Source of the DNA: a virus
Lineage: Duplodnaviria > Caudoviricetes
Length of the DNA stretch: 64,000 nt
Virus record (IMG/VR): IMGVR_UViG_3300037467_001298
Coordinates: 4,174-68,173 of that record
Reading direction: 5' to 3' (one strand)
In this document: piece after piece, positions 1 through 64,000 of the stretch
Layout of the letters: each line of letters begins with the position of its first letter
Position numbering within the stretch: position 1 is the first letter of the stretch
Program-made: the position numbers and the translations under genes
Notes under the pieces: model-generated
The model's input: only the letters and a program-made list of their open reading frames with translations
Databases searched by the model: none
Told to the model about the DNA's origin: nothing

Positions 1-158
1 AGAAAATAAAAAGTGGGTTTATTGATAAACTATTGCCTTATTTTCATGTTTCAATATTATGGGATACTGAGGATTTGTTAGATTATAAAGATGCCCCAAC
101 AGATAAAGGTTTGGAAGTATTTAATAAATTATGGAATCAAAAAATTGTAATCACTTGA
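1..158 (+). CDS. 3' end of probable phage DNA primase (partial)
   Basis: Frame from nt 3 reads KIKSGFIDKLLPYFHVSILWDTEDLLDYKDAPTDKGLEVFNKLWNQKIVIT*. This resembles the C-terminus of Bacillus-phage primases, and the position upstream of RecJ matches the SPbeta yorJ-yorK order. Confidence 0.55.
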   Translation, partial: KIKSGFIDKLLPYFHVSILWDTEDLLDYKDAPTDKGLEVFNKLWNQKIVIT

Positions 159-159
159 G

Positions 160-188
160 GTTACAATTTTTTGTTTTTTATGTATAAT
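160..188 (+). promoter_or_regulatory. sigmaA-type promoter
   Basis: GTTACA-N17-TATAAT with extended -10 TG. Confidence 0.65.
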
Positions 189-222
189 AACAATGTATGA
201 AAAATAAAATGGAGGTTATAAT

Positions 223-459
223 ATGAAGCAAATTAAAATTACCTTTTTACAAGGAAAAGGCAATCCTATTGATATTGTCTGTAGTGATAATGAAACATTT
301 TTTATAACTAAATTACTTGATGCAAAAAAAGGTGTATTTACAAATATTGGTTATATTGAAGGTGAAGATGTACAATCTTACACAGTAAATGATTATATTA
401 TGCCAGATGTCGGCCCATCACCTGCTTTAAAAGGAAATGGAGGAAATGAAAATATATGA
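223..459 (+). CDS. hypothetical protein
   Basis: GGAGG RBS, 78 aa ORF, overlaps next gene. Confidence 0.75.
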   Translation: MKQIKITFLQGKGNPIDIVCSDNETFFITKLLDAKKGVFTNIGYIEGEDVQSYTVNDYIMPDVGPSPALKGNGGNENI

Positions 460-665
460 AAACAGTAGAAATTAAAAAAGGAAAAACATTAATAACCTTA
501 GAAGTAGATCTTGAAGAGTTGGGTACGTTTATTTGTGGACTAGGAGCAACTAACAGAGAACAAATTGCTCAAAGTGCAGAGTTTAATAATGTTGAAACTG
601 TTAAGGATAGCTATGACCTATATGAAAAATTGCATGCTATTTATAAAGGAGCGGTAAAAATATGA
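456..665 (+). CDS. hypothetical protein (paralog of 662..886)
   Basis: ATGA overlap; MKTVEIKK...LEELGTFICGLG resembles next ORF. Confidence 0.75.
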   Translation: MKTVEIKKGKTLITLEVDLEELGTFICGLGATNREQIAQSAEFNNVETVKDSYDLYEKLHAIYKGAVKI

Positions 666-886
666 AAACAATAGAAATTATTAGACCAACTGAATCAGAT
701 GTAGTTATTAAATTAACACTTCGTGAATTGGGAACCGTTGTTGCTGCGCTAGGCGAAGCCTCTATAGAAGATTTAAACAAAGGAGCAGAATGGAATAAGA
801 TTAAAACAGTCCTTAATCAAACTGGAGATCCATCATTGAAATTATTTCAACAACTTAGAGATTTATATAAGGAGATGGAACAATGA
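662..886 (+). CDS. hypothetical protein (paralog of 456..665)
   Basis: ATGA overlaps on both sides; MKTIEII...LRELGTVVAALG. Confidence 0.75.
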   Translation: MKTIEIIRPTESDVVIKLTLRELGTVVAALGEASIEDLNKGAEWNKIKTVLNQTGDPSLKLFQQLRDLYKEMEQ

Positions 887-2601
887 AAATAGTTCAAAAA
901 GGAGCCTTTAATGGAAATATTATTAATACAACATTAGAAAACAGAAATATTCCAAACATTGAATTATTTCTTAATCCTGAAGATGCCTTAGAAAGCAATC
1001 CGTTAGAAATTTATAATATTAAAGATGGACATGATTTATTATTGACTCATATGGCACAAAAGAGTTTAATTGTTATTTTAGTTGACTCTGATGCTGATGG
1101 ATTCACTTCAGGTTCTATTATGTTTCAATATCTTGACAGATTGGGTGTTAATGTTGTTTATATAGTTCATGATGGAAAAGCACACGGACTAACAAATAAA
1201 ATCATGGAAGAATTAGAAGATCTACGACCTGATTTATTAATTACTCCTGATTCAACTTCTAATGATGTAGAACAAATTGAAAAACTTTATGAACTTGGAA
1301 TTGATGTTCTTGTAATTGACCATCACCATGTTTCTGAATTTACAGAAAAAGGTGTAGTTATTAATAATCAACTTTGTGAAGTTACTAATCACAGATTTGT
1401 TGGAGCAGGAATGGTTTATAAATTTATTCAAGGACTTGATACAAAATTAGGTTTAAATTATGCAGATGATTATCTTGATTTAGTTGCTATTGGACAAATT
1501 GGAGATGCTTCAGATATTTCAGATCCTGAAATTAGAAAACTTGTTTTCAAAGGAATAAATAATGTTAAAAATAAATTTTTAAAGGTTGCAATTGCAACGA
1601 AATTAGGTTTAGGTGTTAAAGTTGCCCCTAAGGACCTATCGTTTAATGTTATTCCACTTATAAATGCTGTAACTCGAGTTGGTACAGTTGAGGAACGTGA
1701 ATATTTATTTGAAGCATTAAGTGGTATTGATGATGAACGAGAATTTTTTGTTGAAAAGAAAAAGAAAAATCCAACAACTGGCAAGTTTGACAAGGTTACT
1801 TTTAACTATGATATTTATCAGTATGGTTTTGATATTGCTATGAAAGTAAAATCAAGGCAGGATTCCGTTGTTAAGAAAATGGTAGCCCAATTAGAAAAAT
1901 CAGTTGTAGATGATGCTGGAATTATTATTGCTTTTACAGAGGATAATGAAAACCCAGGAGTTACGGGTCTTGTTGCAAATAAATTAATGACAAAGTTTGA
2001 TAAACCTGCATTATTATTAAACACACAAGAAGAAACTTATACAGGTTCAGGTAGAGGTCATGAGAAAACGTTAAAAGATTTTCGTAAATGGTGTGAAGAT
2101 TCAGATCTTGTAGAATTTGCACAAGGGCATGATAACGCTTTTGGTATTAGTATTAGAAAGGATAAATTTGATGCCTTTAAAGATTATTCTAGAACAATCA
2201 AAAAACAAGAGGTTATTTACGAAGTTGATGTCTTATCCGATAGACCTAATAAAGACCAATGTGAACTCGTTGATAGAAATAAGTCCCTGTTTGGCGGAGT
2301 GGTTAGTGAACCTTTTATTGGAATTACTGGTTTAACTGTTCCTAAAAAGTTCATATCTCAAAAAGGTTCAATGTTAACTATTTACTCTTGGGGAGTTTCA
2401 TGTGTAATGTTTAGTGCTCCACAAGATTTAATAGAAAAAATTATTGATAGTGAAGATACTCTTACAATTGATATTGTTGGTTATTATTCAATGAACAATT
2501 GGAATGGCCGTCAAACCCCACAATTAATAATTAAGGATATTGAAATTGTAAATAATAATATTAATGATGAAGAAATAAATGAGGATAATATAATCTTCTA
2601 G
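883..2601 (+). CDS. recJ: RecJ-like ssDNA exonuclease (DHH family)
   Basis: DSDADG, LITPD, IDHHH (DHH), DHHA1 GSGRG and GHDNAFG motifs. Confidence 0.93.
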   Translation: MKIVQKGAFNGNIINTTLENRNIPNIELFLNPEDALESNPLEIYNIKDGHDLLLTHMAQKSLIVILVDSDADGFTSGSIMFQYLDRLGVNVVYIVHDGKAHGLTNKIMEELEDLRPDLLITPDSTSNDVEQIEKLYELGIDVLVIDHHHVSEFTEKGVVINNQLCEVTNHRFVGAGMVYKFIQGLDTKLGLNYADDYLDLVAIGQIGDASDISDPEIRKLVFKGINNVKNKFLKVAIATKLGLGVKVAPKDLSFNVIPLINAVTRVGTVEEREYLFEALSGIDDEREFFVEKKKKNPTTGKFDKVTFNYDIYQYGFDIAMKVKSRQDSVVKKMVAQLEKSVVDDAGIIIAFTEDNENPGVTGLVANKLMTKFDKPALLLNTQEETYTGSGRGHEKTLKDFRKWCEDSDLVEFAQGHDNAFGISIRKDKFDAFKDYSRTIKKQEVIYEVDVLSDRPNKDQCELVDRNKSLFGGVVSEPFIGITGLTVPKKFISQKGSMLTIYSWGVSCVMFSAPQDLIEKIIDSEDTLTIDIVGYYSMNNWNGRQTPQLIIKDIEIVNNNINDEEINEDNIIF

Positions 2602-2612
2602 GAGGAACTATA

Positions 2613-3113
2613 ATGAAAAATGATTTTATAATTCTTATTGGTTCTGATGGAAGTGGTAAATCAACAATAGCCGAGGCATTATCTAATGAACTTGGCTATC
2701 CTGTTGAACACCATGGACCTGTTAAATCATACCAAGAAGGAAAAGATGAATATTTTAAAAACATTCTTGATATTGAGTATTCAGTTATCAAAGATCGTTT
2801 CCATGAAGGTGAAAAAATATATGCTCCAATTTATCGTGGATACGAGGCAGATTATTTTGGTGAACTTGAATATTTATTACAATTAAAATTTAATCCTTTG
2901 CTTGTTTTAATTAGACCACCATTTAAAGTTATTGAACAGAGGTTAGAAGAACGTGGTGAGGATTTTGTAAAACAAGAACATTGGTTTTATTGTTATTTAA
3001 AACTAAATGACATCTATAATCAGTCTAATCTTCCAAAAATAACTATTGATACAAGTGTATATACTGCTGAAGAAAATGTTAAAAAAATAATCAATGCTTT
3101 AGGTTTACATTAA
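2613..3113 (+). CDS. P-loop deoxynucleoside monophosphate kinase (thymidylate-kinase-like)
   Basis: Walker A GSDGSGKST, DRFHEGEKIY (DR motif), lid RLEERGE; lies just upstream of the TS homolog. Confidence 0.8.
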   Translation: MKNDFIILIGSDGSGKSTIAEALSNELGYPVEHHGPVKSYQEGKDEYFKNILDIEYSVIKDRFHEGEKIYAPIYRGYEADYFGELEYLLQLKFNPLLVLIRPPFKVIEQRLEERGEDFVKQEHWFYCYLKLNDIYNQSNLPKITIDTSVYTAEENVKKIINALGLH

Positions 3114-3168
3114 TATTTATTATATATATAATATTTTTGTAATGATAATTTATTTGGAGGTAATAAAA

Positions 3169-3435
3169 ATGAAAGTTATTATGCCCGAGAAAAAACAGTT
3201 CAAATTAAAATTAGGAGATATTCTTCATACAGGTTTTGGTGATATTTACATTGCTTCAAAGTTCACCGATCAAACATTTGCTTGGTTTAATAATAAAGGA
3301 TATTGTGCAAATGGTGTATATAATTCACTTGAGGATTTAGAAAGAGCAAGTCAAAAATATTTTACAGATCCTGAATACACTATTTACAGTTCTGATGACT
3401 ATGATTTACAATTAGTTCCTAAAGGAGTAAAATAA
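3169..3435 (+). CDS. hypothetical protein (dispersed ~90 aa paralog family)
   Basis: GGAGG RBS before ATG 3169; LKLGDIL..G..YI pattern. Confidence 0.75.
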   Translation: MKVIMPEKKQFKLKLGDILHTGFGDIYIASKFTDQTFAWFNNKGYCANGVYNSLEDLERASQKYFTDPEYTIYSSDDYDLQLVPKGVK

Positions 3436-3436
3436 A

Positions 3437-4468
3437 ATGTTTATTATTGAAGGAGAATCATTTGAGGAAGTCTATAAAAAATCAATTATAGAAATTCTTA
3501 AAAATGGTGATGTAGTTGCTCCTCGCGGTTCAGCAACATTTGAATTAGCACCTGCAACTATTGTAATTAAAAACGCTAGAAAATTTTTAACAATGCCAAA
3601 GTTAAGAAAAGGTAATTATACTTTTCAATTAGCAGAAGCATTATGGATGTTACGAGGTTCAAACGACCTTGAAGAAATCGCTCATTATAATAAGGTATGG
3701 CGTAACTTTGAAGATGAAGACGACCCAGGAATTTTAAATGGCGCTTACGGTGAAAGACTTCGTGATTGGGATATGGGTGTAGACCAATTTATTGAGGTTT
3801 ATAATAAATTGAAAAAAGATCCTTATTCACGTCAAGCAGTTGCTATGATTTGGGATCCTGTTAGAGATAATGCCATTCATGAGAATGGGAATTACTCTAA
3901 AGATATCCCTTGTACAAATTACTTCAATTTCCAAATTCGTAATGGTAAACTAAATATGTGGACTGTAATGAGAAGTAATGATTTACACAAAGGGTCTATA
4001 TATGATATTCCAAACTTTATTATTTTCCAACATATTATTGCAGGTTGGTTGGGTGTTGAAGTTGGAAAATATACGCACTCTGCTGCCTCACTTCACATTT
4101 ATGAATCTGATGTAGAAAATTTTATTGATATTTATAATGATAAAGATGATACAGTTGTTTATGATGGTGAAGATTATGGTGACCCAAGAGTTCCACTTTC
4201 TGAATTTAATTTTGTAATGTCTACTATTTCTGTTATTGAATATTCAACAAGACAGGTATTAGATAAAGAAACATTTGATGATTATTTAGAAACTTTATTA
4301 AATGTTATTAGCGATATTAAAAACACTTGGTGGAGATCTGTTGCTGCACAAATTGCTATGTATAATTATAGAAAATTAGGTGCCACTGAAGAAGAATTTA
4401 AGAAATTCTTACCTTTTATTACTAATGAATATAGAAAAAATGTTGAAAAATGGAGGAGTTTAGTATGA
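3437..4468 (+). CDS. thymidylate synthase homolog, predicted dCMP hydroxymethylase-type
   Basis: AEALWML, YGERL, SRQAV, catalytic DIPC, RSNDLHKGSIYD with Asp at the N177-equivalent position, SLHIY. Confidence 0.85.
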   Translation: MFIIEGESFEEVYKKSIIEILKNGDVVAPRGSATFELAPATIVIKNARKFLTMPKLRKGNYTFQLAEALWMLRGSNDLEEIAHYNKVWRNFEDEDDPGILNGAYGERLRDWDMGVDQFIEVYNKLKKDPYSRQAVAMIWDPVRDNAIHENGNYSKDIPCTNYFNFQIRNGKLNMWTVMRSNDLHKGSIYDIPNFIIFQHIIAGWLGVEVGKYTHSAASLHIYESDVENFIDIYNDKDDTVVYDGEDYGDPRVPLSEFNFVMSTISVIEYSTRQVLDKETFDDYLETLLNVISDIKNTWWRSVAAQIAMYNYRKLGATEEEFKKFLPFITNEYRKNVEKWRSLV

Positions 4469-4728
4469 AAATCAGTATAGAACAAATTAGAGGCGAAAAA
4501 CCTAAAACTGAACCTAAACTTGGTCAAATCTATTCTGGTTGCGGTTCTTATTATATTGTATCAAAGGCATATACAAGAAATAATGAAACTCTATATAATC
4601 TAACAAATCTTGAAACTGGTTCACGATGGACAAATGAACTTTCTAAGGATGAATTGGAAGCGGAAATAAATTTCCATAGTTTCAAACTTGTCAATGTAAA
4701 AGAAATAGTAATTAAGGAGGAAATTTAA
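4465..4728 (+). CDS. hypothetical protein (dispersed ~90 aa paralog family)
   Basis: ATGA overlap with TS stop; PKLGQIY..G.YYI...Y.L.NLETG. Confidence 0.75.
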   Translation: MKISIEQIRGEKPKTEPKLGQIYSGCGSYYIVSKAYTRNNETLYNLTNLETGSRWTNELSKDELEAEINFHSFKLVNVKEIVIKEEI

Positions 4729-4731
4729 TTA

Positions 4732-5949
4732 ATGAAGGTACTTGGAGCATTTATTTTTATGGGTTCTGCAACCATTGGCGTAATGAATAATGGTGTAAAG
4801 CCCAACAGAATTTTGGAATTATCAGATGGAATGACACAAGATAATGCTATGCACTTTGTCCATAACTATCCTGAAATTCCTGTTATTGAACCTGCTGTAT
4901 GGGAAAACGATGAATATTTAGAAGAACTTCGTAAAGAGGAATTCGATTTACTGTACGGAAATCCTCCATGTTCGGGATTAAGTTTAGGTGTTCGTGGTGG
5001 GCAATCTCATGAAAAAGGCCCCAACTGTCACCAATATCGCTATATGGAAATTATTAAAAAAGTACAACCTAAAGCATTTATGTATGAGAATGCTCCTACG
5101 TTGATTAGTACAGGAAAACCAATCTTAAATGATTTTATTAAAGGTCTTCCTAATTATAATTTCACTATTATTCGTGAATTTGGTTGCTATCATAATGTTG
5201 CTATGAAGCGTCAAAGAACATTCTTCATTGGATGGCGTAAAGACGTATTTGAAAAAGTTCCTACGCTTCACATGAGTAAAACAGAAAAACCTACAACCGT
5301 TCGTGATATCTTAGGAGATCTTTTCGATGTGCCTGTTGGTCACTCTAATGTATTAAATCACGAGTTAATCCCAGGTCGTCCGTATCAAGACGTAGAATTT
5401 GTTTTTCCTGATGTTCCTTATGTTAAAGGTGGAGAATATACTGTAAACTGGGTAATCTGTAATGAGTATGAAAAGTATGAGCCGCTATTAAAAGAAAAAA
5501 CTAAAAAAGCATTAAAAACTCAATTATTTAAACAAAGAAATGGTTTAGGTTATTGGGATAAATCTTCTCAACGTCCGAATCCTGATAAACAAGCACCATC
5601 AATGACTGGATATGCAAGTTTCATCCATCCTATTCATCACCGTCAATTTACTGTTCGTGAGTACGCTCGTTTAATGGGATATCCCGATACATTTGAAATT
5701 CTTCCGCATAAGGAAGTTGTTCGTCATATGGCTCAAGGAGTACCTGCTCGTTATTTTGAATGGGCATCAGGTGAAGTGCTTGCTGCGTTGCGTGGACAAA
5801 GACATTCTCATCAACAGTTTGAAGATACTCGAGTTATATTCCAACATCATACAAAAGAATTGATGACTGAATTCACAACTGAAGAGTTCTTAAATACATT
5901 AAAAATTGCAGAAGTAAAAAATGAAAAACAACAGAAACTAACGGTTTAA
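4732..5949 (+). CDS. DNA (cytosine-C5) methyltransferase homolog with degenerate motifs I and X
   Basis: Motif IV GNPPCSGLS, VI YENAP, VIII MKRQRTFFIG, IX RQFTVREYARLMGYPD. Motif I reads FIFMGS instead of FxGxG; motif X reads MAQGVP instead of IGNAV. Confidence 0.85.
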   Translation: MKVLGAFIFMGSATIGVMNNGVKPNRILELSDGMTQDNAMHFVHNYPEIPVIEPAVWENDEYLEELRKEEFDLLYGNPPCSGLSLGVRGGQSHEKGPNCHQYRYMEIIKKVQPKAFMYENAPTLISTGKPILNDFIKGLPNYNFTIIREFGCYHNVAMKRQRTFFIGWRKDVFEKVPTLHMSKTEKPTTVRDILGDLFDVPVGHSNVLNHELIPGRPYQDVEFVFPDVPYVKGGEYTVNWVICNEYEKYEPLLKEKTKKALKTQLFKQRNGLGYWDKSSQRPNPDKQAPSMTGYASFIHPIHHRQFTVREYARLMGYPDTFEILPHKEVVRHMAQGVPARYFEWASGEVLAALRGQRHSHQQFEDTRVIFQHHTKELMTEFTTEEFLNTLKIAEVKNEKQQKLTV

Positions 5950-5982
5950 TCCGTTAGTTCTGTTACATAGGAGAATGATAAA

Positions 5983-6387
5983 ATGGAAGAATACATTTAT
6001 AAAGGTGATTTAGTTAATGATTATATTGTTTTACAAGCGTCACCTAAACATTGGCATTTAGTAAATAAAAAAGATTTTAATAGATGGTCAGATTGTGGAA
6101 TTGAATATAGAATTGACAAAGTTTCCAATGAATCATATATAACTCGTGAAGATATTGAAAGAATGTACCCATTTGAATTTAAGGGTTTTAAACTTGTGCG
6201 TAAAAATGATTGGCAAAACAATAAACAAACAACTAAAGCAGAATGTAACCATAATGTAAGTCAAATAGAAATTGAACGTATTATTGCTCATTCTATTTGT
6301 AATACAAGAGATGGGGAACATCAAGGTCTTGTGATTGCAAAAATTGCAAAAAGTATTTTATCATTTTTATCAGAGAAAGGAATATAA
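5983..6387 (+). CDS. hypothetical protein
   Basis: GGAG RBS, 134 aa ORF. Confidence 0.75.
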   Translation: MEEYIYKGDLVNDYIVLQASPKHWHLVNKKDFNRWSDCGIEYRIDKVSNESYITREDIERMYPFEFKGFKLVRKNDWQNNKQTTKAECNHNVSQIEIERIIAHSICNTRDGEHQGLVIAKIAKSILSFLSEKGI

Positions 6388-6390
6388 TAA

Positions 6391-6657
6391 ATGAGTAATA
6401 TTAAGGTTTTAAAATTTGGTGCTACTTGGTGTGGACCGTGTAAGATGTTAGATCCTATTATGTACGAATTAAAAGATGAATACCCTAATATAGAATTTCA
6501 GTTTGTAAACGTTGATGAAGAACCTGAAATAACAGGACAATTTGGTGTTATGGGTATACCTCGAGTTATGGTTTATAAAAATGATGAAAAAGTTGAAGAT
6601 TTTACAGGATTTAAACCTAAAACGGTAATTGAACAAATGATAAATTTTCATATATAA
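6391..6657 (+). CDS. trxA: thioredoxin
   Basis: FGATWCGPCK active site; GVMGIP cis-Pro loop. Confidence 0.95.
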   Translation: MSNIKVLKFGATWCGPCKMLDPIMYELKDEYPNIEFQFVNVDEEPEITGQFGVMGIPRVMVYKNDEKVEDFTGFKPKTVIEQMINFHI

Positions 6658-6666
6658 TAATGAAAC

Positions 6667-6698
6667 AAAACGATATAACTTATGTTATGTCGTTTTTT
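6667..6698 (+). terminator. intrinsic terminator
   Basis: AAAACGATATAAC-ttat-GTTATGTCGTTTTTT hairpin with U-tract. Confidence 0.7.
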
Positions 6699-6723
6699 AT
6701 TTGACAAAATTTTCATTATTATA

Positions 6724-6752
6724 TATACAAATTTATCAAAAATTGTTATAAT
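6724..6752 (+). promoter_or_regulatory. sigmaA-type promoter
   Basis: TATACA-N17-TATAAT, extended TG. Confidence 0.55.
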
Positions 6753-6793
6753 TTAATTGTGGAATTTTTTATTGAATAAGGGAGGTTTTATTA

Positions 6794-6964
6794 ATGACAG
6801 TTATGACAGTTAAAGGCAAGGCTGAAGAGATTTATAAGTTAATCCAACATGCTACTATTGATGAGGTAACTGACTTTTGGCGAGAGCTTGACACAATTGA
6901 CTACCATTTTTCCCTTGAAGTATGTAGAGAATTAATCAGAATGATACAGAATCAGGAAAGATAA
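6794..6964 (+). CDS. small hypothetical protein (56 aa, below ORF-track cutoff)
   Basis: GGGAGG RBS; MTVMTVKGKAEEIYKLIQHATIDEVTDFWRELD... Confidence 0.7.
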   Translation: MTVMTVKGKAEEIYKLIQHATIDEVTDFWRELDTIDYHFSLEVCRELIRMIQNQER

Positions 6965-7027
6965 TTCTGCAGAAGGGGTTGCTCAACGCTTCTCCTTTAT
7001 TTAATGAAAATATTCTAGAAATTTTTG

Positions 7028-7056
7028 TTTACATTTAATTGCTATTGGTATATAAT
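7028..7056 (+). promoter_or_regulatory. sigmaA-type promoter of topoisomerase B subunit
   Basis: TTTACA-N17-TATAAT. Confidence 0.75.
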
Positions 7057-7105
7057 GAAAATATGTTCAATTAAATGAAATTTGTTTTTGATGGAGGAGA
7101 TATTA

Positions 7106-9016
7106 GTGAGTGAAAAACGCGACCAAATAAAGGCACTTACAACGAGAGAACAGTGCCGTGATAAACTTCCAACATGGTTTGGTTCTCGTGAAAATTATCT
7201 TCATGGCTTCCGTGAAGTTTTAGGGAATGCGGTTGATGAAGTTATTAATAACTATAAAAAAGGTATTATAACAATTAAACTTGAAGATGATATGCAAACA
7301 ATTTCAGTATCAGATACAGGAAGGGGAATTCCAATTGACGGTACCACTGACGGTAAGCCTAACTATATTTTACTTTTTGAAACTTTATTTGCTGGAACAA
7401 ACTACGATAACAACGAAAATGGAAAGATTACGGTGGGCACTAATGGAGTCGGTACAACTGTGCTTAATCATACTTCTTGCCTCTTTGAAGTAACATCCTT
7501 CCGAAACGGTAAAAAATCAAAATTAACTTATATAGACGGTGGAAGCAACCAAGGTCTGACTACTGAGACGTGCAAGGACACTTTACACGGTTCTATCTTC
7601 AAATTCAGACTAGATCCTGAAGTTTATACATCTGTTATATATCAGAAGGAAGAAATTGTTGCTATTATAAAACACGTTGCTGCAACTTCAAATCAAATTA
7701 CCTTTAATTTTGATTTTAAAGGAGAACGGGAGACATTTAATTACAATTCACTGTCAGATTACTTCCTAGAAGTAGCCACTGGCCTCACATCTAAGCCGAT
7801 TGTAGGACCTGAAGTTGAATATGACCGTGAAGATGAATTAAATAAAATCGGTATTTTATTTGCTACTGCAAGTGACCCAATTCAAGAATCATTCCTTAAC
7901 TTTAACTGGTTACCTAATAAAGGCTCAATTCATACAGGAATTATTAACGGTGTTAGGTCATTCATTAATAAGGAAGCGCAAGAACAGAAACTAATTGATA
8001 AAAAATCAAATATAACACCCACTGATGTAGAGGATTCAGTAAGTTATGTTTGTTCCTTCCTTTCAACTAATGTTGAATATGCGAACCAAACAAAACTGTC
8101 AACTGATAAAAAATTATACCGTTCATTAGTTAATGAATATGTACAAAGTTTGTTGGAAGCATTCAAGGCTGAACAACCTAAGGAATTTGATAAATTCCTA
8201 AAACATATTGTTCAAGTTAATAAATTCAATAATCGTAATACTGCTGCTAAACAAGCACTAAAAAAGAAATTAAATGAAAGAGCTGATACTTTAACAAACC
8301 GTGTTGAAAAACTTGTTGAGTGTGATAAACATGGTCCTAATGCTGAATTATTTATTGCCGAAGGTGATTCTGCTTTAGGTTCAATCGTTCAGGCCCGTGA
8401 CAGTTTATATCAGGCCGCATATCCATTGAGAGGTAAAATCCTTAACTGTTTAAAAGCCGATTATTTAAAAATATTTGACAATAAGGTTGTTATGGATTTA
8501 ATTAAAGTTATTGGCACAGGAGTTATCGCTGATAAAAAACATAAGGATATTGAAACTTTTGAAATTACTCGTTCTAATTATGGAAAGTATATTATATCAA
8601 CTGATGCCGATGCAGATGGTCAACAAATCTGTTGCTTATTAATAACATTCTTCTATCGTTTAATGAGACCTTTACTTGAACAAGGTATGGTTTATGTTGC
8701 AAAGACACCATTATATGAAGTAAAACTTGAGGATGATTCAATGATTTATTACTTCAGTGAAAAGGAAAAAGATGAAAAACTTCCAAAAGTAAAAGGCAAA
8801 TATGTTATTGCTCGTTGTAAAGGATTAGGTGAACTTGAAGCCGAAACAATGGCATACACTGCAATGGATAAGGATACGCGTGTTCTTGAACGTGTAACTG
8901 TAAATAATGCTGAAGCAATGGTTGCTGCTGTTGAAAAATTCATGGGTGCAGATGTACATGATAGGAAAGAATATATTGAAGAAAATCTTTATAAATATAT
9001 TGCGGCGGTGGATTAA
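7106..9016 (+). CDS. gyrB: type IIA topoisomerase subunit B (GyrB/ParE family)
   Basis: GHKL ATPase EVLGNAVDE, DTGRGIP, GTNGVG; TOPRIM AEGDSA, PLRGKILN, STDADADG; RCKGLGE. GTG start at 7106 follows GGAGGAG. Confidence 0.93.
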   Translation: MSEKRDQIKALTTREQCRDKLPTWFGSRENYLHGFREVLGNAVDEVINNYKKGIITIKLEDDMQTISVSDTGRGIPIDGTTDGKPNYILLFETLFAGTNYDNNENGKITVGTNGVGTTVLNHTSCLFEVTSFRNGKKSKLTYIDGGSNQGLTTETCKDTLHGSIFKFRLDPEVYTSVIYQKEEIVAIIKHVAATSNQITFNFDFKGERETFNYNSLSDYFLEVATGLTSKPIVGPEVEYDREDELNKIGILFATASDPIQESFLNFNWLPNKGSIHTGIINGVRSFINKEAQEQKLIDKKSNITPTDVEDSVSYVCSFLSTNVEYANQTKLSTDKKLYRSLVNEYVQSLLEAFKAEQPKEFDKFLKHIVQVNKFNNRNTAAKQALKKKLNERADTLTNRVEKLVECDKHGPNAELFIAEGDSALGSIVQARDSLYQAAYPLRGKILNCLKADYLKIFDNKVVMDLIKVIGTGVIADKKHKDIETFEITRSNYGKYIISTDADADGQQICCLLITFFYRLMRPLLEQGMVYVAKTPLYEVKLEDDSMIYYFSEKEKDEKLPKVKGKYVIARCKGLGELEAETMAYTAMDKDTRVLERVTVNNAEAMVAAVEKFMGADVHDRKEYIEENLYKYIAAVD

Positions 9017-9109
9017 ATGTTAAAAGAAATTTTATTAGGAACAGTTTCGGGAGTTATAACATTATTTATTATTTTTTGTGGCCTAATGTATTTTATCTTT
9101 GGTTTATAA
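9017..9109 (+). CDS. 30 aa single-TM micro-protein
   Basis: MLKEILLGTVSGVITLFIIFCGLMYFIFGL, directly abutting the gyrB stop. Confidence 0.5.
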   Translation: MLKEILLGTVSGVITLFIIFCGLMYFIFGL

Positions 9110-9116
9110 TTTCCAT

Positions 9117-9145
9117 TTTACAAATCAAATTTAAAATGTTATAAT
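9117..9145 (+). promoter_or_regulatory. sigmaA-type promoter
   Basis: TTTACA-N17-TATAAT, extended TG. Confidence 0.75.
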
Positions 9146-9178
9146 AAATTATACGATTTAATTGGAGGCGATTTTAGT

Positions 9179-9310
9179 ATGGCAAGACATGGAAGTTATA
9201 ATTGTCCAAATTGTGATTCAACTGAGGTTTTTGTTACATTTGAAGGTAAGTTAGTGTGTAATGACTGTATGTGGATAAGTCCTGAACCTGTTGTTGAGGA
9301 GAAAAAGTAA
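9179..9310 (+). CDS. 43 aa zinc-ribbon protein
   Basis: GGAGG RBS; CPNC...CNDC. Confidence 0.7.
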   Translation: MARHGSYNCPNCDSTEVFVTFEGKLVCNDCMWISPEPVVEEKK

Positions 9311-9423
9311 TGGAACAGTGGAAAGGTGGACCAAAAAGGTTAACAAAAACGGGTGAACATATTTTAGGAATTATAATCGGCTGTATAATTGGTATTGCAG
9401 CTGGTTTTCTTGGAGGAATGTAA
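9310..9423 (+). CDS. 37 aa membrane micro-protein
   Basis: TAATG coupling; ILGIIIGCIIGIAAGFLGG hydrophobic segment; contains the RBS for gyrA. Confidence 0.55.
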   Translation: MEQWKGGPKRLTKTGEHILGIIIGCIIGIAAGFLGGM

Positions 9424-9424
9424 A

Positions 9425-11428
9425 ATGAGTGTTATTAATATTAATGCACAAGATTTAGTACAAGATAACATGATGGACTATGGTGCTTATGTTATATTAC
9501 AACGTGCTATTCCTGATATTCGAGATGGTTTAAAACCTGTTCATAGAAGGATCTTATATACAATGCACCTTGAAAAAGCAACAAAGTTTACAAAAAGTGC
9601 AAATATCGAAGGTGCTGTAATGAAGATTCATCCGCATGGTTCATCTTATGGAACAATTGTAAATATGGCACAGCGTGACAGACAATCAGTTTTATTAATA
9701 AACGGTAAAGGGAACTTTGGTCAAGCAACATCAAGAGATTTAGCATATGCTGCTTCACGTTATACTGAAGTTAAATTATCTGATGTTGGAATTGAAATGA
9801 TGAAGGATCTTAATAAAAATTTAGTTGACTTTGTTCCATCATATGATGGTAAAGCAACAGTTCCTGAAGTACTACCTGTTAAATTTCCTGTGATTTTAAC
9901 ACAAGCATCAAGTGGTGTAGCGTATGGTATGGCTTCATCAATTCCATCCTTTAACCTTAAGGAATTAGTAAATGGAATGATTAAGTTTATTCGTGAAGGT
10001 AAAAAACTTTTACTTGTACCTGATTTTTCTACTAAAGGTTTTATTGTGAATAACCGTGAAGTTTTTCGTAAAATTAATCTAGAAGGTTCAGGCTCAGTTC
10101 AATTAAGAGGTAAGGTTGAAGTTGATGGTTATAATGTTATGATAACTGAAATACCTTACTCAACAACTCGTGAAGCAATAATTGATAAGATTGTTGAATT
10201 ATCTAAGGACAAATTTAAAAACGTTGCTGAAGTTAAAGACCTCACAGATTTAAAAGGTTTAAAGGTGAGAGTAAGATTTAAACGTGGAACTGATATGAAT
10301 ACTGAAGTTGAAAAACTATTTCAGTTAACACCTTTGCAATCTTCGTACAGTACTAATTTGAATGTATTAATAAATGGTTCGCCAAAGAATATGTCAGTAT
10401 GGGAAGTTATTGAAGAATGGTTGAAATGGCGGAAGCAAACTATTCAAAGAGGCGTTCAATTTGATATTAATAAAATGGAAAAAGATCTTCACATATTAAA
10501 AGGTTTAGAAAAGGTATTACTTGACATTGACAAAGCAATTGAAATCATTCGGCATAATGAAGAAAAGTATATAATTCAGTTATTAATGGATTATTTTAAA
10601 ATTGATGAATTACAAGCTAATGAAGTTGCTGATATGAAACTTCGATATATTAACCGTGAATATATCATAAAGAAAATAAAAGATATTGATAATCTTGCTC
10701 ATAAAATTGAGAATTATAAAGATCTTGTACAAAATAATGAGAGATTAGACAATATTATTATTAAGGACCTCGAAGATGTCGCTGAAAAGTATGGTGTTGA
10801 ACGTCAAAGTAAATTACTTGAGGTTAACTCATCAAGGGTAAAGGCTGTTAAAAAGAAAATGGAAGAGGTTCCAAATTATCCTACAAAATTGTTTATAACA
10901 AAAGAAGGATATGTTAAAAAGATGGCAATTCATGCAAACTTTGAGGACCAATATGTCAAACCGGGAGATGAGATTATTAATGAATTTAGTACATGGAATA
11001 AAGCTGAATTACTCGTTTTTGGTAAGGACCGTTGCTGTCACAAAATTAAAGTTTCGGAAATTGAAGAATCAACTAACAAGGCGCTTGGTACCTTTATACC
11101 TAGTCTTTGTGATGTTGATGGTATTGTGGGTTGCTCTGTTTTCGATGAGTCTAATAAGTTTATTATTATCGGTTATGATAACAACAAAATAGCAAAGATA
11201 AACCTAAAATCATTTGAAGGCAATAGGAAAAAACTTCAAAATTCACTTGCGGATAATGCAAGCGTTGTAGGAATACTAACATTTAAAGATGAAGGTAAAT
11301 TTATATTTAAAACGACAACTTCAACATTTAAAGTTCCTACATCAAAATTTGATTTAAAAGAAAGATGGACTAAAGGTACTTACGGTCCTCAGAAAGGTAA
11401 ATTGATTGAAATTAGAATGGCTGATTAA
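9425..11428 (+). CDS. gyrA: type IIA topoisomerase subunit A (GyrA/ParC family)
   Basis: RAIPDIRDGLKPVHRRIL, HPHG, catalytic AASRYTE; likely start ATG 9425 after GGAGG. Confidence 0.93.
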   Translation: MSVININAQDLVQDNMMDYGAYVILQRAIPDIRDGLKPVHRRILYTMHLEKATKFTKSANIEGAVMKIHPHGSSYGTIVNMAQRDRQSVLLINGKGNFGQATSRDLAYAASRYTEVKLSDVGIEMMKDLNKNLVDFVPSYDGKATVPEVLPVKFPVILTQASSGVAYGMASSIPSFNLKELVNGMIKFIREGKKLLLVPDFSTKGFIVNNREVFRKINLEGSGSVQLRGKVEVDGYNVMITEIPYSTTREAIIDKIVELSKDKFKNVAEVKDLTDLKGLKVRVRFKRGTDMNTEVEKLFQLTPLQSSYSTNLNVLINGSPKNMSVWEVIEEWLKWRKQTIQRGVQFDINKMEKDLHILKGLEKVLLDIDKAIEIIRHNEEKYIIQLLMDYFKIDELQANEVADMKLRYINREYIIKKIKDIDNLAHKIENYKDLVQNNERLDNIIIKDLEDVAEKYGVERQSKLLEVNSSRVKAVKKKMEEVPNYPTKLFITKEGYVKKMAIHANFEDQYVKPGDEIINEFSTWNKAELLVFGKDRCCHKIKVSEIEESTNKALGTFIPSLCDVDGIVGCSVFDESNKFIIIGYDNNKIAKINLKSFEGNRKKLQNSLADNASVVGILTFKDEGKFIFKTTTSTFKVPTSKFDLKERWTKGTYGPQKGKLIEIRMAD

Positions 11429-11454
11429 TGCCATTCTTTTTTTTATTTACATTA

Positions 11455-11483
11455 TTTACAATGTATAAAAAATATGTTACAAT
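11455..11483 (+). promoter_or_regulatory. sigmaA-type promoter
   Basis: TTTACA-N17-TACAAT, extended TG. Confidence 0.7.
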
Positions 11484-11523
11484 TATTTTGTGTTAAACAA
11501 ATAGAAATGGAAGGTGTTAAACA

Positions 11524-12213
11524 ATGACAAATCAAGTTGAAAAGTTTGAAGCACGCGAATCAAAGAAAAAGGTTGATGAACAAGTAATAAAAACTGAGGA
11601 ATTTAAAAATAGTACGCTTGAAAAACAAGGTCAAAAGGTTGCTAATAAATACGGTTTATCAACTGAAGATATCTTCATGATAATCGCACGAGATGGCATG
11701 GAGATGTGGACAAAGATGTGGAACAACTCAATGGAAAATGTTATTCGTGAGACAATTAGAAATGAAATTAAAACAATTGTTAAAGATGTTGTTCAGGATG
11801 TTGTTCAAGATGAATTATCAGCCGCTGCCAGAGGTTTTATGAGAGGTATTGCTATGGCACAAATGGAAAGCATTAATAAACCTAGCGTCGAATGGACAAA
11901 AGAGGAACAAGCTGAATTTGAACTTGAGCCATTTGAATCTGTTGCAAGTACTGCTATAGTTGAACCTGAGGTTGAATTAAAATCTGAACATAAACCAAGG
12001 TATAAAGAATTTAACGGTACATATAAGTTCCGTGATAAACAAAGACTTGATGAAATGATTAGTGAAATGCAATTAGAAGGTAAAGATCCATCTGTTGCAA
12101 AAAATTTCAAAGAAAAAGGTGCTTCCTATAATACAATGTACCAAAACTTCATGAAGGATAACCCAGGTCGTGGAGTATGGAAGCAATATGTTGAACATAT
12201 TTTAAATAATTAA
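11524..12213 (+). CDS. hypothetical helical protein
   Basis: 229 aa ORF with its own promoter and downstream hairpin. Confidence 0.8.
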   Translation: MTNQVEKFEARESKKKVDEQVIKTEEFKNSTLEKQGQKVANKYGLSTEDIFMIIARDGMEMWTKMWNNSMENVIRETIRNEIKTIVKDVVQDVVQDELSAAARGFMRGIAMAQMESINKPSVEWTKEEQAEFELEPFESVASTAIVEPEVELKSEHKPRYKEFNGTYKFRDKQRLDEMISEMQLEGKDPSVAKNFKEKGASYNTMYQNFMKDNPGRGVWKQYVEHILNN

Positions 12214-12226
12214 TAATGTAAATGAT

Positions 12227-12247
12227 GGTGTGGAAATATTCCACACC
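12227..12247 (+). terminator. hairpin, possible terminator
   Basis: GGTGTGGAA-ATA-TTCCACACC; weak U-tract. Confidence 0.45.
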
Positions 12248-12253
12248 TTCTGG

Positions 12254-12282
12254 TTTACACCAGAATTTTTATTGTATATAAT
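12254..12282 (+). promoter_or_regulatory. sigmaA-type promoter of dnaE
   Basis: TTTACA-N17-TATAAT. Confidence 0.75.
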
Positions 12283-12324
12283 TATATTGATTTAAAAAAA
12301 TGTTTCCAAAGGAGGATTCTAAGA

Positions 12325-15300
12325 TTGCTAAAAACATGGTATTCGAATCATAATCATACAGACCGTTCTAACTTTCGTTTAAAAGATGCAATTAATAAAG
12401 TAGACAAGATGATTGATTATGCTGTTGAAATAGGAATGAGTGGTTTATCAATAACAGACCATGAAACATTGGCCGCTCATGTTGAAGCTATTCAATATGT
12501 TAAAAAGCAAAAGGAAAAAGGTAAAATTCCTAAAGAATTTAAATTAGGTTTAGGTGACGAAATTTATTTGGTCGACCGTCAAGTAGCGACTCATGCTCGT
12601 GAAACAAATGAACCTATTAAATATTACCACTTTTTATTAACTGCTAAAGACCGTTTTGGATATGATGGTTTAAAAGAAATTACATCATTAGCATGGGAAA
12701 ATAGTTTTTGGCATAGAGGTATGGAACGTGTTCCTACATACAAAGATGATTTGGAAAAAATCATGGAAAAGTATAAAGGACATATTATTGCTACAACTGC
12801 GTGCTTGGGTTCTGAATGGGACCAAACAATTTTAAACTGGGTTAAAGAAGAACACGTTGGTAAAAAACAAGAGTTTAAATTAAAAATTCATAAACTTGTA
12901 CTTTGGTATAAAAAATTGTTTGGTGATGATTTTTATATTGAGATTCAGCCATCATTTAATCAAGAGCAAATACTTTATAATAAAAATGCAATCATTATCG
13001 CAGATGCTTATAAAGTTAAAACGGTTGTTGCTACTGATGCCCATTATTTAAATAAAGCACAAGCAATTATTCATGAAACATATTTAAAGGCTGATGAAGG
13101 CGAGAGAGAGGTTGCTGAATTTTATTCTTCAACGTATATGATGTCAGTCGACGAGATGTGGGAATATTTTGATGGTAATATTTCTGCAACTAAGTTTGAG
13201 GAATGTTTACAGAATACATTAGAAATAATGAATAAGATTGAAGAATTTGACTTATATCATCCTACTATTGTACCTGATGTAAAAATTCCTGAATTTAATT
13301 TACTACATTTGTTTGAGCGATTCTATGATAAGTATGAATATATTAGAAAATTTGCATACAGTCCTAGGATTGAGGACCGTTATCATTTAAAACGAGTTGA
13401 AGAAGGATTTATTAAATACAGACAAGAAGCGAATGAAATAAATCTTGATCGTATTAATGAAGAGTATAAAGAATTATGGCTGACAAGTGAAAAATTAGGT
13501 CAGGCTGTTTCATCATATTATTTATTGACACAAAAAGTTGTTGATTTAATGTGGGAAGTTTCACTTGTAGGTGTTAGTCGTGGATCTGCTGCAAGTTGGT
13601 ACACTGTTTATTTATTAGGTATTACACAAATAAATCCTATTAAATATAACTTACCTCACTGGCGACACTTAACGCATGAAAGACCTGAAATGCCAGATAT
13701 TGATATTGATACAGAAGCATCTCAACGTGCTGCTATTATTGAAATAATGAAGCGTGAGTTTGGTGAAAACAATGTTTTAAATATTAGTACATTAACAAAA
13801 GAAAAAACGAGGTCTGCAATATTAACTGCTTGCCGAGGAATGGGTATTGACAATGATATTGCTCAAAATATAGCAAACCTAATACCTACTGATAAAACAG
13901 GTATGTGGACATTAAGGGAGTGTTTAGAAGGCAATGAAGAAGATGGTAAGAAACCTGTTAAGGAATTGGTTGAAGAATTTCAACAGTATCCCGGACTTCT
14001 CGAGGCAATCGAAACTATTGAAGGTTTAGTATCAGGAAGATCTGTTCATGCAAGTGGTGTTTATATTTATAATGATGGTTATCTATCACAAAATGCTATG
14101 ATGAAAACTACAGGTGGTCAGTATGTTACTCAATTTAATATGGGCGATTCTGATTACCAAGGTGGACTAAAACTCGACTTTTTAACAATAAACGCTTTGG
14201 ACCGCGAACGTTCTTGTATGGATTTATTACTTGATGCAGGTAAAATGGAATGGCAAGGTACTTTACGTGCTACCTATGAAAAATATTTACACCCTGATGT
14301 ACTTGAGATGGAAGAACCTGAAATGTTCAAATTGTTATTTGAAGGACAAATTCTTGATGCTTTCCAATTTGATTCTGCTGTAGGTTCACAAGCAGTACAA
14401 AAGATTTATCCACAAAGTTTTTATGAGTTAGAGGCAGGAAACTCATTGATGAGGCTTTCACCAGAAGGTGGAGAATCACCGCTTGATAAATATGTCCGTC
14501 ATAAAAAAGATATTAATGAGTGGTATAATGAAATGAATAAAGCAGGTTTAACTGTTGAAGAACAGGAACTGTTGAAAAGTTATTTATCACAAAACTACGG
14601 GATGTGTGACACTCAGGAGGCCATGATGTTACTTTCAATGGACCCATCAATTGCAGATTTTGGTTTATTGGAGGCAAACAAATTAAGAAAAGGTGTTGCT
14701 AAAAAGAAAAAAGAAATTCTTGATGAATGCCGTGAGATGTTTGTTGAAGGATGTAAAAAAACTAATTGTAGGGATGAGATGCGTGACTACGTTTGGTATG
14801 TACTGTTTGCTCCTCAGTTTGGTTATTCGTTTAGTTTACCTCATATCGCAGGATATACAATGATTCTTATGCAAGAGTTAAATCTTGCAACAAGATATGG
14901 CGTTATTTATTGGAAGACTGCGTGTTTAACAGTTAACTCAGGTTTAATTGGAGAACGTGAAGGAAATACGAACTACGGTGCTGTTGCAAAGGCTGTTGGT
15001 GATATGCGAGGTCTTGTATTAAATCCTGATATTAACCGTTCAGGTAAAGGATTTACACCACTTGAATCTGAAGGTAAAATATTGTTTGGACTAAAACCAA
15101 TATCAGGTTTAGGTAAAGATGCACTTAATGTAATAATGGAAAAACGACCTTTTACATCATTGGAAGATTTTGTTGAAAGGGCTATTGTAGGCAAACCTGA
15201 TGTTCTTGATGATGAAGGTAATCTTGTTTGGCGAGATAATACAATGAGTGAAAAGAAAGGCGTAACAGTTATTAAGTCAGGTTGCTTTGATGGGTTATAT

Positions 15301-16203
15301 CCTGATATTAAAAGAAGACAATTAATGATTAAGTACGTTGATTTAGTTGTTAAAGGAAATGCAAAACTAACATTAACTAACTTACCTTCATTAATTGAAT
15401 TTATACCTAAAGGTAAATTTACAGAAGAACTATGGGTATATACTTTTAGGAATAAACTGTTTGGAAGAAATAAGGTTCCTATGACAAAGGAAATCGAAAA
15501 ACAGTTTATGAATTTTGCTAGAGAGAAAAAAGATATTAAGTATGATTTTGTTGATGGTGTACTTGTGGTTGAACAAAAGTCATTTGACAAAATTTACAAA
15601 AAGATTATTGAACCTTTAAGGCAATGGGTTATCAGCCCCGAAGCATTACAGGCATTCAATCGTAAAAAGAAACAAGAATTTTGGAAAGAAAACTGTATGG
15701 GCATTGAAGAACAGTGGGAAATGGAAACAGTTGTTTTCTATTCCGATAAACATGAACTCGACTACGTACCACTTGATAAATATTTTGATATTATTGACTT
15801 CAATGAACTTCAACCTGACAACATTGTTGAGTGGAAAACATATGGTAGAAAAAGATTTCCTAGGTACGAGCTTGGTATAATTGCAGGAACGGTTGTTGAT
15901 AAGGATAAAGATAAACATATTGTATATCTATCAACTCAGTACGGAGTTATACCAGTAAAATATCACAAGGGTGCGTTCTTACATTATGACAAGAAAATAG
16001 TTGATGTAAGGGGAGAAAAGAAGGAAATTCTTGATGAATCATGGTTTAAAAGAGGAACTAGACTTGTAATTGTTGGTTATCGAAGAGGTGATGAGTTTGT
16101 TCCAAAGGTGTATAAAGACACTGCTTATGAACATACTACCATGAAAATCTTGGGTTATAATAATGAAAATGTACAATTACAAATGAATAAAAAGCATATT
16201 TAG
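12325..16203 (+). CDS. dnaE: DNA polymerase III alpha subunit (DnaE type)
   Basis: PHP domain HNHT/TDHE/TDAHY, SRGSAAS, PDIDIDT, SVHASGV, KLDFL, GYSFSLPH, C-terminal OB fold; TTG start. Confidence 0.96.
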   Translation: MLKTWYSNHNHTDRSNFRLKDAINKVDKMIDYAVEIGMSGLSITDHETLAAHVEAIQYVKKQKEKGKIPKEFKLGLGDEIYLVDRQVATHARETNEPIKYYHFLLTAKDRFGYDGLKEITSLAWENSFWHRGMERVPTYKDDLEKIMEKYKGHIIATTACLGSEWDQTILNWVKEEHVGKKQEFKLKIHKLVLWYKKLFGDDFYIEIQPSFNQEQILYNKNAIIIADAYKVKTVVATDAHYLNKAQAIIHETYLKADEGEREVAEFYSSTYMMSVDEMWEYFDGNISATKFEECLQNTLEIMNKIEEFDLYHPTIVPDVKIPEFNLLHLFERFYDKYEYIRKFAYSPRIEDRYHLKRVEEGFIKYRQEANEINLDRINEEYKELWLTSEKLGQAVSSYYLLTQKVVDLMWEVSLVGVSRGSAASWYTVYLLGITQINPIKYNLPHWRHLTHERPEMPDIDIDTEASQRAAIIEIMKREFGENNVLNISTLTKEKTRSAILTACRGMGIDNDIAQNIANLIPTDKTGMWTLRECLEGNEEDGKKPVKELVEEFQQYPGLLEAIETIEGLVSGRSVHASGVYIYNDGYLSQNAMMKTTGGQYVTQFNMGDSDYQGGLKLDFLTINALDRERSCMDLLLDAGKMEWQGTLRATYEKYLHPDVLEMEEPEMFKLLFEGQILDAFQFDSAVGSQAVQKIYPQSFYELEAGNSLMRLSPEGGESPLDKYVRHKKDINEWYNEMNKAGLTVEEQELLKSYLSQNYGMCDTQEAMMLLSMDPSIADFGLLEANKLRKGVAKKKKEILDECREMFVEGCKKTNCRDEMRDYVWYVLFAPQFGYSFSLPHIAGYTMILMQELNLATRYGVIYWKTACLTVNSGLIGEREGNTNYGAVAKAVGDMRGLVLNPDINRSGKGFTPLESEGKILFGLKPISGLGKDALNVIMEKRPFTSLEDFVERAIVGKPDVLDDEGNLVWRDNTMSEKKGVTVIKSGCFDGLYPDIKRRQLMIKYVDLVVKGNAKLTLTNLPSLIEFIPKGKFTEELWVYTFRNKLFGRNKVPMTKEIEKQFMNFAREKKDIKYDFVDGVLVVEQKSFDKIYKKIIEPLRQWVISPEALQAFNRKKKQEFWKENCMGIEEQWEMETVVFYSDKHELDYVPLDKYFDIIDFNELQPDNIVEWKTYGRKRFPRYELGIIAGTVVDKDKDKHIVYLSTQYGVIPVKYHKGAFLHYDKKIVDVRGEKKEILDESWFKRGTRLVIVGYRRGDEFVPKVYKDTAYEHTTMKILGYNNENVQLQMNKKHI

Positions 16204-16208
16204 GGACG

Positions 16209-16244
16209 TTCTGGTGATGTTTTTTCGTCACCAGAATATGTTTT
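16209..16244 (+). terminator. intrinsic terminator after dnaE
   Basis: TTCTGGTGA...TCACCAGAA stem followed by TATGTTTT. Confidence 0.6.
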
Positions 16245-16413
16245 AATATAAATATACATTGATACAAAAAACATTAAAAAAGTATGGTTCCAGGGATCCC
16301 ATTTATTACAGATTTTATAACGAACGGTAAACAACTATATAGAAAATCTGTAATTTCTATCAATATATTGTAATTTCTCAGTAAAAAAATCAACATATTG
16401 ATAAAAAAAATGT

Positions 16414-16431
16414 ATAAAATTGAAATTTTAT
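16414..16431. promoter_or_regulatory. palindromic motif ATAAAAT-N4-ATTTTAT (copy 1)
   Basis: Directly upstream of the -35 at 16433. Confidence 0.5.
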
Positions 16432-16432
16432 G

Positions 16433-16461
16433 TTTACATTTTTACATTATTTTTATATAAT
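16433..16461 (+). promoter_or_regulatory. sigmaA-type promoter
   Basis: TTTACA-N17-TATAAT. Confidence 0.75.
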
Positions 16462-16530
16462 TGTTTATGTAATCGAATGAATGGAAACAAATGTTCCATA
16501 TCAATTATTTAAACAACAGGGGGAAATAAG

Positions 16531-16752
16531 ATGACGGCAACATCTTCTAACAAAGGACAAATTATCGAGGCACTTAAAAAACTACAACTGGCTGCACTTG
16601 AACTATCTAATGTAATTGATGAAACAGGTTATAAATTTGAAGGAGCACCAGAATACCTACAAGACACTGATGACTTTGCATATGATATTACATCCTTTGT
16701 TGAAGATGAGGTCTCTGAGCTGGAAAAACCACAACTTCTTTTAGTTAAATAG
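16531..16752 (+). CDS. hypothetical protein
   Basis: GGGGG RBS, 73 aa ORF. Confidence 0.75.
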   Translation: MTATSSNKGQIIEALKKLQLAALELSNVIDETGYKFEGAPEYLQDTDDFAYDITSFVEDEVSELEKPQLLLVK

Positions 16753-16763
16753 GAGGAATTAGT

Positions 16764-17156
16764 ATGATAAATACGTTGCAAATGGTACTTGATAAACAAG
16801 CGGAGTTTCAAAAGAAGTTTGGATTTGAAGGATTAGAGCAGACCGATATTGAAACGGTCTCTTCTTTAATCCATACTCATTCACATTTTACAATGGAAGA
16901 ACTTTTTGAAATGGAAAGAGAACTTCCATATCATAAACCCTGGAAAGATTATTCAGGGTTAACTAAATACGAAGTTATAGAAAATTTTCAAAAAGGAAGA
17001 GAAGAATGGATTGATGCTTTTATCTTTCTAATGAATGTTGGGTTATTCTTAGGTTTCGATTCAAAACTAATTGAGCAAATGTATTTAGAAAAACTTGGAA
17101 TAAATCATAAAAGACAAGAAGATCCAAAACTAGGATATATTACGGAGGTAAATTAA
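16764..17156 (+). CDS. all-alpha NTP pyrophosphatase (dimeric dUTPase / T4 gp56 dCTPase-like, MazG superfamily)
   Basis: LDKQAEFQ, MEELFEM, HKPWK, REEWIDAFIFLMNV, KLGINHKRQ. Confidence 0.8.
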   Translation: MINTLQMVLDKQAEFQKKFGFEGLEQTDIETVSSLIHTHSHFTMEELFEMERELPYHKPWKDYSGLTKYEVIENFQKGREEWIDAFIFLMNVGLFLGFDSKLIEQMYLEKLGINHKRQEDPKLGYITEVN

Positions 17157-17342
17157 ATGAGATTAACATTAAGCGGTGGAATATTGAGAGCAGGAAATAT
17201 TGAGGTTGGGTCAACAATTACAACTTTTGGACCAGACGGTGAAGAAACAACAATTGAAAAACCATCATATTTAATTAAAGATGATGGAACAAAGGTAGAG
17301 TTAACAAAAGAACAAGCAAAACAATATGGTATCGGTAAATAA
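17157..17342 (+). CDS. hypothetical protein
   Basis: GGAGG RBS, 61 aa ORF. Confidence 0.7.
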   Translation: MRLTLSGGILRAGNIEVGSTITTFGPDGEETTIEKPSYLIKDDGTKVELTKEQAKQYGIGK

Positions 17343-17444
17343 TGCGATATAACGAACGGATGGTAGGGATTAACGAATCTCTACCATTTGTCGTATTTTG
17401 TCGATATTTGTTTAGAAAAGAGAATGTTTTTAAGACAAATCCTA

Positions 17445-17473
17445 TTTACATAATTTTCATATGATGTTATTAT
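17445..17473 (+). promoter_or_regulatory. sigmaA-type promoter
   Basis: TTTACA-N17-TATTAT, extended TG. Confidence 0.55.
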
Positions 17474-17554
17474 ATACATATACAAATTAATAAAAAAATA
17501 TTTAAAAAAGCGTTTAAAAGTGATAAAATATGTATATAATAATAAAAATATGAA

Positions 17555-17983
17555 ATGAGGATGAATGTAATGGCTGTTCAAACAGATTTAAGTATTATTA
17601 AGGAAATTATTGAAATGACTTGCGAAGAGAAAGTAAAACTAATATTTGCTGAAAAACCAGGTTGGTTACTGATGAAAACAGCCGATAAAAATAAAGGAAT
17701 TGGTGCTATAAGATTAAATAAAAATTCATTTATTACTTTATATGTTGATACTAATGAAGGTTACTTATTAGAAGATAAAATTACTGAACTTGAAACATTT
17801 AAAGGAAAAATTATTGATATAAATTCAAAGGTAACTGGAAACTTTGTACAAAATAAAATTAAACTTTACAGTGAGGATGCTATTGAATTTGCTATTGAAC
17901 TTATAAATAAAGTATTTAATGAAGGTGCTGTATTTACAGGAAAAAGAATAAGAGTATCAAAAACCGAAACAAGCGTCGCCTAG
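17555..17983 (+). CDS. hypothetical monocistronic protein, possible DUF5655/YjbR-like fold
   Basis: C-terminal KIKLYSEDAIEFAIELINKVF pattern; own promoter and terminator. Confidence 0.65.
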   Translation: MRMNVMAVQTDLSIIKEIIEMTCEEKVKLIFAEKPGWLLMKTADKNKGIGAIRLNKNSFITLYVDTNEGYLLEDKITELETFKGKIIDINSKVTGNFVQNKIKLYSEDAIEFAIELINKVFNEGAVFTGKRIRVSKTETSVA

Positions 17984-17999
17984 GCGGCGTTTTTATTTT
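17972..17999 (+). terminator. intrinsic terminator
   Basis: GCGTCGCC/GGCGGCGT GC-rich stem with TTTTTATTTT. Confidence 0.75.
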
Positions 18000-18160
18000 C
18001 CCAATTATCGGAACAGTCCGACAATTTAATAGACAAGTAATTAATATATTTACTATTAGTATTAATATAATAATTCATTACATTCATTATTATAATGGAA
18101 AAAATAGTATCTGTAAACTGAAATTAAAAAATTTCTATTTTAAAATTAAAATATATTTGG

Positions 18161-18189
18161 TTTACATATAATTAAAAAGTATATATAAT
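18161..18189 (+). promoter_or_regulatory. sigmaA-type promoter of the kinase-phosphatase-nucleotidyltransferase-GT operon
   Basis: TTTACA-N17-TATAAT. Confidence 0.75.
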
Positions 18190-18216
18190 ATTGATATATT
18201 TAAATGGAGGTGTCAT

Positions 18217-19251
18217 ATGGGTAAAGTCAATATTTTAAAAGAGTTTAAAGGTGGAAGTATGGCAAGAACCTTTTTAGTCGATAAATATGGACAAAAATAT
18301 GTTAGGAAAATTGCGGCCAATGATAAAGATGGGTTAGGTATTGAAAAACTTTATAAGCAATGGAAATGGCAATTTGACTTTTGTAGAAATGATGAACCAG
18401 GAGTTATGCCTGATACTTCATTTTTTGTGTTTGGGAAGGACTCTGGTTACTATGATATGGAATATGTAGAACTTGGTACTTTTCTTGATTTATTACTTAA
18501 TGAGGAAGATATTGATGGAATGATTCTTCATGATATATTAAAAGCAGGGTCATTAATAGCAAAACCTGTAGATGAAGAACCTAAACATGATTATTTATTA
18601 GTTAATCATTTACAAAAAATGGTAAAAAGAACTCAATCACTACAACCTTATGAGTTTTACAAACATGATTCAATTGATATAAATGGAAAGTCATGTCAAA
18701 ATCTTCATAGAATATTAGAGTTTATTGTAAACGAACCTGGGCTAATTAAGTTATTATCACCTAAAAAATTATATAGGTCTCATGGTGATTTTACTTTCCA
18801 AAACATTCTTGCTGATGAATATGATTTGGTTGTAATAGACCCACGTGGTGAAGGTGCTGACTCAATTTATTATGATATTAGCAAACTTTATCAAAGTTGT
18901 CATGGTAAATATGATTTACTTTTTGATGGTAATTATAGAGTTTGGTCAGATGGTTATACTGATGTTATCAATTATGAGATACTTGATGGTGTAGAAAAAT
19001 TCAATGCTATTTATGATGAGCTTCGTGAACTAATACCTCAGTATTATGAAATTGAAGATGAGCATTGGGAATTAATTACAAAATTTTATGAGGCAAGTCA
19101 CTTCATTTCAATGACACCTTTTAGATTAAAAGAAAATGGAAATATAACAGCAGTCTGTTATGCAATTGGTATAGAATTATTAAATGAGGTAGTGGAGGAA
19201 TATTTAAATGTTAAATCTGAACTTAAAAAACAAGAAAGCATTACTATTTGA
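18217..19251 (+). CDS. APH/choline-kinase-fold small-molecule kinase
   Basis: Gly loop KGGSMART, VRK lysine, YDMEYV hinge, HGDFTFQNIL catalytic loop, IDPRG. Confidence 0.85.
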   Translation: MGKVNILKEFKGGSMARTFLVDKYGQKYVRKIAANDKDGLGIEKLYKQWKWQFDFCRNDEPGVMPDTSFFVFGKDSGYYDMEYVELGTFLDLLLNEEDIDGMILHDILKAGSLIAKPVDEEPKHDYLLVNHLQKMVKRTQSLQPYEFYKHDSIDINGKSCQNLHRILEFIVNEPGLIKLLSPKKLYRSHGDFTFQNILADEYDLVVIDPRGEGADSIYYDISKLYQSCHGKYDLLFDGNYRVWSDGYTDVINYEILDGVEKFNAIYDELRELIPQYYEIEDEHWELITKFYEASHFISMTPFRLKENGNITAVCYAIGIELLNEVVEEYLNVKSELKKQESITI

Positions 19252-19813
19252 TGTAGACGGTACTATCGCTGATACAATGCCAGCACATAATAAAGCATAT
19301 GAGTTAGCATTCCATTTAAACAATGTTCCTTTTGATATTGAACTTCATAAAACATATGCCCCTTTTGGTGGTAATGTATTAATGAGGGAAACTGTTGAAG
19401 CAATAGGTTATGGTGCTCAAGCGCATCAAATCATTAAGGATAAACAAGCATTATTGGGTTTTTGTTTAGATAGATTTATGAGACCCAATACTGAACTCAT
19501 TAATTTTATTAAACAAAATGTTGAGAAATATTATATTGCTTTTGTATCAAATGGTCGTAGAACAAGTATTCAACAAGTACTTGAAAAATTAGGTTTATTA
19601 TATTATGCTGATTATATTACAACATCTGATATTTTGGGCGCTGCGAAGCCCTCACCAGAAGCATATAATTATACAATGCTCATGTTAGGTGTTAATCCTG
19701 ATGAAGTAATTACATTTGAGGATAATGAGATTGGTATTACTGCTGCAACTCGTGCTAAAATAAAAGATATTATTAAAGTTAATACGGAGGATTTTAGATT
19801 TGAAAAACTTTAA
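19208..19813 (+). CDS. HAD-superfamily sugar phosphatase/mutase (beta-PGM-like)
   Basis: FDVDGTIADT, FVSNG, AKPSPEAY, FEDNEIG. Confidence 0.92.
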   Translation: MLNLNLKNKKALLFDVDGTIADTMPAHNKAYELAFHLNNVPFDIELHKTYAPFGGNVLMRETVEAIGYGAQAHQIIKDKQALLGFCLDRFMRPNTELINFIKQNVEKYYIAFVSNGRRTSIQQVLEKLGLLYYADYITTSDILGAAKPSPEAYNYTMLMLGVNPDEVITFEDNEIGITAATRAKIKDIIKVNTEDFRFEKL

Positions 19814-20546
19814 AGGTATTATACTCGCAGGTGGTAGAGGATCTCGCCTATCACCTATAACAGATGTATATAATAAATATTTATGTCCTGTTTATGATAA
19901 ACTCATGATAGAATATTCTATCCTATCATTAAAAGATGCAGGAATAACTGATATAGCAATTATTCTTGGTACAAAGTCTGCTGGTGAAACAATGGACTAT
20001 CTCAAATCAGGTAAAAAATATGGTGTTAAATTTACATATTTTTATCAGGATGAGCCGCTGGGAGTTCCGAATGCTCTGTATCAGGCTAAAGATTGGGCTG
20101 GACTAACTAACGTAGTTGTATTGTGCGCTGATAATATTATTTATGATAATTTAATGCCATTCTTAGAAATGTATAAAGGCGGAGGTTTTATTACAACTAA
20201 ATTCTTTAATGATAAAGAGGAACTAAAGAGATTCGCTGTGCTAGAGTTTGATGAAGATTTAAGTATTAATAAAATTGTAGAAAAACCTGAAAACCCTAAA
20301 TCCTCCCTAGCATTTTGTGGGATACAAATATACGATTTACAATTATGGTCAATTATTAAAGGACTGGAACCTTCTAGACGCGGTGAATATGAAATTGTGG
20401 ATGTATTAAATGAATATATTAATCGTAAAAAGTTTAGTTATGGAACATTAACCAAACAATGGTTCGACTGTGGCAATAAGGATGCTTTGTTTGAAGCACA
20501 ACAATATGCTTTCTTTAATTCGATTGAGGAGGCCCTAAACAAATGA
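19800..20546 (+). CDS. sugar-1-phosphate nucleotidyltransferase (RmlA/SpsI-like)
   Basis: GIILAGGRGSRLSPIT..NK, QDEPLG, ADNI, VEKP, PSRRGEYEIVD, WFDCG; TTG start. Confidence 0.92.
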   Translation: MKNFKGIILAGGRGSRLSPITDVYNKYLCPVYDKLMIEYSILSLKDAGITDIAIILGTKSAGETMDYLKSGKKYGVKFTYFYQDEPLGVPNALYQAKDWAGLTNVVVLCADNIIYDNLMPFLEMYKGGGFITTKFFNDKEELKRFAVLEFDEDLSINKIVEKPENPKSSLAFCGIQIYDLQLWSIIKGLEPSRRGEYEIVDVLNEYINRKKFSYGTLTKQWFDCGNKDALFEAQQYAFFNSIEEALNK

Positions 20547-21994
20547 CCTATCAAATTATTAATTCCCATAAAGACAACCCTAATAAAAAGAATATTATGT
20601 TATTCTTGCTCGAGAGAAATCTCGGCAAGAAAACTAATTTCTTGTCATATTCATATATACTTAATACTGTTAAAATTTTACAAAAAGATTTCAATGTTTT
20701 CCTCGTTGCCCGTTCATCAAGTTCAAGAGGCGCCTGGATAGAGGTAGCATTACAAACACCTATTTTGAAAGACTGTATACTTATTAATCTTGATGCTTCA
20801 GGAAGGTTTATGAGAGTTGAAACAGGCGAACAGGAGTTATATGATGATGATAAAGCCGCATACAATTATACTTATAAGTATATGGATACTTTGTTTACTA
20901 ACCTCATTCATGGTGAGCCATGGATATTTAATAATCTCGTTGGCACTATTTCTTCTGCTCTTTTTCTTGTATATGAAAGGAATCACGAAATTATACCATA
21001 CGATGAAAGAACTGAAAAACTCTCAGCAGGAGCCATGGAAACAGCCCGTAAACGACTTACAGGGGAACGTCAATTCTTCTCGTTCCGAATGATTAGTCAG
21101 AGATGTATGTATCCTTTATACTTCCTCACAAGACTTATGAGGGACTATCCAAATTTATGGCATTACTCATTCTGTCACGATACTAGCTCAATATGGTACC
21201 CATGGTCTGCTAAGGTAAATCCTCTTACAAAAAATGTTAAATGTTTTTACTTTGTAAATGATGATAGAGGACCTATGAGGGATTTTAAAGAATTCCCATC
21301 TGCGCAGATTCAAGATGCCTTTGGTAAAAAACAATTGACAAAGGATGAGTTAAATGATATTCTCAATAATAAAAAACATGATTTTATCTTTGGCGGAACT
21401 TTTCCTTATGATGTTAGTTACCGCTTGGCGGATTGGGTACGTTATTTTAATGACCTTAATTGTGATGCTACTATTCGTACTCAAACTGATGGTACTTCCA
21501 CTATTACTTGTACAGAGATTAAGGATCCACTCGAAACAAAGAAATTCAAAGGTAAAAAGATAAAAGATGAAAAGGCGTTAGATGTTATTAGAAGTATTTC
21601 TGTCAATAAGAATGTTAAACCTACTGTATCTCAACAAGAGTATCACGAGGAACAAAAGGATTATATGTTTACAATTATTTTAAAATGCTTTTATGGTAAG
21701 TATGATTCTTTAAACTTTAGGATTTATTCTTCATTAGCAAATGGCGTTATTCCTTTATTAGCTAATGACTATGATGTTGATTGCCTTCAAATTCCGTTAT
21801 TATTTAAACAACTATTAACGGTTAGAGATAATATTGATATTGAAGAAAAGATTGAATATTATAAAAATAACCCTGAAAAATATAAGGAACTATTTTGGGC
21901 ACTCTATAATCACTATGTAAAGCCTGAACACTATCAAAATGAGTGGTATGAAAAAGTGTTCAAAGAAAATTATTTTAATGAATTATATAAATAA
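20543..21994 (+). CDS. GT-B glycosyltransferase, T4 beta-glucosyltransferase-like (GT1)
   Basis: KKHDFIFGGTF resembles T4 BGT KTLDVIYGGSF; LNFRIYSSLANGVIPLLANDYD resembles ITLRVWETMASDAVMLIDEEFD; final helices IEEKIEYYKNNPEKYKEL. By-eye alignment. Confidence 0.65.
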   Translation: MTYQIINSHKDNPNKKNIMLFLLERNLGKKTNFLSYSYILNTVKILQKDFNVFLVARSSSSRGAWIEVALQTPILKDCILINLDASGRFMRVETGEQELYDDDKAAYNYTYKYMDTLFTNLIHGEPWIFNNLVGTISSALFLVYERNHEIIPYDERTEKLSAGAMETARKRLTGERQFFSFRMISQRCMYPLYFLTRLMRDYPNLWHYSFCHDTSSIWYPWSAKVNPLTKNVKCFYFVNDDRGPMRDFKEFPSAQIQDAFGKKQLTKDELNDILNNKKHDFIFGGTFPYDVSYRLADWVRYFNDLNCDATIRTQTDGTSTITCTEIKDPLETKKFKGKKIKDEKALDVIRSISVNKNVKPTVSQQEYHEEQKDYMFTIILKCFYGKYDSLNFRIYSSLANGVIPLLANDYDVDCLQIPLLFKQLLTVRDNIDIEEKIEYYKNNPEKYKELFWALYNHYVKPEHYQNEWYEKVFKENYFNELYK

Positions 21995-22010
21995 AAAGAA
22001 TTTTATATGG

Positions 22011-22039
22011 TTTACGAAAACACATTACATATATATAAT
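22011..22039 (+). promoter_or_regulatory. sigmaA-type promoter
   Basis: TTTACG-N17-TATAAT. Confidence 0.65.
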
Positions 22040-22082
22040 TGTAATGTGTTTTTTAATTTATTAATTGAATGGAGGTATTATT

Positions 22083-22739
22083 ATGAGCAGTTTGGAAAAA
22101 TATAATATTATTAAATCAGATGAGGAAACACCAGATGGGATAAGTGAAAAAACATTCGGTTATGTAGAAGGTAAAAAGGTTTTGATTAAAACAGATTATA
22201 GGCCGACTGAGATACTTGCAGAATACTTTGCATACAAATTAGGTGAAGCATTAGAAATTCCTGTTAACAAAGTCAAATTAATTGATTGTGGCACACTTTT
22301 AGGTTTAAAAAATAACCTGTGTTCAGTTCACTGGTGGGAAGAATGTTTTATTGATTCTGCAGATTATGTAGGAATTGAAGAGCAAAAAGATTTAGATATG
22401 ATGAAGTTCTTTGACGCTATAATTGGAAATGATGATAGGCACCATCATAATTATGGGTTTATAGATGATTGTATATTCTTAATTGACCACGGTCTATCAT
22501 ATCCTTGGAAAAGTTTTTATTCTGAAAACATTAATGACCTTCATCAAACATGGCATAAAGTACCTGAAATTACAAATAAATTTTTATCTTTAACAGAAGA
22601 TAATTTTAGAAAAATGTTAGAACTTCCAGATGATTTAGAACATAATATACCTGATGGAAAATTCAATAAAATTGTAGAAAGAATGTTTGAAGCACAAGAT
22701 ATTTTAAAGGAGGCAATAGCAAATGCAAACGCAGCCTAA
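22083..22739 (+). CDS. HipA-like / PI3K-like kinase
   Basis: VLIK, AEYFAYKLGEALEIP, DAIIGNDDRHHHNY, LIDHG; ATG 22083 after GGAGG. Confidence 0.8.
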   Translation: MSSLEKYNIIKSDEETPDGISEKTFGYVEGKKVLIKTDYRPTEILAEYFAYKLGEALEIPVNKVKLIDCGTLLGLKNNLCSVHWWEECFIDSADYVGIEEQKDLDMMKFFDAIIGNDDRHHHNYGFIDDCIFLIDHGLSYPWKSFYSENINDLHQTWHKVPEITNKFLSLTEDNFRKMLELPDDLEHNIPDGKFNKIVERMFEAQDILKEAIANANAA

Positions 22740-22749
22740 TAATATACCA

Positions 22750-22778
22750 TTTACAATTTTCATAATTTAATATATAAT
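22750..22778 (+). promoter_or_regulatory. sigmaA-type promoter
   Basis: TTTACA-N17-TATAAT. Confidence 0.7.
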
Positions 22779-22784
22779 TAAATT

Positions 22785-23513
22785 ATGGAGGTGTTTAATT
22801 TGGAATATGGGTTTATTTATATTACAACTAACAATATTAATAATAAAAAATATATTGGCAAATGTAAATATAAACCAGGTAGTAAAAATTACTTAGGTTC
22901 AGGCTTACATTTGAAACGTGCTATTAATAAATATGGAAAAGAAAACTTTTCAAGAGATATTATTGATACTGCTAAAAATGAAAATGAATTAAATAAAAAA
23001 GAAAAGTATTGGATTGATTTTTATAATGCTATACATTCTGATAATTTTTATAATATAGCAGAAGGTGGGCATGGTGGTAATACATTAGCTGGGAAAACAG
23101 AAGAGGAATTAAAACAATTTGGCGAAATTATAAGTAATGCAAATAAAGGAAGAAAATGGTCGGATGAAAGCAAACTTAATAGAAGTAAAGAAAGGAAAGG
23201 CAAATTTACAGGTAAAGACCATCATATGTTTGGTAAAAAACTTTCTGACGAACAAAAAAAGAAAATTAGTAATAAAGTAAAAGGTGGTAAGAATCCATCA
23301 GCAAAGAAAGTTTATATTTATAAAGGTAGTGAATTAATAAAAGTTTGTAATACTTTTGATGAGACAGTTCATTGGTTTTATAAACAATATCGTGCTTATT
23401 CTCTTACTACAAGTAATAAATTAATAAGAAATTTAAGAAAAAGTGGTGGTACTTGTATTAAAACAGGATTAAGTTTTAGTGATAAAAAATTAGGAGGTAT
23501 TAACAATGAGTAG
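22785..23513 (+). mobile_element. free-standing GIY-YIG homing endonuclease with NUMOD3-like repeats
   Basis: GFIY...KKYIG, YLGSG, ELNKKEKYWI, YNIAEGG, HHMFGKKLSDEQKKKIS. Confidence 0.88.
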
Positions 23514-24717
23514 GGTTGGCTTCGGGAAAATGGGCCGTTCAATATATTTTGATAGAAAAAAATGGAAAGAAAATGCGGGAAATAATGAAGCACCAATATT
23601 AATAAGTGCCATTGCAAAACTTCAACCTAATACTACTTACTATTTAATTGGTAAATCTGATTTCAGTAGGGTGTCAGATGATATTAGGAAAGAATGGTTT
23701 CCACATAATAATGTAATTGATTGTTGGAAAGATTTCAATCCTAAGCAACACGACCCAACAACATGGATTTGGGAACAGTTAAAAAATAAAAATTTAGATT
23801 ATTGTATAATTCACGGTGGGATGGCTTCTCTAAGTATACCAAATAAAATATATTGCTTAGATAGAAAAACAAAAAAACCTGACTACTCAAAACTAAGACA
23901 ACCTCTTGCATCACTTGTTAATTATTGCTCACCAATAACATATTTTTTAAATGAGTCAAAAATAGATTGGTTAACAATTACATCAGATGGAAGGTATATG
24001 CCTCTACCTGCTCGCGATTTAATTAATCCTGAGAAAATTAGTTTGGGTGTTAGAGAAGGTGTTGTAGAAATCGAACGAATGAAATCCTATGAGGACCAAG
24101 AAACAATGGTTAAGCATAAAGTAGATTTACGTTACGCTGCTGCCGAATTTCAATATTTACTTGATCCTAAATTCAGCACATTTAGGTATAACGAGGAAAA
24201 AACTCAAAAAGTTGGTTTATTCTTTCATCAATATGATAATAAAAAACGTGTAGCTGCAATTCAAGATATTATTGAGCAATTTGGTGAAGATGAAATTGCA
24301 GTATATGGAAAATGGGAATTAGCAGGTCATGATAAAAGGTATAAAGGTCCTGTGAACTTTGAAGAATTACAAGATATTTTACCTTCTGTTAAATATACTT
24401 TCTGCTATCCTATAATTCCTAATGACTTTTCAGGTAAATGGGTTGAAAGTGTTCGAGCTGGTATAATTCCGTTCTTCCATTCAACTTATGGTGATAGGAA
24501 AATAATGTCAAGATATGATAAATCATTTGAGTGGCTTTATGTTGATAATGGACAAGAAATGAAACAAAAGATAGAATATCTTGAACAAAATCCTACAGCG
24601 TATTATAGGATGAAAAATTTACTTATATCAACAGTTAGTCGTTTCCCTAAAAATGGCGCCTCATTTGTTAATGCAATAAACAAAGCAGTAAAAGACATGA
24701 AAGGTATGAGAAAATAA
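23506..24717 (+). CDS. GT-B glycosyltransferase, T4 beta-glucosyltransferase-like (GT2)
   Basis: N-terminal RVGFGKMG...NNEAPILISAI resembles BGT KIAIINMG...SSETIYLFKVI; YKGPVNFEEL, FSGKWVESVRAGIIPFF, LYVDNGQEMKQKIEYLEQNP resemble the BGT C-terminus. By-eye alignment. Confidence 0.65.
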   Translation: MSRVGFGKMGRSIYFDRKKWKENAGNNEAPILISAIAKLQPNTTYYLIGKSDFSRVSDDIRKEWFPHNNVIDCWKDFNPKQHDPTTWIWEQLKNKNLDYCIIHGGMASLSIPNKIYCLDRKTKKPDYSKLRQPLASLVNYCSPITYFLNESKIDWLTITSDGRYMPLPARDLINPEKISLGVREGVVEIERMKSYEDQETMVKHKVDLRYAAAEFQYLLDPKFSTFRYNEEKTQKVGLFFHQYDNKKRVAAIQDIIEQFGEDEIAVYGKWELAGHDKRYKGPVNFEELQDILPSVKYTFCYPIIPNDFSGKWVESVRAGIIPFFHSTYGDRKIMSRYDKSFEWLYVDNGQEMKQKIEYLEQNPTAYYRMKNLLISTVSRFPKNGASFVNAINKAVKDMKGMRK

Positions 24718-24869
24718 TGCAAACAGCAATAGCAACTCCAGAACCTGAAAATGATTATAATTTTTTTATGGTTGATGGTAAATTAATTAAAGTTGAAAAT
24801 ATTGAAAAATTTATTAATACTTTGGTTTACAACAATAAAAATTCTACGTATAATCACAATGTAAATTAA
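24717..24869 (+). CDS. possible 50 aa hypothetical protein
   Basis: TAATG coupling to GT2; 3' part overlaps the next promoter. Confidence 0.35.
   Translation: MQTAIATPEPENDYNFFMVDGKLIKVENIEKFINTLVYNNKNSTYNHNVN
24826..24854 (+). promoter_or_regulatory. sigmaA-type promoter
   Basis: TTTACA-N17-TATAAT. Confidence 0.75.
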
Positions 24870-24887
24870 AACGATGGAGGTTACAAA

Positions 24888-25109
24888 ATGAATGATTTAA
24901 ATATTTTGTTAGGTCAATCTTTTACTCACATGGTAGGATCTGAATCACAAGCAAAACGTGTGGTTGAGGATTATAAAGCCGAATATACAATTAAAAAGTC
25001 AACAATTGACAAAAAGGTTAAAAAAGGTATGGAATATTGGAAAGTAACTGTTGTTATTGACCATGTTTCTGAAAAGGATGCTTTCGGTATGTACTTTGAT
25101 GAGGTGTAG
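24888..25109 (+). CDS. hypothetical protein
   Basis: GGAGG RBS, 73 aa ORF. Confidence 0.75.
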   Translation: MNDLNILLGQSFTHMVGSESQAKRVVEDYKAEYTIKKSTIDKKVKKGMEYWKVTVVIDHVSEKDAFGMYFDEV

Positions 25110-25114
25110 AAAAA

Positions 25115-25810
25115 ATGACCTCTCAAATGATTGTAGATGAGCCTTATGGGTTCATCTACGTCACAGAAAATTTATTAAATGGTAAAAAGTATATTGGCCA
25201 ACATACTAATTTTAATGATAAGTATTTAGGTAGTGGTACAGTAATTAAAAAAGCAATAGGAAAGTATGGTAATAAAAACTTTAAAAGAAAAATCATATAT
25301 ATTGCTTATAACGAAAGTGAATTGAATTTTGCTGAAAAATTGTTTATCCGTTCAAGAAATGCTGTTAAAAGTAATATGTATTATAATATTGCTGAAGGTG
25401 GATTAGGTGGTAATTCTTGGGCAGGAAAAACAAATGAAGAAATTGAAATTATTAAATATAAAATAAGTGAAGGTATGAAAGGTAATAAAAATCCTGTATT
25501 TGGTAAAACAGGAATAAATGCTCCTTTCTTTGGAAAAACTTATACTCATACAAATGAGGCTAAACAAAAAATTGGAATAGCAAATAAAATTGCTCAACAA
25601 AAGAAAGTATTACTTGTTGATATTAAAGGCAATATAATTGAAATATTTCAATCTGTTGATGAAGTAAAGAAAGGAAACTGGAGGAAACAATTTCCAAAGC
25701 CAAATGGTATGGATTATGTTATGAACTGTTTGAGAAATAAGTTATTATTTCATAATCATTATTTAATTTACGAAGGTGATTATAATGAGTTCAAGTCAAA
25801 TGCGTTCTGA
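25115..25810 (+). mobile_element. second free-standing GIY-YIG homing endonuclease
   Basis: GFIY...KKYIG, YLGSG, ELNFAEKLFI, YNIAEGG, NPVFGK and HTNEAKQKI NUMOD3-like segments. Confidence 0.88.
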
Positions 25811-25930
25811 GGTTATATTTGCTTATGCAGGAAAATATAAAGGAACACCTTGGGAACGGAAGGTTAATAAAATGTCAGATAATCAAGTTTTATCAATATA
25901 TTTAAATTTAAAAAAACGAGGTAAAATCAA

Positions 25931-26188
25931 ATGATTATTAAAAATATTGGAAAACCTATTGATATTACTTATGATTGTGGTAATTTCTTTATTAATGAGG
26001 ACGGAGAACTACGAAGAATAATTGAGGTAGGAAACAATGAATTTGGCGTCCAAAATGTTAAAAATGGAACACTCGCTATAGGAAATAGAAAAAATAGTAT
26101 TGATGAACTAATTAAGCATTATGTTACTCATAATGGGAATATTAAAAAAGTTGAAGTTAAAGAAATTAATTACGTGGAGGTACGATAA
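25931..26188 (+). CDS. hypothetical protein (dispersed ~90 aa paralog family)
   Basis: GAGG RBS; YDCGNFF..DGE...I...F.V.NVKNG. Confidence 0.72.
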   Translation: MIIKNIGKPIDITYDCGNFFINEDGELRRIIEVGNNEFGVQNVKNGTLAIGNRKNSIDELIKHYVTHNGNIKKVEVKEINYVEVR

Positions 26189-26190
26189 AA

Positions 26191-26709
26191 ATGAATAAAG
26201 TACGTGGATTTGAAGTTGCGAAAGGTTTTGAACAAAAAGGAATTAATTTACCAGCAAGACAAACAAAAAATGCTGCAGGTTATGATTTTGAAGCCGCTGA
26301 ATATACTACAATCCCTTCAATTTGGAAACAAGGTTTCAAATATATCTTCAATAAAATTTTTAGTGGCGGAAATGAAGTTGATGAAAAACTATTCAAACCA
26401 ACATTAGTTGCTACAGGAGTTAAATCTTATATGGGAACAGATGAAGTATTATATCTGTATAACCGTTCGTCAAATCCATTGAAAAAATTCTTATTGCTTG
26501 GAAATGGAGTGGGCGTTATTGATTCGGATTATTATGAGAACCCTGATAATGATGGTCATATCATGTTTCAGTTTATTAACTTTGGTATTCTTGATAAAAC
26601 TATTGCGCCAGGTGATAGAATAGGCCAAGGTGTATTCGCTCAATTTCTAAAAGCCGATAATGATACTGTAAATAAAGAACGTCAGGGTGGATTTGGAAGT
26701 ACTAATTAA
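26191..26709 (+). CDS. dut: trimeric dUTPase
   Basis: AGYDF, RSS, GVIDSDYY, PGDRIGQGVF, RQGGFGST motifs I-V. Confidence 0.95.
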   Translation: MNKVRGFEVAKGFEQKGINLPARQTKNAAGYDFEAAEYTTIPSIWKQGFKYIFNKIFSGGNEVDEKLFKPTLVATGVKSYMGTDEVLYLYNRSSNPLKKFLLLGNGVGVIDSDYYENPDNDGHIMFQFINFGILDKTIAPGDRIGQGVFAQFLKADNDTVNKERQGGFGSTN

Positions 26710-26724
26710 TCGGAGGTAATTAAA

Positions 26725-26817
26725 ATGAATATTGAATTACTTATTGAACAAGCCGAAAGCAATTTCCCTTATGTAGAAATTCAAAATATCCGTGAACAAT
26801 TAATGGAGGAAAAATAA
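26725..26817 (+). CDS. 30 aa hypothetical protein
   Basis: GGAGG RBS; MNIELLIEQAESNFPYVEIQNIREQLMEEK. Confidence 0.5.
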   Translation: MNIELLIEQAESNFPYVEIQNIREQLMEEK

Positions 26818-26818
26818 T

Positions 26819-27451
26819 ATGACAACTAATACTCATTTCGTAAATACTCATCTTTTAAAACAGTTAACAAAGGAACAGTTAATTGATCTTATCGAAGTAA
26901 CAAATAAAGAATTGAGAAATCGTATTGTTGGTGAAAATGTTAAAGTTAATGAACCTGTTAGTAAGCCCGTTAGTGAACCAGTTGAAAGTGTTAGTGAAAG
27001 ACGTAAACGTGCTATTGAGTTCGCAAAAGAGTCAATTGAAACTCTCAAAAAATCATCTAATAAACTACATTATTTAGCGAAAGGTCGTTTTCTAACTGAT
27101 GCCAAATTCTTTATTAATAAAGAAAAACGTACTGTGGTTGTACTACTAAAAGGTGTTGTATCGGGTGACTTATATAGCAAAGGCGTTGCAAAATGTGACC
27201 CATCTGATGTATTTAATATCCATATTGGTAAAGCAATTGCTTTGTACCGTGCATTAGATATTGAAATTCCTTCATTATTACTAACCGCTGAACATGATAG
27301 CAAAGTTGAACTTGGTGATATTGTTGATTATAACGGAAATGTATACAGAGTAGGTACTGATTGGAAACCTAATAATGGAGTAGCGATGATTAACTCATTG
27401 GCTGCAACAAAAGGAAAAGTAATTGATGATTCTAAAGAATTAGTTAAATAA
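26819..27451 (+). CDS. conserved phage hypothetical protein
   Basis: INKEKRTVVVL...GVAKCDPSDVFNIHIGKAIALYRA domain, common in Bacillota phages. Confidence 0.75.
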   Translation: MTTNTHFVNTHLLKQLTKEQLIDLIEVTNKELRNRIVGENVKVNEPVSKPVSEPVESVSERRKRAIEFAKESIETLKKSSNKLHYLAKGRFLTDAKFFINKEKRTVVVLLKGVVSGDLYSKGVAKCDPSDVFNIHIGKAIALYRALDIEIPSLLLTAEHDSKVELGDIVDYNGNVYRVGTDWKPNNGVAMINSLAATKGKVIDDSKELVK

Positions 27452-27453
27452 TT

Positions 27454-27480
27454 GAGGAACCTTCGGGTTCCTTTTACTTT
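27454..27480 (+). terminator. intrinsic terminator, UUCG loop
   Basis: AGGAACC-TTCG-GGTTCCT followed by TTTACTTT. Confidence 0.8.
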
Positions 27481-27498
27481 CTATGGAGGTCTTAAAAA

Positions 27499-28116
27499 AT
27501 GGAATACGCAACACTTGAAGATAATAATAAAAGTAAAATGAAAATAATTGCAATTGAAGGTCTTGATAAATCAGGAAAACATACTCAAACAAATATGCTT
27601 GTTGAACATTTAAGGAACCAAGGATTTAATGTTGTTCAGTCTGAATTCCATCGTTATGACACCCCTACTGGCGAACTAATAATGAAGTGGTTGCGTAAGG
27701 AATGGAATGTCAGTCAAACTACAATTGAATTGATTATGGCAGCCGATAAGCAAGCACAACAAGAGTGGTTTGATAAGTTAGAGAAAAATAATGTTGATTT
27801 TTTAGTCTTGGATAGGTATACAATGTCACAATTTGTATACTCGCTTGCAAATGATATGGAAAAATCATGGGTACTTCAACTCCAGCGGTTTATGAGAAAA
27901 CCAGATTTAAATATATTCATTGATATACCGGGTGAAGAGAGTATGAAAAGGAAAGGCAAATGGGGAGAAAACGACCGATACGAGTCTGACCTTGCTCTAT
28001 TAAATGAAGTAAGATCTTTGTTTTTCTGGTATTCTAAAAATATAGTTGACGGAATGGGTACTCCGGAGGAAGTTCATAAAGATATTGTTGAATTGGTAGA
28101 TGGTATAATTGACTAA
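27499..28116 (+). CDS. tmk: thymidylate kinase
   Basis: IAIEGLDKSGKHTQ P-loop, LIMAADK, LDRY, KPDL. Confidence 0.9.
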   Translation: MEYATLEDNNKSKMKIIAIEGLDKSGKHTQTNMLVEHLRNQGFNVVQSEFHRYDTPTGELIMKWLRKEWNVSQTTIELIMAADKQAQQEWFDKLEKNNVDFLVLDRYTMSQFVYSLANDMEKSWVLQLQRFMRKPDLNIFIDIPGEESMKRKGKWGENDRYESDLALLNEVRSLFFWYSKNIVDGMGTPEEVHKDIVELVDGIID

Positions 28117-28510
28117 TAAATACGGTGCAAAAAAGGTTATAATTGATGGTATCAAGTTTGATTCTAAAATGGAAGCCGATTATTTTTTATATCTAAAACA
28201 GCAACCTAATGTAATTGCTTTTCGTCTACAGCCCAAATTCCTTCTTCAGGATAAGTTTGTTAAAAGAGGGATAACATTCAGAAAGATTGAATACAAAGCA
28301 GATTTTGATGTTTTATATGAAGGTGGACGTATAGAAACTATAGACATTAAAGGTGCTGAAACTGAAGTATTTAAAATAAAAAGAAAATTATTTGAAGCAA
28401 AATTTCCTCAAGAACTTATTCTTTTAACCTTTGTTAAAAAACATGGTGGATGGATAACTATTGAAAAGTTAAAAGAAATAAGGAAGGTTAACAAGAAATC
28501 GAAGAAATAA
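28109..28510 (+). CDS. DUF1064-family PD-(D/E)XK nuclease
   Basis: NKYGAKKVIIDGIKFDSKMEA, YKADF, DIKG. Confidence 0.85.
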   Translation: MTNKYGAKKVIIDGIKFDSKMEADYFLYLKQQPNVIAFRLQPKFLLQDKFVKRGITFRKIEYKADFDVLYEGGRIETIDIKGAETEVFKIKRKLFEAKFPQELILLTFVKKHGGWITIEKLKEIRKVNKKSKK

Positions 28511-28527
28511 TTTCGATTTCTTTTTTT
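28493..28527 (+). terminator. intrinsic terminator
   Basis: AAGAAATCGAA/TTCGATTTCTT stem with U-tract. Confidence 0.7.
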
Positions 28528-28536
28528 ATTTTCTAG

Positions 28537-28565
28537 TATACAAAATTTTCATATTATGTTATAAT
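28537..28565 (+). promoter_or_regulatory. sigmaA-type promoter
   Basis: TATACA-N17-TATAAT, extended TG. Confidence 0.6.
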
Positions 28566-28592
28566 TAAATTAAATCGAATGGAGGTATTGAA

Positions 28593-28847
28593 ATGGAACT
28601 GAATTTAGAAAATATCAGCGACGTATCAGAAAAACAACTATATTATGCAAAGCTGGGAGATCTTTTTGTAGAAGACGTCTGGGCTCATATTGATGTGGTT
28701 AAGTTTAGTAAAAAACTAGCAGAGGCTGATGATATGCTTGATAGTAGTCAAGTAAAATGGCTGATTGATAATGTCCCAGGGATAAGGTTATTTAAAGTTA
28801 AACTTATTATTGAGGAAAATGAAATTGACCAATCTTTAATATTCTGA
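28593..28847 (+). CDS. hypothetical protein
   Basis: GGAGG RBS, 84 aa ORF. Confidence 0.75.
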   Translation: MELNLENISDVSEKQLYYAKLGDLFVEDVWAHIDVVKFSKKLAEADDMLDSSQVKWLIDNVPGIRLFKVKLIIEENEIDQSLIF

Positions 28848-28933
28848 GAAAAAAAGATTCTGGAACATATTTACATTATATGAAAAATATGTTAATATTA
28901 AATTGTGGTAAACGTTATGATGGAGGATTGAAA

Positions 28934-29131
28934 ATGAACGAACAGTTTAAGGTATTAAAACAACGTGCAGATGAAGCGAGAATACTTTACAAAAAGAATT
29001 TAATTACTCGTGCAGAAGCAAATGCTGAAATAATTCCTTATATACTTGCTTTCAATAAACAATCTGATATTATAGCAAAGAAATACAATGTAAAACCAAG
29101 GCATATAAATTTTAACTCGTACATACGATAA
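28934..29131 (+). CDS. hypothetical protein
   Basis: GGAGG RBS before ATG 28934. Confidence 0.7.
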   Translation: MNEQFKVLKQRADEARILYKKNLITRAEANAEIIPYILAFNKQSDIIAKKYNVKPRHINFNSYIR

Positions 29132-29142
29132 GGAGGAAAATT

Positions 29143-30420
29143 ATGTCAGAATTAATTACATTAAAAAATCAGTTCGAAGAAATCGGACAAGCTACAGGAA
29201 ATTCAAAACAGCCTTTAATTAAAAGGTTTGGGGATGAAAGTGAACTGTTTAAAGAAACATTAAACTTTGTTTTTAATCCTTATATTATTACAGGATTAGC
29301 AAAAAAGAAAATGGAAAAAAATCTTCCATTAATGAATATTTCAGATAACAAATCACTTAAAGAAATGTTTAATTATGTTAAATCAAATAATTCAGGTAGT
29401 GATAAAGTTATTAGAATTATGAAATCATGGATTGCTCAACAACCTGAAGAAACTCATGAGTTTTTGAAAGGTGTATTTACAAAAGATATTCAGATTGGAA
29501 TTTCACTTAAAACAATTAATAAAGTATTGGGTAAAAATTTCATTCCTGAATATTCTGTACAACTTGCGAAGAAATATGAAGATGAAAAACATAAGATTAA
29601 AGGTCGTTTCGGAGTGTCGTTAAAACTTGATGGTATTCGTTGTACTGTTTTTAATGGTGAAGATGGTCCCAAATTCTTTTCACGAAAAGGATTACCAATT
29701 GAAGGACTTCATCAATTAGAAAATGAATTTAAAAAATTTCCAACAGGAATGGTTTATGATGGTGAATTAGTTCATATTGAAAATGGCATGACATCTGATG
29801 ATTTATTCCGTCTAACTCAAAAAATCGTTCGTGCTGATGGTCCTAAGGAGAATATTAGATTTATTATGTTCGACATGCTGCCTGTAGATGAATTTTTTGC
29901 AGGTAAATCGAAAACTGGTTGGGAAGAAAGATATTATGATTTCCAAACAGCCATTGACATCTATGAACCTGAATTAATTGAGTGTGTACCTGTTTATTAT
30001 ATAGGCGATGATAAAGACGTAATTGCTCATTACCTAAAACGTGTTACAGATCAAGGGTATGAAGGTTTAATGGTAAATACGGCTAATGGAAAGTACCAAA
30101 CAAAACGAACTGATGACCTGTTAAAAGTTAAAAAAATGGATTCGGCTGATTTAAAAATTATTGGTTTTGAGGAACACCGCAAGGTAAAAGGATTGTTAGG
30201 TTCTTTAATTGTTGATTATAAAGGGTATAAAGTCAATGTAGGTTCAGGTTTTACTGATGGTGACCGTGCTGAACTTTGGTCGAGAAGGTTGAATCTCGTT
30301 GGCAAAATTGCTGAAGTTCAATATTTTGAGGAAAGTAAAAATCAAAACGGCGGATTATCACTTAGGTTCCCTGTATTCTTGCAGTTAAGAGATGACAAAA
30401 CTGAACCTTCGTACTATTAA
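29143..30420 (+). CDS. lig: ATP-dependent DNA ligase
   Basis: Motif I LKLDGIR, YDGEL, MFD, YEGLMV, LLKVK, VGSGFTD, LRFPVF. Confidence 0.95.
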   Translation: MSELITLKNQFEEIGQATGNSKQPLIKRFGDESELFKETLNFVFNPYIITGLAKKKMEKNLPLMNISDNKSLKEMFNYVKSNNSGSDKVIRIMKSWIAQQPEETHEFLKGVFTKDIQIGISLKTINKVLGKNFIPEYSVQLAKKYEDEKHKIKGRFGVSLKLDGIRCTVFNGEDGPKFFSRKGLPIEGLHQLENEFKKFPTGMVYDGELVHIENGMTSDDLFRLTQKIVRADGPKENIRFIMFDMLPVDEFFAGKSKTGWEERYYDFQTAIDIYEPELIECVPVYYIGDDKDVIAHYLKRVTDQGYEGLMVNTANGKYQTKRTDDLLKVKKMDSADLKIIGFEEHRKVKGLLGSLIVDYKGYKVNVGSGFTDGDRAELWSRRLNLVGKIAEVQYFEESKNQNGGLSLRFPVFLQLRDDKTEPSYY

Positions 30421-30421
30421 T

Positions 30422-30481
30422 ATTACAATTTTTTTACAAACTCTTGAACTGGTTAACAGATTACCGTCATTTATATATAAT
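30422..30481 (+). promoter_or_regulatory. promoter with upstream WalR-box-like direct repeat
   Basis: TTAACA-N17-TATAAT at 30453-30481; bottom strand TGTAAA-N5-TGTAAT at 30422-30438. Confidence 0.5.
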
Positions 30482-30525
30482 TTATATATGTGACGGTAGT
30501 CACCAATAAAACAAGGAGTGATTTG

Positions 30526-31134
30526 ATGAAGAAGCTAATTGTTACAACTGCGGTAACAGCGGTATTATTGTCAGGCATGATTACTGAAGCCCACACAATT
30601 AATACTACCAAGGACCAGGTTGAACAGTTGCGGTATAAGTACAATATGCAACTCAACCAAAACAAAAAGTTAGAAAAGAACGTAGAAAAGGTTACTAAAC
30701 AAACTAAGGAACTTCAAGATGTAAATGATGCCCTCCAAAGTAAAGTTAATGAGAAGGACCAACAATTGCAAAGTCAATCTGAACAGATAACTCAATTGAA
30801 AAAACAGATTGACGAAAGTCCCAGGTGGATGACATTTAGTGCAAGTGCGTATACTGTAGGCGATGACTATACTAGCGGAAAATGGGGAAATAAAACGGCT
30901 TCAGGAACAGTTCCTTCACAAGGTAGAACTATTGCAGTTGATAATAATTTAATACCTTTGGGTACTAAACTTCGAGTAGAATTTCCTGAACCATATAGTT
31001 ATCTCAATGGTACTTATATCGCTGAAGATACAGGTAATGCAATTAAAGGTCATAAAGTTGACTTATACCTTAGTTCCATTAATGCTTGTTTGAATTTTGG
31101 TGTTAGAGATATAAAAATCAGTATTATAAATTAA
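30526..31134 (+). CDS. secreted coiled-coil + 3D-domain cell-wall protein (YocH/Sps-like)
   Basis: Signal peptide MKKLIVTTAVTAVLLSG, coiled coil, ASAYT, TASG, IAVD, AEDTG, VDLY. Confidence 0.88.
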   Translation: MKKLIVTTAVTAVLLSGMITEAHTINTTKDQVEQLRYKYNMQLNQNKKLEKNVEKVTKQTKELQDVNDALQSKVNEKDQQLQSQSEQITQLKKQIDESPRWMTFSASAYTVGDDYTSGKWGNKTASGTVPSQGRTIAVDNNLIPLGTKLRVEFPEPYSYLNGTYIAEDTGNAIKGHKVDLYLSSINACLNFGVRDIKISIIN

Positions 31135-31143
31135 AAATTCTAG

Positions 31144-31173
31144 TTTACAAAGTGGTTACTATTATGTTACAAT
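31144..31173 (+). promoter_or_regulatory. sigmaA-type promoter of the phage sigma factor
   Basis: TTTACA-N18-TACAAT with TGn extended -10. Confidence 0.55.
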
Positions 31174-31253
31174 ATTAATATATTAATATATTGGTATAAC
31201 ATTTAGTAACCCAAACAAAAACTATTTTGACAACCTGAGGGGAGAATTAAACA

Positions 31254-31856
31254 ATGACAAAAGCAATTATTTTGAGTAACGGTGTAATTAAACAAATGAA
31301 TTATGAGGATGTTCTTAAACAATTTGACCAAATGGTTAACAAATTTGCTAACCAAGCGATAGAAAAATTTATTTATAATAAACCTGAAAAGGAGGAAATT
31401 ATGCAAGAACTTCGTATTCAAGTTTGGGAAGCATATCGCCGTTACAATGGAAAAAATGCTTTTTCTACATATCTCGTACCTAGGTTGCAACATGGTGTAC
31501 ATAGAGCAACAATGAAAATGTATGCAAAGAAAAGAAGTCATAACGGTCTATTAAAAAGGATTGACGAGGAAATTGGCGGAAGCGATGGAAATACAACAAC
31601 TCTTGCCGATATTTTAGGCGAGGAGGATGAGAACTTAACATCAATTCACTTCAAGGAACTTATGAATTATTTAGAAAAAACGCTAGAACCTTGTGAAAAA
31701 CTTATGTTGAAATCAATGATAAATAAAAAGGATTTCTCAATTATGGATCTTGCTGACGAATTAGGTATGAGTCGTCAAGGCGCTAATAAAAAATATAATA
31801 AGTTCAAAGAAAAAATGGCTAGAATCCTTCGTGAAATGGGTTATGTAGCCTGCTAA
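31254..31856 (+). CDS. phage-encoded sigma70-family RNA polymerase sigma factor
   Basis: Region 2 EEIMQELRIQVWEAYRRY...FSTYL; region 4 HTH SIMDLADELGMSRQGANK. Confidence 0.85.
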   Translation: MTKAIILSNGVIKQMNYEDVLKQFDQMVNKFANQAIEKFIYNKPEKEEIMQELRIQVWEAYRRYNGKNAFSTYLVPRLQHGVHRATMKMYAKKRSHNGLLKRIDEEIGGSDGNTTTLADILGEEDENLTSIHFKELMNYLEKTLEPCEKLMLKSMINKKDFSIMDLADELGMSRQGANKKYNKFKEKMARILREMGYVAC

Positions 31857-31870
31857 GGAGTGTAGAAAAA

Positions 31871-31996
31871 ATGAAAAAAATTAATATGTTTTTCTTTGGT
31901 GAGGAATATATTACATTAAGTGATTTTTTATGGTTCTATGGTGTCAATGCTTTTACTGCAATTGTATTTATCTTAACTATGTGGAGTGTGAAATAA
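31871..31996 (+). CDS. 41 aa membrane micro-protein
   Basis: AAGGAG RBS; hydrophobic FLWFYGVNAFTAIVFILTMW. Confidence 0.55.
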   Translation: MKKINMFFFGEEYITLSDFLWFYGVNAFTAIVFILTMWSVK

Positions 31997-31997
31997 A

Positions 31998-32144
31998 ATG
32001 ACAAGAATCGAATTATTAAAAAAGCGTATTGAATCCTACAAATCTCAAATTACTGAGTTGGAGGATAAATTAGAACAAACGTTCTATGAACTTGATAAGG
32101 AGTTGGAAAAAGATGGAACAGTTAGTAGCGAGAACGATAGTTGA
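31998..32144 (+). CDS. 48 aa coiled-coil protein
   Basis: GGAG RBS; MTRIELLKKRIESYKSQITELEDKLE. Confidence 0.55.
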   Translation: MTRIELLKKRIESYKSQITELEDKLEQTFYELDKELEKDGTVSSENDS

Positions 32145-32409
32145 TGATATGATGCTTGTAAGGCCAATGGCTAAAAAGGATATTGAAAGATATATTAAAG
32201 TAAATTTAGCAAGGTCATTGTCTGAAGAATTGGTTAAACAAAATCTTGATTATATTACAGTTCAAAGGCCTTTCTATTATGGGTATGACCCACGTAATCA
32301 AGCAGGAACTGAATATACAATGAAAGTATTTGTACTCACTCAAGATGAGTATAAGGAATTTGAAGATTTAAAACAATTTAGAAAACATATGCAAAACTTT
32401 ATTAAATAG
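32113..32409 (+). CDS. hypothetical protein
   Basis: AAGGAG RBS before ATG 32113. Confidence 0.7.
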   Translation: MEQLVARTIVDDMMLVRPMAKKDIERYIKVNLARSLSEELVKQNLDYITVQRPFYYGYDPRNQAGTEYTMKVFVLTQDEYKEFEDLKQFRKHMQNFIK

Positions 32410-32421
32410 GAGGAATTTAAA

Positions 32422-32685
32422 ATGAAAGTTAATATTGAAAATAACGTTAGACGTACTGCAGATATCGGTGATTTGATAGTTTGTGAAAAAGGAAATTTTC
32501 TTATAGTACGGGATGAAACAAATCACCCATTTACTTATATGGCAATAGATCTTGATACATTTGAAAAAGTTAATGGATTTAAGGAATTAATTCATATTGG
32601 TCTCCATAACAATGATGTATGTAATGGAAGTGGTCAAATTCTTGAAATTGTTAAATCTAGTGAATTAGAACTTCGTCGGGGTTGA
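32422..32685 (+). CDS. hypothetical protein (dispersed ~90 aa paralog family)
   Basis: GGAGG RBS; ADIGDLI...GNFLI...YMAIDLDT. Confidence 0.75.
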   Translation: MKVNIENNVRRTADIGDLIVCEKGNFLIVRDETNHPFTYMAIDLDTFEKVNGFKELIHIGLHNNDVCNGSGQILEIVKSSELELRRG

Positions 32686-32716
32686 CTAGACAACGTTTCT
32701 GGGAGCTAATTTTGCA

Positions 32717-32734
32717 ATAAAATATAAATTTTAT
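32717..32734. promoter_or_regulatory. palindromic motif ATAAAAT-N4-ATTTTAT (copy 2)
   Basis: Preceded by TTTTGCA, immediately before an RBS. Confidence 0.5.
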
Positions 32735-32749
32735 ATTGGAGGAGAAATA

Positions 32750-32908
32750 ATGGAAATAACTGATAAAAAATTGCTTTCAGTAATGGAAGGAATAAAAAAT
32801 AATTTGAACTCTGCATATCAAACAAGTTATACAGATTTTAAGGACCAATATATTTCTACTGTTATTGGTAAAATTAATGTTCTTATTGAAATGTTAAAAG
32901 AGGAATAA
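32750..32908 (+). CDS. 52 aa hypothetical protein
   Basis: GGAGGAG RBS. Confidence 0.6.
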   Translation: MEITDKKLLSVMEGIKNNLNSAYQTSYTDFKDQYISTVIGKINVLIEMLKEE

Positions 32909-32910
32909 CT

Positions 32911-33048
32911 ATGGAACAAAAATTTAAAAGCAAATTTGATAAATATGAGTCTGTTCTCAACTTTGGTTTTACTGACAGAGATGCTACACCTCCTGATTGG
33001 GAAAGACGTAGAAAACCTATTAAAAAACAAAAGGAGAATGTAAAATGA
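32911..33048 (+). CDS. 45 aa hypothetical protein
   Basis: GAGG RBS; ATGA overlap with next gene. Confidence 0.55.
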   Translation: MEQKFKSKFDKYESVLNFGFTDRDATPPDWERRRKPIKKQKENVK

Positions 33049-33359
33049 ATATTCAAGAAAAAATGCAACATATTGCTGATGAGGTTAAACAAGTTGAGAC
33101 ATGGGCAAAAGCCAATAATAACTCATATTGGTATAATGAATATGTTAGTCGAATTGAAACAAAACTCAGACCTATTAGAGAATTTGCTAAATTCCATAAA
33201 CTTCCATTTACTATTGATGCTGAAACTATTGCTGATAAAAACTATGATGATACTGACGGGTATTCTGAGGAAGAATCATCAAGTAGTTACTATGAGGAAG
33301 ATTATTCATCTGATTATGATGAATCAGAATATGAAGAAGATGAGAGTTCAGAGTGGTAA
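33045..33359 (+). CDS. small protein with highly acidic Ser/Tyr-rich C-terminal tail
   Basis: C-terminal DDTDGYSEEESSSSYYEEDYSSDYDESEYEEDESSEW. Confidence 0.75.
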   Translation: MNIQEKMQHIADEVKQVETWAKANNNSYWYNEYVSRIETKLRPIREFAKFHKLPFTIDAETIADKNYDDTDGYSEEESSSSYYEEDYSSDYDESEYEEDESSEW

Positions 33360-33377
33360 AATAAGGAGGAACCTAAA

Positions 33378-34355
33378 ATGATTATTATTGGCTCAAGAGC
33401 AATGGCTTATCAATTTTTAATTCCACAACGTATTACTGAAAAAACCGATTATGATGTTATTATGAGTCTAATTGAATTTAATGATTGGGCTGTAATGTAT
33501 AAACAGTATATTAAAACTTTAATACCGCGTTCTGACCATAAATATAAGGCTATTGTAGAAAAAGATGGAAAAAGAGTTCAATATGAAATTGAGTTAGGTT
33601 TTGAAGGAACATCATCCAAGTGGTTGTTAGACCACAAGGGTGATTGTTGCTACGGAACTAGAATGGGATTCTTTGGTGAATTAATCAATACTTTGGATCC
33701 TGATTACCTAATGTTAACGAAACGTTCTCACCTCACTTACCCTATTCATTTTGAAAAGAATATGAATGACTATCAGTTTATGAAACAACGAATTGGCTCC
33801 TTACATAAAACGCCTCTTATGGAGGAATACTATAACCTTAGATTTAATGAGGCTAAGGAGCGAAATAAACAAAGAACTCCTAAATTAAATGTTACAACTG
33901 AAGATTTCTTTAGTTCCAAATTACCTGTTCAAACATATTTTGTTCATGACCATATCCATGAAGTAATGGCTCATTATGATAAACCTGTCTATACTATGAT
34001 GCAAAAAGACATATCAAAAGCATGGTGTGAAAAGGATATGTTTTTCAAACTTCCATATTCGACCCAGGTTCGTGCAGTAATGGAGGAAGCATATGTAATA
34101 GCACTTGAACGTTATATAATTCCTCAACACGGTGAAAATTGTAATGATTATCATGACTGTTATACTCGTGCTGTTAAAAGGATCTGTACAACTTTAACGT
34201 CAGGTTGGTTTAGAGATTTTGCTATTGAAAATTATAATAAGGTTCTCGAGTTTTACAATCCTGATTTTGTAAATAAGTTTATAAAAGCATATAAAAGTGG
34301 AAAAATAAAATATAAGGAAGGCATTAAATCATGCCCATTAATGGAGGTAATTTAA
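33378..34355 (+). CDS. putative Pol-beta-superfamily nucleotidyltransferase-like phage protein
   Basis: N-terminal IIIGSRA...TDYDVI (hGS...DxD); C-terminal HDHIHE and EEAYVIALER. Confidence 0.65.
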   Translation: MIIIGSRAMAYQFLIPQRITEKTDYDVIMSLIEFNDWAVMYKQYIKTLIPRSDHKYKAIVEKDGKRVQYEIELGFEGTSSKWLLDHKGDCCYGTRMGFFGELINTLDPDYLMLTKRSHLTYPIHFEKNMNDYQFMKQRIGSLHKTPLMEEYYNLRFNEAKERNKQRTPKLNVTTEDFFSSKLPVQTYFVHDHIHEVMAHYDKPVYTMMQKDISKAWCEKDMFFKLPYSTQVRAVMEEAYVIALERYIIPQHGENCNDYHDCYTRAVKRICTTLTSGWFRDFAIENYNKVLEFYNPDFVNKFIKAYKSGKIKYKEGIKSCPLMEVI

Positions 34356-34664
34356 ATGTTAAAAGCAGGAGATAAAGTTAAAAAGAAAAACGGTACAACA
34401 TTTTCAAACGGAGAATACATTGCAACGGTATCAAAAGTAGAATATTATGGTAATGGAAACGTTGTTTGGTTAGTTGAGACAGGGAGCTGGTTGTCACCAA
34501 AATCGTTAGAACATGCTCATAAACAAAAGAAAACTGAAATTGACATTGTAAAAGAAAAAGTTCAAAAAATCATTGATGAAAAACAAGAAAAAATTAAATC
34601 ATTAGAAGATGATATTAAAAAATTAAACTATACACTTGCAACATTGGAGGAAATAGATGAGTGA
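34356..34664 (+). CDS. hypothetical protein (SH3-like N-terminus + coiled coil)
   Basis: LKAGDKVK...TVSKV; helical C-terminus. Confidence 0.72.
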   Translation: MLKAGDKVKKKNGTTFSNGEYIATVSKVEYYGNGNVVWLVETGSWLSPKSLEHAHKQKKTEIDIVKEKVQKIIDEKQEKIKSLEDDIKKLNYTLATLEEIDE

Positions 34665-34818
34665 CCAACAACTTCAACAAATACACCAACAACTGTTCTT
34701 CCAGTTAAATGTAGGAAAAATTGACTTATACCATTTTGAAAAGATCCGTGAGATTGTAGTTGTTAAGGAAGGTATGGAATGTAAACCTGAAAATGCAATT
34801 AAAGTATTTAAATATTAA
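34657..34818 (+). CDS. 53 aa hypothetical protein
   Basis: GGAGG RBS; ends in a terminator. Confidence 0.55.
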   Translation: MSDQQLQQIHQQLFFQLNVGKIDLYHFEKIREIVVVKEGMECKPENAIKVFKY

Positions 34819-34848
34819 AATAGAACCCAAGTGGTTCTATTTTTTTTT
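34817..34848. terminator. bidirectional intrinsic terminator
   Basis: AAAATAGAACC-caagt-GGTTCTATTTT with flanking A and T tracts. Confidence 0.75.
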
Positions 34849-34906
34849 ATTTAAGTGGAATAATAAAAATAATTGTGGAAATAATAATAATGTAACAATT
34901 AAACAA
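34847..34906 (-). CDS. 19 aa hydrophobic micropeptide
   Basis: GGAGG-N7-TTG; MFNCYIIIISTIIFIIPLK*, ending at the bidirectional terminator. Confidence 0.45.
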   Translation of the reverse strand: MFNCYIIIISTIIFIIPLK

Positions 34907-34971
34907 ATAATTACCTCCATAACATTGGTACAGTTTAATTGTTACCACTAAACCGAATGGAGTGGTGTTAA

Positions 34972-35325
34972 GTGGCTAATCGTCGTCGTAATGCTTTAGT
35001 TGTTCCAGGTGTTGACCAATACTTGAATCAATTTAAACTTGAAATTGCTAAGGAACTTGGTATTCAAGATTACGATAATATAGATAAAGGCGCTTTACCT
35101 GCTCGTGTACATGGTATGATTGGTGGTACAATGACTAAACGCTTGATTGAAATGGGACAACAGATGTTAGCTGGACAAGATACAACGCAGTCCAATTTGA
35201 AACCACAAGAATATGTTCAGCAAATGCAAGAAGAAATTACTGATGAGGCACAAAATGCTTATGCTAAAGCACCTGTTGTTCCTATTCCTGGTGAGATAGT
35301 TGAAACACAATCTACGCTGCATTAA
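34972..35325 (+). CDS. alpha/beta-type small acid-soluble spore protein with C-terminal extension
   Basis: NALVVPGVDQYLNQFKLEIAKELG...LPARVHGMIGGTMTKRLIEMGQQML SASP signature; GTG start. Confidence 0.9.
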   Translation: MANRRRNALVVPGVDQYLNQFKLEIAKELGIQDYDNIDKGALPARVHGMIGGTMTKRLIEMGQQMLAGQDTTQSNLKPQEYVQQMQEEITDEAQNAYAKAPVVPIPGEIVETQSTLH

Positions 35326-35385
35326 AGGTTTTAGTGAAATGGGAGGTGGGATTATTCCTGCCTTCCTTAATATAAGGAGGGTTAT

Positions 35386-35517
35386 ATGACAAGTAAGAAG
35401 ATTATAATGTGGGTAGCATTATTTCATGCTATTAGTGGGACCTTAGCAACAATATCATTAATTATACAAACAAAACAAATAATAAAATCAATTAAAACAT
35501 ATTCTGGACGACACTAG
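35386..35517 (+). CDS. 43 aa membrane micro-protein
   Basis: AAGGAGG RBS; IIMWVALFHAISGTLATISLII. Confidence 0.6.
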   Translation: MTSKKIIMWVALFHAISGTLATISLIIQTKQIIKSIKTYSGRH

Positions 35518-35648
35518 AGGAATGATTATTTTTTTTATGAATAATATATAATTAAATTTTTAAAAAGGACTAGAAGACAATTTTGCCCTCTAGTCAAAAG
35601 GAGAAATAATTATGGTGGGAGTTAAACTCCCATAATAGAAAGGGGAGA

Positions 35649-36077
35649 CTATTCATCTCCCAAGTATTTTTTAACATCAGCTTCGAATTTATCTAATGCT
35701 TCTTCAGTCATATATTTTTGAAGAATCCAAATAGGATACTCCATATCGTGAATACCAAATCCAGGCTGTCTGTGATGCTTCTCGCATAGTACCATCATTT
35801 GGTCTAAATCATCAACAGATGTAACATTAGGAAAATCCTTTTTAACTTTATCCCAATCTACTTCAGTTGATGCTGAATACTCAATAATATTATGATGTAC
35901 TTCCAAGTGACCTTCACATCTGCCGTTGTTAATAAAACATGGAACATTGTGTTGATGAAGGTATTTTTTAGATTGTCTAAATTCAGCTGATTCAGTACGT
36001 TTATCATGAGCTTCGTAGTGAGCCACCTCAACTAAACGTTTTACATCTGAATGAGCAGGTATAACTTTTTTATCCAT
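35649..36077 (-). CDS. HNH-like endonuclease
   Basis: C....GRC, LEVHH, VLCEKHH, GIH; AGGAG RBS before ATG 36077. Confidence 0.7.
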   Translation of the reverse strand: MDKKVIPAHSDVKRLVEVAHYEAHDKRTESAEFRQSKKYLHQHNVPCFINNGRCEGHLEVHHNIIEYSASTEVDWDKVKKDFPNVTSVDDLDQMMVLCEKHHRQPGFGIHDMEYPIWILQKYMTEEALDKFEADVKKYLGDE

Positions 36078-36089
36078 TTGTAACACTCC

Positions 36090-37067
36090 TTATTGTAAGC
36101 CTAATGCTTGATAAAGTTTTTCTTGACCTTTGTCTTTTAAGTAAGATTCAGTTGTTGAAATATCAGAGTGGTTTGCTAATACCTTCAACATATTAATATC
36201 AAGTTTATCTACACCGATTTCTCTTAATACATAGTGAGTTCCCTCACCATAGTTTTCAAGTGCAGAGTGACGCAATGAGTGAGGATTAAAGTCTATTTCC
36301 TCTTTAAATAATTCTTTTGCAATATCACGGAAAGTCATTACCCAATTGTATAAAGTCTCATACGAAGCAGGTTTTTTATTTTCACCTTTACCTGTTATCC
36401 ACATTGAGTCAATATTGTCTTCACCACGTTGTTTAAAATAAAGTTTTGCAATTTCTTTTGATTTACCAAAGTATAATAATGGAAACTTCTTACCGCGCTT
36501 CCCCTGCACAATATTTGTTTTATTGTCGTCCAGAAAATTATGTTTTAATACTTGGTGAACTTCATTCCTTCTGCCAGCGGATTCGTATGATAATGACAAA
36601 TATAATGCACGTTGATATTTTTCGTTCTGGACGAGGTAATCTAAGATGCCCTCAATTTGTTCATTTGTCAAGAAATGAATTTCTCTAACTTTTTCTTTTT
36701 GTAAACCTTTGATATTTCTCATTATATTAATCTCATATTCATCATACTCATCATCGTCTTGAGTACAAAATTCGAGTAAGTTTCTAATTGAACACTGCAT
36801 ACGGTTAATACGAGCAGGTGATTTTTCTTCTAAAAACAAGAAAAATTTACGGAAGTCCCTTTTCTTTAATTCAAGAATTGGTTTGTTTTTTAAATTGTCG
36901 TGGGCCCAACATAAAAATGCTTTTATATCTGCTGTATATTGATAAATGGTACCATCAGATTTTTTCTTAGACTTTAATTCAAGTATATAATCATTAAGTA
37001 TATTTTTATTATCCTCATTTACATTCAGCCATGTTTGATTGCTATACATCTGAATTCTTTTTGACAT
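36090..37067 (-). CDS. tyrosine recombinase (Xer/integrase family)
   Basis: SAGRRNEV, GKRGK, HSLRH, NHSDISTTESY catalytic residues; N-terminal core-binding domain. Confidence 0.92.
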   Translation of the reverse strand: MSKRIQMYSNQTWLNVNEDNKNILNDYILELKSKKKSDGTIYQYTADIKAFLCWAHDNLKNKPILELKKRDFRKFFLFLEEKSPARINRMQCSIRNLLEFCTQDDDEYDEYEINIMRNIKGLQKEKVREIHFLTNEQIEGILDYLVQNEKYQRALYLSLSYESAGRRNEVHQVLKHNFLDDNKTNIVQGKRGKKFPLLYFGKSKEIAKLYFKQRGEDNIDSMWITGKGENKKPASYETLYNWVMTFRDIAKELFKEEIDFNPHSLRHSALENYGEGTHYVLREIGVDKLDINMLKVLANHSDISTTESYLKDKGQEKLYQALGLQ

Positions 37068-37083
37068 AACTATTATCTCCTAA

Positions 37084-37107
37084 CTAAAAGAGACCCGAAG
37101 GTCTCCC
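37084..37107 (-). terminator. intrinsic terminator, UUCG loop
   Basis: Minus strand GGGAGACC-TTCG-GGTCTC-TTTT. Confidence 0.75.
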
Positions 37108-37111
37108 ATTT

Positions 37112-37399
37112 TTATCTAATTCTAATATTTTGTCCGTTTACTAACTTTACATAGACATTGTTAAAACTATTTAGTAATAATATTTTTTGAACACCAACAC
37201 CGTGAGTGAATGAAAGTGATTGGATTGTGTCTCCTTCATGCACTTCAATTACTCCTTCAGGCAATGATGGTGGATAATATACAACGGGTTCAATAACTGG
37301 TTCAACAATAATTGGGGCTTGTTCCTCTACAGGTTGCTCAACAATTGTTTCCTCTACTTGTTGTTCTTGAACATCATTAACTACATTCTTTTTAGCCAT
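37112..37399 (-). CDS. small LysM-domain protein
   Basis: VHEGDTIQSLS..HGVGVQKILLLN....KLVNGQNIRI. Confidence 0.75.
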   Translation of the reverse strand: MAKKNVVNDVQEQQVEETIVEQPVEEQAPIIVEPVIEPVVYYPPSLPEGVIEVHEGDTIQSLSFTHGVGVQKILLLNSFNNVYVKLVNGQNIRIR

Positions 37400-37401
37400 T
37401 T

Positions 37402-39036
37402 TTATTTACCTCCAAAAAATTTTGACAAGAAATCAATTATTGCTTGCATTAGTTTATTCAATAAACCAACATTAATTTTCTCATCAGTATTTGTAGCAGG
37501 TGTTGGTTGAACAGTAATTACTGGTACTTCAACAGAAGGTTGAGGTTTTTCAATAACAATTGGTTGCTCAACTACAACTGGAGGAACATATGCTAACACT
37601 TTATTAAATAATGCCAAAATATCTTCACCATAGTGACTATTAGCTGCCCAGTTATTATTAAGATCCTCCCAATGAGGAGCAATGCCTAATTTTCCTCCAC
37701 TAACAAGATATTTATAACGTGTATCAATAACCTTATTAGGGTCTAACTGTTCTTTAACAGCATAACCATATAAATGTTGAATCTGTACTTCGACGCCTTC
37801 TGTGATAGTTGCAAATGAACTTCCTTTTAAACCTTTTTGTGTTACTCCATGTCCACAATAATTATGTTGGTCGGGAGTGACTGCCGTGCCTAAATCAAAT
37901 AGGAAATAATGAGTCTCTAAAACAGATTGAGTAAATGCTATATCTCCACGGACGCCATATTTATCTCCAACTTCTAAAAATGCTTTAGCAATAGCCTCAA
38001 GATCCGCAAAATCAGGATTTTGGGTTTTAACAAAACCTACCATTTGCTCAACAGTTGCAACCGATTTTCCAAGGATATCATGATGACCCGTATGGTCAAT
38101 TACAGGAACAGTAGGTACAGCAGCGGGCGGTGCTGGAGCAGGCTGCGGTATTGGTTGAGTTGATATAACAGGTTGCGGTGTATAAACATTATTACCACTT
38201 GAATCGAATACGCTGTAACCCAGATTTTTATCTGCAGTAGCTTTTGCATTATCTAAATCTCCGAATGCTCCGATTTGTGAAGTTGCGTCAGTCCAAGATT
38301 TCCTTACACGATATAGTTGAGCTGTAGCAGGTTGAGGTGCTGCAACAGTAGGATATGCTTGATTTCCATTGTTATCAAATGCGATATAACCAGGATGAGA
38401 ATCAACAACTGCTTTTGCATTTAATAGATCTCCAAATGCGCCAATTTGAGATGTAGCATCTGCCCATGTCTTTCTTACACGGTAAAGTGTAGTAGGTGCA
38501 GTAACTGGATGTGCTTCAGCTTCTTGTTTGTTCCATTCTGCTTCTAGATTTACAATGTGTTGTGCCCAGCTAATTCCATGGGAAGCAAGATGTCCAATAG
38601 GATCTGTGTGAGTAGAACCACCGTATTTAGCCGCGATATCTTTGTGACTATAAACCGTTTGTTTATCAATAACCTTTTGATTTTTTTGACGAAGTAACCA
38701 AATTGTTAACCATACATAACGGTCATAAGCATTTTTAAAACGAGTTGGGTCTGAAAATTCACAAAGTTCAATTTGTACTACACCATACTTATTACCATTT
38801 CCACAACCATAACATAAATAATTAATATCAGCAACTTGAATAATTGAAATATCATCAACAAAATAATGGACGAAAGCATCATTAAAATGTGATGCTTCAT
38901 AAGTACGTTCTGCGGCCGCTGTTGCATTAGGTGTAGCAGTTGAGTGATTTACTACTGCATTCCATGCTCCAACGCCATTAATATATGGTGTTTTAGGTAA
39001 TCCTGGGATAAGATTAACTGTAATAGGATAACTCAT
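37402..39036 (-). CDS. endolysin: Amidase_2 + two wall-binding repeats + glucosaminidase domain
   Basis: NHSTATP, FVHYFVD, IELC, HKD...HTDP amidase; repeats LYRVRK.WADATSQIGAF; QSVLETHY, HNYCG, EGVEVQIQHLYGYA, WAANSHYG glucosaminidase. Confidence 0.92.
   Translation of the reverse strand: MSYPITVNLIPGLPKTPYINGVGAWNAVVNHSTATPNATAAAERTYEASHFNDAFVHYFVDDISIIQVADINYLCYGCGNGNKYGVVQIELCEFSDPTRFKNAYDRYVWLTIWLLRQKNQKVIDKQTVYSHKDIAAKYGGSTHTDPIGHLASHGISWAQHIVNLEAEWNKQEAEAHPVTAPTTLYRVRKTWADATSQIGAFGDLLNAKAVVDSHPGYIAFDNNGNQAYPTVAAPQPATAQLYRVRKSWTDATSQIGAFGDLDNAKATADKNLGYSVFDSSGNNVYTPQPVISTQPIPQPAPAPPAAVPTVPVIDHTGHHDILGKSVATVEQMVGFVKTQNPDFADLEAIAKAFLEVGDKYGVRGDIAFTQSVLETHYFLFDLGTAVTPDQHNYCGHGVTQKGLKGSSFATITEGVEVQIQHLYGYAVKEQLDPNKVIDTRYKYLVSGGKLGIAPHWEDLNNNWAANSHYGEDILALFNKVLAYVPPVVVEQPIVIEKPQPSVEVPVITVQPTPATNTDEKINVGLLNKLMQAIIDFLSKFFGGK
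38180..38492 (-). repeat. two ~50 aa tandem cell-wall-binding repeats in the endolysin
   Basis: LYRVRKTWADATSQIGAFGDLLNAKA / LYRVRKSWTDATSQIGAFGDLDNAKA; coordinates approximate. Confidence 0.8.
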
Positions 39037-39090
39037 TATTATTCCTCCTTTAAATTAGTTGGGGAATCAAGGACTCCCCTCATATTATTT

Positions 39091-39369
39091 CTATGGAGTC
39101 TCGATTTTTTCTGTCTCTACTTTAACAGTGTTTTCAGCGGCATCAACAGCACTTGTTACTACTTCTTTTGCAATATCTACAACTTGTTTTTTATCATGTG
39201 TTTTCCAAACACCATATAAACCAATAAGTGTAAATACTACTGTAAGTGCAGCATCTAAAGCACCTTTTAGAGTTTCAATCTGCGCGGTGGAAAGTCCTAA
39301 CAAATTTCCAATACCCAAAGCAAGAACGCCAACGACAGGTACAAGCATACTTTTCCAATCTTTGCCCAT
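39091..39369 (-). CDS. probable holin
   Basis: Two hydrophobic segments, C-terminal GVWKTH, directly upstream of the endolysin. Confidence 0.7.
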   Translation of the reverse strand: MGKDWKSMLVPVVGVLALGIGNLLGLSTAQIETLKGALDAALTVVFTLIGLYGVWKTHDKKQVVDIAKEVVTSAVDAAENTVKVETEKIETP

Positions 39370-39371
39370 TG

Positions 39372-39608
39372 TCAATCCTCCATATTCTTATCTAGCGTAA
39401 CTTCAATTCTTTCTATACGCTCTGTAAGTTTTTCTTGATTTGTTGCGAGTTTCTCAAATGACGAAGTTAACTCACCTAATATATCTTGTTGTTTCAATAG
39501 GAAGTCGTTTTGTGACTTTTTTTCTTGCTGTTGTATGTACAATAAGTACACAAATAAACAGAAAAATACAGTTTCCTTTGTCATTAAAGCGTTAATTAGA
39601 GCTTCCAC
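39372..39608 (-). CDS. BhlA/UviB-like holin
   Basis: ETVFFCLFVYLLYIQQQE.K.....L..Q coiled-coil pattern; GTG start. Confidence 0.8.
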   Translation of the reverse strand: MEALINALMTKETVFFCLFVYLLYIQQQEKKSQNDFLLKQQDILGELTSSFEKLATNQEKLTERIERIEVTLDKNMED

Positions 39609-39633
39609 ACTCTTTTCCCTCCCAACTTTTACA

Positions 39634-39651
39634 ATAAAATCAATGTTTTAT
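39634..39651. promoter_or_regulatory. palindromic motif (copy 3, one mismatch)
   Basis: TTTTACA-ATAAAAT-CAAT-GTTTTAT upstream of the holin genes. Confidence 0.5.
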
Positions 39652-39656
39652 ACACT

Positions 39657-39687
39657 AAAAAAGGAATGACGGTATTTCCGTCATCCC
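39657..39687 (-). terminator. intrinsic terminator
   Basis: Minus strand GGATGACGG-AAATA-CCGTCATTCC-TTTTTT. Confidence 0.75.
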
Positions 39688-39703
39688 TCTCAATTAAATT
39701 ATA

Positions 39704-40000
39704 TTATTCGGCCTTTTCGCCAGTAGCTTGTAATTGTAGGATACGATTCTCTAAAGCAATAGCATATTGAGACATATCTTCAAGGTTTGTTTTAATAACA
39801 ATTAACTCATCATGAAGTTGGTTTATCTTTTGTTGTTGGAAAATAATAATATTTTGAGGATTTGGATTCTCAAGAATTTGTTGAATGTTCGTTTTTTGTT
39901 GTGGTGGTGCAGCTTCAACAGTTTTTTCCTCAACTGGTTTTTTAACCTGCTCAACCTTGTTTACTTGTTGTGGTTTATTATTGTGATTACGTTTAGTCAT
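39704..40000 (-). CDS. hypothetical coiled-coil protein
   Basis: GGAGG RBS before ATG 40000. Confidence 0.7.
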   Translation of the reverse strand: MTKRNHNNKPQQVNKVEQVKKPVEEKTVEAAPPQQKTNIQQILENPNPQNIIIFQQQKINQLHDELIVIKTNLEDMSQYAIALENRILQLQATGEKAE

Positions 40001-40092
40001 AATTATTTCCTCCGAATTATCTATATTTTGTAATTGAATTACATAAATATTATATATAGAAAAAATATAATTGTAAACTAAAAATATAAAAA

Positions 40093-40650
40093 TTAAATCA
40101 TTATTCCCCAAGAAATTGAATTAATTTCGTTATCTGTCTGTGCTTTGTATAACTTATTTAGTAAAAGGTCATTATATTTAGCAGTTACATCACACTTATG
40201 ATGAAATTGTGCTAATTGCATAGACTCAAAATCACTTAATGTGAGATTTAGTCTCACTCTATTTCCATTTGGGTCATAAGCTGTCCAAGGAATAAAAGGT
40301 ACAATTCCTTTTTCTAAAAGTGGTTTTCCACCTTGAAAGTTTAATTGTGCTTCTATATCGAAACTAAAACGATACTGCACACCATCTTTAATGTATTGAT
40401 ACCCATAAGCGAGGTCATCAGCGCAAGATAATTCAAGTTCCTTTTGTTTTGCTTTACGAAGATTTACTATCCTTTGTTCTTCTGTAACAGTAATACCAGA
40501 TTTTTCAATCCACATGCCGTCCATTAATTCTTGCATGGACGGCTGTATGGATTTACTATTCCACTTGCTGATAAAGGTACCATCCCCATTATCAGCAAGT
40601 TCAAACTCCGCATCAGGATATTTTGACTTTATATAACTTTGTAAATCCAT
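40093..40650 (-). CDS. tail-fibre assembly/chaperone-like protein (DUF4376/XkdW-like)
   Basis: Follows the fibre gene; YPDAEF...WN...QPS N-terminus, RFSFD.EAQLNF C-terminus. Confidence 0.65.
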   Translation of the reverse strand: MDLQSYIKSKYPDAEFELADNGDGTFISKWNSKSIQPSMQELMDGMWIEKSGITVTEEQRIVNLRKAKQKELELSCADDLAYGYQYIKDGVQYRFSFDIEAQLNFQGGKPLLEKGIVPFIPWTAYDPNGNRVRLNLTLSDFESMQLAQFHHKCDVTAKYNDLLLNKLYKAQTDNEINSISWGIMI

Positions 40651-40668
40651 TGGTGTTTACTCCCTTCT

Positions 40669-43600
40669 CTAATACTTAATCATAAAGTTGAACGAGATGT
40701 ATGGTTGTAAGTTATTATGAGCTCCACCGCCGCCAGCTGCGTCTTCTGTAACCTGTGTTACGCCACCACCTGTTGTCCATCCTGTTAATAGGTAGTCACC
40801 TGTTGACCCACTACCCATAGACATGGAGGCGCCTCCAAATTTGATATTGTGGCTGTGAGACGGCATTTCAGTAGTTGACAAAGTATGAGTTTTTTCTCCA
40901 CCAGTTTTACCAAGTGAACTGAATTCAGTTTGGTTAACGTCAGTACCAACAGGAACACGTCCACCCATATTTGGTAGGTTGAATGTTGTCGAACCATCAC
41001 CTGTACCATAGGTAGTTCCAATTGCACTATACAAAGCTGAGTATGTTGTTCTTGATACGGCTTGACCTTGGCACCATAACCAACCAGATGGTAAACTACC
41101 GCCAGCAAACATTGTAATAGCACCAGCAGGAATAGCATCTGCACCAGCAGCGATACCGTCTAATTTTGATTTATCAGCAGCACTCATTGCACCATCAGCA
41201 GATGCTGTGGCATTAGCAATATCAAATGTTACTTTATCATTTGTCGTATCAGCAGTAATAGTAATAGGAGCAGTTGCTACAAGTGTTAATGAATCAGTAG
41301 CAGTATCTGCTGCAATAGTAGAAGAACCTACCACAATATTGCTAAATGCATTTTGGTTCGTATAATAGGAACCACTTTGTCCGTCAAGCAAATCTGCATT
41401 AAGATTAGTTACAAGAGTTGTTGATGCAACAGTTAATGGAGCAGTTCCTGTTGCTACAGTTGAGTGGAAAGTATTACCATAATAGTCACCAGCATCTGTT
41501 ATATAAGCATTGGTTGAACCTGCTGTATTTGTAAAACCAATGTTTCCTGCACTACTTAAGTAAACACTTCTTGAATAGGTGGCTGCTGCTGTACCGTTCC
41601 AATAGCTACTCTTAAATTGCATTAATTCAGAGTTATAGTTTGCTGAACTTGTCGCAGTTCCTTGTGCATTCATTGTAGCTGAGTTATAAAATGACGCTGT
41701 ACCGTTTACTGTTAAACCGGCGAAAGTTACGCTGTTTGTTGTTTGTAAGCTTTGATTAAAACTGTAACCATCTACCATATCAGCATTTAAATTAGTTACC
41801 TTTGTTGTAGATGTTACTGTAAATGGAGCAGTTCCTGTTGCAACGCTAGAAATAAGAACGGGTGCAGTAATATTGCCTGTAAAAGTTTGACCAGTTACAT
41901 TGGCATATCTTGCATCTCCCCATGTAGTATCAAATGACAATGTTAGGTTACCACTTAAAGCACCGCCACCAGTTAAACCTGTACTAGTTGATACCGTACG
42001 AGCAGTTGTAACAGCATCAGTAATACCATAACCTGAAACCGTAGTCGGCTTACCAGTCGTGATTTTTGACCAGTCTAATGATGGAATATCTGCAGCAACA
42101 AGTGCAGTATTTACCCAAGCAGTTCCGTTATACCTTAAGAAGTTTCCTGAAGCAGCAGATGTAATAGTTGTATCAGTTAATGATGTTATCGACTTGTAAG
42201 TATCAGTTACAGTCAAAGTTACGTTGGCTGAACCATCAAGTGATACAGAACCGCTCACATCACCGCCAAGAGTAATCGTTCTTGCAGTAGCCCATTTAGA
42301 AGCAGTACTTGCATTGCCTGTAAGAGAACCCGTAATAGTCCCAGTTACTGTTAATTTTCCAGAGATATTAGTATCACCAGTAGCACCGTCTACAAGGAAT
42401 TTTTGAGTTGTTCCAGCATCAGAATAAATATAAAAATCAGCAGCATTTTCTAACTTTACATTTCCTGAACCATCAATCAAGAAATTATCTTTTGATGTGT
42501 CACCGTCAGTAACAACAAAAGCATTAGATGTGCCCGAGTTTTTAATTTGTACGCCGTTACCAGCACCACGAGAATTAACATAAAAAGCATAAGTTCCAGA
42601 ATCATTATATAAGTCATATGACATTTTACCACGAGTATTAGTAACAATATCTCTTGTATCTGTCACATTTCCAGCAGGAATTAGCCCTGAAGCAGGAACA
42701 ATAACAGTAGCCAAATCAGCATAATCACCAGTTGGTGCAGTGGAAGAGGCAGTTATAACTCCTGATGTATTGACATAAATATATTGAGTTGTACTTGCAG
42801 TTAATGTTAAATTTGTACTAACAGGTGTATATCTTACTCCTCCAACATAAACAGTACCGGCTGCAACAGTAACCATTAGGTTAGTTGTTGTAGAGGCGGT
42901 TGTAGTTAAACCAGTTGAAACGAAATTATCAATGGTTTCATTTCTAACCGTATTTATTTCAGATTTAGTATAAGCATCTGTAATACCATAACCACTAATT
43001 GTTGTAGGATTGGTTCCTCCAGTAACAAGACCTTTTGCATTAACGGTTACAGACCTGTAAGTACCAGCGGTAACACCAGAGTTTGCAAGTGTTGTTGCAA
43101 TTGATATATTTGCAGAACCATCAAAAGTTACAGCAGAAGCAGTAGTATCACCAGTTAAAGTGATTGTGCGTCCTGTTTGTAATTTTGTTGCAGTAGCAGC
43201 ATTTCCAGTAACTGAAGCAGGTAAATTACCACTTGCATCCAAATATAACAATTTATTTGCGGTAGCCGTTGTAACAGCTGCTGATGTATTAATACCATCA
43301 GTTATTCCATAACCACTTAATGTAGTTGGTTTACCAGTTGTAATTTTAGACCAGTCGAGTGAAGGAATATCTCCTGCTACCAATGCTGTATTCAACCAAC
43401 TTGTACCATTATATCGTAGGAAATTTCCTGTTCCTGGTGAGGTTATAGTAGTATCAGTTAGTGAAGAAAGAGATTTATAATTATTTGTTAATGTAAGAGT
43501 TGCATTTGCAGAACCGTCTAAAGAAACAGAACCAGAAGCATCTCCAGCCAAACTAATTGTACGAGCCGTTGCCCATTTACTCGCTGTGGCTGCATTACCA

Positions 43601-46119
43601 TCTGCATTCCCTGTAATGGAAGCTGGCAATTTAGAGTTAGCGTCTAATTGAAGTACTTTATTAGCAGTTGCAGTAGTTACAATTGTTGAACTTGCAACAG
43701 CATCTGTAATCCCGTATCCGCTTAAAGTAGTTGGGTTTGTTCCAGCTGTAACACGTCCCTTAGAATCAACAGTAACAGATTTATATGTTCCAGCAGTTAC
43801 ACCACTATTAGCTAATGTCATAGCAATAGTTACATCTGCAGTTCCGTCAAACGAAGCAGAACCTGTTACATCACCGCTATGTCCAATCGCACGAGCAGTT
43901 GCCAGTTTAGTAGCAGTAGCAGCATTTCCGTCAGCATTGCCTGTTATGTTTGCAGGGAGTTTAGCATTAGCATCAAGATATAATAACTTGTTAGCGGTAG
44001 CGGTAGTAGTTGCACTTGAACTATTAACAGCATCTGTGATGCCATATCCAGAAAGAGTCGTTGGTTTTCCTGAAGAAATCTTTGACCAATCCAAAGATGG
44101 GATATCACTTGCTGATAATGTTGTATTAACCCAGTTTGTTCCATTGTGTCTTAAAATGTTTCCTGAAGCTGGTGAAGTAATAACAAACGTATCAAGTTTA
44201 GCTTTATCTGTAGAAATCATAAAACCATTTGTTGATGTTGTTACGGCTGAATGAAGACTTCCTCCGCCACGACTTCCATGGAGTGTGTCATCCATTGAAA
44301 CACCAATTGTAGCTGTTGTTCCGCTACCTGTAATACTAATACCTGTACCATTAGCCAATGTTAATGATGAAGTAGGAGAACTAGCAGACAATGTTGTTCC
44401 ACCTGCAACTACACTTGCAAATCCGTTAGGACTTGTTACGCCAATAGTTACTTTTTTATTTGTTGTGTCAGGAGTTAATGTAATATTACTTCCTGCCGCA
44501 AATGTTAAAGTATCACCAGTTGTTGAGGCAATAATGTTTGATGCTCCGACAGCGATATAAGTAAAAGTATTCTGTGGTGCTGAAGCATTAGCAGCAATAC
44601 CATCTAACTTTTGTTTATCTGACGCAGACATAAAACCATCAACTGATTGAGTTGCCTGTGCATGAGCACTGCCACCACTTCCAATATGTGATGAAGGAGT
44701 TGCGTCTGTAATTCCATAACCTGATAAAGTAGTTGGCTTTGAGCCAATCTCAGAAAATAAAACTTGTCCCCATGCAGCAGAATTAGCAGTAGAACCGGCT
44801 TTAAGAACTTTTGTATTATTTGTAGTTCCTGTTGCAGGTACATGAGAATAACCATCTCCGCTTGGGTGAGTATAGTTATTTGCATTATTTTCAATACCAT
44901 CTAATTTGCTTTTATCGGTTGCAGCCATGAAACCATTAACAGAAGTAGTAACTACTGCATGGGCCGAACCACCTGAGCCAACGTGAGATAGAGGAGCAAT
45001 ACCTGCATTTGATAATGAACTATTTGCCCACTTTCCTGTCGCTGTACTATAAATAAGTAAATCATTTGTTGCAGGAGTTGTAACAGTAACGTCTGTAACA
45101 GCACTCAAGGTATGAGTATGGTCAGAACGAGATACAGTACTTGCGGAGCCTGTACCTGCAAAACTAACAGACACTGTCCTATCTGCAGTTAGATCTCCAC
45201 CACCAGTTAAACCACTACCAGCAGTAACTTTACGAGCAGAAAGAGCATACTTTGAAGATAATGCCGTGCCACCCTCTGTAAATGAAACAGCAGCCATATT
45301 TCCTGATATTGAGCCTGAGGCGGCTGCAATTTGTGCTGGTACAGTGAAGTTGCCATTTGCGTCAAATACGAATTGACTTGATGTATTCCAATCTTCTTGA
45401 TCTGCAGTTGTGGAAAATTGTAAGGCCAATTGATTCCCACTTAAATGAGTAAACGCTGCAGATTTATATGTTGAAAGTTTAGAGATAAAAGGGTTAGCTG
45501 TAGTGCTTTTAAGTGAGCCGGTAAGCGTGTCGCCAGTTATTCTTACATAAGTACCATCATGGTTATGAGTTGCAGTTGCATAGTAAGAACCATGTTGTCC
45601 ATCTAATAGGTCAGCATTCATTCCTGATGTAGGACCTTGATTGCCTGAAGTCCATACTGTATTGCCACCAAGTGTAGCACCTGTAGAAGAAATAATCATT
45701 TCTCCAGTTGTTGATGAATCACTAACAGGGCGAATACTTACTGTTCCTCCGTTTGCTGCAATCATTAAGGAGTTATTATTTGTTCCAAAACCTTTTATTC
45801 GGTTTGAGAAAATATTTAAAATATTTGTTAAATTAATAGGAGTACCGACAGGAACGGCACCATTAACAAATTGTACTAAATCTGTAGCATGCTTACCATC
45901 TACAGTGTCAGCATCTTTACCAGTCAATGTTGCAGGTATCTGACTTAAAGGAATTAAAGCATTCACATCAAGTGTAGGAATACCGCTTGCAACACCTTTT
46001 TCTGCTTTACCGACTGCATTTGTATCAATAGCATCAATCAAAGCATCATAATTCGACAGGTTAAAGTAATCTGCGGACTCTGCTCTAGGCAAAGACAATT
46101 TAGGCGTAGTGGTTGACAT
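40669..46119 (-). CDS. long tail fibre with C-terminal tail-collar domain
   Basis: 1816 aa, G/S/T/A-rich, repeated PTTLSGYGITDA; collar PAGAITMFAG..LPSGWLWCQG..VSRTTYSALY; C-terminal HNNLQPY. Confidence 0.93.
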   Translation of the reverse strand: MSTTTPKLSLPRAESADYFNLSNYDALIDAIDTNAVGKAEKGVASGIPTLDVNALIPLSQIPATLTGKDADTVDGKHATDLVQFVNGAVPVGTPINLTNILNIFSNRIKGFGTNNNSLMIAANGGTVSIRPVSDSSTTGEMIISSTGATLGGNTVWTSGNQGPTSGMNADLLDGQHGSYYATATHNHDGTYVRITGDTLTGSLKSTTANPFISKLSTYKSAAFTHLSGNQLALQFSTTADQEDWNTSSQFVFDANGNFTVPAQIAAASGSISGNMAAVSFTEGGTALSSKYALSARKVTAGSGLTGGGDLTADRTVSVSFAGTGSASTVSRSDHTHTLSAVTDVTVTTPATNDLLIYSTATGKWANSSLSNAGIAPLSHVGSGGSAHAVVTTSVNGFMAATDKSKLDGIENNANNYTHPSGDGYSHVPATGTTNNTKVLKAGSTANSAAWGQVLFSEIGSKPTTLSGYGITDATPSSHIGSGGSAHAQATQSVDGFMSASDKQKLDGIAANASAPQNTFTYIAVGASNIIASTTGDTLTFAAGSNITLTPDTTNKKVTIGVTSPNGFASVVAGGTTLSASSPTSSLTLANGTGISITGSGTTATIGVSMDDTLHGSRGGGSLHSAVTTSTNGFMISTDKAKLDTFVITSPASGNILRHNGTNWVNTTLSASDIPSLDWSKISSGKPTTLSGYGITDAVNSSSATTTATANKLLYLDANAKLPANITGNADGNAATATKLATARAIGHSGDVTGSASFDGTADVTIAMTLANSGVTAGTYKSVTVDSKGRVTAGTNPTTLSGYGITDAVASSTIVTTATANKVLQLDANSKLPASITGNADGNAATASKWATARTISLAGDASGSVSLDGSANATLTLTNNYKSLSSLTDTTITSPGTGNFLRYNGTSWLNTALVAGDIPSLDWSKITTGKPTTLSGYGITDGINTSAAVTTATANKLLYLDASGNLPASVTGNAATATKLQTGRTITLTGDTTASAVTFDGSANISIATTLANSGVTAGTYRSVTVNAKGLVTGGTNPTTISGYGITDAYTKSEINTVRNETIDNFVSTGLTTTASTTTNLMVTVAAGTVYVGGVRYTPVSTNLTLTASTTQYIYVNTSGVITASSTAPTGDYADLATVIVPASGLIPAGNVTDTRDIVTNTRGKMSYDLYNDSGTYAFYVNSRGAGNGVQIKNSGTSNAFVVTDGDTSKDNFLIDGSGNVKLENAADFYIYSDAGTTQKFLVDGATGDTNISGKLTVTGTITGSLTGNASTASKWATARTITLGGDVSGSVSLDGSANVTLTVTDTYKSITSLTDTTITSAASGNFLRYNGTAWVNTALVAADIPSLDWSKITTGKPTTVSGYGITDAVTTARTVSTSTGLTGGGALSGNLTLSFDTTWGDARYANVTGQTFTGNITAPVLISSVATGTAPFTVTSTTKVTNLNADMVDGYSFNQSLQTTNSVTFAGLTVNGTASFYNSATMNAQGTATSSANYNSELMQFKSSYWNGTAAATYSRSVYLSSAGNIGFTNTAGSTNAYITDAGDYYGNTFHSTVATGTAPLTVASTTLVTNLNADLLDGQSGSYYTNQNAFSNIVVGSSTIAADTATDSLTLVATAPITITADTTNDKVTFDIANATASADGAMSAADKSKLDGIAAGADAIPAGAITMFAGGSLPSGWLWCQGQAVSRTTYSALYSAIGTTYGTGDGSTTFNLPNMGGRVPVGTDVNQTEFSSLGKTGGEKTHTLSTTEMPSHSHNIKFGGASMSMGSGSTGDYLLTGWTTGGGVTQVTEDAAGGGGAHNNLQPYISFNFMIKY
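41990..44745 (-). repeat. internal fibre repeats
   Basis: Six (K/N)PTT(L/I/V)SGYGITD units, GNA.TA.K.ATARTI.L.GD and GVTAGTY.SVTV..KG.VT modules; coordinates approximate. Confidence 0.8.
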
Positions 46120-47315
46120 TATCCTAACCCTCCATTATCTACTTCACTCCATAACAATGATTTAGAGTCAATAGTTACCCATTGTTCTTTCTCACCATCA
46201 ATATCAGAGAATGTCATATATCTATACTGATATTTAAAGTCAAGATGAGAAGGTATAATGTTTCTTAACGAAATTGTTAAGTCTCTAACCTTTAAAGGCA
46301 TACCATAAATACTCATAAATTTAATTGTTATTATGTGATTTGGATTATCTTCTAAAATATCTACTTCTCCTCCACCATAGATAGAACACATATCTGAAAG
46401 CAGAGTTTTTGTTACTGTTCCTAATGATCTAAGTTGAAGCATTAGTAGAGCACGTTTTTCATCATATGACCTTGCATATGTTATATAAGTATGCCATTCA
46501 TATTCAACATCTAACTTCACATAGTCAATATTAACTACGGATGGGATAGTTGAAGATGCGGGATATGTTGCGTGAACAAGCACATATACTTTTTGATTGT
46601 TTGTTAATCTGTCACCTAATATGCTTGAATCATTTGAATATGTTGTTATTGTCCCACCTGTAATAACACTACCTAAGTCATCCCATGCTCCTGTTGTTGG
46701 ATTCCACCATTTAACTGTTAATCCATTTGCAGAAACACCTCCGTTATTACCTGACCCATAACCAGATATAGAAAACGTTAATGCTCTTAATTGGTTTTTC
46801 ATTTGTGATAATGTTAAGCCCAGATATGAAAAATCAAATTCAAATAATCTTTGTGCATATTGACCAGAAGTAGTCATTGTGCTAGAAAGTAAACTACCAT
46901 CTTGTTTTGACCCACTATCATAGTTACCTTGTGTAACTTCTGATGTATTAGTGCTTGGAGATTCAAATAAGTTTGCATTCGCTGTTCTATACAACATCCT
47001 ATTCGGATTCTCAAGAGTACTTCCTGATATTTTACCAGCAAAATCATAAGTCCTTTGTTCTATTGATAATTGGTCTTCAATATACGGACTAAGATCGATA
47101 TTCATTTCTGCTCCCCATCTATCTAACGATGTATCAGCAGTTTTAATAAATCTTTGGTTTAATACATTTTGTACTTCTGTATATATATCCTCTAACTCGT
47201 CGGCATCAATACCAACAAGATTCGTTACAACCTTAGAGTTTTGATAAAAGTATGGCATGTATTTAAGCAGTGAATCATGTACAGAACGGTCATAATCATC
47301 ACCAACAAACCTCAT
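46119..47315 (-). CDS. baseplate protein (XkdU/YmfQ-like) with large internal insertion
   Basis: N-terminal YMPYFYQNS...NQRFIKTA..SLDRW and C-terminal LRNIIPSHL separated by a ~200 aa insert. Confidence 0.8.
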   Translation of the reverse strand: MRFVGDDYDRSVHDSLLKYMPYFYQNSKVVTNLVGIDADELEDIYTEVQNVLNQRFIKTADTSLDRWGAEMNIDLSPYIEDQLSIEQRTYDFAGKISGSTLENPNRMLYRTANANLFESPSTNTSEVTQGNYDSGSKQDGSLLSSTMTTSGQYAQRLFEFDFSYLGLTLSQMKNQLRALTFSISGYGSGNNGGVSANGLTVKWWNPTTGAWDDLGSVITGGTITTYSNDSSILGDRLTNNQKVYVLVHATYPASSTIPSVVNIDYVKLDVEYEWHTYITYARSYDEKRALLMLQLRSLGTVTKTLLSDMCSIYGGGEVDILEDNPNHIITIKFMSIYGMPLKVRDLTISLRNIIPSHLDFKYQYRYMTFSDIDGEKEQWVTIDSKSLLWSEVDNGGLG

Positions 47316-48352
47316 AATAGATTCACCGCCACAAGAACAGGAACTTGATTGTCTCCTATAGGAACATTCGCGGTTCCATCATTAACAGTTAAAGTACCAT
47401 AATCTATAACTCCATCTACACTTAATATGGAAGTTACTATTTTTGAAAATTTTACTTCAGTATCAATAAAGGCCATAGATTTAAAATAATCCTTTATTGC
47501 TTGTGATACTAGTGGTTGTATTTGTTGAGGTGTATAGTTAGTATTTAAAGTTAATTGTACATCTACTGTTATATTAACTGGCTGTGCAGACTCAACTGTT
47601 ACATCAACGCCAACAGGTCTAACATCTTCAATGTGAGAAGCAACCTCAGAAACTTTTGTATCAGAAACAGGAAGTTTATCTAAATCAACAACTGTTACTT
47701 TAACAGTTCCTGGTCCACTAAATATAGGGAATACCTTTGCGTCTCCTATTCCATCAACTTCTAAACACCATTGTTTATAATGATAAACGTTACCACTTGT
47801 AGCAGGTTCTCTAACTTTTTCATAATACCTTGTAAGTAATGCAGCATCAGATTCTGTATCTGTACCCCCTGCTGTAGACTGGTCATTTGTACAAGCTACA
47901 CCATTAACTCCGTTATTAATTATTGAGTTAGCAGCAACATTTCCATTATTACCGCCAACCATTGCAGTAATTGTTACAGTTGCCGTCCCACTATTTAAAG
48001 TAACATCATAGTCAGTGTTAAACTGAATACCGTCATCAGTTGAAACGATTGTTCCTTCTGGAATTACAAGACCATCTGGTGTTCCTGTAAATGTTACGCT
48101 TCCCTTAGCTTGAATAGCAGTTAATCGTGAAATACCCACTTCAGCAACTTTTAAATCTATCCAGTTTCCATAAGTAGTATCTGCAAACCCGAAGTTCAAT
48201 ATATTATCTAACTCAATATATATTTGTGCTAATTCAATTGCTTTAGGTGCTAACATATCCCATGCTACAGAACCTTCGCGCTTGTCAATATCATCAGGTA
48301 TATTATTAAGCATCCTATTAAAAATTACTTCAAATGTTTGACTCTCATACAT
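47312..48352 (-). CDS. baseplate J-like protein (XkdT-like)
   Basis: DKREGS, GNVAA, GGTDTESD..L..R, SGNVYHYKQW, GPGTVKV. Confidence 0.93.
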   Translation of the reverse strand: MYESQTFEVIFNRMLNNIPDDIDKREGSVAWDMLAPKAIELAQIYIELDNILNFGFADTTYGNWIDLKVAEVGISRLTAIQAKGSVTFTGTPDGLVIPEGTIVSTDDGIQFNTDYDVTLNSGTATVTITAMVGGNNGNVAANSIINNGVNGVACTNDQSTAGGTDTESDAALLTRYYEKVREPATSGNVYHYKQWCLEVDGIGDAKVFPIFSGPGTVKVTVVDLDKLPVSDTKVSEVASHIEDVRPVGVDVTVESAQPVNITVDVQLTLNTNYTPQQIQPLVSQAIKDYFKSMAFIDTEVKFSKIVTSILSVDGVIDYGTLTVNDGTANVPIGDNQVPVLVAVNLL

Positions 48353-48783
48353 TAAATTGTCACCTCCACTTTAATATCGTTACCAGCAGAACTATCAACT
48401 TCAAATGTTATATAAAGTGTTCCACCATCAACACTAATATCGTAGTTCTTAGTTCCATATACTCTATCGTCAACAGATAAAGCATCATTTATTAACCTTG
48501 GCACTTCCATTTGTAAATATTCTAAAGAATATGTTCTTGGTCCACCAATAAGTTCTTTTATTTCACAGCCATAGTCAGTTGTGTAAATCATGTATCTCTG
48601 TCGAGTTGTCATTATTGCTTTCATTACAGCTTGTAGTATGGCATCTTGACCATCAATGAATTGAGAAATTATATCTCCCGTTTCAAAATCCATTAAATAT
48701 GTTTTACTTGGTTTAGGTTCATCAGACTGAATCTGTATAATATTGTCAAGTTGATCGTTTGTTATTAAAATTGGAGTTAACAT
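48352..48783 (-). CDS. baseplate wedge protein (XkdS/DUF2634, gp25-like)
   Basis: DFETGD, AI.T.R.RY.IYTTDYG.E, EALSVDDRV-like segment. Confidence 0.88.
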   Translation of the reverse strand: MLTPILITNDQLDNIIQIQSDEPKPSKTYLMDFETGDIISQFIDGQDAILQAVMKAIMTTRQRYMIYTTDYGCEIKELIGGPRTYSLEYLQMEVPRLINDALSVDDRVYGTKNYDISVDGGTLYITFEVDSSAGNDIKVEVTI

Positions 48784-49043
48784 TATGCGACCACCTTATC
48801 TAGTACAAATATTTCATTTCCATCAATAATAACAATTACTTTATCATTCGTTTTATATCCTGAATTATTAAACGCACTAGCTTTAATTATATCAGAACTA
48901 ACTACAGAAAAATCTCCTAAGTTTATTTTAAGTGGGGAGACATTTGTTATTATACCTAATTTTACAACTATGTCTTTATTGTATCCTTGTTCTTTCATTA
49001 GTTTTAAAATGTTTGTGAAGGCTCCACCTTCTCTACTTAACAT
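48783..49043 (-). CDS. baseplate spike-like protein (XkdR/DUF2577-like)
   Basis: LGIITNVSPLKI...DKVIV...EIFVLDKV; position in operon. Confidence 0.75.
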   Translation of the reverse strand: MLSREGGAFTNILKLMKEQGYNKDIVVKLGIITNVSPLKINLGDFSVVSSDIIKASAFNNSGYKTNDKVIVIIDGNEIFVLDKVVA

Positions 49044-49056
49044 AATATCTCACCCC

Positions 49057-50055
49057 TTAATTATTACTTATAACATTAATATCTGATGATAATTGTAAAG
49101 TCATTTTATGAAGACCTTGAGAAATACTGTGAGAGTCATTCGTTATATAATATAAACCACTTGTCATGGTATGAGGTTCGTATACATGAAGTTGATTACC
49201 AGTTATACATGAAAAGTCTCCCAAAAAATCAATAGAAGTAACATCATCTTTCCTATTAAGTTCAGAAAGTTTTGAATTTGCCAAACTTTGCATTTGAGCA
49301 GTTGTTGAACTACTATCAATACTTTCAATATGTTGCATTAACCCATATTTATTAACTGATGTTTGGTCTTTAGATGTATATGTTGAATACTTATCATCCG
49401 TGCTGTCTATTGAACCTTTTTCAACCATTACTTGTGTTCTCATATTTTCTATTGAAATATCTCTATTAGCAGTAAAAACATTATCCGTTGTTATTGTTTG
49501 TTTAGCAGAGTTTTGACGAGAGTACATATATGCTTTACCTTGCTTTGAAAATAATATATAACCTTTTCCCGTTATCGCCGTAGTAGTTGTTAAACAATCA
49601 TTTATTATCTGACCTAAATCAGAATTTGTAAATACTTGTTTATCAATTTTATACGTTGTTGGTTCAATATATCCTATAGGAATATTAAATTTTGTAAATA
49701 AACTATTAACAACATTAGAAGCGGTCATATCTTTAACTAACATAGTATAGCTATTTTTAGATAAGTATACCAATTGGTCATAAGCAGTAAATGAATCACT
49801 ACCTTCATTATCTAAACTTCTTTTAAAAATATACCCTCTAAATAACTCGTTGCCCTTAATATCATACATTAAAGCAATATTTCCTAAATCATAATTAAAA
49901 ATATTTGATGCTTTAATATTTCTCGCATTAGCCATTTTAACTTCTAATGTACGTGAAAAAGTATTTATATCACCACTCCAAGTTATTTCTTCAACAAAAC
50001 TACTTATATCAATTGTATTTTTCGAACTATCAATGATAATTACCTTAGCTATCAT
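49057..50055 (-). CDS. baseplate hub protein (XkdQ-like)
   Basis: ITWSGD....RTLE, AYDQLVYL, KYGLMQ, GLYYITNDSH. Confidence 0.88.
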   Translation of the reverse strand: MIAKVIIIDSSKNTIDISSFVEEITWSGDINTFSRTLEVKMANARNIKASNIFNYDLGNIALMYDIKGNELFRGYIFKRSLDNEGSDSFTAYDQLVYLSKNSYTMLVKDMTASNVVNSLFTKFNIPIGYIEPTTYKIDKQVFTNSDLGQIINDCLTTTTAITGKGYILFSKQGKAYMYSRQNSAKQTITTDNVFTANRDISIENMRTQVMVEKGSIDSTDDKYSTYTSKDQTSVNKYGLMQHIESIDSSSTTAQMQSLANSKLSELNRKDDVTSIDFLGDFSCITGNQLHVYEPHTMTSGLYYITNDSHSISQGLHKMTLQLSSDINVISNN

Positions 50056-50969
50056 GGAATCACCAATCTTTGTCCAGGTTGGATAATGTTTGGATTAGGA
50101 CCTATAACTGATTTATTTGCATTATAAATCGTCATATATTTACTTCCTGTACCATATACTTTTTTAGATATATTCCATAAGGAATCACCTTTTACTACAG
50201 TATATGTTTGTTGTTGAGGAGTTGTAACAGCCCTTGTAGTAGTTGTAGGAATTATTTGAGAAACACCCGAACTTGCCTCAACTATATCTTGTTCTAAAAC
50301 CCATGAATTAATAGGTTCTAATAAATATGCACGAGCTGAAGTACCTTTAGACCATGCTTTTTCCTGCTTGATAGTATATTTACTTCCCAATACAAATGAA
50401 GCTATATGTTCTCCAGTTGCATAGTTTGTAGCAGTTGTTTTAACTGTAACTGTTGAACCTACACTTAATAATTTGTAACCACTAGTTCCACTACCTGATT
50501 GAGTACCACCTGATGAAGTTGGTGGGGGAGGTGGTGGAGGCGGTGGTGGGGGAGCAATAATATTAACAGTGATTGGTTGATATTCTTTTAACTCTAAAGT
50601 AAAATCATAATCACCAACTATGCCACCACTTTCACTCCATTGGAATGAGCGGATAGTTACAGGTTCGTTTATAATTGTAGTTGTAACTTGTAGCTGCAGT
50701 ACAACTTGATTGTCCATCCATGTTTTAATTTTACTTATATATTCTAATGGAGTCATCATATTAGAACTTGATAAATAAAATGGTTTTTGAACAGGGAAAA
50801 AAGAGGATATTGAGTATGTTCGTTGACTTCTACCACTTAATACTGTTTTCTCATCACCGTTCGCAGTAACAATATCTTGGTGGTTTCTTGCATCTGTATA
50901 TCCAATTGTCTCAGGATTAATTGGCAATTGTATTTTATCAGATACACCATTACTTAACCAAATTTCCAC
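50052..50969 (-). CDS. tail-tube initiator/LysM protein (XkdP-like)
   Basis: QLPINPETI, SSFFP, FTLELKEY, C-terminal LysM YTVVKGDSLWNIS..VYG. Confidence 0.9.
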   Translation of the reverse strand: MEIWLSNGVSDKIQLPINPETIGYTDARNHQDIVTANGDEKTVLSGRSQRTYSISSFFPVQKPFYLSSSNMMTPLEYISKIKTWMDNQVVLQLQVTTTIINEPVTIRSFQWSESGGIVGDYDFTLELKEYQPITVNIIAPPPPPPPPPPPTSSGGTQSGSGTSGYKLLSVGSTVTVKTTATNYATGEHIASFVLGSKYTIKQEKAWSKGTSARAYLLEPINSWVLEQDIVEASSGVSQIIPTTTTRAVTTPQQQTYTVVKGDSLWNISKKVYGTGSKYMTIYNANKSVIGPNPNIIQPGQRLVIP

Positions 50970-50983
50970 AAACTATAACCTCC

Positions 50984-51543
50984 TTACTTATTATTCTTTT
51001 GTTGTTCTTCGATATAAACAAGAGTAGAGGCATAGATGAAATTTTTGACTCCGCGTGGTTTTTTATAGACTTCATCAGGCATTATATTTCGTTCCTGCAA
51101 AAGAATATGCAGCATACTCGCCTCAAAATCCTCTTTAATTAGTTTTTTATTTCTTCGATTTGTTCATCGTCTGATTGGTCAAAACCATTTAGTTCATTGA
51201 TTTCTTTGAGTAGAGTAGCAACTTCACCGAACAGTAAACGCTTTTTAACTGCGTCAACAGCATCAAAAACTTCCAATGCTTCTAACAATTTTTCATCTTC
51301 CCAGTTAGGAATGATACAAGACTTAACAATCATTAAGTTATTGAATAGTTCTTCGTCAAATTTCTTTTGATTTTTTCCTACAAGACGTGTTGCCCGTTCA
51401 GTAATTTTATTAACTTCATCAGTTTCTAGCGCTTTGATTTCGAAGTCAATACCAAATCTTTTCATAAAAACTGTTTTTCTAACATCATTACTTGCACCAA
51501 GCAAGGCTTCAAGAATATCTTTAGTATTTTTAGTTTCAGCCAT
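50984..51543 (-). CDS. tail assembly chaperone, long form via predicted -1 frameshift
   Basis: A AAA AAC slippery heptamer at 51148-51142; the -1 frame stays open to TAA at 50984, followed by the RBS of the next gene. Confidence 0.7.
51139..51543 (-). CDS. tail assembly chaperone (XkdN-like), short form
   Basis: FEIKAL, D.ELFN..MIV, LLFGE...L..EI.ELNGF; ends EEIKN*. Confidence 0.9.
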   Translation of the reverse strand: MAETKNTKDILEALLGASNDVRKTVFMKRFGIDFEIKALETDEVNKITERATRLVGKNQKKFDEELFNNLMIVKSCIIPNWEDEKLLEALEVFDAVDAVKKRLLFGEVATLLKEINELNGFDQSDDEQIEEIKN

Positions 51544-51627
51544 AATTATTTCCTCCATTTTAGTATTTACATTATATATGTCTTAGAAACGTTGATTTGT
51601 CAACCATTATTTAAGCATTTTTTTGCA

Positions 51628-51645
51628 ATAAAATATACATTTTAT
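51628..51645. promoter_or_regulatory. palindromic motif (copy 4)
   Basis: TTTTGCA-ATAAAAT-ATAC-ATTTTAT upstream of the tail chaperone gene. Confidence 0.5.
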
Positions 51646-51662
51646 TATTTAATTAAATCAAT

Positions 51663-51694
51663 AAAAAAAATAGGAAGGTCATAAGACCCTCCTA
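51663..51694 (-). terminator. intrinsic terminator after tube gene
   Basis: AGGAAGGTC/GACCCTCCT stem with A-tract on + strand. Confidence 0.7.
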
Positions 51695-51695
51695 A

Positions 51696-52151
51696 TTAAG
51701 AAACCTTGTCAAGGAATTCATATCCAGCGAAAGTGAATGAAAAGTCCTGTTGGGCAATATCCCCAGCTGTGAAACTTCCTAAAGGAATGCTAGTAAATAC
51801 AACATTTTTTAGTCGTACACGATATGTCTTGCCAGTGTCAGGATTTTCGTTCTTAACAACAATCTCAGTTCTGAATTCTTTACCACTTGTAATTGAACCG
51901 ATTTTTTCCATCAATTGAGTGTTAATGAAAACTCCTTTGATTGTTCCTGTACCTTTAAGACCAACGTTACGGTGAACTGTCCACCAGTTGCCTAAAAGTT
52001 TAAGATCTGTCTGGTCGATTTCAACTGTTGCTTCAACAGAACTTACATTAGACATCCAAGCGCCTTCCATATAAATTTCAGCGTCAGTACCACGGAATAC
52101 AGATTGTGGTGAAAGTGGGACATATGATGGAGTAGCATTTGTAGTAGCCAT
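51696..52151 (-). CDS. tail tube protein (XkdM-like)
   Basis: FRGTDAEIY, GLKGTGT, V.LKNV.F..IPL..F, F.F.GYEFLD. Confidence 0.9.
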   Translation of the reverse strand: MATTNATPSYVPLSPQSVFRGTDAEIYMEGAWMSNVSSVEATVEIDQTDLKLLGNWWTVHRNVGLKGTGTIKGVFINTQLMEKIGSITSGKEFRTEIVVKNENPDTGKTYRVRLKNVVFTSIPLGSFTAGDIAQQDFSFTFAGYEFLDKVS

Positions 52152-52173
52152 ATTCTATTACCTCCTATTTTAA

Positions 52174-53256
52174 TTAAACAGAAATTGTTAAGTAAACAAA
52201 TTCAATAGAGTCAAGATATCTAACAGCGATATTAACATACATTTCTGCACCAACAGAAGCGATTGTTTTATCAATTGCAACATTATATGTTTGGTCAATA
52301 ACATTTGCATTAGCCAATGTTTCAAGATATACTTTGATTGCATTGATAACTGCAAGTTGTCCGTCGTAGTTGTTCGTAATACGACCGATGTAGTTATCTC
52401 TTACAGCAGAGTCAATATCGTCAATCATAGCTTGTTTAGCACGTACTGTACGAATTTTGAAGAATGGAGTTCCTTGGTCGCCAAGAGTTAAACCTTGTTC
52501 GATTCTTGGAGTATCACCATCTGTAACAGTTACGAGAACACCAGCTGCTAACAATGTTTTAATATCCGAAGGAAGAAAACGGTAAATAGTTTCGGCATAA
52601 GGAACATCAACATAAGTTAGAGATCCATCAAGTGGAGTACCAGCAATTAATCCAGCAATATATTGAGCATATTGTGGAGCAGGTTTTTGAGTTCCGTCTG
52701 CATTTTTAACACCGTTACCAACAAAAACAACAGTTTCATCTTTGAGAGTATTTGCTTTTGCAACGATATCTGTAACCTTTCCTTCTTTGTCTGATCCAGC
52801 GAAAAATACTGTAACGAAGTTTTTACCGTCATTACGAGCACTCTGTAGCCAAGAATAAACAATAGTTTCAAGGTTTGAATCAGCAGTTGAAGGTAATGAA
52901 AATACATGGAATTCATAAGTCTGAATCAAATTAAGTGCTGCTGTATATGCAGTAGTATCAGCAAGTTGGTCAACTGTTGCAACTACTACTTCAGAAGCAC
53001 CACCAGTAAAGTAATCTACAATATCGTCTACATTACTAGCACCAAATAAAGTAGTTGCTTGATCTAAGTTTGTAACACGATAAACATTTTTGCTAACTGC
53101 TGTTCCAGTGAAAACAGATTTAATAGTAGCAACTTTTGAACGTGAACCTACGCCAATAGTAGTAAGAGCCTTTTGAACGAAACGAACATATAGTCCTGGT
53201 TGTTGGCCGTTTTGTGAAGTTGGGAAAGTGCCACCAGAAGTAACTGTGACTGCCAT
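52174..53256 (-). CDS. tail sheath protein (XkdK-like)
   Basis: PGLYVRF, IAGLIAG..L..SLTY, KIRTVR..D, YIGRITN..DG. Confidence 0.9.
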   Translation of the reverse strand: MAVTVTSGGTFPTSQNGQQPGLYVRFVQKALTTIGVGSRSKVATIKSVFTGTAVSKNVYRVTNLDQATTLFGASNVDDIVDYFTGGASEVVVATVDQLADTTAYTAALNLIQTYEFHVFSLPSTADSNLETIVYSWLQSARNDGKNFVTVFFAGSDKEGKVTDIVAKANTLKDETVVFVGNGVKNADGTQKPAPQYAQYIAGLIAGTPLDGSLTYVDVPYAETIYRFLPSDIKTLLAAGVLVTVTDGDTPRIEQGLTLGDQGTPFFKIRTVRAKQAMIDDIDSAVRDNYIGRITNNYDGQLAVINAIKVYLETLANANVIDQTYNVAIDKTIASVGAEMYVNIAVRYLDSIEFVYLTISV

Positions 53257-53289
53257 CTATTTTTCCTCCTATTTTTAAATTAAGTTGAA

Positions 53290-53736
53290 TTATATAATCC
53301 CGAAAGATTCTAATAATTCAAACTCATCTAGACTTACATTATGAGTTGTATCGAAACCAAAGTTGATTTCAACACAGTAAAGGTCATTTTGGTCCACAGG
53401 TATTTCAATAGATTCTATATCTTCGATTCTAATATATCTACCTGTTTCTGAACCGTCTTCATTTAATATAGGTAATTTCCTATAGTTAGCGAAAACTTGT
53501 TGAACTACATTATTTATTCTATTTTTTAAATCGACTTCGTCATTACTAAAGCATCTTACATATAAATGAACATTATTCATAAAATAATAAGAATTAATCG
53601 GCTTTGTAGTAATATCACATTTATTTAACAGGTAGCAAGGATACTTAACGGTGTTAGGCATTTTTTGAACATAAACATTCATTGGCTCTATAGATACAAA
53701 ATATGAGAGTACAGATTTTACAAATTGTTCTAACAT
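53290..53736 (-). CDS. tail terminator/completion protein (XkdJ-like)
   Basis: VYVQKMP..VKYPC; position upstream of sheath. Confidence 0.75.
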   Translation of the reverse strand: MLEQFVKSVLSYFVSIEPMNVYVQKMPNTVKYPCYLLNKCDITTKPINSYYFMNNVHLYVRCFSNDEVDLKNRINNVVQQVFANYRKLPILNEDGSETGRYIRIEDIESIEIPVDQNDLYCVEINFGFDTTHNVSLDEFELLESFGII

Positions 53737-54413
53737 TACTGTACCTCCGTCCTTGTAACATAAACTTGAATCATATCATTTTCATCCTTAACAACCATAT
53801 CAACTTTAAATTTACCATGTATAGGAGAAATAATAAAATCTTCATCTTTAATATCAGCGTTTTTATTAAATCGCACAATTAAAGAATCATGCTCAACTTC
53901 TAGTTTACTATCATCTAAATACCTATTTCTATTTGTATCGAACCTACATTTAATACCTGTATATAATGGATTATCGAAGTCATATTGGTAGCTGTAAGAT
54001 GTTATACCAAAACTTGATTGTTCTATCTTCTCCATACGGTAAACAGATACAATATCTGGGAATAGCTCACCATCAAATACATTGTCGGAATCGGCAATTT
54101 GTTTTACGATTATCTCTACCCAGTTTCTTTTATCATAAGCAAGTTTTTCCCATGAGAATATAGAAAACATTCTTTCATTCCATCTCATTCTATTACCTAC
54201 TTGAAGTAAATCGTAGAGGGACTTGTGGTCCCTCACAATTATTCTGAACCAATCGTCAGTTTCACTTCGTGTGAATCCATCTTTTTCGACATAAGCCCAA
54301 AGTTTTGTATTGTCAGTATAAGAGCCATCAGATTCTAATTGAACAAATGTAACTCTTTCCCTCATTGAAGAATAGAAAATAGAGATGTTAAATGCTGTCC
54401 TACGTCTTACCAT
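53736..54413 (-). CDS. head-closure protein with two gp16-like domains
   Basis: RERVTFVQ...LWAYV...RIIVR...RMRWNERMFSI, then a second D.VSVYR...IKCRF...FKVD unit. Confidence 0.7.
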   Translation of the reverse strand: MVRRRTAFNISIFYSSMRERVTFVQLESDGSYTDNTKLWAYVEKDGFTRSETDDWFRIIVRDHKSLYDLLQVGNRMRWNERMFSIFSWEKLAYDKRNWVEIIVKQIADSDNVFDGELFPDIVSVYRMEKIEQSSFGITSYSYQYDFDNPLYTGIKCRFDTNRNRYLDDSKLEVEHDSLIVRFNKNADIKDEDFIISPIHGKFKVDMVVKDENDMIQVYVTRTEVQ

Positions 54414-54417
54414 TTAA

Positions 54418-57243
54418 TCACCCCATGATATGTTTTGCTTCATATAATTTTTTAAACAGAGCATCAGCAATAGAATCTATATCTGATTCTTTACGTACTA
54501 TGAACGTATTTCCTGTAACTGTTACGCCCTTATTCCCGTTATCATAGTCATCAGCTGCCTGAGCCGTTAAAACACGCTCGTCTTTATGCAATTGAGCAAC
54601 ATAACCATCGTAAGGAACACGACCTAAACCAGTTCTGTGACTATGTGTAGCCATATAAGCACCATTAACAGTACCTGCTCCATCATAACCACCTGTGTTG
54701 CCATCGTTCTTTGCGGTTCCCCAGCTAACTTTACCAATGGTAGGAACCTTGGGCAAGTGCACACTTGGTATTTTATTAATAAGATCTATTAATTTATTTA
54801 TACCGCCTATCATAAAGTTTATACCGCTAATAACGCCATTAACCATATCAGCTGCTCCACGTTGAATTGCTGCAAATGCTCGTTTCATTCCACTACTAAC
54901 AGTATCCCAGTTCTTCCACAATAAGATACCACCAGCAACCACAGCAGCGATTGCGAGTGCAATCCACGTACCTGGGAACAATAATAATCTAGCATTCATT
55001 ATTGCTTGTGCCGCTGCGGCTAATAACATTCCTGAACGATATAATCTTATAGCCATAGTCAAACCTTTAAAGAAAGGAGTAAGAAATACTGCTGCCTTAT
55101 ATGCCATCAGTCCAGCAAATAATCCACCAACTAATGCTTCTACGCCATTAAAATGGTCATTAATAAAATTAACCAATTTTGATATAGCACTAAAAATAGT
55201 TTGAATTACATTCGATATTGAACTACCTTTACCTGCGCTAAACTGAGCAAAGAATTTTGAAATGATTCCACCTGCAGCCGATAATGTTGACTTAATACTA
55301 GGCCATGATTTAACAAGACCATCTGCAATTTGTTTAATTGCATCAACAATAGGTTTCGCTTTTGCTTTGAATGCAGACGAATTAACTGCAGTAATTAATT
55401 TTCTGCCAAATTCCATTGCTTTAGCAGCAGCATTACCCAAACCATTGCTAATGTTTTTGAATGTTTGGTTAAATTTACCTGCGCTAAATGCTTTATTGAA
55501 TTTGGTTAATTCAGGAGTTATTTTATTAAGCATCCCCATACCCATTTGACCCATTGCATTTGAAGCATGGTTTTTAATGGCTTGGAATTGCATTAATGGT
55601 GATTGTTTCATTTTCTGAACGTTCTCAACAGAATAACCGTACTCTTTACCCAACATAGCACTTAACATTTCTGCCTGTTTCATTGGATCAGTTTCTTTTT
55701 TAATTGGCTTCAAGTATTGTTTTGAAATATCAAAACGGTTTGCTAATGAAGTAATCTGTCCACCTGCAAGTTCACGCATAGCGAACGCGGCACCTTCAAG
55801 TCCTTGTTGAGGCATTAAAGTTGCCAACTGTTCCATTGTATACATATACTTGTTAAGTTGGTCTTTGTTTTGAACTTTCTTCATTACAGACGTTAACTGT
55901 TGAGCCCATTCTGTAGGAGCATATTGTGTAGTAGATGCAAAGTCCTGAACAGCTTTATAGTATTCAGCACCTTTTTGTTGGTCGCCAACAATAATACCAA
56001 AGTTCTTTCTACCGAAATCTTGTTGAGCAGCGTTATTAAGCATTGATTCAATTGGTTGTTTAATTCTTTCTCCGACGTTCATCGCCATGTTAGCACCAAA
56101 TTGTATTTTCTGAATGCTCGCTATACTTGAAATACCTGATTTCATTTTACCTAATAGACTATTACTCCTACTTAATTCCGAGTTTAAATTCTGAATTTGT
56201 CTATTAAGTCTAGCATTAGCATCAGCCAATTGATTAAATGTAGCACGTCCACGTGATTCAGTGCCCTCGGCTGTAGTATTAAAATTCCTCAAACCCTGAA
56301 TATTACGCTGAATTCCGCTCCATATTCTTTGTAGAGGACTTGTAATTCTGTTAAGGGCATTTCCTATTGTTTCTGCCGTTCGTGAACTATTACGCCATAG
56401 TTCAAACGCTAATCTTGCAGCAACAAGTTTTTGTTTAACCATTTCAACAGAAATAGACATTGTCCTAAAAGCATCAGATGTCCTAACGATAGTTGGAACA
56501 TCTCCGACCCATGTTTTCAATGCTTGACTAGTTAATACTATCTGTCCACGTAAGTCACTAATTACATGAGACATTAATTGGTATCCGAAAGATTGTTTTA
56601 ATGATTGAGACATATATTGTCCCATTAATCTAACGTTTTGTCCTGCTTGAATAAATCCTCGTCCAACTATCCTCAGATTTTGGCCAAGCTCGTTTACTAA
56701 AAAGAAATCCCTTACAGTATTTCTAATATTAGTACCTAACATACGAACTCCCATTGAGAGTTGTTGTATAGGCTCGAGTCCTCTAAACCAGTTAAATAAT
56801 GCAGAAGATCCACGTTGAATATCCCAAGTTACATTTGAAACAGCAGCGCGTAATCCATTAAAAGTTGTAGTTAAAACTTTAGCGGAAGCTTGAGCGAGCC
56901 TATTTTGAGTTGCAAAACTATATATAGCTTTAGCAATACCTTCAACTTCATACGCAAATACACGAAGAGGAGCAGGTAAGGATTGAAACGCACGAGCAAA
57001 CATGCCTACTTGGTTTGTAGCACCGCCAATTCTTTGGCCTAATTGCTGATATTGTTCGGATAGTATACGCTGCTGTACAGAAGCATTTCTTATAGAGTTC
57101 CCATTTCTTGTAAAAGCATTACCCAAATTTCCAAGTCTGCTTTGCAATTCTTGAGAAGCCCTAGCTGCATTTTGAAGTGGTCTTGACATGCCATCTTGTG
57201 CTTCAAGCATGATACTTAACCTACTAAACCTTTTTGTTGCCAT
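54418..57243 (-). CDS. tape measure protein
   Basis: N-terminal I.LEAQDGMS.PL, helical low-complexity body, FASTTQY tape-measure domain, hydrophobic segments, GLGRVPYDGYVAQLHKDERVLTA C-terminus. Confidence 0.92.
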   Translation of the reverse strand: MATKRFSRLSIMLEAQDGMSRPLQNAARASQELQSRLGNLGNAFTRNGNSIRNASVQQRILSEQYQQLGQRIGGATNQVGMFARAFQSLPAPLRVFAYEVEGIAKAIYSFATQNRLAQASAKVLTTTFNGLRAAVSNVTWDIQRGSSALFNWFRGLEPIQQLSMGVRMLGTNIRNTVRDFFLVNELGQNLRIVGRGFIQAGQNVRLMGQYMSQSLKQSFGYQLMSHVISDLRGQIVLTSQALKTWVGDVPTIVRTSDAFRTMSISVEMVKQKLVAARLAFELWRNSSRTAETIGNALNRITSPLQRIWSGIQRNIQGLRNFNTTAEGTESRGRATFNQLADANARLNRQIQNLNSELSRSNSLLGKMKSGISSIASIQKIQFGANMAMNVGERIKQPIESMLNNAAQQDFGRKNFGIIVGDQQKGAEYYKAVQDFASTTQYAPTEWAQQLTSVMKKVQNKDQLNKYMYTMEQLATLMPQQGLEGAAFAMRELAGGQITSLANRFDISKQYLKPIKKETDPMKQAEMLSAMLGKEYGYSVENVQKMKQSPLMQFQAIKNHASNAMGQMGMGMLNKITPELTKFNKAFSAGKFNQTFKNISNGLGNAAAKAMEFGRKLITAVNSSAFKAKAKPIVDAIKQIADGLVKSWPSIKSTLSAAGGIISKFFAQFSAGKGSSISNVIQTIFSAISKLVNFINDHFNGVEALVGGLFAGLMAYKAAVFLTPFFKGLTMAIRLYRSGMLLAAAAQAIMNARLLLFPGTWIALAIAAVVAGGILLWKNWDTVSSGMKRAFAAIQRGAADMVNGVISGINFMIGGINKLIDLINKIPSVHLPKVPTIGKVSWGTAKNDGNTGGYDGAGTVNGAYMATHSHRTGLGRVPYDGYVAQLHKDERVLTAQAADDYDNGNKGVTVTGNTFIVRKESDIDSIADALFKKLYEAKHIMG

Positions 57244-57258
57244 GGTTTACCTCCTTCC

Positions 57259-57780
57259 CTATACAGAGCCTTTTCGTCTTTTTCTTTTAGCCTGTTTCAT
57301 AACAAATGAAGTATCATTGACCAACATATCTAAATCATTTCCGAAACGTTGTTCAGCCATGATAGATATTTTGTCAAAAGAAGGATTAAAGAAATGAGCG
57401 CCTTCATAATAATCATATCGTTGGTTTTCCTTCTTACGCCTTCTCTGTCTACGATAGTCCTTTTTATAACCGGGAGGGACAATCGCATGTCCTGCATCTA
57501 CCATTCCAGCATAATAAAGAGCAGAACCGAAAACCACGTCTCGTTCACCAACATCATATACACAAAGTTTATTACCTAATTGAAATGAATCAAGTAACCT
57601 TCCTGTATGTTCCTGAGTTCTAATCATAGCATTATCTTGAAGTATAAATAAACCTTCCTCTGCAACTTGGTGCATGGTGGCTAACATAGCATCAAAACCA
57701 CTATGTCCTATAGTAGCTAAATGAGTTGTAAAATCTCTAAATTCTTTAGAGTTAGTCCTAAAATAAATAGGTCCTGGCAT
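57259..57780 (-). CDS. HK97 gp10-like neck/tail completion protein
   Basis: HTGRLLDSF, YAGMVDAGH, GAHFFNPS. Confidence 0.8.
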   Translation of the reverse strand: MPGPIYFRTNSKEFRDFTTHLATIGHSGFDAMLATMHQVAEEGLFILQDNAMIRTQEHTGRLLDSFQLGNKLCVYDVGERDVVFGSALYYAGMVDAGHAIVPPGYKKDYRRQRRRKKENQRYDYYEGAHFFNPSFDKISIMAEQRFGNDLDMLVNDTSFVMKQAKRKRRKGSV

Positions 57781-57782
57781 TA

Positions 57783-58124
57783 TTACTCACCATACTCTTT
57801 AAAAGGTTTTTTATAGACATCAATTAATGCACTGATAGCAAAGTTAACTTCATTACCTAATTGACCTGCAGTTTGTACTTCCCTATTGACGTACCAATGA
57901 CTTATTAACATTAAAGCACAAATAGTTAAATCAGTAGGTATATCATCTCTTACAGGCCATTCATCTGTTATATTATAGCCTAGAACTTGTTGGATATATG
58001 ATACAGCACCATAAATAAGCACTTGAACTAATGAATCTTCATCATCATAATCTATTTTAAGAAAATCTTTGACAAAGGTTAAATCTAATTCAGTGATTTT
58101 TTTGTCGTTTATCTGTGCGGTCAT
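57783..58124 (-). CDS. HK97 gp6-like head-tail connector
   Basis: LTFVKDFLKIDYDDED.L, ALMLISHWY.NRE. Confidence 0.9.
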   Translation of the reverse strand: MTAQINDKKITELDLTFVKDFLKIDYDDEDSLVQVLIYGAVSYIQQVLGYNITDEWPVRDDIPTDLTICALMLISHWYVNREVQTAGQLGNEVNFAISALIDVYKKPFKEYGE

Positions 58125-58306
58125 TATTCTTCACCAACTTTTTTACTAGCCTTAACAACCTTGGGTTGTTTAACAACTACCTCTTCAACGTAGTTTGCAT
58201 TAATTAGATCTTTTGCATGAGCATCTTTTACTTCAATTTCTTCACCAACGTTAACTAGTCTTTCTTTTTCGTGGTAATAGAAGTTTTGTTTTACTTTAAC
58301 CTTCAA
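58124..58306 (-). CDS. small head-associated hypothetical protein
   Basis: MKVKVKQNF...GEEIEV....AKDLI.ANYVEEV; TTG start after GGAGG. Confidence 0.7.
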   Translation of the reverse strand: MKVKVKQNFYYHEKERLVNVGEEIEVKDAHAKDLINANYVEEVVVKQPKVVKASKKVGEE

Positions 58307-58376
58307 TATTCACACCTCCAATTTTATGTATTAAACGAACCCAATACTGGTATGGCTTCAAAAGTTTATTTTTATA

Positions 58377-58394
58377 ATAAAATCAACATTTTAT
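58377..58394. promoter_or_regulatory. palindromic motif (copy 5)
   Basis: TTTTATA-ATAAAAT-CAAC-ATTTTAT upstream of the neck genes. Confidence 0.5.
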
Positions 58395-58405
58395 ATTTGA
58401 CATTA

Positions 58406-58495
58406 TGGGAGATTGAGTGGGAATCGAACCCATACTGCCTTCTTGTTTCGACGCATCTACTAAAAGATGGAGTGCTACCATTACACTACTCAAAC
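58406..58495 (-). pseudogene. degenerate type II tRNA-like element
   Basis: D arm GTG-TAATGGTAG-CAC, T loop GGTTCGATTCC, long variable arm, 3' CCA; anticodon loop is 6 or 8 nt and the acceptor stem is imperfect. Confidence 0.55.
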
Positions 58496-58499
58496 ATAA

Positions 58500-58571
58500 T
58501 ACGGGTGACAGGACTCGAACCTACAACCCCTCCGTCCCAAACGGAGTGCTCTACCATTGAGCTACACCCAT
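58500..58571 (-). tRNA. tRNA-Pro(UGG)
   Basis: Full cloverleaf: acceptor ATGGGTG/CACCCGT, D GCTC/GAGC, anticodon stem CTCCG/CGGAG with loop TTTGGGA, T loop TTCGAGT; CCA not encoded. Confidence 0.93.
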
Positions 58572-58574
58572 GAA

Positions 58575-58720
58575 TTGACCTATCCTGGTCCGCTTCCTAG
58601 AGAGGCGTGATAGGTTCTATTAGATCTTCCATTTTAAAGGTAATGGAGAACCCGGCAGTTGTTCCTAAGGTGCATCCACACAGTCAGCTGCCATAAAAGT
58701 CCACATCGACATTGAGGTTT
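58575..58720 (-). ncRNA. candidate structured RNA upstream of the tRNAs
   Basis: GC-richer non-coding segment with helices GGCAG/CTGCC, GGGTTCT/AGAACCT, CCATT/AATGG, ACCTATC/GATAGGT. Confidence 0.35.
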
Positions 58721-58774
58721 ATACCTTACATTAGATATGTGTATTGTAAAGCAATTTGTAAACCAAAAATAAGC

Positions 58775-58813
58775 AAAAAAAATAATGGGACTCCCGAAGG
58801 AATCCCCAATTAT
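58775..58813 (-). terminator. intrinsic terminator after major capsid, UUCG loop
   Basis: Minus strand GGGGATTCC-TTCG-GGAGTCCC-ATTATTTTTTTT. Confidence 0.85.
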
Positions 58814-58815
58814 AA

Positions 58816-59997
58816 TTAAGCATGAACTTGCAAGAATTTAGCAGCGTCAGGATTTAGAACTTTACCATCGAAGTAACCGTCAAGTAACAACAGGTGAGAA
58901 CCACGAAGTGCTTGAGTAGTATCTCCGAAGATATGTTGCATGTTCAATCCACGTTTAGTCATAGTAGCATATGCTTCATAGAAGTTAGCCATTAATACAG
59001 CTTTAGCACCTGCTGCAAGGTCAGGCATAGCATCAGTGATTAATACAGGAAGTCCGAACAAACGGTATCCAGCAGACTCAGATGTAATATCACGGATGAA
59101 GTAGTATTGATTCATAGCATCTTTCAATTTAACAAGAGTATTGAAAGTAGCACGAGACATTACGAATACAGCTCCAGCTTGGTAGTCTGGGTGAATGCTG
59201 TTATAAAGATCTAATAGGTCGTCAGTTCCAACAACACCAGCAGCAGCTGAAGTAACAGAAGCGATAGAAGAAGTTAACATACCTTCAAATTGGTTGTTAG
59301 CATCGCCAGTTCCTTGAAGAATGTTACGGTCAAGAGTCATACCAAGACGACGAGAAAGAAGATTAATAGAATAACCAACTACGTCAATACCAGAATCATT
59401 GATGATGTGTTGAGATAACTCAATAGCAGTACCAGCACGTTTTTGAGTTAAACGAACTTTGTCCATTGAGAAGTCATCTGGAGTAAGGTCAGTTAATTCT
59501 CCGACGAATCCAGCAGCACCAATAGTTTGTTCACGAAGGATCTCAAGAACCCCAGCGATTGGTGAGAAATTACGAGTACGAGAGAAGATTGGTGCAACCT
59601 CGAACAATTTCTCAACGATTAAATTAGATAGATTAGTAGGTACAGTTAAAGAACCAGGAGCAGCAGCTGCAGTTACAGGTTGGTCTGCACGGATCTCACG
59701 AAGTTCTTCACCTTCTTGTTTACGAAGGAACTGTTCTACGGCACGTTTTTCATAAGCTAAATCTTTTTCCACTTCACGTACCTCCTCAGGTTTTTCAACT
59801 ACAATCACGTCTTCTTTAGAACGCGATTCAGCAAGTTTGATTGCTTTATCTAGGCCAGCAACTTCGCCTTGTAGACGTGCAACTTCTGCATCTTCTGCTT
59901 CAGTTAGTCCACGAACTTCAGTTTCAACTGATTGAGCAATTTTATCTAGCTCATCTAGAGCAGCATTACGCTTTTCGATTAATGCTTTTAAATTCAT
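58816..59997 (-). CDS. major capsid protein, HK97 family
   Basis: N-terminal coiled-coil delta domain, GSLTVP, AGFVGE, ILQGTG, LFGLPV. Confidence 0.95.
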   Translation of the reverse strand: MNLKALIEKRNAALDELDKIAQSVETEVRGLTEAEDAEVARLQGEVAGLDKAIKLAESRSKEDVIVVEKPEEVREVEKDLAYEKRAVEQFLRKQEGEELREIRADQPVTAAAAPGSLTVPTNLSNLIVEKLFEVAPIFSRTRNFSPIAGVLEILREQTIGAAGFVGELTDLTPDDFSMDKVRLTQKRAGTAIELSQHIINDSGIDVVGYSINLLSRRLGMTLDRNILQGTGDANNQFEGMLTSSIASVTSAAAGVVGTDDLLDLYNSIHPDYQAGAVFVMSRATFNTLVKLKDAMNQYYFIRDITSESAGYRLFGLPVLITDAMPDLAAGAKAVLMANFYEAYATMTKRGLNMQHIFGDTTQALRGSHLLLLDGYFDGKVLNPDAAKFLQVHA

Positions 59998-60013
59998 TAT
60001 TTATTTCCTCCAA

Positions 60014-60892
60014 TTATTTGTATTGATTAATAAAGTCACGGATTTTTGAAGCAGCATTATTATCCTCTTGTGGAGTAGAAACATCAACTTGAGGATCTAC
60101 AACTACATCTAACCCGTCACCATCAGGGTCATTTTCTGGGTCAATATCATTGTCCCCATCATTGTCTGGGTCAATTACTTGTTCAGGATCTTGTTCAGTA
60201 TCATCTACTACATCAACTTCAATAGCAGGATCTACAGGAACAGGATCTTGTGCAGGATCTTGTTGTTCAGCAATTTTCATGTTGCTTGACAACATTTCAA
60301 ATATTTTTTTAGCAATTGCTTCAATATCAGCATCTGAACGGATTTCAATAGTTCGAAGATTTAGTTCTTCAGTTGGAACCTCATCCTCAACTAAATCAAT
60401 TCCACGAGCTGAAATAGATGAAGAAGCATATGCAGGATCTCTTACAACTGATACTTCAAATAATTCAAGGTCGCTTACAGTGCGTTCAAAATAGTCGCCC
60501 ATATTACGCCAAGAATCTTTAATAGCCCTAAATCCAAAAGACATATTTTGTAAAATACCATCTTTAATTAATTGGTAGTAATCTTTACCCCAAGATGTAG
60601 GACTAATAGTAGCAGTCATATGCAACCCTTGTTCATCCTCCCTGAGTTCCAATGAACCGTTTCGAGTAGAAGCAAGGATTTTATTTTTATCGTGTTCAGC
60701 ATAGAAATGAATTTCTTTTGCCTTTTCAATAGCACGTTGCCAAACTCCCGGTTTAATAACTTCCTTAAACCTTGATTCACGACCTAACATTTCACTATAC
60801 TGATTAGTTTTATTTACATAACCAGATACAGTTAGGCTTCCATCATCGTTTGTTTCCATGCTCGCTTGATTTACACGAAGTTCCATTTTCAT
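60014..60892 (-). CDS. HK97-family prohead protease with acidic C-terminal extension
   Basis: SGYVN, F.E.IKPG, H, SLEL.ED..GL, MSFGF, LFEVSVV..PAY. Confidence 0.92.
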   Translation of the reverse strand: MKMELRVNQASMETNDDGSLTVSGYVNKTNQYSEMLGRESRFKEVIKPGVWQRAIEKAKEIHFYAEHDKNKILASTRNGSLELREDEQGLHMTATISPTSWGKDYYQLIKDGILQNMSFGFRAIKDSWRNMGDYFERTVSDLELFEVSVVRDPAYASSSISARGIDLVEDEVPTEELNLRTIEIRSDADIEAIAKKIFEMLSSNMKIAEQQDPAQDPVPVDPAIEVDVVDDTEQDPEQVIDPDNDGDNDIDPENDPDGDGLDVVVDPQVDVSTPQEDNNAASKIRDFINQYK

Positions 60893-60906
60893 TCGCTAAA
60901 CACCTC

Positions 60907-62325
60907 CTATGACTTATTATTAGAAGCGCTCGGCTTCGACTGGCCTTTCGCCTTATCATTATTTTGAGGTTTTTGTTGCGGAGCATTTTTAGCAGGTAGT
61001 GGTTTCATATTTGGACCAGAACCTTGTTGGTTCATATTTACAGGACCTTCATCAAGATCTGCACTACCTTGCATATTAGGAACAAACATATCATGAGTTT
61101 TAGGATTATAAAGTATATTACCTAACGACCACATAAAGTAATCATCATCTAACTTGTGCATATCAAATTTAGCACGAGTCTCATTTAATGATACGTATCC
61201 TGCTTTTAGTGCAATTCCTGCAGCCTCAGCACGTTCCTTCTCAGTAGTACGAAGAATTTCAGTTGTATCAAATCTGAAATAATATCCTTCTTCTTTTTCT
61301 GTTTCCAATAAAAGTGATTTATCTAATGCTGATTCAATCGCCGCAATTATTGGTGAAAGAGTATATTGAAGGAAGTATAAGTTATTTTGTTCGTTAGAAG
61401 CATATTTATTAGCATCTGCATTAATCATACTTTCAGGTATATTAAATAAACGAGCAATTTCAGAGATTGTTACTTTTCTTCCATCTACCAATTGCATATC
61501 ATTTGGTTTAATTGAAATAGGTTTATATTCTAAACCTTCTTCTAATATAACTGTTTTACCACTGTTTTTTGAACCACTGTATAGTGATTCCCAACCAGCT
61601 CGTAATCTAGTAATCGCTTTTTCAGATAAACGATTAACTGTTTCAATTACACCAATTGGCAACGCTCCATTTTTAAGAATGTTTGAAGTGTATTCAATTT
61701 CATTAAGAGCAAGACCTAAAATATCTGTACCTGATTGTAATACTCCTTCAGATGATACACCATCTTCAGAGTCCTTAAGAACCATCATTAGCTCAATAGG
61801 TTTAAATATTCGTTGTTTTTGTTTACCATTATTTCCATAAGTTGTTAAAACAATATCAGCATCCCATTTATAACCATCTTGGAGATATCTTGTTACTTGA
61901 ACATATTTCATGTCTAAAGGGTTGAGTTCAATAACATTATTCCTTGCAGTTTCCTTTTTAATATAACTTACACCATAGAATAAATAATCTTTTGCTATTC
62001 TTTTCTTTAAGTTATATCCATTCAATAATGTATTAGGTTCATTATTTAAAAGGTATATCCGCCTGTCATTAGGAACTCTTTCAACTTCACCTTTATCATT
62101 TTCTTTATAAAGGTATACAGGAAGTTGTGCTATAGAACCTGTTATTAGTTCAACACAAGCAACTACTGATGGTATTTTTAAAGCCTGGTCTTCAGAAACG
62201 GGGGTTGCAACATTAAACGTTGAGAATATAGCACCATTGTGATAAGTTCCACCGTAGTTAACTATTCCACGTTCTTCAACATCAGTATCTTTTAGTTTTT
62301 TACGCCAACCATCAAATAATCCCAC
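60907..62325 (-). CDS. portal protein, HK97 family
   Basis: ALKIPSVVACV, IAQLP, LLNNEPN, EIARLFNIP, NETRA; GTG start. Confidence 0.95.
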   Translation of the reverse strand: MGLFDGWRKKLKDTDVEERGIVNYGGTYHNGAIFSTFNVATPVSEDQALKIPSVVACVELITGSIAQLPVYLYKENDKGEVERVPNDRRIYLLNNEPNTLLNGYNLKKRIAKDYLFYGVSYIKKETARNNVIELNPLDMKYVQVTRYLQDGYKWDADIVLTTYGNNGKQKQRIFKPIELMMVLKDSEDGVSSEGVLQSGTDILGLALNEIEYTSNILKNGALPIGVIETVNRLSEKAITRLRAGWESLYSGSKNSGKTVILEEGLEYKPISIKPNDMQLVDGRKVTISEIARLFNIPESMINADANKYASNEQNNLYFLQYTLSPIIAAIESALDKSLLLETEKEEGYYFRFDTTEILRTTEKERAEAAGIALKAGYVSLNETRAKFDMHKLDDDYFMWSLGNILYNPKTHDMFVPNMQGSADLDEGPVNMNQQGSGPNMKPLPAKNAPQQKPQNNDKAKGQSKPSASNNKS

Positions 62326-62339
62326 GTACTTCCTCCTTC

Positions 62340-64000
62340 CTATAAAAAGATGAATCCTAAATCACGGTCTTCATCATCTTCATGGTCATATACACTAAGT
62401 CCGTCTTGGATTTCTTGATTCCAAAGAACCATAGCGTTTATTGTAGCAGCGACCATATCGATTTTACCTACAGATTTTTTCTTGTTGATATAACTGTTTA
62501 ACATGTTATCATGTACTTCACGAGCATTACTAAAGTTGATTTCATAAAGACGATTGTTCTCATACTCGAACTGTTCCTTTAATACAACCTCTTTTAATAG
62601 TTTAGTCGCTGGATGAAGGACACTTGAGTGTTGCTTAATTTCGACAACCTCGAGTCCTTCCTCATACCATCTATTAACAGAAGATATAGCATTATATTTA
62701 TCATAGCCAATTCCTTTAATATTTACGCCATATTCTTTAGATAATGATAAAACAAAGTCCTCAACAAACTTGTATGATATTATTCTATCACCACAAGGAT
62801 AACAAAAACCTTCTCTAGTGAAGAGCCAATAGTCAACTTTCTCAAGTTTTGACTTGTTTTCAACGTTATCTTGAGGTAAAAACGCCCATGACTTGGCATA
62901 AAATTTTTGTTTTATTGAATCATAATGAACCATTGTAACTGCTGTGTTATCAGTAGATATTGATAAGTCAACACCAATAAATACATCTTTACCATGCCAA
63001 TCAAATGGTTCTGTACGACGGCACTTTATTAAGTCATCAGTAGAAATATATACTTCTGAATCATCACCGTCTACGAAGATATTCATATGCTTTGTTAAAA
63101 AGTTTTTACGCGAGCTTGGCATTTCAATTGCCGTCTTACGTTGTTTAACTAAGTAATCAAAGTTTTCTTTAATATCAACAATTAGTGGATTTGCTTCAAT
63201 CAGAGATTTATCGCTCATCCAATCTTTTGGGTCATCAGGTTTATATAATAGAGCGAAAGTAGTTTCATCATCTATTAAACCATCAAGTACTTTTTCACAA
63301 TACTCGATTTCTTCTGTCATTGGATTATTCAGGGATTCATACGCTGTACTTATAAGTATTCCTGTACGGTTAATCATATTCATCTGTGAAGACTGCATGG
63401 CATCAATTGGATAACGAGATCTTAATGCACCAACTTCGTCAGCCACAAATACGTTAGCTTTACGACCATCCATACGGTTTTCAGAAGTTGCAAGAGGAAT
63501 AAATTTAGATTTAGTAACCTTACAACGTGTCTCTGCACGAGTTGTTTCAAAATACTTCAATAGATAAGGAGAAGACTGAATCATTTGTTCAAGTTCCTTC
63601 TTAACGATTGAAGATAATTCACGGTCAGGAGCTACAGAATAAAATTCCGAGAACTGTGGTTCAATTAATAATAGGATAATAAAAATTAAACCTACTAAGA
63701 ATGATTTACCAGATTTACGGGCAATCAATAATACTGAACGTTCGTATCTACGCTTCTCATGTCTATCTTTATGTTTCCAACACAAAGCATTTAATATGAA
63801 ATACCACTGAAATCCTGCCAAAGCGTCATGAGTTGGTTTACCAACTGCTGGGCCTGATGCCATATTAATGAGTTTAGTTAGATTTGTAATCTTTTCGACT
63901 TCATCCAAGTCGAGGAAATATTTAAAATCCTCTTCATCTTGTCGGTCAATATCATCAATAAACTTTTTACATTCTTTTTTGATATACTTACCAGCTATGA
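62340..64000 (-). CDS. terL: terminase large subunit (5' end truncated by the window edge)
   Basis: Walker A IARKSGKS, Walker B FVADE, LISTA, nuclease GVDLS and KIDMVAA; frame stays open to the window edge beyond the ORF-track start at 63908. Confidence 0.95.
   Translation of the reverse strand, partial: IAGKYIKKECKKFIDDIDRQDEEDFKYFLDLDEVEKITNLTKLINMASGPAVGKPTHDALAGFQWYFILNALCWKHKDRHEKRRYERSVLLIARKSGKSFLVGLIFIILLLIEPQFSEFYSVAPDRELSSIVKKELEQMIQSSPYLLKYFETTRAETRCKVTKSKFIPLATSENRMDGRKANVFVADEVGALRSRYPIDAMQSSQMNMINRTGILISTAYESLNNPMTEEIEYCEKVLDGLIDDETTFALLYKPDDPKDWMSDKSLIEANPLIVDIKENFDYLVKQRKTAIEMPSSRKNFLTKHMNIFVDGDDSEVYISTDDLIKCRRTEPFDWHGKDVFIGVDLSISTDNTAVTMVHYDSIKQKFYAKSWAFLPQDNVENKSKLEKVDYWLFTREGFCYPCGDRIISYKFVEDFVLSLSKEYGVNIKGIGYDKYNAISSVNRWYEEGLEVVEIKQHSSVLHPATKLLKEVVLKEQFEYENNRLYEINFSNAREVHDNMLNSYINKKKSVGKIDMVAATINAMVLWNQEIQDGLSVYDHEDDEDRDLGFIFL

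Follow-up and report, generated by a model that had tools for sequence, protein, structure and literature searches.

Gene content of the early arm

The window analyzed here (64,000 nucleotides of IMG/VR virus record IMGVR_UViG_3300037467_001298) derives from a siphovirus-like, uncultivated phage of soil and rhizosphere whose genome is ~95 kb when complete; the record itself is 68 kb and ~77% complete. The host is probably an endospore-forming, Gram-positive member of the Bacillota, and the Enterococcus phages of the Andrewesvirinae are distant relatives. The original prediction had proposed that this phage replaces cytosine with a sugar-modified derivative, and all open reading frames that it listed were found at their positions. 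The genes considered are the following.

2613..3113, + strand, P-loop dNMP kinase-like protein (166 aa; phrog_761 'thymidylate kinase')
3437..4468, + strand, thymidylate synthase (TS) homolog (343 aa; dCMP hydroxymethylase signature; C-terminal extension of ~110 aa)
4732..5949, + strand, C5-cytosine methyltransferase-like protein (405 aa; PF00145)
16764..17156, + strand, all-alpha NTP pyrophosphatase, candidate dCTPase (130 aa; PHROG matches)
18217..19251, + strand, APH/protein-kinase-fold small-molecule kinase (344 aa; HGDxxxQN and IDPRG motifs)
19208..19813, + strand, HAD-IA hydrolase (201 aa; PF00702, 3.2e-23; HAD_2, 2.5e-21)
19800..20546, + strand, RmlA-like sugar-1-phosphate nucleotidylyltransferase (248 aa; PF00483, 2.7e-45)
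20543..21994, + strand, GT1, BGT-like GT-B glycosyltransferase (483 aa; AF2 model, T4 BGT best match)
22065..22739, + strand, HipA_2-like kinase within the glycosyltransferase cluster (224 aa; weak Pfam HipA_C match)
22785..23513, + strand, GIY-YIG/NUMOD3 homing endonuclease between the glycosyltransferase genes (PF19835, PF07460, PF01541)
23506..24717, + strand, GT2, BGT-like GT-B glycosyltransferase (403 aa; AF2 model, T4 BGT best match)
26191..26709, + strand, canonical trimeric dUTPase (172 aa; NF010561, 4.3e-46; TIGR00576, 3.1e-21)

All genes of the putative pathway lie within the replication and nucleotide-metabolism (early) arm, and none of their products has a membrane segment. The phage polymerase is a Pol III alpha (gene at 12325). 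The same genes are found together again in unrelated phages as well as in phage G and sister viral contigs, and their clustering is not due to chance.

Nucleotide precursor enzymes

The TS homolog, the only one in the 68-kb record, matched PF00303 (1.7e-29), and its best PDB match was the CMP hydroxymethylase MilA (4.5e-26). Alignment to E. coli ThyA showed that Cys146 and D169 are retained and that L143 and N177 are both replaced by Asp; together with Ser167 and Arg126, these residues form a signature (C146/143D/169D/177D/S167/R126) that is identical to that of T4 gp42 and sets the protein apart from SPO1 gp29 (177N), RB69 gp48 (169N) and MilA (Ala/Lys). Sequence identity is 42% with phage G gp319 and 35% with SPO1 gp29. 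Under the residue rules for products of TS homologs (PMC13326640, PMC5175136), which were derived from a small number of assayed enzymes, the T4 gp42-type signature predicts 5-hydroxymethyl-dCMP as the product and speaks against dTMP, 5-hydroxy-dCMP or hm-CMP. Neither ThyX nor a dCMP deaminase was found in the 68-kb record. The adjacent kinase matched phrog_761 (1.8e-18), with weak Pfam matches to dNK and Thymidylate_kin, and its predicted substrate is 5hm-dCMP. The TS homolog also has a kinase as its partner in phage G (gp315), Planchet and the contigs L010, L011, L017 and L020. The PF00303 match, N177D and phrog_761 thus bear out the proposed combination of a TS homolog carrying the dCMP-type Asp and a neighboring dNMP kinase.

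The all-alpha pyrophosphatase matched phrog_18650 (3.2e-13), phrog_173 (5.9e-11) and phrog_12184 (5.6e-5), the same three PHROGs that are matched by the T4 dCTPase gp56, and it is kept in the sister contigs L007 and L008; its match to Pfam dUTPase_2 was sub-threshold only. On family membership alone, this protein is a candidate dCTPase. As the original prediction had stated, it is encoded in addition to a normal trimeric dUTPase.

Sugar-activation genes

The kinase, HAD and nucleotidyltransferase genes (18217-20546) and GT1 form a series of overlapping reading frames (overlaps of 44 nt, 14 nt and 4 nt, respectively) downstream of one promoter-like site (TTTACA-17-TATAAT at 18161, upstream of the kinase gene), which is itself preceded by a terminator-like hairpin (17971-17992). 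This arrangement, along with the Pfam matches and kinase motifs listed above, agrees with the operon that had been proposed. In the kinase, HGDxxxQN and IDPRG are invariant across 33 homologs, 16 of which gave weak APH matches, and Atlas neighbors also carry APH; a profile of the kinase family found no solved structure. The protein is predicted, from motifs and weak profile matches only, to be a sugar (anomeric) kinase. The best NCBIfam match of the HAD protein was the beta-phosphoglucomutase family (83 bits, below the model cut-off), and it is a putative sugar-phosphate phosphatase, or possibly a mutase. For the nucleotidyltransferase, the best NCBIfam match was rmlA_long (176 bits, below the cut-off of 320). 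In sister contigs, the trio is replaced by a small HAD protein and a fused nucleotidyltransferase-kinase, an AfhF/AfhE architecture that serves UDP-arabinose in 5-hydroxycytosine (5hoC) phages (PMC13326640).

No sugar-tailoring enzymes are present, and the sugar may simply be glucose. The suggestion of a non-glucose sugar was not substantiated, as nothing in the analysis points away from glucose.

Glycosyltransferases GT1 and GT2

The AF2 models of GT1 (pLDDT 88.4) and GT2 (pLDDT 93.8) both had T4 BGT as their best solved match, with Z scores of 18.3-19.2 (307-316 residues aligned, chain range 1-351) and 22.5-23.0 (304-317 residues aligned, chain range 1-351), respectively, in agreement with the proposal of two BGT-like GT-B proteins. 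The next-best families reached Z scores of 15.7 for GT1 and 18.8 for GT2. At the sequence level, GT1 matched the HMM of the GT2 family (1.9e-9), and alignment of GT2 to the BGT C-domain with hhalign (probability 84%) placed R195/R269/E272 of BGT opposite R248/K311/E314. No significant match of GT1 or GT2 to Pfam DNA-glycosyltransferase families was found (Glyco_trans_1_2 was sub-threshold only), and a counterpart of the BGT catalytic Asp100 was not located. GT1 has no hydrophobic segment.

GT2-family members are found within the TS clusters of Planchet, L016, L017 and L023, and a GT1-family member adjoins an AGT (PF11440) gene in the T4-like contig L022. Overall, several unrelated phages (Planchet, L016, L017, L020, L022, L023, L024 and phage G) have genes of the GT1 and GT2 families and of the trio adjoining TS homologs or AGT or TAGT genes. 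Addition of sugar in two steps, as had been suggested, is possible, but GT1 is missing from the sister contig L007.

Of the two genes between GT1 and GT2, the HipA_2-like kinase (Atlas structure, TM 0.78 to HipA_2 clusters) is kept in L007 and L008 and is probably outside the DNA pathway. The homing endonuclease gene is missing from this site in L007 and is replaced there by an HNH/NUMOD4 gene in L008.

Proposed pathway

Taking these genes together, we consider it likely that the early arm encodes a T4-type, pre-replicative replacement of cytosine that yields glycosyl-5-hydroxymethylcytosine (5hmC) with a phage-made sugar donor. The pyrophosphatase would convert dCTP and dCDP to dCMP, from which the TS homolog, judging by its active-site residues, would form 5-hydroxymethyl-dCMP with methylene-tetrahydrofolate. 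The adjacent dNMP kinase would phosphorylate this product, and 5hmC would then enter DNA through an NDP kinase of the host and the Pol III alpha of the phage. After replication, GT1 and GT2 would glycosylate 5hmC in the duplex, an acceptor suggested by their modeled fold and genomic context. For the donor, the APH-fold kinase would phosphorylate a hexose, or a hexose phosphate, at its anomeric carbon, the HAD phosphatase would take off the distal phosphate before or after this step, and the RmlA-like enzyme would produce a hexose linked to dTDP or UDP, the simplest candidate being NDP-glucose. The logic of this pathway, from hydroxymethylase, kinase and gp56-like pyrophosphatase to BGT-like transferases and a phage-made NDP-sugar, was consistent with all computational tests run. 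If it operates as proposed, the phage DNA would contain glycosyl-5hmC and would be resistant to host restriction enzymes. No published DNA chemistry for the window phage, phage G or the Denvervirus phages was found in the literature.

The C5-methyltransferase-like protein and the extent of replacement

The presence of a C5-methyltransferase homolog, as originally predicted, was supported by a PF00145 match (3.8e-23, 82.9 bits). The protein retains the catalytic PC, ENA and RxR motifs, while motif I reads F-I-F-M-G-S and motif X reads QGVP; F-I-F-x-G-S and QGVP are the signature of a subfamily with 31 representatives at E<=1e-30 in an exhaustive search. Members of this subfamily were found again within TS and DNA-glycosyltransferase clusters of unrelated phages, and by this conserved association the protein belongs to the proposed DNA-modification system. 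A C5-methyltransferase-like gene is unexpected with complete replacement of cytosine.

A variant compatible with the main explanation is that replacement is partial and that this protein is an ordinary SAM-dependent methylase acting on leftover cytosine, giving a mixture of glycosyl-5hmC and 5mC; we regard this as a serious, if somewhat less probable, possibility. The catalytic Cys, the ENA Glu and RxR are conserved, the SAM-ribose-binding Glu of motif II is nearly invariant, and the gene recurs in TS and glycosyltransferase clusters. Moreover, the first motif I Gly is likewise missing from the nearest generic relatives (the PLIGG/QNVP clade), so that this loss alone need not abolish SAM binding, and the "broken SAM motif" of the original prediction is an interpretation of motif changes. 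However, both SAM-pocket motifs carry subfamily-specific changes (GG to GS and QNVP to QGVP), and the presence of a gp56-like pyrophosphatase suggests removal of dCTP.

The target of the glycosyltransferases

It is also conceivable that 5hmC DNA is made but that the trio and one or both transferases act on wall teichoic acid, another surface glycan or a phage protein, which for a surface glycan would mean superinfection exclusion or receptor masking. Envelope glycans are the usual outlet of RmlA-like enzymes, GT1 and GT2 show no sequence-level membership of a DNA-glycosyltransferase family, and GT-B enzymes acting on teichoic acid or protein (TarM, GtfC/Gtf3, BshA) are among the structural matches. 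We nevertheless consider this explanation improbable, as in both models T4 BGT was 3.5-4 Z ahead of all other GT-B structures along the entire chain (TarM reached 15.3 vs 19.2 for GT1 and 17.0 vs 23.0 for GT2), a better fit to teichoic-acid enzymes being the outcome that the original prediction had named as contrary to a DNA target. The location in the early arm, the absence of membrane segments and the fact that unrelated phages also carry these families beside TS(177D), AGT or TAGT genes likewise argue for DNA as the acceptor.

Comparison with known systems

The proposed synthesis of glycosyl-5hmC follows the same enzyme logic as the T4 pathway (gp42, gp1, gp56 and the alpha- and beta-glucosyltransferases), with which it shares TS residues 143D/169D/177D, a pyrophosphatase in the gp56 PHROGs and two transferases structurally closest to T4 BGT. 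Unlike T4, which takes host UDP-glucose, the window phage encodes its own NDP-sugar route; it also differs in its Gram-positive host, its Pol III alpha, a C-terminally extended TS that falls in the lineage of SPO1 gp29 and phage G, transferases without detectable Pfam-level sequence similarity to BGT, and a C5-methyltransferase-like partner. No analogues of denA, denB or alc were identified in the window phage. Including the methyltransferase-like partner, the genes probably amount to a full T4-style set for sugar-hydroxymethylcytosine with its own activated sugar.

Bacillus phage G carries a related module (gp301-gp319; NC_023719, 219-235 kb) with orthologs of the methyltransferase-like protein (gp301, ~47-48% identity), the nucleotidyltransferase (gp309, 60%), the HAD protein (gp310, 52%), the sugar kinase (gp311, 46.5%), the dNMP kinase (gp315, 43%) and the TS homolog (gp319, 42%), the latter with the same signature as the window TS. 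In phage G, a 498-kb myovirus that has a dCMP deaminase, the trio is accompanied by two AGT-like transferases (gp306 and gp313), whereas that of the window is accompanied by the BGT-like GT1 and GT2. The cultured Enterococcus phages Planchet and 9183 (Andrewesvirinae, Denvervirus) share the backbone order of the window (RecJ, kinase, TS(143D/169D/177D), glycosyltransferase genes, Pol III alpha) and a GT2 ortholog (38-39% identity), but they lack GT1 and, in this region, the methyltransferase-like gene, and they have a fused-type sugar cassette and a trimeric dUTPase/DCD-like gene after TS.

The arabinosyl-5-hydroxycytosine system of RB69, DLP3 and HY126 (5ho-dCMP synthase, AfhE nucleotidyltransferase-kinase, AfhF phosphatase and GT-B arabinosyltransferases; PMC13326640) is similar in that a TS homolog has a cognate dNMP kinase and a phage-made NDP-sugar (kinase, phosphatase, nucleotidyltransferase) supplies GT-B DNA transferases; its fused nucleotidyltransferase-kinase and small HAD protein recur in L008 and Planchet. 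In the window, by comparison, the three sugar enzymes are encoded by separate genes, the HAD protein is a capped HAD-IA and not GmhB-like, no BLAST-level similarity to RB69 gp51-53 was found and no arabinose-5-phosphate isomerase is present. That the TS homolog instead adds another C5 group, forming 5-hydroxy-dCMP like the enzyme of RB69 or 5-methyl-dCMP like that of XP12, and finally glycosyl-5-hydroxycytosine or simply 5mC, is very unlikely: few residues decide whether N177D homologs give 5hm-, 5ho- or 5m-dCMP (PMC13326640) and AfhE/AfhF-like cassettes occur in sister contigs and Planchet, but D169N, diagnostic of 5ho-dCMP synthases, is missing, the retained Asp169 thus predicting 5hmC and not 5hoC, and residue 143 is Asp as in hydroxymethylases, not hydrophobic as in methylating enzymes.

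The three enzyme classes of the trio are also those of the MupP-AmgK-MurU and HldE/GmhB/HldC types of sugar activation, in which a sugar phosphate is converted to an NDP-sugar and no phosphomutase is needed; the anomeric kinases AmgK and NahK have the APH fold. In the window, MurU (75 bits) and MupP (22.6 bits) were matched only far under the cut-off, and RmlA scores higher.

The original description of a new system and a new modified base was overstated, as the module is common to phage G and partly to Denvervirus, the phage G transferases were already remarked on in 2018 (PMC6024577), TS-linked GT-B clusters have been catalogued (bioRxiv 10.1101/2023.12.21.572611), and RB69, DLP3 and HY126 are already established as making their own NDP-sugar (PMC13326640). 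The recurrence of the methyltransferase-like subfamily in TS and DNA-glycosyltransferase clusters is a new lead of this analysis.

Predicted hydroxymethylation of dCMP

The window phage probably makes DNA that carries glycosylated 5-hydroxymethylcytosine (5hmC). All the ORFs on which the original prediction was built are present, and the family assignment of each survived testing. In alignments to E. coli ThyA (whose residue numbering is used here), T4 gp42, RB69 gp48 and SPO1 gp29, the thymidylate synthase (TS) homolog encoded from position 3437 was found to keep Cys146 and Glu58. Residue N177 is replaced by Asp; T4 gp42, phage G and Enterococcus phage Planchet share this change, and SPO1 gp29 has Asn. 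By published rules, N177D makes a TS homolog select cytosine, not uracil, as its substrate (PMC13326640). Residue L143 is also replaced by Asp, and an acidic residue at this position (Asp or Glu, linked to water access) goes with non-methyl products, i.e., hydroxymethyl as opposed to methyl (PMC13326640). Ser167 and Arg126 are both present; Ser167/Arg126' mark enzymes that use deoxyribonucleotides and are Ala/Lys in MilA (PMC5175136), the CMP hydroxymethylase that is the best solved relative of the TS homolog. The D169N replacement, which marks 5-hydroxy-dCMP synthases (PMC13326640) and gives RB69 gp48 its Asn, is absent from the TS homolog, which retains Asp169. The residue pattern of T4 gp42 is thus matched exactly, and on every residue examined the TS homolog fits a dCMP hydroxymethylase of the T4 gp42 type, with 5hm-dCMP as the predicted product. 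Among phage proteins it is closest to phage G gp319 (42%) and, at 35%, to dUMP hydroxymethylases from SPO1-like phages. No second TS homolog, ThyX or dCMP deaminase was found in the 68-kb record.

The 130-aa pyrophosphatase (16764) and T4 gp56 both match phrog_173, phrog_18650 and phrog_12184. By this family membership the protein is a T4 gp56-like all-alpha NTP pyrophosphatase and a candidate dCTPase. Its score against Pfam dUTPase_2 falls below the cut-off (19.5 bits against 22.9), phmmer against the PDB gave nothing usable, and BLASTP against the Planchet "dUTPase" gave no match. A separate trimeric Dut is located at 26191.

Two glycosyltransferases that resemble T4 BGT

The structures of GT1 (20543-21994) and GT2 (23506-24717) were predicted from alignments of 22 and 38 homologs, respectively, with pLDDT values of 88.4 and 93.8. 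The GT2 model matched T4 beta-glucosyltransferase (BGT) at Z 22.5-23.0, with 304-317 residues aligned over chain range 1-351 and an rmsd of 3.6-4.1, and the next family reached 18.8; the GT1 model matched BGT at Z 18.3-19.2, with the next family at 15.7. The teichoic-acid enzyme TarM, BshA, T4 AGT and the HY126 DNA transferase all ranked below BGT. The proposal that both proteins are BGT-like GT-B enzymes was therefore upheld, since BGT superposes best over the whole chain and TarM, the match that would point to teichoic acid, lies lower.

At the sequence level, neither protein matched a Pfam DNA glycosyltransferase family (Glyco_trans_1_2 appeared below its cut-off only), phmmer of both against the PDB gave no usable match, tblastn of GT1 against phages gave none, and pairwise BLASTP of both against phage G gp306 and T4 BGT found nothing significant. 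The GT2-family profile aligned to the BGT C-domain (hhalign) with a probability of only 84%. In BGT, Arg195, Arg269 and Glu272 bind UDP and Asp100 is the catalytic base; the hhalign pairing, available for GT2 only, places the first three opposite R248, K311 and E314, which are conserved in the family, and BGT Arg191 opposite Asp. GT1 matches the GT2-family HMM at 1.9e-9, and the two proteins are therefore distant paralogs. Neither contains a hydrophobic segment.

GT2-family genes lie within clusters that encode a TS homolog with N177D, TS(177D), in Planchet and in the viral contigs L016, L017/18 and L023, the last a 256-kb marine T4-like contig in which genes for SIS, a ribulose-phosphate epimerase and a fused NTase-APH protein are followed by the GT2-family gene. 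In another T4-like contig (L022), a GT1-family gene adjoins an AGT (PF11440) gene. This genomic context supports DNA as the likely acceptor of GT1 and GT2.

Three further genes lie around or between the two glycosyltransferase genes:

22065-22739, plus strand, HipA_2-like kinase between GT1 and GT2 (atlas structure TM 0.78), kept in L007 and L008
22785-23513, plus strand, GIY-YIG/NUMOD3 homing endonuclease on one side of GT2
25115-25810, plus strand, GIY-YIG/NUMOD3 homing endonuclease on the other side of GT2

The position of the first endonuclease is taken by an HNH/NUMOD4 endonuclease in the sister viral contig L008 and by none in the sister contig L007. Together with the endonucleases that flank GT2 in the window, this difference in content makes the glycosyltransferase cluster a hot spot of mobile endonucleases; T4 likewise has such hot spots. 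The HipA_2-like kinase may have a part in host takeover and not in DNA modification. It was considered as a 5hmC DNA kinase and rejected in that role: the 5-hmU DNA kinases described so far belong to the P-loop class (PMC8989533), and this protein is HipA_2-like.

Sugar activation

A kinase, a HAD phosphatase and a nucleotidyltransferase are co-encoded at 18217-20546 and translationally coupled to GT1: the successive overlaps between the ORFs that start at 18217, 19208, 19800 and 20543 are 44, 14 and 4 nt. They are preceded by a terminator-like hairpin (17971-17992) and a TTTACA-17-TATAAT site (18161). In the 344-aa protein (18217), HGDxxxQN and IDPRG are invariant, 16 of 33 homologs show weak APH matches and the atlas neighbours carry APH; phmmer of the protein against the PDB returned nothing usable and the kinase-family profile found no match there. 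The HAD protein (19208) is of the HAD-IA class, not GmhB-like, and is nearest to the beta-phosphoglucomutase family, below the equivalog cut-off. Beta-phosphoglucomutase itself was rejected as its identity, as the score is far under the cut-off and such an enzyme would leave the kinase redundant. The nucleotidyltransferase (19800) clearly belongs, by sequence, to the RmlA fold family, with NCBIfam scores of 175.9 bits for TIGR01208 (cut-off 320) and 159 for TIGR01207 (cut-off 361), both below the cut-offs.

Characterised APH-fold sugar kinases (NahK, AmgK, MtnK, maltokinase and AfhE) phosphorylate the anomeric carbon, which suggests a route that would lead from a sugar or sugar phosphate to the sugar-1-phosphate and on to the NDP-sugar. 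The HAD enzyme would strip a distal phosphate, either from the kinase substrate or from the kinase product. As no epimerase, dehydratase or aminotransferase is encoded near the module, a plain NDP-hexose, possibly NDP-glucose, would be the simplest donor.

Phage G (gp311-309) and the viral contig L024 carry this trio too, at 46-60% identity, with an AGT-like gene directly after it. L008, Planchet and L023 instead encode a fused NTase-kinase of 534-543 aa, accompanied in L008 and Planchet by a gene for a small capless HAD protein. The architecture in these two genomes is that of AfhF/AfhE, the RB69/HY126-type enzymes by which 5hoC phages were shown to produce UDP-arabinose (PMC13326640). When the window proteins were compared by tblastn with the RB69 region that holds gp51-53 (AfhE/AfhF), only the TS homolog was found. 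That sister genomes have two alternative sugar-activation cassettes at one locus suggests that the sugar varies within a single phage clade.

Two Planchet annotations can be refined here. PLANC_62 (L009 12353-13984), annotated as "Glycosyltransferase", consists of a nucleotidyltransferase at the N-terminus joined to a kinase-like domain (EcKL/fructosamine kinase matches), and PLANC_63 (L009 12012-12356), annotated as "Polynucleotide kinase", codes for a small phosphatase of the HAD type; the two are a predicted AfhE/AfhF-like sugar-activation pair. In the window, a 142-aa ORF (17555-17983, plus strand) with no family match is conserved at 48-54% just upstream of the sugar and glycosyltransferase genes in L007 and L008 and could be an unrecognised pathway component.

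A subfamily of C5-methyltransferase-like proteins

The C5-methyltransferase-like protein encoded from 4732 (MTase-like below) is a real member of PF00145 (Pfam score 82.9 against a cut-off of 22). Its catalytic motifs are present, namely IV (GNPPCSGLS, with Pro-Cys), VI (ENAPTL, with ENA) and VIII (RQRTF, with RxR). The canonical SAM motif I, FxGxGG, and motif X, GNAVP, are absent, with F-I-F-M-G-S and QGVP in their places. When 1.84 billion representatives were searched exhaustively with HMMER, 31 clusters came back at E<=1e-30, followed by a drop to generic C5-methylases. This subfamily conserves (F/V)(I/V)F-x-G-S, as opposed to F-x-G-x-G-G, in motif I and QGVP, as opposed to GNAVP, in motif X; in the nearest generic relatives the two motifs are PLIGG and QNVP. 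These changes are specific to the subfamily, and the SAM pocket is therefore altered; the description of the SAM motif as "broken" goes further than the data, given that the motif II Glu is nearly invariant in the subfamily.

Members of the subfamily adjoin a TS homolog in L014/15 and a GT2-family gene in L016. They also lie inside a GT2-family/PIG-L/WbqC/Tmk/TS cluster in L017/18, a 164-kb PolB phage, and inside a dNMP kinase/AGT/TAGT/GLF/TS cluster in L020, and a member of the PLIGG clade follows a GT2-family gene in L023. The surroundings in L019 and L021 are uninformative. A search for related loci with the MTase-like alignment returned phage G itself as the sole locus, and a predicted complex of the MTase-like protein with GT2 scored 0.00, which speaks neither for nor against an interaction.

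DNA that is fully substituted with hmC offers a C5-methylase no obvious substrate. Either the replacement of C is incomplete and the MTase-like protein covers residual C, or the protein does something else. One tentative proposal, which we consider improbable, is that the MTase-like protein is a new DNA-base enzyme rather than a methylase, using its conserved Cys and Glu on 5hmC or glycosyl-5hmC or working with a non-SAM cofactor, or else that the NDP-sugar made by the phage is a non-glucose hexose. If the former were true, Gram-positive phages of the window type, together with unrelated carriers of TS, GT and MTase-like genes, would make an undescribed cytosine derivative; the latter would give a new glycosyl-5hmC. 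Because cultured carriers exist, the role of the MTase-like protein as a partner in TS-dependent clusters is directly testable.

Three loci are of separate interest. The member at L019 236-1423 agrees with its database protein only if TGA is read as Trp, which points to a carrier with genetic code 4. The cluster at 7965-14645 in L017, an ENA contig, encodes the MTase-like protein, a 164-aa ORF, a GT2-family glycosyltransferase, a PIG-L deacetylase, Methyltransf_25, WbqC, a Tmk-like protein and TS(177D), a gene content that suggests a different, possibly amino-sugar, cytosine hypermodification. In L020, a 22.7-kb ENA contig, the cluster at 7489-14159 encodes a dNMP kinase-like protein, the MTase-like protein, AGT (PF11440), TAGT (PF20691), UDP-galactopyranose mutase, TS(143D/169D/177D) and a dUTPase/DCD-like protein, and may install a galactofuranose-containing glycan on 5hmC.

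Relation to known systems

The system in the window shares its logic with the T4 pathway, which is also its nearest structural counterpart, and the TS, kinase, sugar-trio and MTase-like genes have orthologs in Bacillus phage G. The AGT-like genes of phage G were pointed out in 2018 and 2026 (PMC6024577, PMC13216743), and TS-associated GT-B clusters have been catalogued from metaviromes, with APH phosphotransferases and methyltransferases among the neighbour annotations (bioRxiv 10.1101/2023.12.21.572611). Given this T4-like pathway, the phage G orthologs and the clusters already catalogued, the original prediction of a candidate new system goes too far, and the system is not categorically new; the original observation of ORFs and families stands and the interpretation is partly supported. 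That the product is an undescribed base, formed with a new sugar or in an extra MTase-like step, seems unlikely.

In the literature, no study of DNA chemistry was found for any Bacillota phage that has the module, phage G and the Denvervirus phages included. To our knowledge, glycosylated 5hmC has been chemically demonstrated only in phages of Gram-negative hosts. The window, phage G and the cultured Denvervirus phages of Enterococcus point to a widespread predicted Bacillota counterpart. Some of the carrier phages are under consideration against vancomycin-resistant E. faecium. Glycosyl-5hmC would protect the DNA against many restriction enzymes and Cas nucleases and make it a target of type IV systems; the modification would also affect how such DNA is sequenced and cloned.

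The phage, its genome and its host

The IMG/VR record is linear, with 68,173 bases (the window being bases 4174-68173) and an estimated completeness of 77%. The window has a GC content of ~30% and consists of a plus-strand early arm, to ~35 kb, followed by a minus-strand late arm. Early-arm genes code for RecJ, topoisomerase subunits that resemble GyrB and GyrA, Pol III alpha, an ATP-dependent ligase, a sigma factor and an alpha/beta-type SASP. Three of the genes of this region are:

27499-28116, plus strand, second thymidylate-kinase-like gene (phrog_761, 1.2e-23), which adjoins a RusA-like resolvase gene
34972-35325, plus strand, alpha/beta-type SASP of 117 aa (PF00269, 2.3e-19)
36090-37067, minus strand, tyrosine recombinase/integrase at the junction of the early and late arms

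Megablast of a 22-kb region against 50,697 deposited phage genomes found no near relative at the DNA level. Sister viral contigs of 94-102 kb show 60-77% identity. Among cultured relatives, gene order is most similar in Planchet and 9183, Enterococcus phages of 86 kb (Andrewesvirinae, Denvervirus), with identities of 43% for Pol III alpha, 36% for RecJ and 38-39% for GT2.

The window stretch occurs in soil and rhizosphere metagenomes, and one 97-kb contig with homologs was binned together with a Pseudoneobacillus MAG. Taken with the SASP, these occurrences make it reasonable to read the virus as a soil phage that infects endospore-forming Bacillota. When GTDB genome contigs were scanned with a GT2 homolog, no match appeared, so this source offers no link to a prophage or a host. 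At 117 aa against a 59-position domain, the SASP has a C-terminal extension; its presence backs an endospore-forming host. Promoter-like TTTACA-17-TATAAT sites (11/12 matches) were found at 16433, 18161, 22750 and 24826 on the plus strand, all intergenic and upstream of early genes.

Follow-up and report, generated by a model that had tools for sequence, protein, structure and literature searches.

The gene at positions 3,437 to 4,468 of the window (the whole stretch of DNA that was analysed, 64,000 nucleotides) most likely encodes an enzyme that acts on dCMP. In our preferred reading, to which we assign a probability of about three in four, its product is a homodimeric, folate-dependent dCMP hydroxymethylase (5hm-dCMP synthase) with a T4-like downstream pathway, and the cytosine in the phage DNA is probably replaced by a modified base that carries a sugar. 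A first-pass annotation had likewise taken the gene for a dCMP enzyme rather than a thymidylate synthase, a proposal supported by Asp190, by membership of an Asp clade, by MilA as the top match and by NCBIfam scores below their cut-offs; all computational tests that we ran point to specificity for dCMP rather than to a thymidylate synthase. The gene and the residues on which the argument turns are as follows:

3437..4468, + strand: thymidylate-synthase-family protein, 343 aa, ATG start
3902..3904, + strand: codon of Asp156, 3 residues before Cys159 (E. coli Leu143, T4 Asp145; alignment)
3911..3913, + strand: codon of Cys159, the catalytic nucleophile (E. coli Cys146, T4 Cys148; alignments)
3980..3982, + strand: codon of Asp182 (E. 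coli Asp169), retained here and Asn in RB69 gp48
4004..4006, + strand: codon of Asp190 (E. coli Asn177, T4 Asp179, MilA Asp186), the cytosine-over-uracil determinant (alignments)

The product is a member of the thymidylate synthase / pyrimidine hydroxymethylase superfamily. It matches PF00303 with an E-value of 1.7e-29 (103.3 bits against a cut-off of 24.3), and its AlphaFold model (pLDDT 96.6) has 396 PDB matches at E <= 0.001 in Foldseek, all of those listed being MilA or thymidylate synthase chains. The best PDB sequence match in phmmer is MilA (4.5e-26, against ~1e-17 for ThyA), which is also the top Foldseek match over 332-347 columns (TMq 0.74-0.78), whereas ThyA chains span only ~230-280 columns. 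The thymidylate synthase core occupies residues ~1-234, and the C-terminal extension of ~100 aa described in the first-pass annotation is real: it covers residues ~235-343, forms a MilA-like helical domain by structural match (residues ~254-336), and is common to phage G gp319, SPO1 gp29 and MilA. The NCBIfam thymidylate-synthase equivalog models all score far under their cut-offs (108.3 against 174.55 bits for TIGR03283, 77.5 against 327 for NF002497, and 60 against 108.35 for TIGR03284). A canonical ThyA is made improbable by these scores together with Asp190 (in place of Asn177) and Asp156 (in place of Leu143). As had been foreseen, automatic naming goes the other way: JGI and NCBI call close homologues 'thymidylate synthase', and so do the PHROG families. 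A megablast of positions 1-20000 of the window against 50,697 phage records gave no match, and the phage thus has no close cultured relative among them.

For the assignment of substrate and product, we relied on an established practice, in which both are read from residues 143, 169 and 177 (PMC8670742; PMC13326640; bioRxiv 10.1101/2024.12.05.627091), although such prediction is fallible, with 5 of 7 predicted 5m-dCMP synthases having given the predicted product (bioRxiv 10.1101/2024.12.05.627091). The N177D exchange leads to a preference for dCMP (PMC13326640; PMC8670742), and D179N in T4 strongly lowers dCMP binding (PMC6400193). Residues 178-190 of the protein read MRSNDLHKGSIYD, and the corresponding segments are QRSCDVFLG-LPFN in E. 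coli ThyA (translated from NC_000913) and MRSNDVVFG-FRND in T4 gp42 (from NC_000866); the reference strings given in the first pass are correct. Asp190 falls in the E. coli Asn177 / T4 Asp179 column in three independent alignments (phmmer against MilA, which places it onto Asp186; MAFFT with references; and a 123-sequence MAFFT alignment), and the assignment agrees across HMMER, MAFFT and structure-based alignments. As a control of the register, the alignment that places Asp190 also recovers the published D169N signature of RB69 gp48. The residue at the dCMP-specifying position is thus Asp, as originally claimed, and neither Asn nor Gln. In E. coli numbering, the protein has R21, E58, Y94, R126, D143, C146, T147, R166, S167, N168, D169, D177, H207 and Y209, and T4 gp42 has the same residues at 143, 146, 147, 166-169, 177, 207 and 209. 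The catalytic Cys and the Glu of the AEALW motif are intact, again in agreement with the earlier reading: Cys159 (...KDIPCTN...) is invariant in three alignments (A1, A2 and A4) and found in 123/123 sequences of the large MAFFT alignment, and the general acid/base Glu67 (...LAEALW...), the equivalent of E. coli E58, is present.

Other positions bear on the product and on the sugar of the substrate. In T4, Asp145 of a D-x-x-C motif activates water and marks hydroxymethylation, and a D145N mutant is inactive (PMC6400193); more generally, L143D/E is a marker of hydroxymethyl products and D169N one of flavin-dependent 5-hydroxy-dCMP synthases, a 5-hydroxylase chemistry that was recognised in this fold only recently (PMC13326640). 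The D-x-x-C motif occurs here as Asp156-Ile-Pro-Cys159, and Asp156 marks the predicted product as hydroxymethyl rather than methyl, while, judged by the retained Asp182, the enzyme is not of the D169N flavin 5-hydroxylase type. The first-pass annotation had left the choice between hydroxymethylase, methylase and hydroxylase; because Asp156 is present and Asp182 is not Asn, the first of these is the one that the residues favour, and the other two lose ground. In MilA, A176 and K133' confer a preference for ribose, with Ser and Arg conferring one for deoxyribose (PMC5175136), and Ser180 (E. coli S167) and Arg132 (R126) of our protein indicate a deoxyribose substrate, unlike that of MilA. Half of the published hydroxymethylation signature is a Ser/Thr-x-Tyr motif (Ser94-Asn-Tyr96 in T4) that coordinates a proton-abstracting water (PMC6400193), and this motif is absent, the protein having Gly102-Ala-Tyr104 instead. 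The residue two before the catalytic Tyr is Thr in MilA but Ala in SPO1 gp29 (Ala-Pro-Tyr), and because gp29 is a proven hydroxymethylase without Ser/Thr, the motif is not general to hydroxymethylases; its loss weakens the published signature more than it weakens the hydroxymethylase assignment.

The signature is conserved, with Asp in the Asp190 column in 56/56 of the closest homologues (identity at least 51%) and in 116 of the 123 sequences of the MAFFT alignment; in the homologue alignment (A2), Asp190 does not vary at all and Asp156 varies little or not at all. Mapped on the tree, the Asp/Asn state requires 7 changes, compared with a mean of 43.8 in label shuffles (0/500 shuffles were as low), and the pattern is not due to chance. 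In a FastTree phylogeny of 164 rows, the protein lies in a clade of 95 rows (support 98; 94 Asp and 1 Asn) that includes phage G gp319 and T4 gp42, while SPO1 gp29 lies in a separate clade of 56 rows (support 97; 49 Asn and 7 Asp). With IQ-TREE (72 rows), it falls in an all-Asp clade of 36 rows (SH-aLRT 91) apart from SPO1 gp29, and E. coli ThyA and the 5mC-type PaMx74 ThyA lie beyond a split from this clade (SH-aLRT 99). The phylogenetic comparison that had been suggested thus places the protein with gp42 and apart from both SPO1 gp29 and ThyA, although T4 gp42 and RB69 gp48 have very long branches, making their exact place within the Asp clade unsure. Bacterial MilA-like homologues from Micromonospora are found in the same broad Asp clade.

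The neighbouring genes (a kinase, a pyrophosphatase, a sugar operon and a GT-B protein) fit a T4-like pathway:

2613..3113, + strand: P-loop nucleoside-monophosphate kinase, candidate 5hm-dCMP kinase (weak Pfam matches to AAA_18, dNK and Thymidylate_kin)
4732-5949: C5-cytosine methyltransferase-like gene, two genes downstream of the thymidylate synthase homologue
16764..17156, + strand: all-alpha NTP pyrophosphohydrolase, candidate dCTPase (phrog_18650, phrog_173)
18217..20546, + strand: NDP-sugar supply (NDP-glucose-type), three overlapping ORFs
18217-19251, + strand: kinase-like protein of the NDP-sugar operon (weak APH match, E 0.046)
19208-19813, + strand: beta-phosphoglucomutase-family HAD enzyme (PF00702/PF13419)
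19800-20546, + strand: RmlA-like glucose-1-phosphate nucleotidyltransferase (PF00483, 2.7e-45)
20543..21994, + strand: GT1, GT-B glycosyltransferase of 483 aa, candidate DNA 5hmC glycosyltransferase
23506..24717, + strand: GT2, possible second glycosyltransferase of 403 aa, weakly supported
26191-26709: normal trimeric dUTPase, also present
27499-28116: bona fide dTMP kinase, a separate gene (TIGR00041, 87.8 bits against a cut-off of 83.25)

The candidate 5hm-dCMP kinase matches phrog_761 (1.8e-18) and lies upstream of the thymidylate synthase homologue, from which a single small ORF separates it; the gene order RecJ - kinase - thymidylate synthase homologue is kept in two relatives (L005 and L006). 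The pyrophosphohydrolase matches PF08761 (dUTPase_2) with an E-value of 0.0012 and, in BLASTP, the C-terminus of T4 gp56 (E 6e-4). One relative encodes ThyX and FolD beside its thymidylate synthase homologue, so that dTMP synthesis is there covered by another enzyme and a supply of methylene-THF is provided. On our own contig, no ThyX, dCMP deaminase or DHFR was found, which is weak evidence of absence given that the contig is ~77% complete. The C5-methyltransferase-like protein counts against our main reading, since it would be left without a substrate if all C were 5hmC.

On the side of the sugar, the scores of TIGR02009, TIGR01208 and TIGR01207 on the operon all lie below their own cut-offs. 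The glycosyltransferase call for GT1, a candidate, draws on its predicted structure and on language-model features: with the structural model (pLDDT 89.7), the top Foldseek matches are T4 beta-glucosyltransferase (1qkj/1j39, E 1.4e-6) and T4 alpha-glucosyltransferase (1ya6), and the Atlas language-model features give 0.96 to clusters carrying PF09198. GT1 matches PF13524 with an E-value of 0.009, and GT2 does so with one of 0.005, which falls short of the cut-off; for GT2, the Atlas gives 0.95 to a cluster with PF13524 in 19% of its members. Direct BLASTP of GT1 and GT2 against T4 beta-glucosyltransferase gave no significant match (E 0.16 and 0.42), a comparison of the GT1 family with the same enzyme by hhalign returned a probability of only 8% (E 0.004), and tblastn of GT1 against 50,697 phage records yielded no match in cultured phages at E <= 1e-3. 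Homologues of GT1 and of the thymidylate synthase homologue occur together on one contig (k119_219262), and 10 further such pairs agree in the size of their longest contig.

Among characterised enzymes, T4 gp42 deoxycytidylate hydroxymethylase (PDB 1B5E; ternary complex in PMC6400193) has the same thymidylate synthase fold, the Cys nucleophile, the Glu58-equivalent, the Asp 3 residues before the Cys, the R-S-N-D motif, Asp177 and the His/Tyr ribose binders, and shares the broad Asp clade. The genome contexts are also alike, with a dNMP kinase, a gp56-related all-alpha NTP pyrophosphatase and BGT-like glycosyltransferases in each. The two proteins differ in that they share only ~24% identity, that gp42 is without the helical C-terminal domain of ~100 aa, and that T4 Ser94 is replaced by Gly; the phages differ in host (Enterobacterales in T4, spore-forming Bacillota here) and in replicase (family B and DnaE-type, respectively). 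The closest cultured-phage homologue is gp319 of Bacillus phage G (42-45% identity over the full length), which has the same Asp143/Asp169/Asp177 signature and C-terminal domain, is annotated as a thymidylate synthase, and lies near a gene annotated as alpha-glucosyltransferase, as well as a thymidylate kinase and a putative dCMP deaminase. Phage G differs in being a 498-kb jumbo phage, and no report on the function of gp319 or on DNA modification in phage G was found in the literature that we examined.

By analogy with T4 gp42, we propose a reaction in which Cys159 would attack C6 of dCMP, and Asp190 would hydrogen-bond to and protonate cytosine N3/N4, selecting C over U. Glu67 would activate 5,10-methylene-THF, forming a methylene bridge at C5; THF would then be eliminated, and a water activated by Asp156 would add to the exocyclic methylene without hydride transfer, so that the predicted products are 5-hydroxymethyl-dCMP and THF, not DHF. 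The later steps, up to a modified virion DNA, are likewise predictions: 5hm-dCMP may be converted to 5hm-dCTP by the P-loop kinase (2613-3113) and a host NDP kinase, dCTP may be depleted by the all-alpha pyrophosphatase (16764-17156), and 5hmC would be incorporated by the DnaE-type polymerase of the phage. Glycosylation of 5hmC would fall to the BGT-like GT-B enzyme at 20543-21994, perhaps together with that at 23506-24717, with an NDP-hexose from the operon at 18217-20546 as the putative sugar donor.

The likeness to MilA, a CMP 5-hydroxymethylase from Streptomyces rimofaciens (PDB 5B6D, 5JNH), raises the question of whether the enzyme uses a ribonucleotide (CMP, as enzymes of the MilA or BcmA type) or performs some undescribed C5 chemistry on cytosine nucleotides. 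MilA is the top full-length match in sequence and structure, C-terminal helical domain included, and has Asp at both 143 and 177; in addition, its Micromonospora relatives share the broad Asp clade, and the Ser94 of the T4 signature is absent from our protein. We nevertheless consider this unlikely: Ala176/Lys133', which favour ribose in MilA, are replaced by Ser180/Arg132, as in deoxyribose-specific enzymes, and while MilA serves antibiotic biosynthesis and not phage DNA synthesis, our gene lies in the DNA-replication/nucleotide-metabolism arm of the phage, near RecJ, the NMP kinase, gyrase and DnaE. Quite unlikely, too, is a dCMP methyltransferase (5-methyl-dCMP synthase) of the type of Xanthomonas phage Xp12 and Pseudomonas phage PaMx74, which would give phage DNA with 5mC and not 5hmC. 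Asp at position 177 is found in this class as well, N177D/N229D mutants of true thymidylate synthases turn into dCMP methylases (according to the passage in which PMC8670742 cites them), and the nearby DNA C5-methyltransferase-like gene suggests some link of the phage to cytosine C5 chemistry. Compared with PaMx74 only, standing in for Xp12, our protein has Asp at position 143, like T4 gp42, SPO1 gp29 and MilA, where PaMx74 ThyA has Asn and E. coli ThyA Leu, and it carries the MilA-like helical domain where PaMx74 ThyA keeps a ThyA-like C-terminal tail. PaMx74 ThyA also groups with E. coli ThyA beyond the split mentioned above (SH-aLRT 99), and its neighbours include DHFR and a deaminase, whereas no DHFR was found on our contig. 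The presence of genes for glycosyltransferases and NDP-sugars implies, moreover, that the base offers a hydroxyl group as acceptor. Stenotrophomonas phage Bhz59 was dropped as a 5mC-type comparator, as it belongs to a different group, the Rabinowitzvirinae.

A dUMP hydroxymethylase like SPO1 gp29, or an enzyme of dual specificity, would modify thymine positions instead (5hmU and derivatives). With 35-37% identity, SPO1 gp29 ranks with the nearest relatives in cultured phages and shares Asp143 and the extended C-terminal architecture, and the 7 Asp sequences inside the Asn clade of the 164-row tree imply that the specificity residue has switched several times. However, gp29 uses dUMP, has Asn177 and sits in a separate, mostly-Asn clade, whereas our protein and 56/56 of its close homologues have Asp at this position and belong to a nearly pure Asp clade; the strongly lowered dCMP binding in T4 D179N shows the residue to be decisive (PMC6400193), and the retention of a dedicated dTMP kinase argues that dTTP is still made. 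We regard this reading as very unlikely. It would be more surprising still to find a flavin-dependent 5-hydroxy-dCMP synthase of the RB69 gp48 / DLP3 gp80 type (PMC13326640), feeding ether-linked glycosyl-5-hydroxycytosine, even though these enzymes, like ours, adopt the thymidylate synthase fold, carry Asp177 and an acidic side chain at 143, and are linked to genes for NDP-sugars and glycosyltransferases, as seen in RB69. They depend on flavin and O2 and carry D169N, but our protein has Asn168-Asp169 (Asp182) where RB69 gp48 has Gln-Asn in the same alignment, and FolD adjoins the gene in a close relative, which points to folate chemistry.

A dCMP hydroxymethylase, our preferred reading, would also have consequences for the phages that carry the gene. 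A search of sequencing runs found matching DNA only in soil and rhizosphere metagenomes archived as contigs. As to the host, one related contig carries the label Pseudoneobacillus, and the nearest polymerase from a cultured phage is that of Geobacillus phage GR1. We tentatively picture, with slightly more doubt than belief, a group of roughly 100-kb soil phages that infect spore-forming Bacillaceae and replace C with 5hmC before replication; BGT-like glycosyltransferases, with no homologue among cultured phage records, would then attach to it a sugar from the phages' own operon (kinase / beta-phosphoglucomutase-like / RmlA-like). To our knowledge, the known 5hmC-substituted phages infect Gram-negative hosts, and in the literature searched, of which coverage was incomplete, no dCMP-hydroxymethylase pathway turned up for phages of Bacillota or other Gram-positive hosts. 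If this picture is true, it would amount to the first description of a pre-replicative glycosyl-5hmC system in phages that infect Gram-positive bacteria; the sugar donor might be non-glucose or dTDP-linked, and the adjacent C5-methyltransferase-like protein might serve a role beyond plain methylation. The finding extends a known principle and reveals no new one, yet the gene, its ~56 close homologues and phage G gp319 bear a public 'thymidylate synthase' label while having a dCMP-hydroxymethylase signature, and relabelling them changes the predicted DNA chemistry of an entire set of soil phages. Were phages of spore-formers to have glycosyl-5hmC genomes, this would be relevant to the evasion of restriction and CRISPR in Bacillus-type hosts, and the genes described here may provide new DNA glycosyltransferases and 5hm-dCMP synthases as laboratory enzymes.

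The thymidylate synthase (TS) homologue encoded at 3437-4468 is probably a 5hm-dCMP synthase, a reading to which we give a probability of about three in four. The first-pass annotation had read it as a dCMP hydroxymethylase (or methylase/hydroxylase) rather than a thymidylate synthase, and this is supported by its diagnostic residues, its clade, its best match (MilA) and its scores below the cut-offs of the NCBIfam ThyA models. The automatic ThyA label that had been predicted is indeed what databases return, as the four PHROG families matched are each named 'thymidylate synthase'. The gene is located in the replication and nucleotide-metabolism arm, and the genes considered here are:

883-2601: RecJ-like exonuclease
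2613-3113: P-loop NMP kinase
3437-4468 (+): TS homologue, 343 aa, PF00303 at 1.7e-29
4732-5949 (+): C5-cytosine DNA methyltransferase-like, two genes downstream of the TS homologue
7082-11428: gyrase B and A
12325-16203: DnaE polymerase, single 1292-aa ORF
16764-17156: all-alpha NTP pyrophosphatase, weak dimeric dUTPase family match
18217-20546: operon of kinase-like, beta-phosphoglucomutase-family HAD and RmlA-like nucleotidyltransferase genes
20543-21994: GT1, candidate GT-B glycosyltransferase, 483 aa, without annotation
26191-26709: trimeric dUTPase
27499-28116: dTMP kinase, above the NCBIfam cut-off
34972-35325 (+): alpha/beta-type small acid-soluble spore protein (SASP), 117 aa, PF00269, 2.3e-19

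The TS homologue falls below the cut-off of every NCBIfam thymidylate-synthase equivalog model by a wide margin, and its best solved relative is the CMP 5-hydroxymethylase MilA (4.5e-26; best ThyA, ~1e-17), which is also the closest to it in overall architecture. Using an AlphaFold model (input alignment of 65 sequences; pLDDT 96.6, pTM 0.94), Foldseek ranked MilA chains at the top (E ~1e-22, 332-347 columns aligned, TMq 0.74-0.78), whereas ThyA chains aligned over only ~230-280 columns (TMq 0.55-0.60). MilA has a helical C-terminal domain (PMC5175136), and given this full-length match, the ~100-aa C-terminal extension claimed earlier, which is indeed present, is in the model the counterpart of that domain. 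The extension is common to phage G gp319 and SPO1 gp29.

Four kinds of position predict substrate and product in the TS fold (PMC13326640, PMC8670742, PMC6400193, PMC5175136). Such prediction is routine, and one group has screened IMG/VR for 'Asp at the position of N177' (bioRxiv 10.1101/2024.12.05.627091). The motifs quoted in the first-pass annotation are present in the ORF (KDIPCTN with Cys159, LAEALW with Glu67, and MRSNDLHKGSIYD at residues 178-190), and the reference strings it gave were right, the fetched records reading QRSCDVFLGLPFN for E. coli ThyA and MRSNDVVFGFRND for T4 gp42. The Asp that it saw in the 177 column (E. coli numbering) is confirmed by strings, references and 3 alignments (phmmer against MilA, small MAFFT sets and a 123-sequence MAFFT), in all of which Asp190 corresponds to E. 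coli Asn177, T4 Asp179 and MilA Asp186. The diagnostic sites read as follows:

E. coli Asn177: Asp190, dCMP-type; Asn to Asp means dCMP in place of dUMP (PMC13326640; PMC8670742)
E. coli Leu143/T4 Asp145: Asp156, hydroxymethyl-type; Asp/Glu here (D-x-x-C) means water activation and thus hydroxymethyl, not methyl, and T4 D145N is inactive (PMC6400193)
E. coli Asp169: Asp182, Asp kept; Asn marks flavin-dependent 5-hydroxy-dCMP synthases (PMC13326640)
E. coli Ser167 and Arg126: Ser180 and Arg132, deoxyribose-type; Ser167 with Arg126' means deoxyribose, MilA Ala176/Lys133' ribose (PMC5175136)

Numbered by E. coli ThyA in a single alignment, the protein carries R21, E58, Y94, R126, D143, C146, T147, R166, S167, N168, D169, D177, H207 and Y209, equalling T4 gp42 at each diagnostic site, and it is predicted to work like gp42. 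RB69 gp48 shows E143, Q168 and N169 in this alignment, matching its published signature and thereby validating the register. Of six sequence-level features that define membership of the T4 gp42 class, our protein has five. Two residues before the catalytic Tyr, T4 gp42 has Ser94, whereas our protein has Gly102; at this site SPO1 gp29, whose hydroxymethylase activity is proven, carries Ala.

A search of 5.8 billion proteins identified 379 homologues at E <= 1e-10, and HMMER, run exhaustively on 1.84 billion representatives, returned 209 matches at E <= 1e-30. The 56 close homologues (at least 51% identity) are all metagenomic, on contigs of up to ~100 kb. Asp190 is kept in all 56, as well as in 116 of the 123 sequences of the first alignment; the D143/D169/D177/S167/R126 pattern occurs in 208 of 263 homologues, and Asn177 instead in 46. 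The phylogeny suggested earlier as a check places the protein in an Asp clade with gp42, apart from SPO1 gp29 and ThyA. In a FastTree of 164 rows this clade (95 rows, support 98; 94 Asp, 1 Asn) holds phage G gp319, Micromonospora homologues and T4 gp42, the exact placement of T4 gp42 and RB69 gp48 being unsure because of their very long branches, while the SPO1 gp29 clade (56 rows, support 97) has 49 Asn and 7 Asp. On this tree, 7 changes account for the Asp/Asn label, compared with 43.8 in shuffles. In a 72-row IQ-TREE, the protein lies inside a 36-row all-Asp clade (SH-aLRT 91), with E. coli and PaMx74 ThyA outside a 99% split. Seven Asp177 sequences (P0158, P0168, P0184, P0204, P0205, P0214, P0217) are nested in the mostly-Asn SPO1 gp29 clade, and the Asp clade contains one Asn177 sequence, P0245. 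The family has therefore seen several switches at this specificity residue.

The nearest cultured relative, Bacillus phage G gp319 (NC_023719), is also annotated as thymidylate synthase and shares the Asp143/Asp169/Asp177 signature. Its neighbours in the region 227448-240485 include gp313, annotated as an alpha-glucosyltransferase, the thymidylate kinase gp315 and gp317, a putative dCMP deaminase; signature and neighbours together suggest that phage G too may make glucosylated 5hmC. Pseudomonas phage PaMx74 is said to carry 5mC throughout (bioRxiv 10.1101/2024.12.05.627091). Its ThyA (40496-41392, -) combines Asp177 with Asn143, where E. coli has Leu and our protein Asp; its C-terminal tail is of the ThyA kind, and its neighbours are DHFR and a deaminase. 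Judging from this Asn143, the rule that a hydrophobic residue at 143 means methyl is not strict, and a non-acidic residue seems to be enough.

Within the window, the pyrophosphatase at 16764-17156 has a local BLASTP match to T4 dCTPase gp56 (E 6e-4), making it a tentative dCTPase candidate. The family assignments of the sugar operon are supported. ThyX, dCMP deaminase and DHFR were searched for on the window's own contig and none was found, which is weak evidence because this 68,173-bp IMG/VR virus contig (bases 4174-68173 form the window) is an estimated ~77% complete. The GT1 model (pLDDT 89.7) has T4 beta-glucosyltransferase (BGT; E 1.4e-6) and T4 alpha-glucosyltransferase as best PDB matches, and language-model features (0.96 to clusters bearing PF09198) agree with the structure; sequence-only comparisons with T4 BGT gave no significant match. 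Structural modelling thus supports GT1 as a putative BGT-like glycosyltransferase. An ORF of 224 aa (22065-22739, +) between GT1 and GT2, a second glycosyltransferase candidate (23506-24717), has weak HipA-like and protein-kinase-like matches (E 0.0015-0.08) and another weak match to phrog_3162. Two GIY-YIG/NUMOD3 homing-endonuclease-like genes (22785-23513 and 25115-25810, +) lie among the candidate DNA-modification genes. In the methyltransferase-like ORF, the Pfam match starts at residue 64, leaving the N-terminal SAM-binding motif I region unmatched, and with 56 bits the ORF falls short of the NCBIfam dcm cut-off (100.65). Its product would lack a substrate for C5 methylation if all cytosines already carried a C5 substituent.

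Fold, residues, clade and synteny are direct results of the analysis, whereas we infer substrate, product and all later steps of the pathway. By analogy with T4 gp42 (PMC6400193), Cys159 would add to C6 of dCMP, Asp190 would bind and protonate the cytosine, and Glu67 would activate methylene-THF; once THF has left, a water molecule activated by Asp156 would add to the exocyclic methylene, yielding 5hm-dCMP. The neighbouring kinase, pyrophosphatase, DnaE polymerase and BGT-like transferase(s) could then lead to glycosylated 5hmC DNA.

The gene order RecJ, kinase, TS, methyltransferase, gyrase, DnaE recurs around a 72%-identical TS homologue (ena:ERZ27229653:k119_219262). Also on this contig is a GT1 homologue whose flanking genes encode an all-alpha pyrophosphatase, a nucleotidyltransferase and a dUTPase. 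The nucleotidyltransferase there is longer (541 aa) and follows GT1, and DnaE is spread over two ORFs, of 688 and 580 aa, that are separated by one of 251 aa. For 10 other TS-GT1 homologue pairs, the lengths of the longest contigs match. In ena:ERZ1645016:scaffold_12 (10001-21038), the genes after a 54%-identical TS homologue encode NrdD (split), NrdG, the methylene-THF dehydrogenase/cyclohydrolase FolD, gyrase and ThyX. By annotation, this phage has both a flavin-dependent thymidylate synthase and an Asp-type TS homologue, so that dTMP synthesis would be covered by another enzyme and methylene-THF supply encoded alongside. The methyltransferase-like gene is absent here.

That TS homologues are linked to GT-B enzymes in viral contigs has been reported before; new here are the host lineage and a glycosyltransferase family without prior characterisation. 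A literature search of incomplete coverage found no such pathway reported for phages of Gram-positive hosts. The SASP assignment is supported, and by its sequence the gene points to a spore-forming host. Because one close TS homologue also comes from a bin labelled Pseudoneobacillus, and the nearest cultured relative of the polymerase is that of Geobacillus phage GR1 (55% identity), the host is most likely a spore-forming member of the Bacillaceae. The window has a G+C content of ~30%, and 11 metagenome runs from soil and rhizosphere contain the same DNA, some of which may be the source sample.

Follow-up and report, generated by a model that had tools for sequence, protein, structure and literature searches.

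Why should a phage whose DNA is predicted to contain glycosylated hydroxymethylcytosine (hmC) carry a gene for a protein with the fold of a DNA cytosine C5-methyltransferase (C5-MTase)? The question is raised by a stretch of 64,000 nucleotides (hereafter the window; positions 4,174 to 68,173 of the IMG/VR record IMGVR_UViG_3300037467_001298) from a phage of spore-forming bacteria, in which an open reading frame at 4732..5949 (+) codes for such a protein of 405 amino acids. C5-MTases are among the best-understood DNA enzymes, and a branch that keeps their covalent chemistry with the methyl donor abandoned or changed would, if true, represent a new reaction on DNA cytosine. There are precedents for such discoveries: a single change in the pocket of CmoX explained a new natural base, 5-carboxymethylcytosine, and 5-hydroxycytosine was traced to homologues of thymidylate synthase (TS). 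New DNA-modifying enzymes of phages have also been a source of tools for mapping epigenomes and labelling DNA (bioRxiv 2024.12.05.627091; PMC13288465).

The reading that we prefer, with a probability of roughly 0.4, is that the protein is an enzyme attacking C6 covalently, which does not methylate with S-adenosylmethionine (SAM), is tied to the hmC pathway and most likely acts on 5hmC in DNA. We describe below the gene and its motifs, then its genomic partners, and finally weigh this reading against the other possible functions.

A methyltransferase fold with altered motifs

The reading frame is intact from the ATG at 4732 to the stop codon at 5947-5949, and a Shine-Dalgarno sequence, AAGGAGG, can be read directly 11 nt 5' of the ATG (4714..4720, +). 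Databases label it as a cytosine methyltransferase. The PF00145 profile matches with 82.9 bits (cut-off 22), but the match is confined to profile positions 56-303, so that motif I goes unrecognised by Pfam, and the TIGR00675 score (56 bits) is below the cut-off of 100.65. The AlphaFold2 (AF2) model (pLDDT 93.6, pTM 0.91) has the two-domain C5-MTase fold. Its best Foldseek matches are MET1, the prophage enzyme 3g7u, M.HaeIII, CmoX (8yf3) and M.HhaI, with a probability of 1.00 for MET1, M.HaeIII, M.HhaI and DNMT1. A C-terminal extension of ~50 residues (5797..5946, +) has a conserved FQHH motif and, at its tail, K-L-(E/T)-x; two strands, 368-372 and 377-381, are modelled there with high pLDDT. 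A DNA search for near-identical phage sequences gave no match for the window.

Homologues of the protein (n=113, 31-80% identity, Bacillus phage G gp301 among them) form a family here called F1. The residues of covalent catalysis are strictly kept in it. Motif IV reads GNPPCSGLS (residues 76-84; the NPPCSGLS part, 77-84, at 4960..4983, +), with Cys80 aligned as the nucleophile; motif VI is ENAPT (119-123; 5086..5100, + by alignment), motif VIII is MKRQRT (158-163; 5203..5220, +) with Arg160 and Arg162, and motif IX is intact. Cys80, Ser81, Ser84, Glu119, Asn120, Arg160 and Arg162 are found in 113/113 members and Ala121 in 110/113. Some of these conserved residues are not the canonical ones. 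The Gln of the canonical PCQ is Ser81 and the Phe two residues on is Leu83, both positions being invariant in the canonical set (A2); the Val of ENV, also invariant in the canonical set in the merged alignment, is Ala121.

The cofactor side is altered further. Motif I is FIFMGS (residues 7-12; 4750..4767, + from alignments and family counts), in which Phe7 falls on the canonical Phe of FxGxGG; of the three Gly, the first, which is invariant, faces Phe9, the second Gly11 and the third Ser12. Four methods give this register: a phmmer comparison with 3g7u, a comparison of the family profile with 3g7u and 8yf3, hhalign with a set of 16 canonical C5-MTases, and a three-way merged alignment. In the AF2 model, a strand (3-6) is followed by a loop (7-11) and a helix (12-18); the loop has the length of the five-residue FxGxG stretch and no deletion is needed. 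Another register, considered because F-[ASCG]-G resembles the canonical motif, would set Phe9 on the canonical Phe with a two-residue deletion in the loop; it is disfavoured by the four alignments and by the AF2 loop length. Phe9 is present in 107/113 members, Gly11 in 113/113 and Ser12 in 112/113, and position 7 is aromatic in about two thirds of them. Phe9 and Trp57 are new invariant aromatics in the cofactor region of F1.

Motif X is AQGVP (334-338; 5731..5745, +), as aligned to HaeIII and 8yf3. Its Gln335, kept in 112/113 members, occupies the column of the Asn of HaeIII GNAVP, of HhaI Asn304 and of CmoX Arg350. Alignment to solved structures would place Phe9 and Gln335 in the cofactor pocket. 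P0104 alone among the members has Gly at position 9, and it alone has Lys at position 335.

Two further observations go beyond the preliminary description of the locus. The motif II acid is retained: Glu29 (4816..4818, +), present in 112/113 members, lies opposite CmoX Glu47, whose role is to bind the ribose of the cofactor (PMC12783734). For the Asp of motif III there seems to be no conserved equivalent in F1, hhalign and the 8yf3 alignment giving a two-residue gap and the merged alignment Ser55. As for what that description had reported, namely intact catalytic PC, ENA and R-x-R motifs, a Phe at the conserved Gly of motif I (FIFMGS) and AQGVP as motif X, all of it is borne out. The conservation of the altered motif I under purifying selection, which it had proposed to look for, was found as well (Phe9 107/113, Gln335 112/113, dN/dS ~0.09 for the family, no decay). 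A decaying pseudogene is ruled out by the intact frame, the strong ribosome binding site, the 33 invariant columns across 52 sequences and this dN/dS. The target-recognition domain is also nearly constant in length (113-126 aa), unlike that of anti-restriction methylases, whose domains vary with the host restriction systems. F1 was not found among 185,579 prokaryote genomes and looks virus-only; it is the Bacillota-phage part of a large branch.

The same alterations recur in a sister family, F2, the "ENAP" C5-MTase-like proteins of marine T4-like phages and of cyanophages S-TIM5/S-TIM54, annotated "DNA methylase". F1 and F2 align by hhalign with 100% probability and ~25% identity along 365 columns. 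The recognition domain is part of this stretch, and so is the C-terminal region, where the F1 extension faces the QNN region of F2. Both families carry five changes in matching columns: Phe or Leu for the first Gly, PCS or PCA for PCQ, L for F, ENA for ENV, and Q for N. They fall in motifs I, IV, VI and X, that is, in the cofactor-facing and C5-facing motifs. A recognition-domain motif, K..G.G.WDKS, is also common to the two families. F2 has PLIGG as motif I and no longer has the Glu of motif II; its nucleophilic Cys, the Glu of ENx and the two Arg are likewise invariant. While F1 hosts are Bacillota, those of F2 are marine Gram-negatives and cyanobacteria. F2 genes are embedded among T4-type replisome genes (UvsX, gp41, gp45), and many F2 loci also contain a cytosine-type TS homologue. 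The ORF at 4732-5949 has the traits of the clade: a large hydrophobic residue in place of the first Gly of motif I, PC(S/A)GLS, ENAP and the motif X Gln. Altogether this suggests that it is functional and belongs to a clade of the C5-MTase fold confined to viruses, with phage G gp301 and the S-TIM5 "DNA methylase" as cultured members. Judging from the motifs, the machinery for cytosine-type base flipping and C6 attack (Cys80, Glu119, Arg160, Arg162 and motif IX) is kept, and the predicted side of the pocket for the methionine and methyl of SAM is rebuilt in a conserved way. Our literature search found no published description of the F1/F2 family, and PF00145 is unmentioned in the MetaGPA paper and its supplements.

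Association with hydroxymethylcytosine genes

The ORF belongs to an early/replication gene block in which the first steps towards hmC are predicted. A TS homologue (3437..4468, +; PF00303) carries the signature of 5hm-dCMP synthases, N177D and L143D with D169 kept, following the residue criteria for hm-type TS homologues given in PMC13326640. Its best PDB match is the CMP hydroxymethylase MilA, and its signature segment is KDIPC...MRSNDLHKGSIYD. Because D169 is kept, 5-hydroxy-dCMP synthase is ruled out as its identity. Both the dCMP type of this homologue and its position, two genes upstream of the C5-MTase-like gene, agree with what had first been noticed. The single intervening gene, a 92-aa ORF (4450..4728, +) overlapping the TS stop codon, has a weak phrog_7591 match and is not conserved at other loci. 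Upstream lies a P-loop dNMP kinase (2613..3113, +; phrog_761), probably acting on hm-dCMP, whose homologues adjoin the TS gene or are fused to TS at other loci. A consensus scan indicates a promoter-like site, TTTACA-17-TATAAT (3104..3132, +), ahead of the block 3142-6657 and a terminator-like hairpin (6667..6696, +) 3' of a thioredoxin gene.

Candidates for other steps lie further on. An all-alpha NTP pyrophosphatase-like ORF (16764..17156, +; weak PF08761 match, E = 0.0012) is a candidate dCTPase, separate from a trimeric dUTPase (26191-26709). A three-gene NDP-sugar module (18217..20546, +; PF00702, PF00483) comprises a 344-aa protein without assigned function, a HAD hydrolase and a nucleotidyltransferase; phage G has the same module, gp311-gp309, with 47-59% identity. 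It is followed by a candidate DNA glycosyltransferase of 483 aa (20543..21994, +; weak PF13524 match), 36% identical to an ORF of L003, a phage G-like jumbo contig, and then by a second candidate of 403 aa (23506..24717, +; weak PF13524 match). Within the 68-kb record, estimated to be 77% complete, no TIGR00740 match for CmoA was found, nor any PF12851 match for a TET/JBP dioxygenase at E <= 0.1.

Across phages, a TS homologue of the hmC type (N177D, L143D, D169) occurs in every adequately sampled F1 genome, and each F1-carrying genome checked also has a DNA glycosyltransferase. Four glycosyltransferase classes are represented, alpha-GT, beta-GT, TAGT and the GT-B-like candidate of the window; the Pfam searches for T4 alpha-GT and beta-GT miss glycosyltransferases of the window type, and their negatives carry no weight. 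Since the class varies between genomes, the constant partner is hmC and not one particular sugar enzyme. Besides TS, kinase and glycosyltransferase, no conserved F1 neighbour was found across loci, except an HU-like gene in 6/14. If F2 is counted, the link of the clade to hmC pathways extends over at least three lineages of phages: siphoviruses of Bacillota, jumbo phages of the phage G type and marine T4-like phages. This linkage fits equally well an enzyme targeting unmodified (host) cytosine.

Possible functions

Conserved altered motifs together with the link to a cytosine-specific hydroxymethylase make a repurposed enzyme, as the preliminary description proposed, a reasonable reading. That description offered action on hmC, a cofactor other than SAM, or binding of residual unmodified C; of these, carboxy-SAM (Cx-SAM) as the donor is weakened. 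CmoX, the DNA cytosine C5-carboxymethyltransferase of Synechococcus phage S-B43 (PDB 8yf3), naturally uses Cx-SAM and requires a motif X Arg and the synthase CmoA (PMC12783734); the ORF has Gln at this position and CmoA was not found in the record.

We propose that the gene would be co-transcribed with the hmC pathway, that is, with the dNMP kinase and the 5hm-dCMP synthase, NDP-sugar synthesis and glycosyltransferases coming further on, and that the enzyme would bind the 5-hydroxymethylcytosine of phage DNA that has just been replicated and is not yet glycosylated. Ser81 and Ala121 may leave room for the 5-CH2OH group, and Gln335 may contact it. Addition of Cys80 to C6 would then activate the exocyclic carbon for exchange; the hydroxyl would be lost and another nucleophile added, yielding a second modified cytosine beside glycosyl-hmC. 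Liutkeviciute, Klimasauskas and co-workers are reported to have shown that in vitro, without SAM, C5-MTases can join thiols to 5hmC or strip off its CH2OH group. In M.HhaI, the substitutions Q82A and N304A have been used to enlarge the pocket for bulkier groups.

The analysis shows the fold, the conservation, the motif changes and the gene linkage; from the sequence it appears probable that SAM use has been lost, and we infer from the gene context and the pocket changes both hmC as the substrate and the exchange chemistry. Glu29, whose counterpart in CmoX and HhaI binds the SAM ribose, is kept in 112/113 members, and some two thirds of them are aromatic at position 7, so that an adenosyl-containing cofactor may still bind. 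No gene for the supply of a co-substrate is consistently linked to F1. As a glycosyltransferase is already present in all genomes checked, the context does not call for another step of hmC modification. In its most specific form, the proposal would be the first natural SAM-independent use of the C5-MTase fold: a DNA 5hmC transferase swapping the hydroxyl for another nucleophile by Cys-C6 catalysis and creating an undescribed 5-(X-methyl)cytosine beside glycosyl-hmC in phage G-like and T4-like phages. This specific form is quite unlikely to hold in full. The existence of cultured members, Bacillus phage G gp301 and that of cyanophage S-TIM5, makes the question directly testable.

The most serious contender, though unlikely, is an ordinary SAM-dependent orphan C5-MTase with a divergent cofactor site, methylating residual phage cytosine or host DNA at a short motif. 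The fold, the presence of all catalytic motifs, a PF00145 score above the gathering threshold and the existing annotation all agree with it, as do the near-invariant ribose-binding Glu29 (112/113) and the unchanged length of the motif I loop. However, Phe replaces the invariant first Gly, Gln the motif X Asn and PCS the canonical PCQ, the motif III Asp seems to have no conserved equivalent, TIGR00675 stays below its cut-off, and F2, which shows these changes too, is in addition without the Glu of motif II. Furthermore, it would be left unexplained why the gene so strictly accompanies a pathway by which cytosine, the substrate, is removed from phage DNA, and a conserved recognition domain is unexpected for an anti-restriction methylase.

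The linkage could also be explained by an anti-host enzyme attacking C6 of host cytosine without SAM, for example through accelerated C-to-U deamination or long-lived covalent roadblocks, with the glycosyl-hmC of the phage being immune. C5-MTases are known to deaminate cytosine in the absence of SAM. Occurrence only in phages with a dCMP hydroxymethylase would thus be accounted for, as with the C-DNA-specific functions of T4, and the gene does lie in an early/replication block. Fungal RID/Masc1 provide a precedent, as C5-MTase-like proteins linked to C-to-T mutation without shown methylase activity (PMC2432034). We nevertheless regard this explanation as improbable: with the smaller residues Ser81 and Ala121 there is more space near C5, which does not keep 5-substituted bases out, no partner gene related to uracil or coding for a nuclease accompanies it consistently, and the location of F2 genes among replisome genes (UvsX, gp41, gp45) suggests an action on phage DNA.

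More improbable still is a group transferase that would draw on a SAM derivative (Cx-SAM excepted) or, as a non-SAM donor, on a folate one-carbon unit, and would put a non-methyl group onto C5 of residual cytosine, for example in DNA-level patching of C to hmC. In CmoX, one change at the Gln335-equivalent Arg350, a residue which touches the group placed on C5 (PMC12783734), switches the donor to Cx-SAM. The retained Glu29, the new aromatics Phe9 and Trp57 in the cofactor region, and the pairing of Gly9 with Lys335 in P0104 alone would be compatible with another donor. But no CmoA was found and there is neither SPPC nor an Arg at 335, a donor-synthesis gene is not consistently linked, F2 is devoid of the ribose-binding Glu, and with a candidate dCTPase present little cytosine should remain. 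A pseudoenzyme, that is, a non-catalytic DNA-binding protein recognising C or hmC, is very improbable even if the SAM-side motifs are altered and inactive C5-MTase paralogues such as DNMT3L exist, since the Cys, the ENx Glu and both Arg are invariant in 113/113 F1 members and in F2, which is unexpected without catalysis. A C6-covalent enzyme of the hmC pathway that does not methylate with SAM is the reading we retain.

Relationships with known systems

Fungal RID/Masc1/DmtA resemble the phage protein in being C5-MTase-domain proteins tied to another outcome at cytosine; RID and Masc1 are linked to C-to-T mutation, methylase activity being undemonstrated (PMC2432034). They are, however, eukaryotic and distant, and serve genome defence or sexual development without a link to hmC.

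The TET-associated phage C5-MTases also place this fold within an hmC/glycosyl-hmC pathway (Burke et al. 2021, PMC8256090). These enzymes make 5mC with SAM, and TET then oxidises the 5mC (PMC8256090). In the phage of the window, in contrast, hmC is predicted to come from a TS homologue at the nucleotide level and no TET/JBP domain was found in the record, which makes a TET-coupled methylase improbable.

CmoX, ranked sixth by Foldseek, is another phage enzyme of the C5-MTase fold, and owes its changed function to a substitution at the position of HhaI Asn304. Its features are SPPC, Arg350, its partner CmoA and a canonical Gly-rich motif I, whereas the ORF at 4732-5949 has NPPC, Gln335 and an altered motif I, with no CmoA found in the record. 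Membership of the CmoX family of Cx-SAM enzymes is rejected for want of the Arg and SPPC, and with no CmoA found in the record.

Finally, with the canonical C5-MTases (M.HhaI, M.HaeIII, 3g7u of prophage Cp-933R; PF00145), F1 shares the two-domain fold, the Pro-Cys of motif IV, the Glu-Asn of VI, the Arg-x-Arg of VIII, motif IX and the Val-Pro of X. It differs by Phe for the first and Ser for the third Gly of FxGxGG, PCS for PCQ, ENA for ENV, AQGVP for GNxVP and a motif III Asp apparently without conserved counterpart, as well as by its extra conserved C-terminal region of ~50 aa and a recognition domain of constant length. Contrary to the canonical enzymes, it looks virus-only and is accompanied by a dCMP hydroxymethylase in every adequately sampled genome.

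An intact catalytic scaffold with an altered cofactor site

The C5-methyltransferase (C5-MTase)-like ORF at 4732-5949 encodes 405 aa and has an ATG start with AAGGAGG ahead. Its match to the Pfam DNA_methylase profile (82.9 bits) is restricted to profile positions 56-303, so that motif I is left unmatched, and it scores 56 bits with the NCBIfam dcm superfamily model (cut-off 100.65). An AlphaFold2 model computed from 52 homologues has very high confidence (pLDDT 93.6, pTM 0.91), and C5-methyltransferases make up all of its top structural matches: MET1, 3g7u, M.HaeIII, DNMT1, the Cx-SAM-dependent carboxymethyltransferase CmoX (PDB 8yf3), and M.HhaI. The catalytic motifs given in the preliminary description are indeed present, as GNPPCSGLS, ENAPT, and RQR. 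The base-flipping, C6-attacking scaffold is intact.

The alterations that the same description had reported in motifs I and X also hold. For motif I, the register was examined in four ways: by a phmmer comparison with 3g7u, by matching a profile of the family to 3g7u and CmoX, by hhalign with 16 aligned canonical enzymes, and by a three-way merged alignment. The four approaches agree: Phe7 matches the canonical Phe, Phe9 falls at the first Gly, which is invariant in the canonical enzymes, and Gly11 and Ser12 correspond to the second and third Gly. The model shows strand 3-6, then a loop of five residues (7-11) and a helix (12-18); thus, the motif I loop is not shortened. In motif X, Gln335 replaces the Asn of GNAVP of HaeIII, in the column occupied by Arg350 in CmoX. 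For the motif III Asp, the alignments offer no conserved equivalent: it falls in a two-residue gap with hhalign and against 8yf3, and on Ser55 in the merged alignment. The motif II acid is retained as Glu29, aligned to CmoX Glu47, which contacts the cofactor ribose (PMC12783734). Finally, the canonical Gln and Val give way to smaller residues, Ser81 and Ala121. On the side turned to the methionine and methyl portions of SAM and to the target C5, the pocket is rebuilt, and in a conserved manner.

This conservation was followed in the family of the ORF (F1). A word search gave about 95 homologues with 36-80% identity, including Bacillus phage G gp301, and an exhaustive search gave 31 clusters at E <= 1e-30, followed by a gap before ordinary methylases. 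Among 113 full-length members, G11, C80, S81, S84, N98, E119, N120, M158, R160, R162, E310, and V337 are invariant, S12, E29, W57, Q335, and G336 occur in 112, A121 in 110, and F9 in 107, with Tyr in three others. Between the ORF and its 77%-identical homologue in another viral record (L005), dN/dS is about 0.09, with dS saturated. Purifying selection on the altered motif I, which the preliminary description had set against random decay, is thus borne out; near-invariance and low dN/dS rule out a decaying gene and make the altered motifs selected features. One 382-aa member, P0104, is alone in having Gly at position 9 and alone in having Lys at 335, its motif X reading VKGVA. This double change in sequence hints that positions 9 and 335 are functionally coupled, and P0104 may represent a natural reversion or a switch of cofactor.

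No F1 member was found among 185,579 prokaryote species (one genome each), where the best match is 28% identical, and the ESM Atlas clusters closest to the family are 97-100% viral. The recognition domain spans 113-126 aa in F1 vs. 68-185 aa in the canonical enzymes; it is conserved and not host-dependent.

Genomic setting and linkage to hydroxymethylcytosine synthesis

The window, with a GC content of about 31%, makes up the bulk of its IMG/VR record. Its DnaE-type polymerase is nearest to those of Geobacillus phage GR1 and of 90-kb Staphylococcus and Enterococcus siphoviruses. An ORF for an alpha/beta-type small acid-soluble spore protein (34972-35325; PF00269, E = 2e-19) points to a spore-forming Bacillota host; the protein possibly coats or protects phage DNA.

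As previously proposed, the C5-MTase-like gene lies two genes downstream of a dCMP-type thymidylate synthase (TS) homologue (3437-4468), whose best solved-structure match is the CMP hydroxymethylase MilA. The segment KDIPC...MRSNDLHKGSIYD belongs to this homologue. According to published criteria (PMC13326640), it carries N177D (cytosine-specific) and L143D (hydroxymethyl product) and retains D169, which rules out a D169N-type 5-hydroxy-dCMP synthase. A promoter-like site (3104-3132) and a terminator-like hairpin (6667-6696), both consensus matches only, bracket the TS homologue, a 92-aa ORF, the C5-MTase-like gene, and a thioredoxin gene (6391-6657). The latter comes after the C5-MTase-like gene here and in the 77% relative (L005, around 11373) but not in loci that are more remote. 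The promoter-like site is immediately preceded by a dNMP kinase gene. Farther along, the window encodes a candidate dCTPase, a three-gene module (a protein of unknown function, a HAD hydrolase, and a nucleotidyltransferase), and two candidate glycosyltransferases (GTs), the second flanked by two GIY-YIG-type homing-endonuclease ORFs (phrog_314; 22785-23513 and 25115-25810). No TET/JBP domain was found in the record.

Around gp301, phage G has the sugar module of the window (gp309-311), alpha-GT homologues (gp306 and gp313), and a TS homologue, gp319 (PMC6024577). A TS homologue is present within 10 kb in 10 of 14 F1 loci, if gp319 of phage G, some 13 kb away from gp301, is included. The other four comprise a near-complete jumbo record encoding a TS homologue elsewhere, two fragments estimated to be 3% and 37% complete, and a phage G-like jumbo contig (L003) examined within 10 kb. 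All linked TS homologues have RSND, with an Asp eight residues on, and an Asp three residues ahead of the catalytic Cys. As a baseline, fewer than 5% of 50,697 phage records contain any relative of the window's TS homologue. The GT class differs by genome: phage G and G003 have alpha-GT-like enzymes, L004 and G007 a T4 beta-GT, L010 and L007 a TAGT (in L007 as a fusion with a TS domain), and the window a GT-B-like candidate. The association with nucleotide-level synthesis of 5-hydroxymethylcytosine (hmC) is fixed, irrespective of the sugar enzyme.

Several further arrangements were observed. In L007, a complete 133-kb phage that also encodes a C5-MTase-like gene, one 616-aa ORF (16903-18753) joins a TET-associated GT domain (PF20691) with a TS domain of the dCMP-hydroxymethylase type. 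In two other loci (L012:1663-2985 and L014:7493-8820), a P-loop dNMP kinase is fused to a cytosine-type TS homologue (about 440 aa), which ties the kinase to the hmC pathway. L010 has a Tad2-like (Thoeris anti-defence 2) ORF (17887-18231) between TAGT and TS homologue. In 6 of 14 F1 loci (L004:11225-11509, L011:11184-11609, and four others), the next gene downstream of the C5-MTase-like one encodes an HU-like DNA-binding protein.

Proposed function and alternatives

Substitutions Q82A and N304A open the M.HhaI pocket to bulkier groups, and C5-MTases deprived of SAM can swap or strip off the CH2OH group of 5hmC in vitro. The CmoX residue that corresponds to Gln335 touches the group placed on C5 (PMC12783734). 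Because of this contact, the small Ser81 and Ala121, and these precedents, we favor, with a probability of roughly 0.4, a C6-covalent enzyme that serves the hmC pathway and does not methylate, most likely acting on 5hmC in newly made phage DNA. The F1 enzyme would have given up ordinary SAM methylation, and its ligand would bear a C5 substituent.

The main rival, in itself rather unlikely, is a very divergent SAM methylase of the ordinary kind. Glu29, invariant in F1 but for one member, and the unchanged length of the motif I loop argue for it. An anti-host enzyme acting on unmodified C would account equally well for the co-occurrence with hmC genes, and we hold it to be improbable. An enzyme using a different donor ranks somewhat lower still; no gene for the Cx-SAM synthase CmoA was found in the window's record (68 kb, estimated 77% complete). 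A pseudoenzyme is very improbable.

A sister family in marine phages

Many weaker matches of the F1 search form a second family (F2), found in marine T4-like phages, with the cyanophages S-TIM5 and S-TIM54 as cultured carriers and the consensus IxPLIGG ... VPPCAGLS ... GENAP ... QxRxR ... QNVP. With hhalign, F1 and F2 align over 365 columns (probability 100%), including the recognition domain, where they have a K..G.G.WDKS motif in common, and the C-terminal extension. This conserved extension (5797-5946, residues 356-405), with a terminal K-L-(E/T)-x tail, carries FQHH in F1 vs. QNN in F2. The F1 tail departs from QL(S/D)LF, the consensus of sliding-clamp-binding tails. In the merged alignment, both families depart from the canonical enzymes at five identical invariant columns: the first Gly of motif I (Phe in F1, Leu in F2), the Gln of PCQ (Ser, Ala), the Phe two residues past it (Leu in both), the Val of ENV (Ala in both), and the Asn of GNxVP (Gln in both). 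All remaining catalytic and structural invariants are retained. In contrast, the motif II Glu is retained in F1 and lost in F2.

Many of the 40 non-redundant F2 loci are short fragments; 19 have a T4 gp42-like TS homologue within reach. F2 genes neighbor UvsX, gp41, gp45, clamp-loader, dCMP deaminase, and MazG-like genes. The TS homologue of cyanophage S-TIM54 (“ThyA,” L170:6108-6950) has N177D and D169, but its L143 position holds Cys in place of an acidic residue; the product may be 5mC, 5hmC, or another species.

The window extends this superfamily to Bacillota phages, with phage G gp301 as a cultured representative. It also contributes the motif II Glu as a mark by which F1 differs from F2, a comparison with CmoX, fusions of TS to GT or kinase domains, and linkage to four different GT classes.
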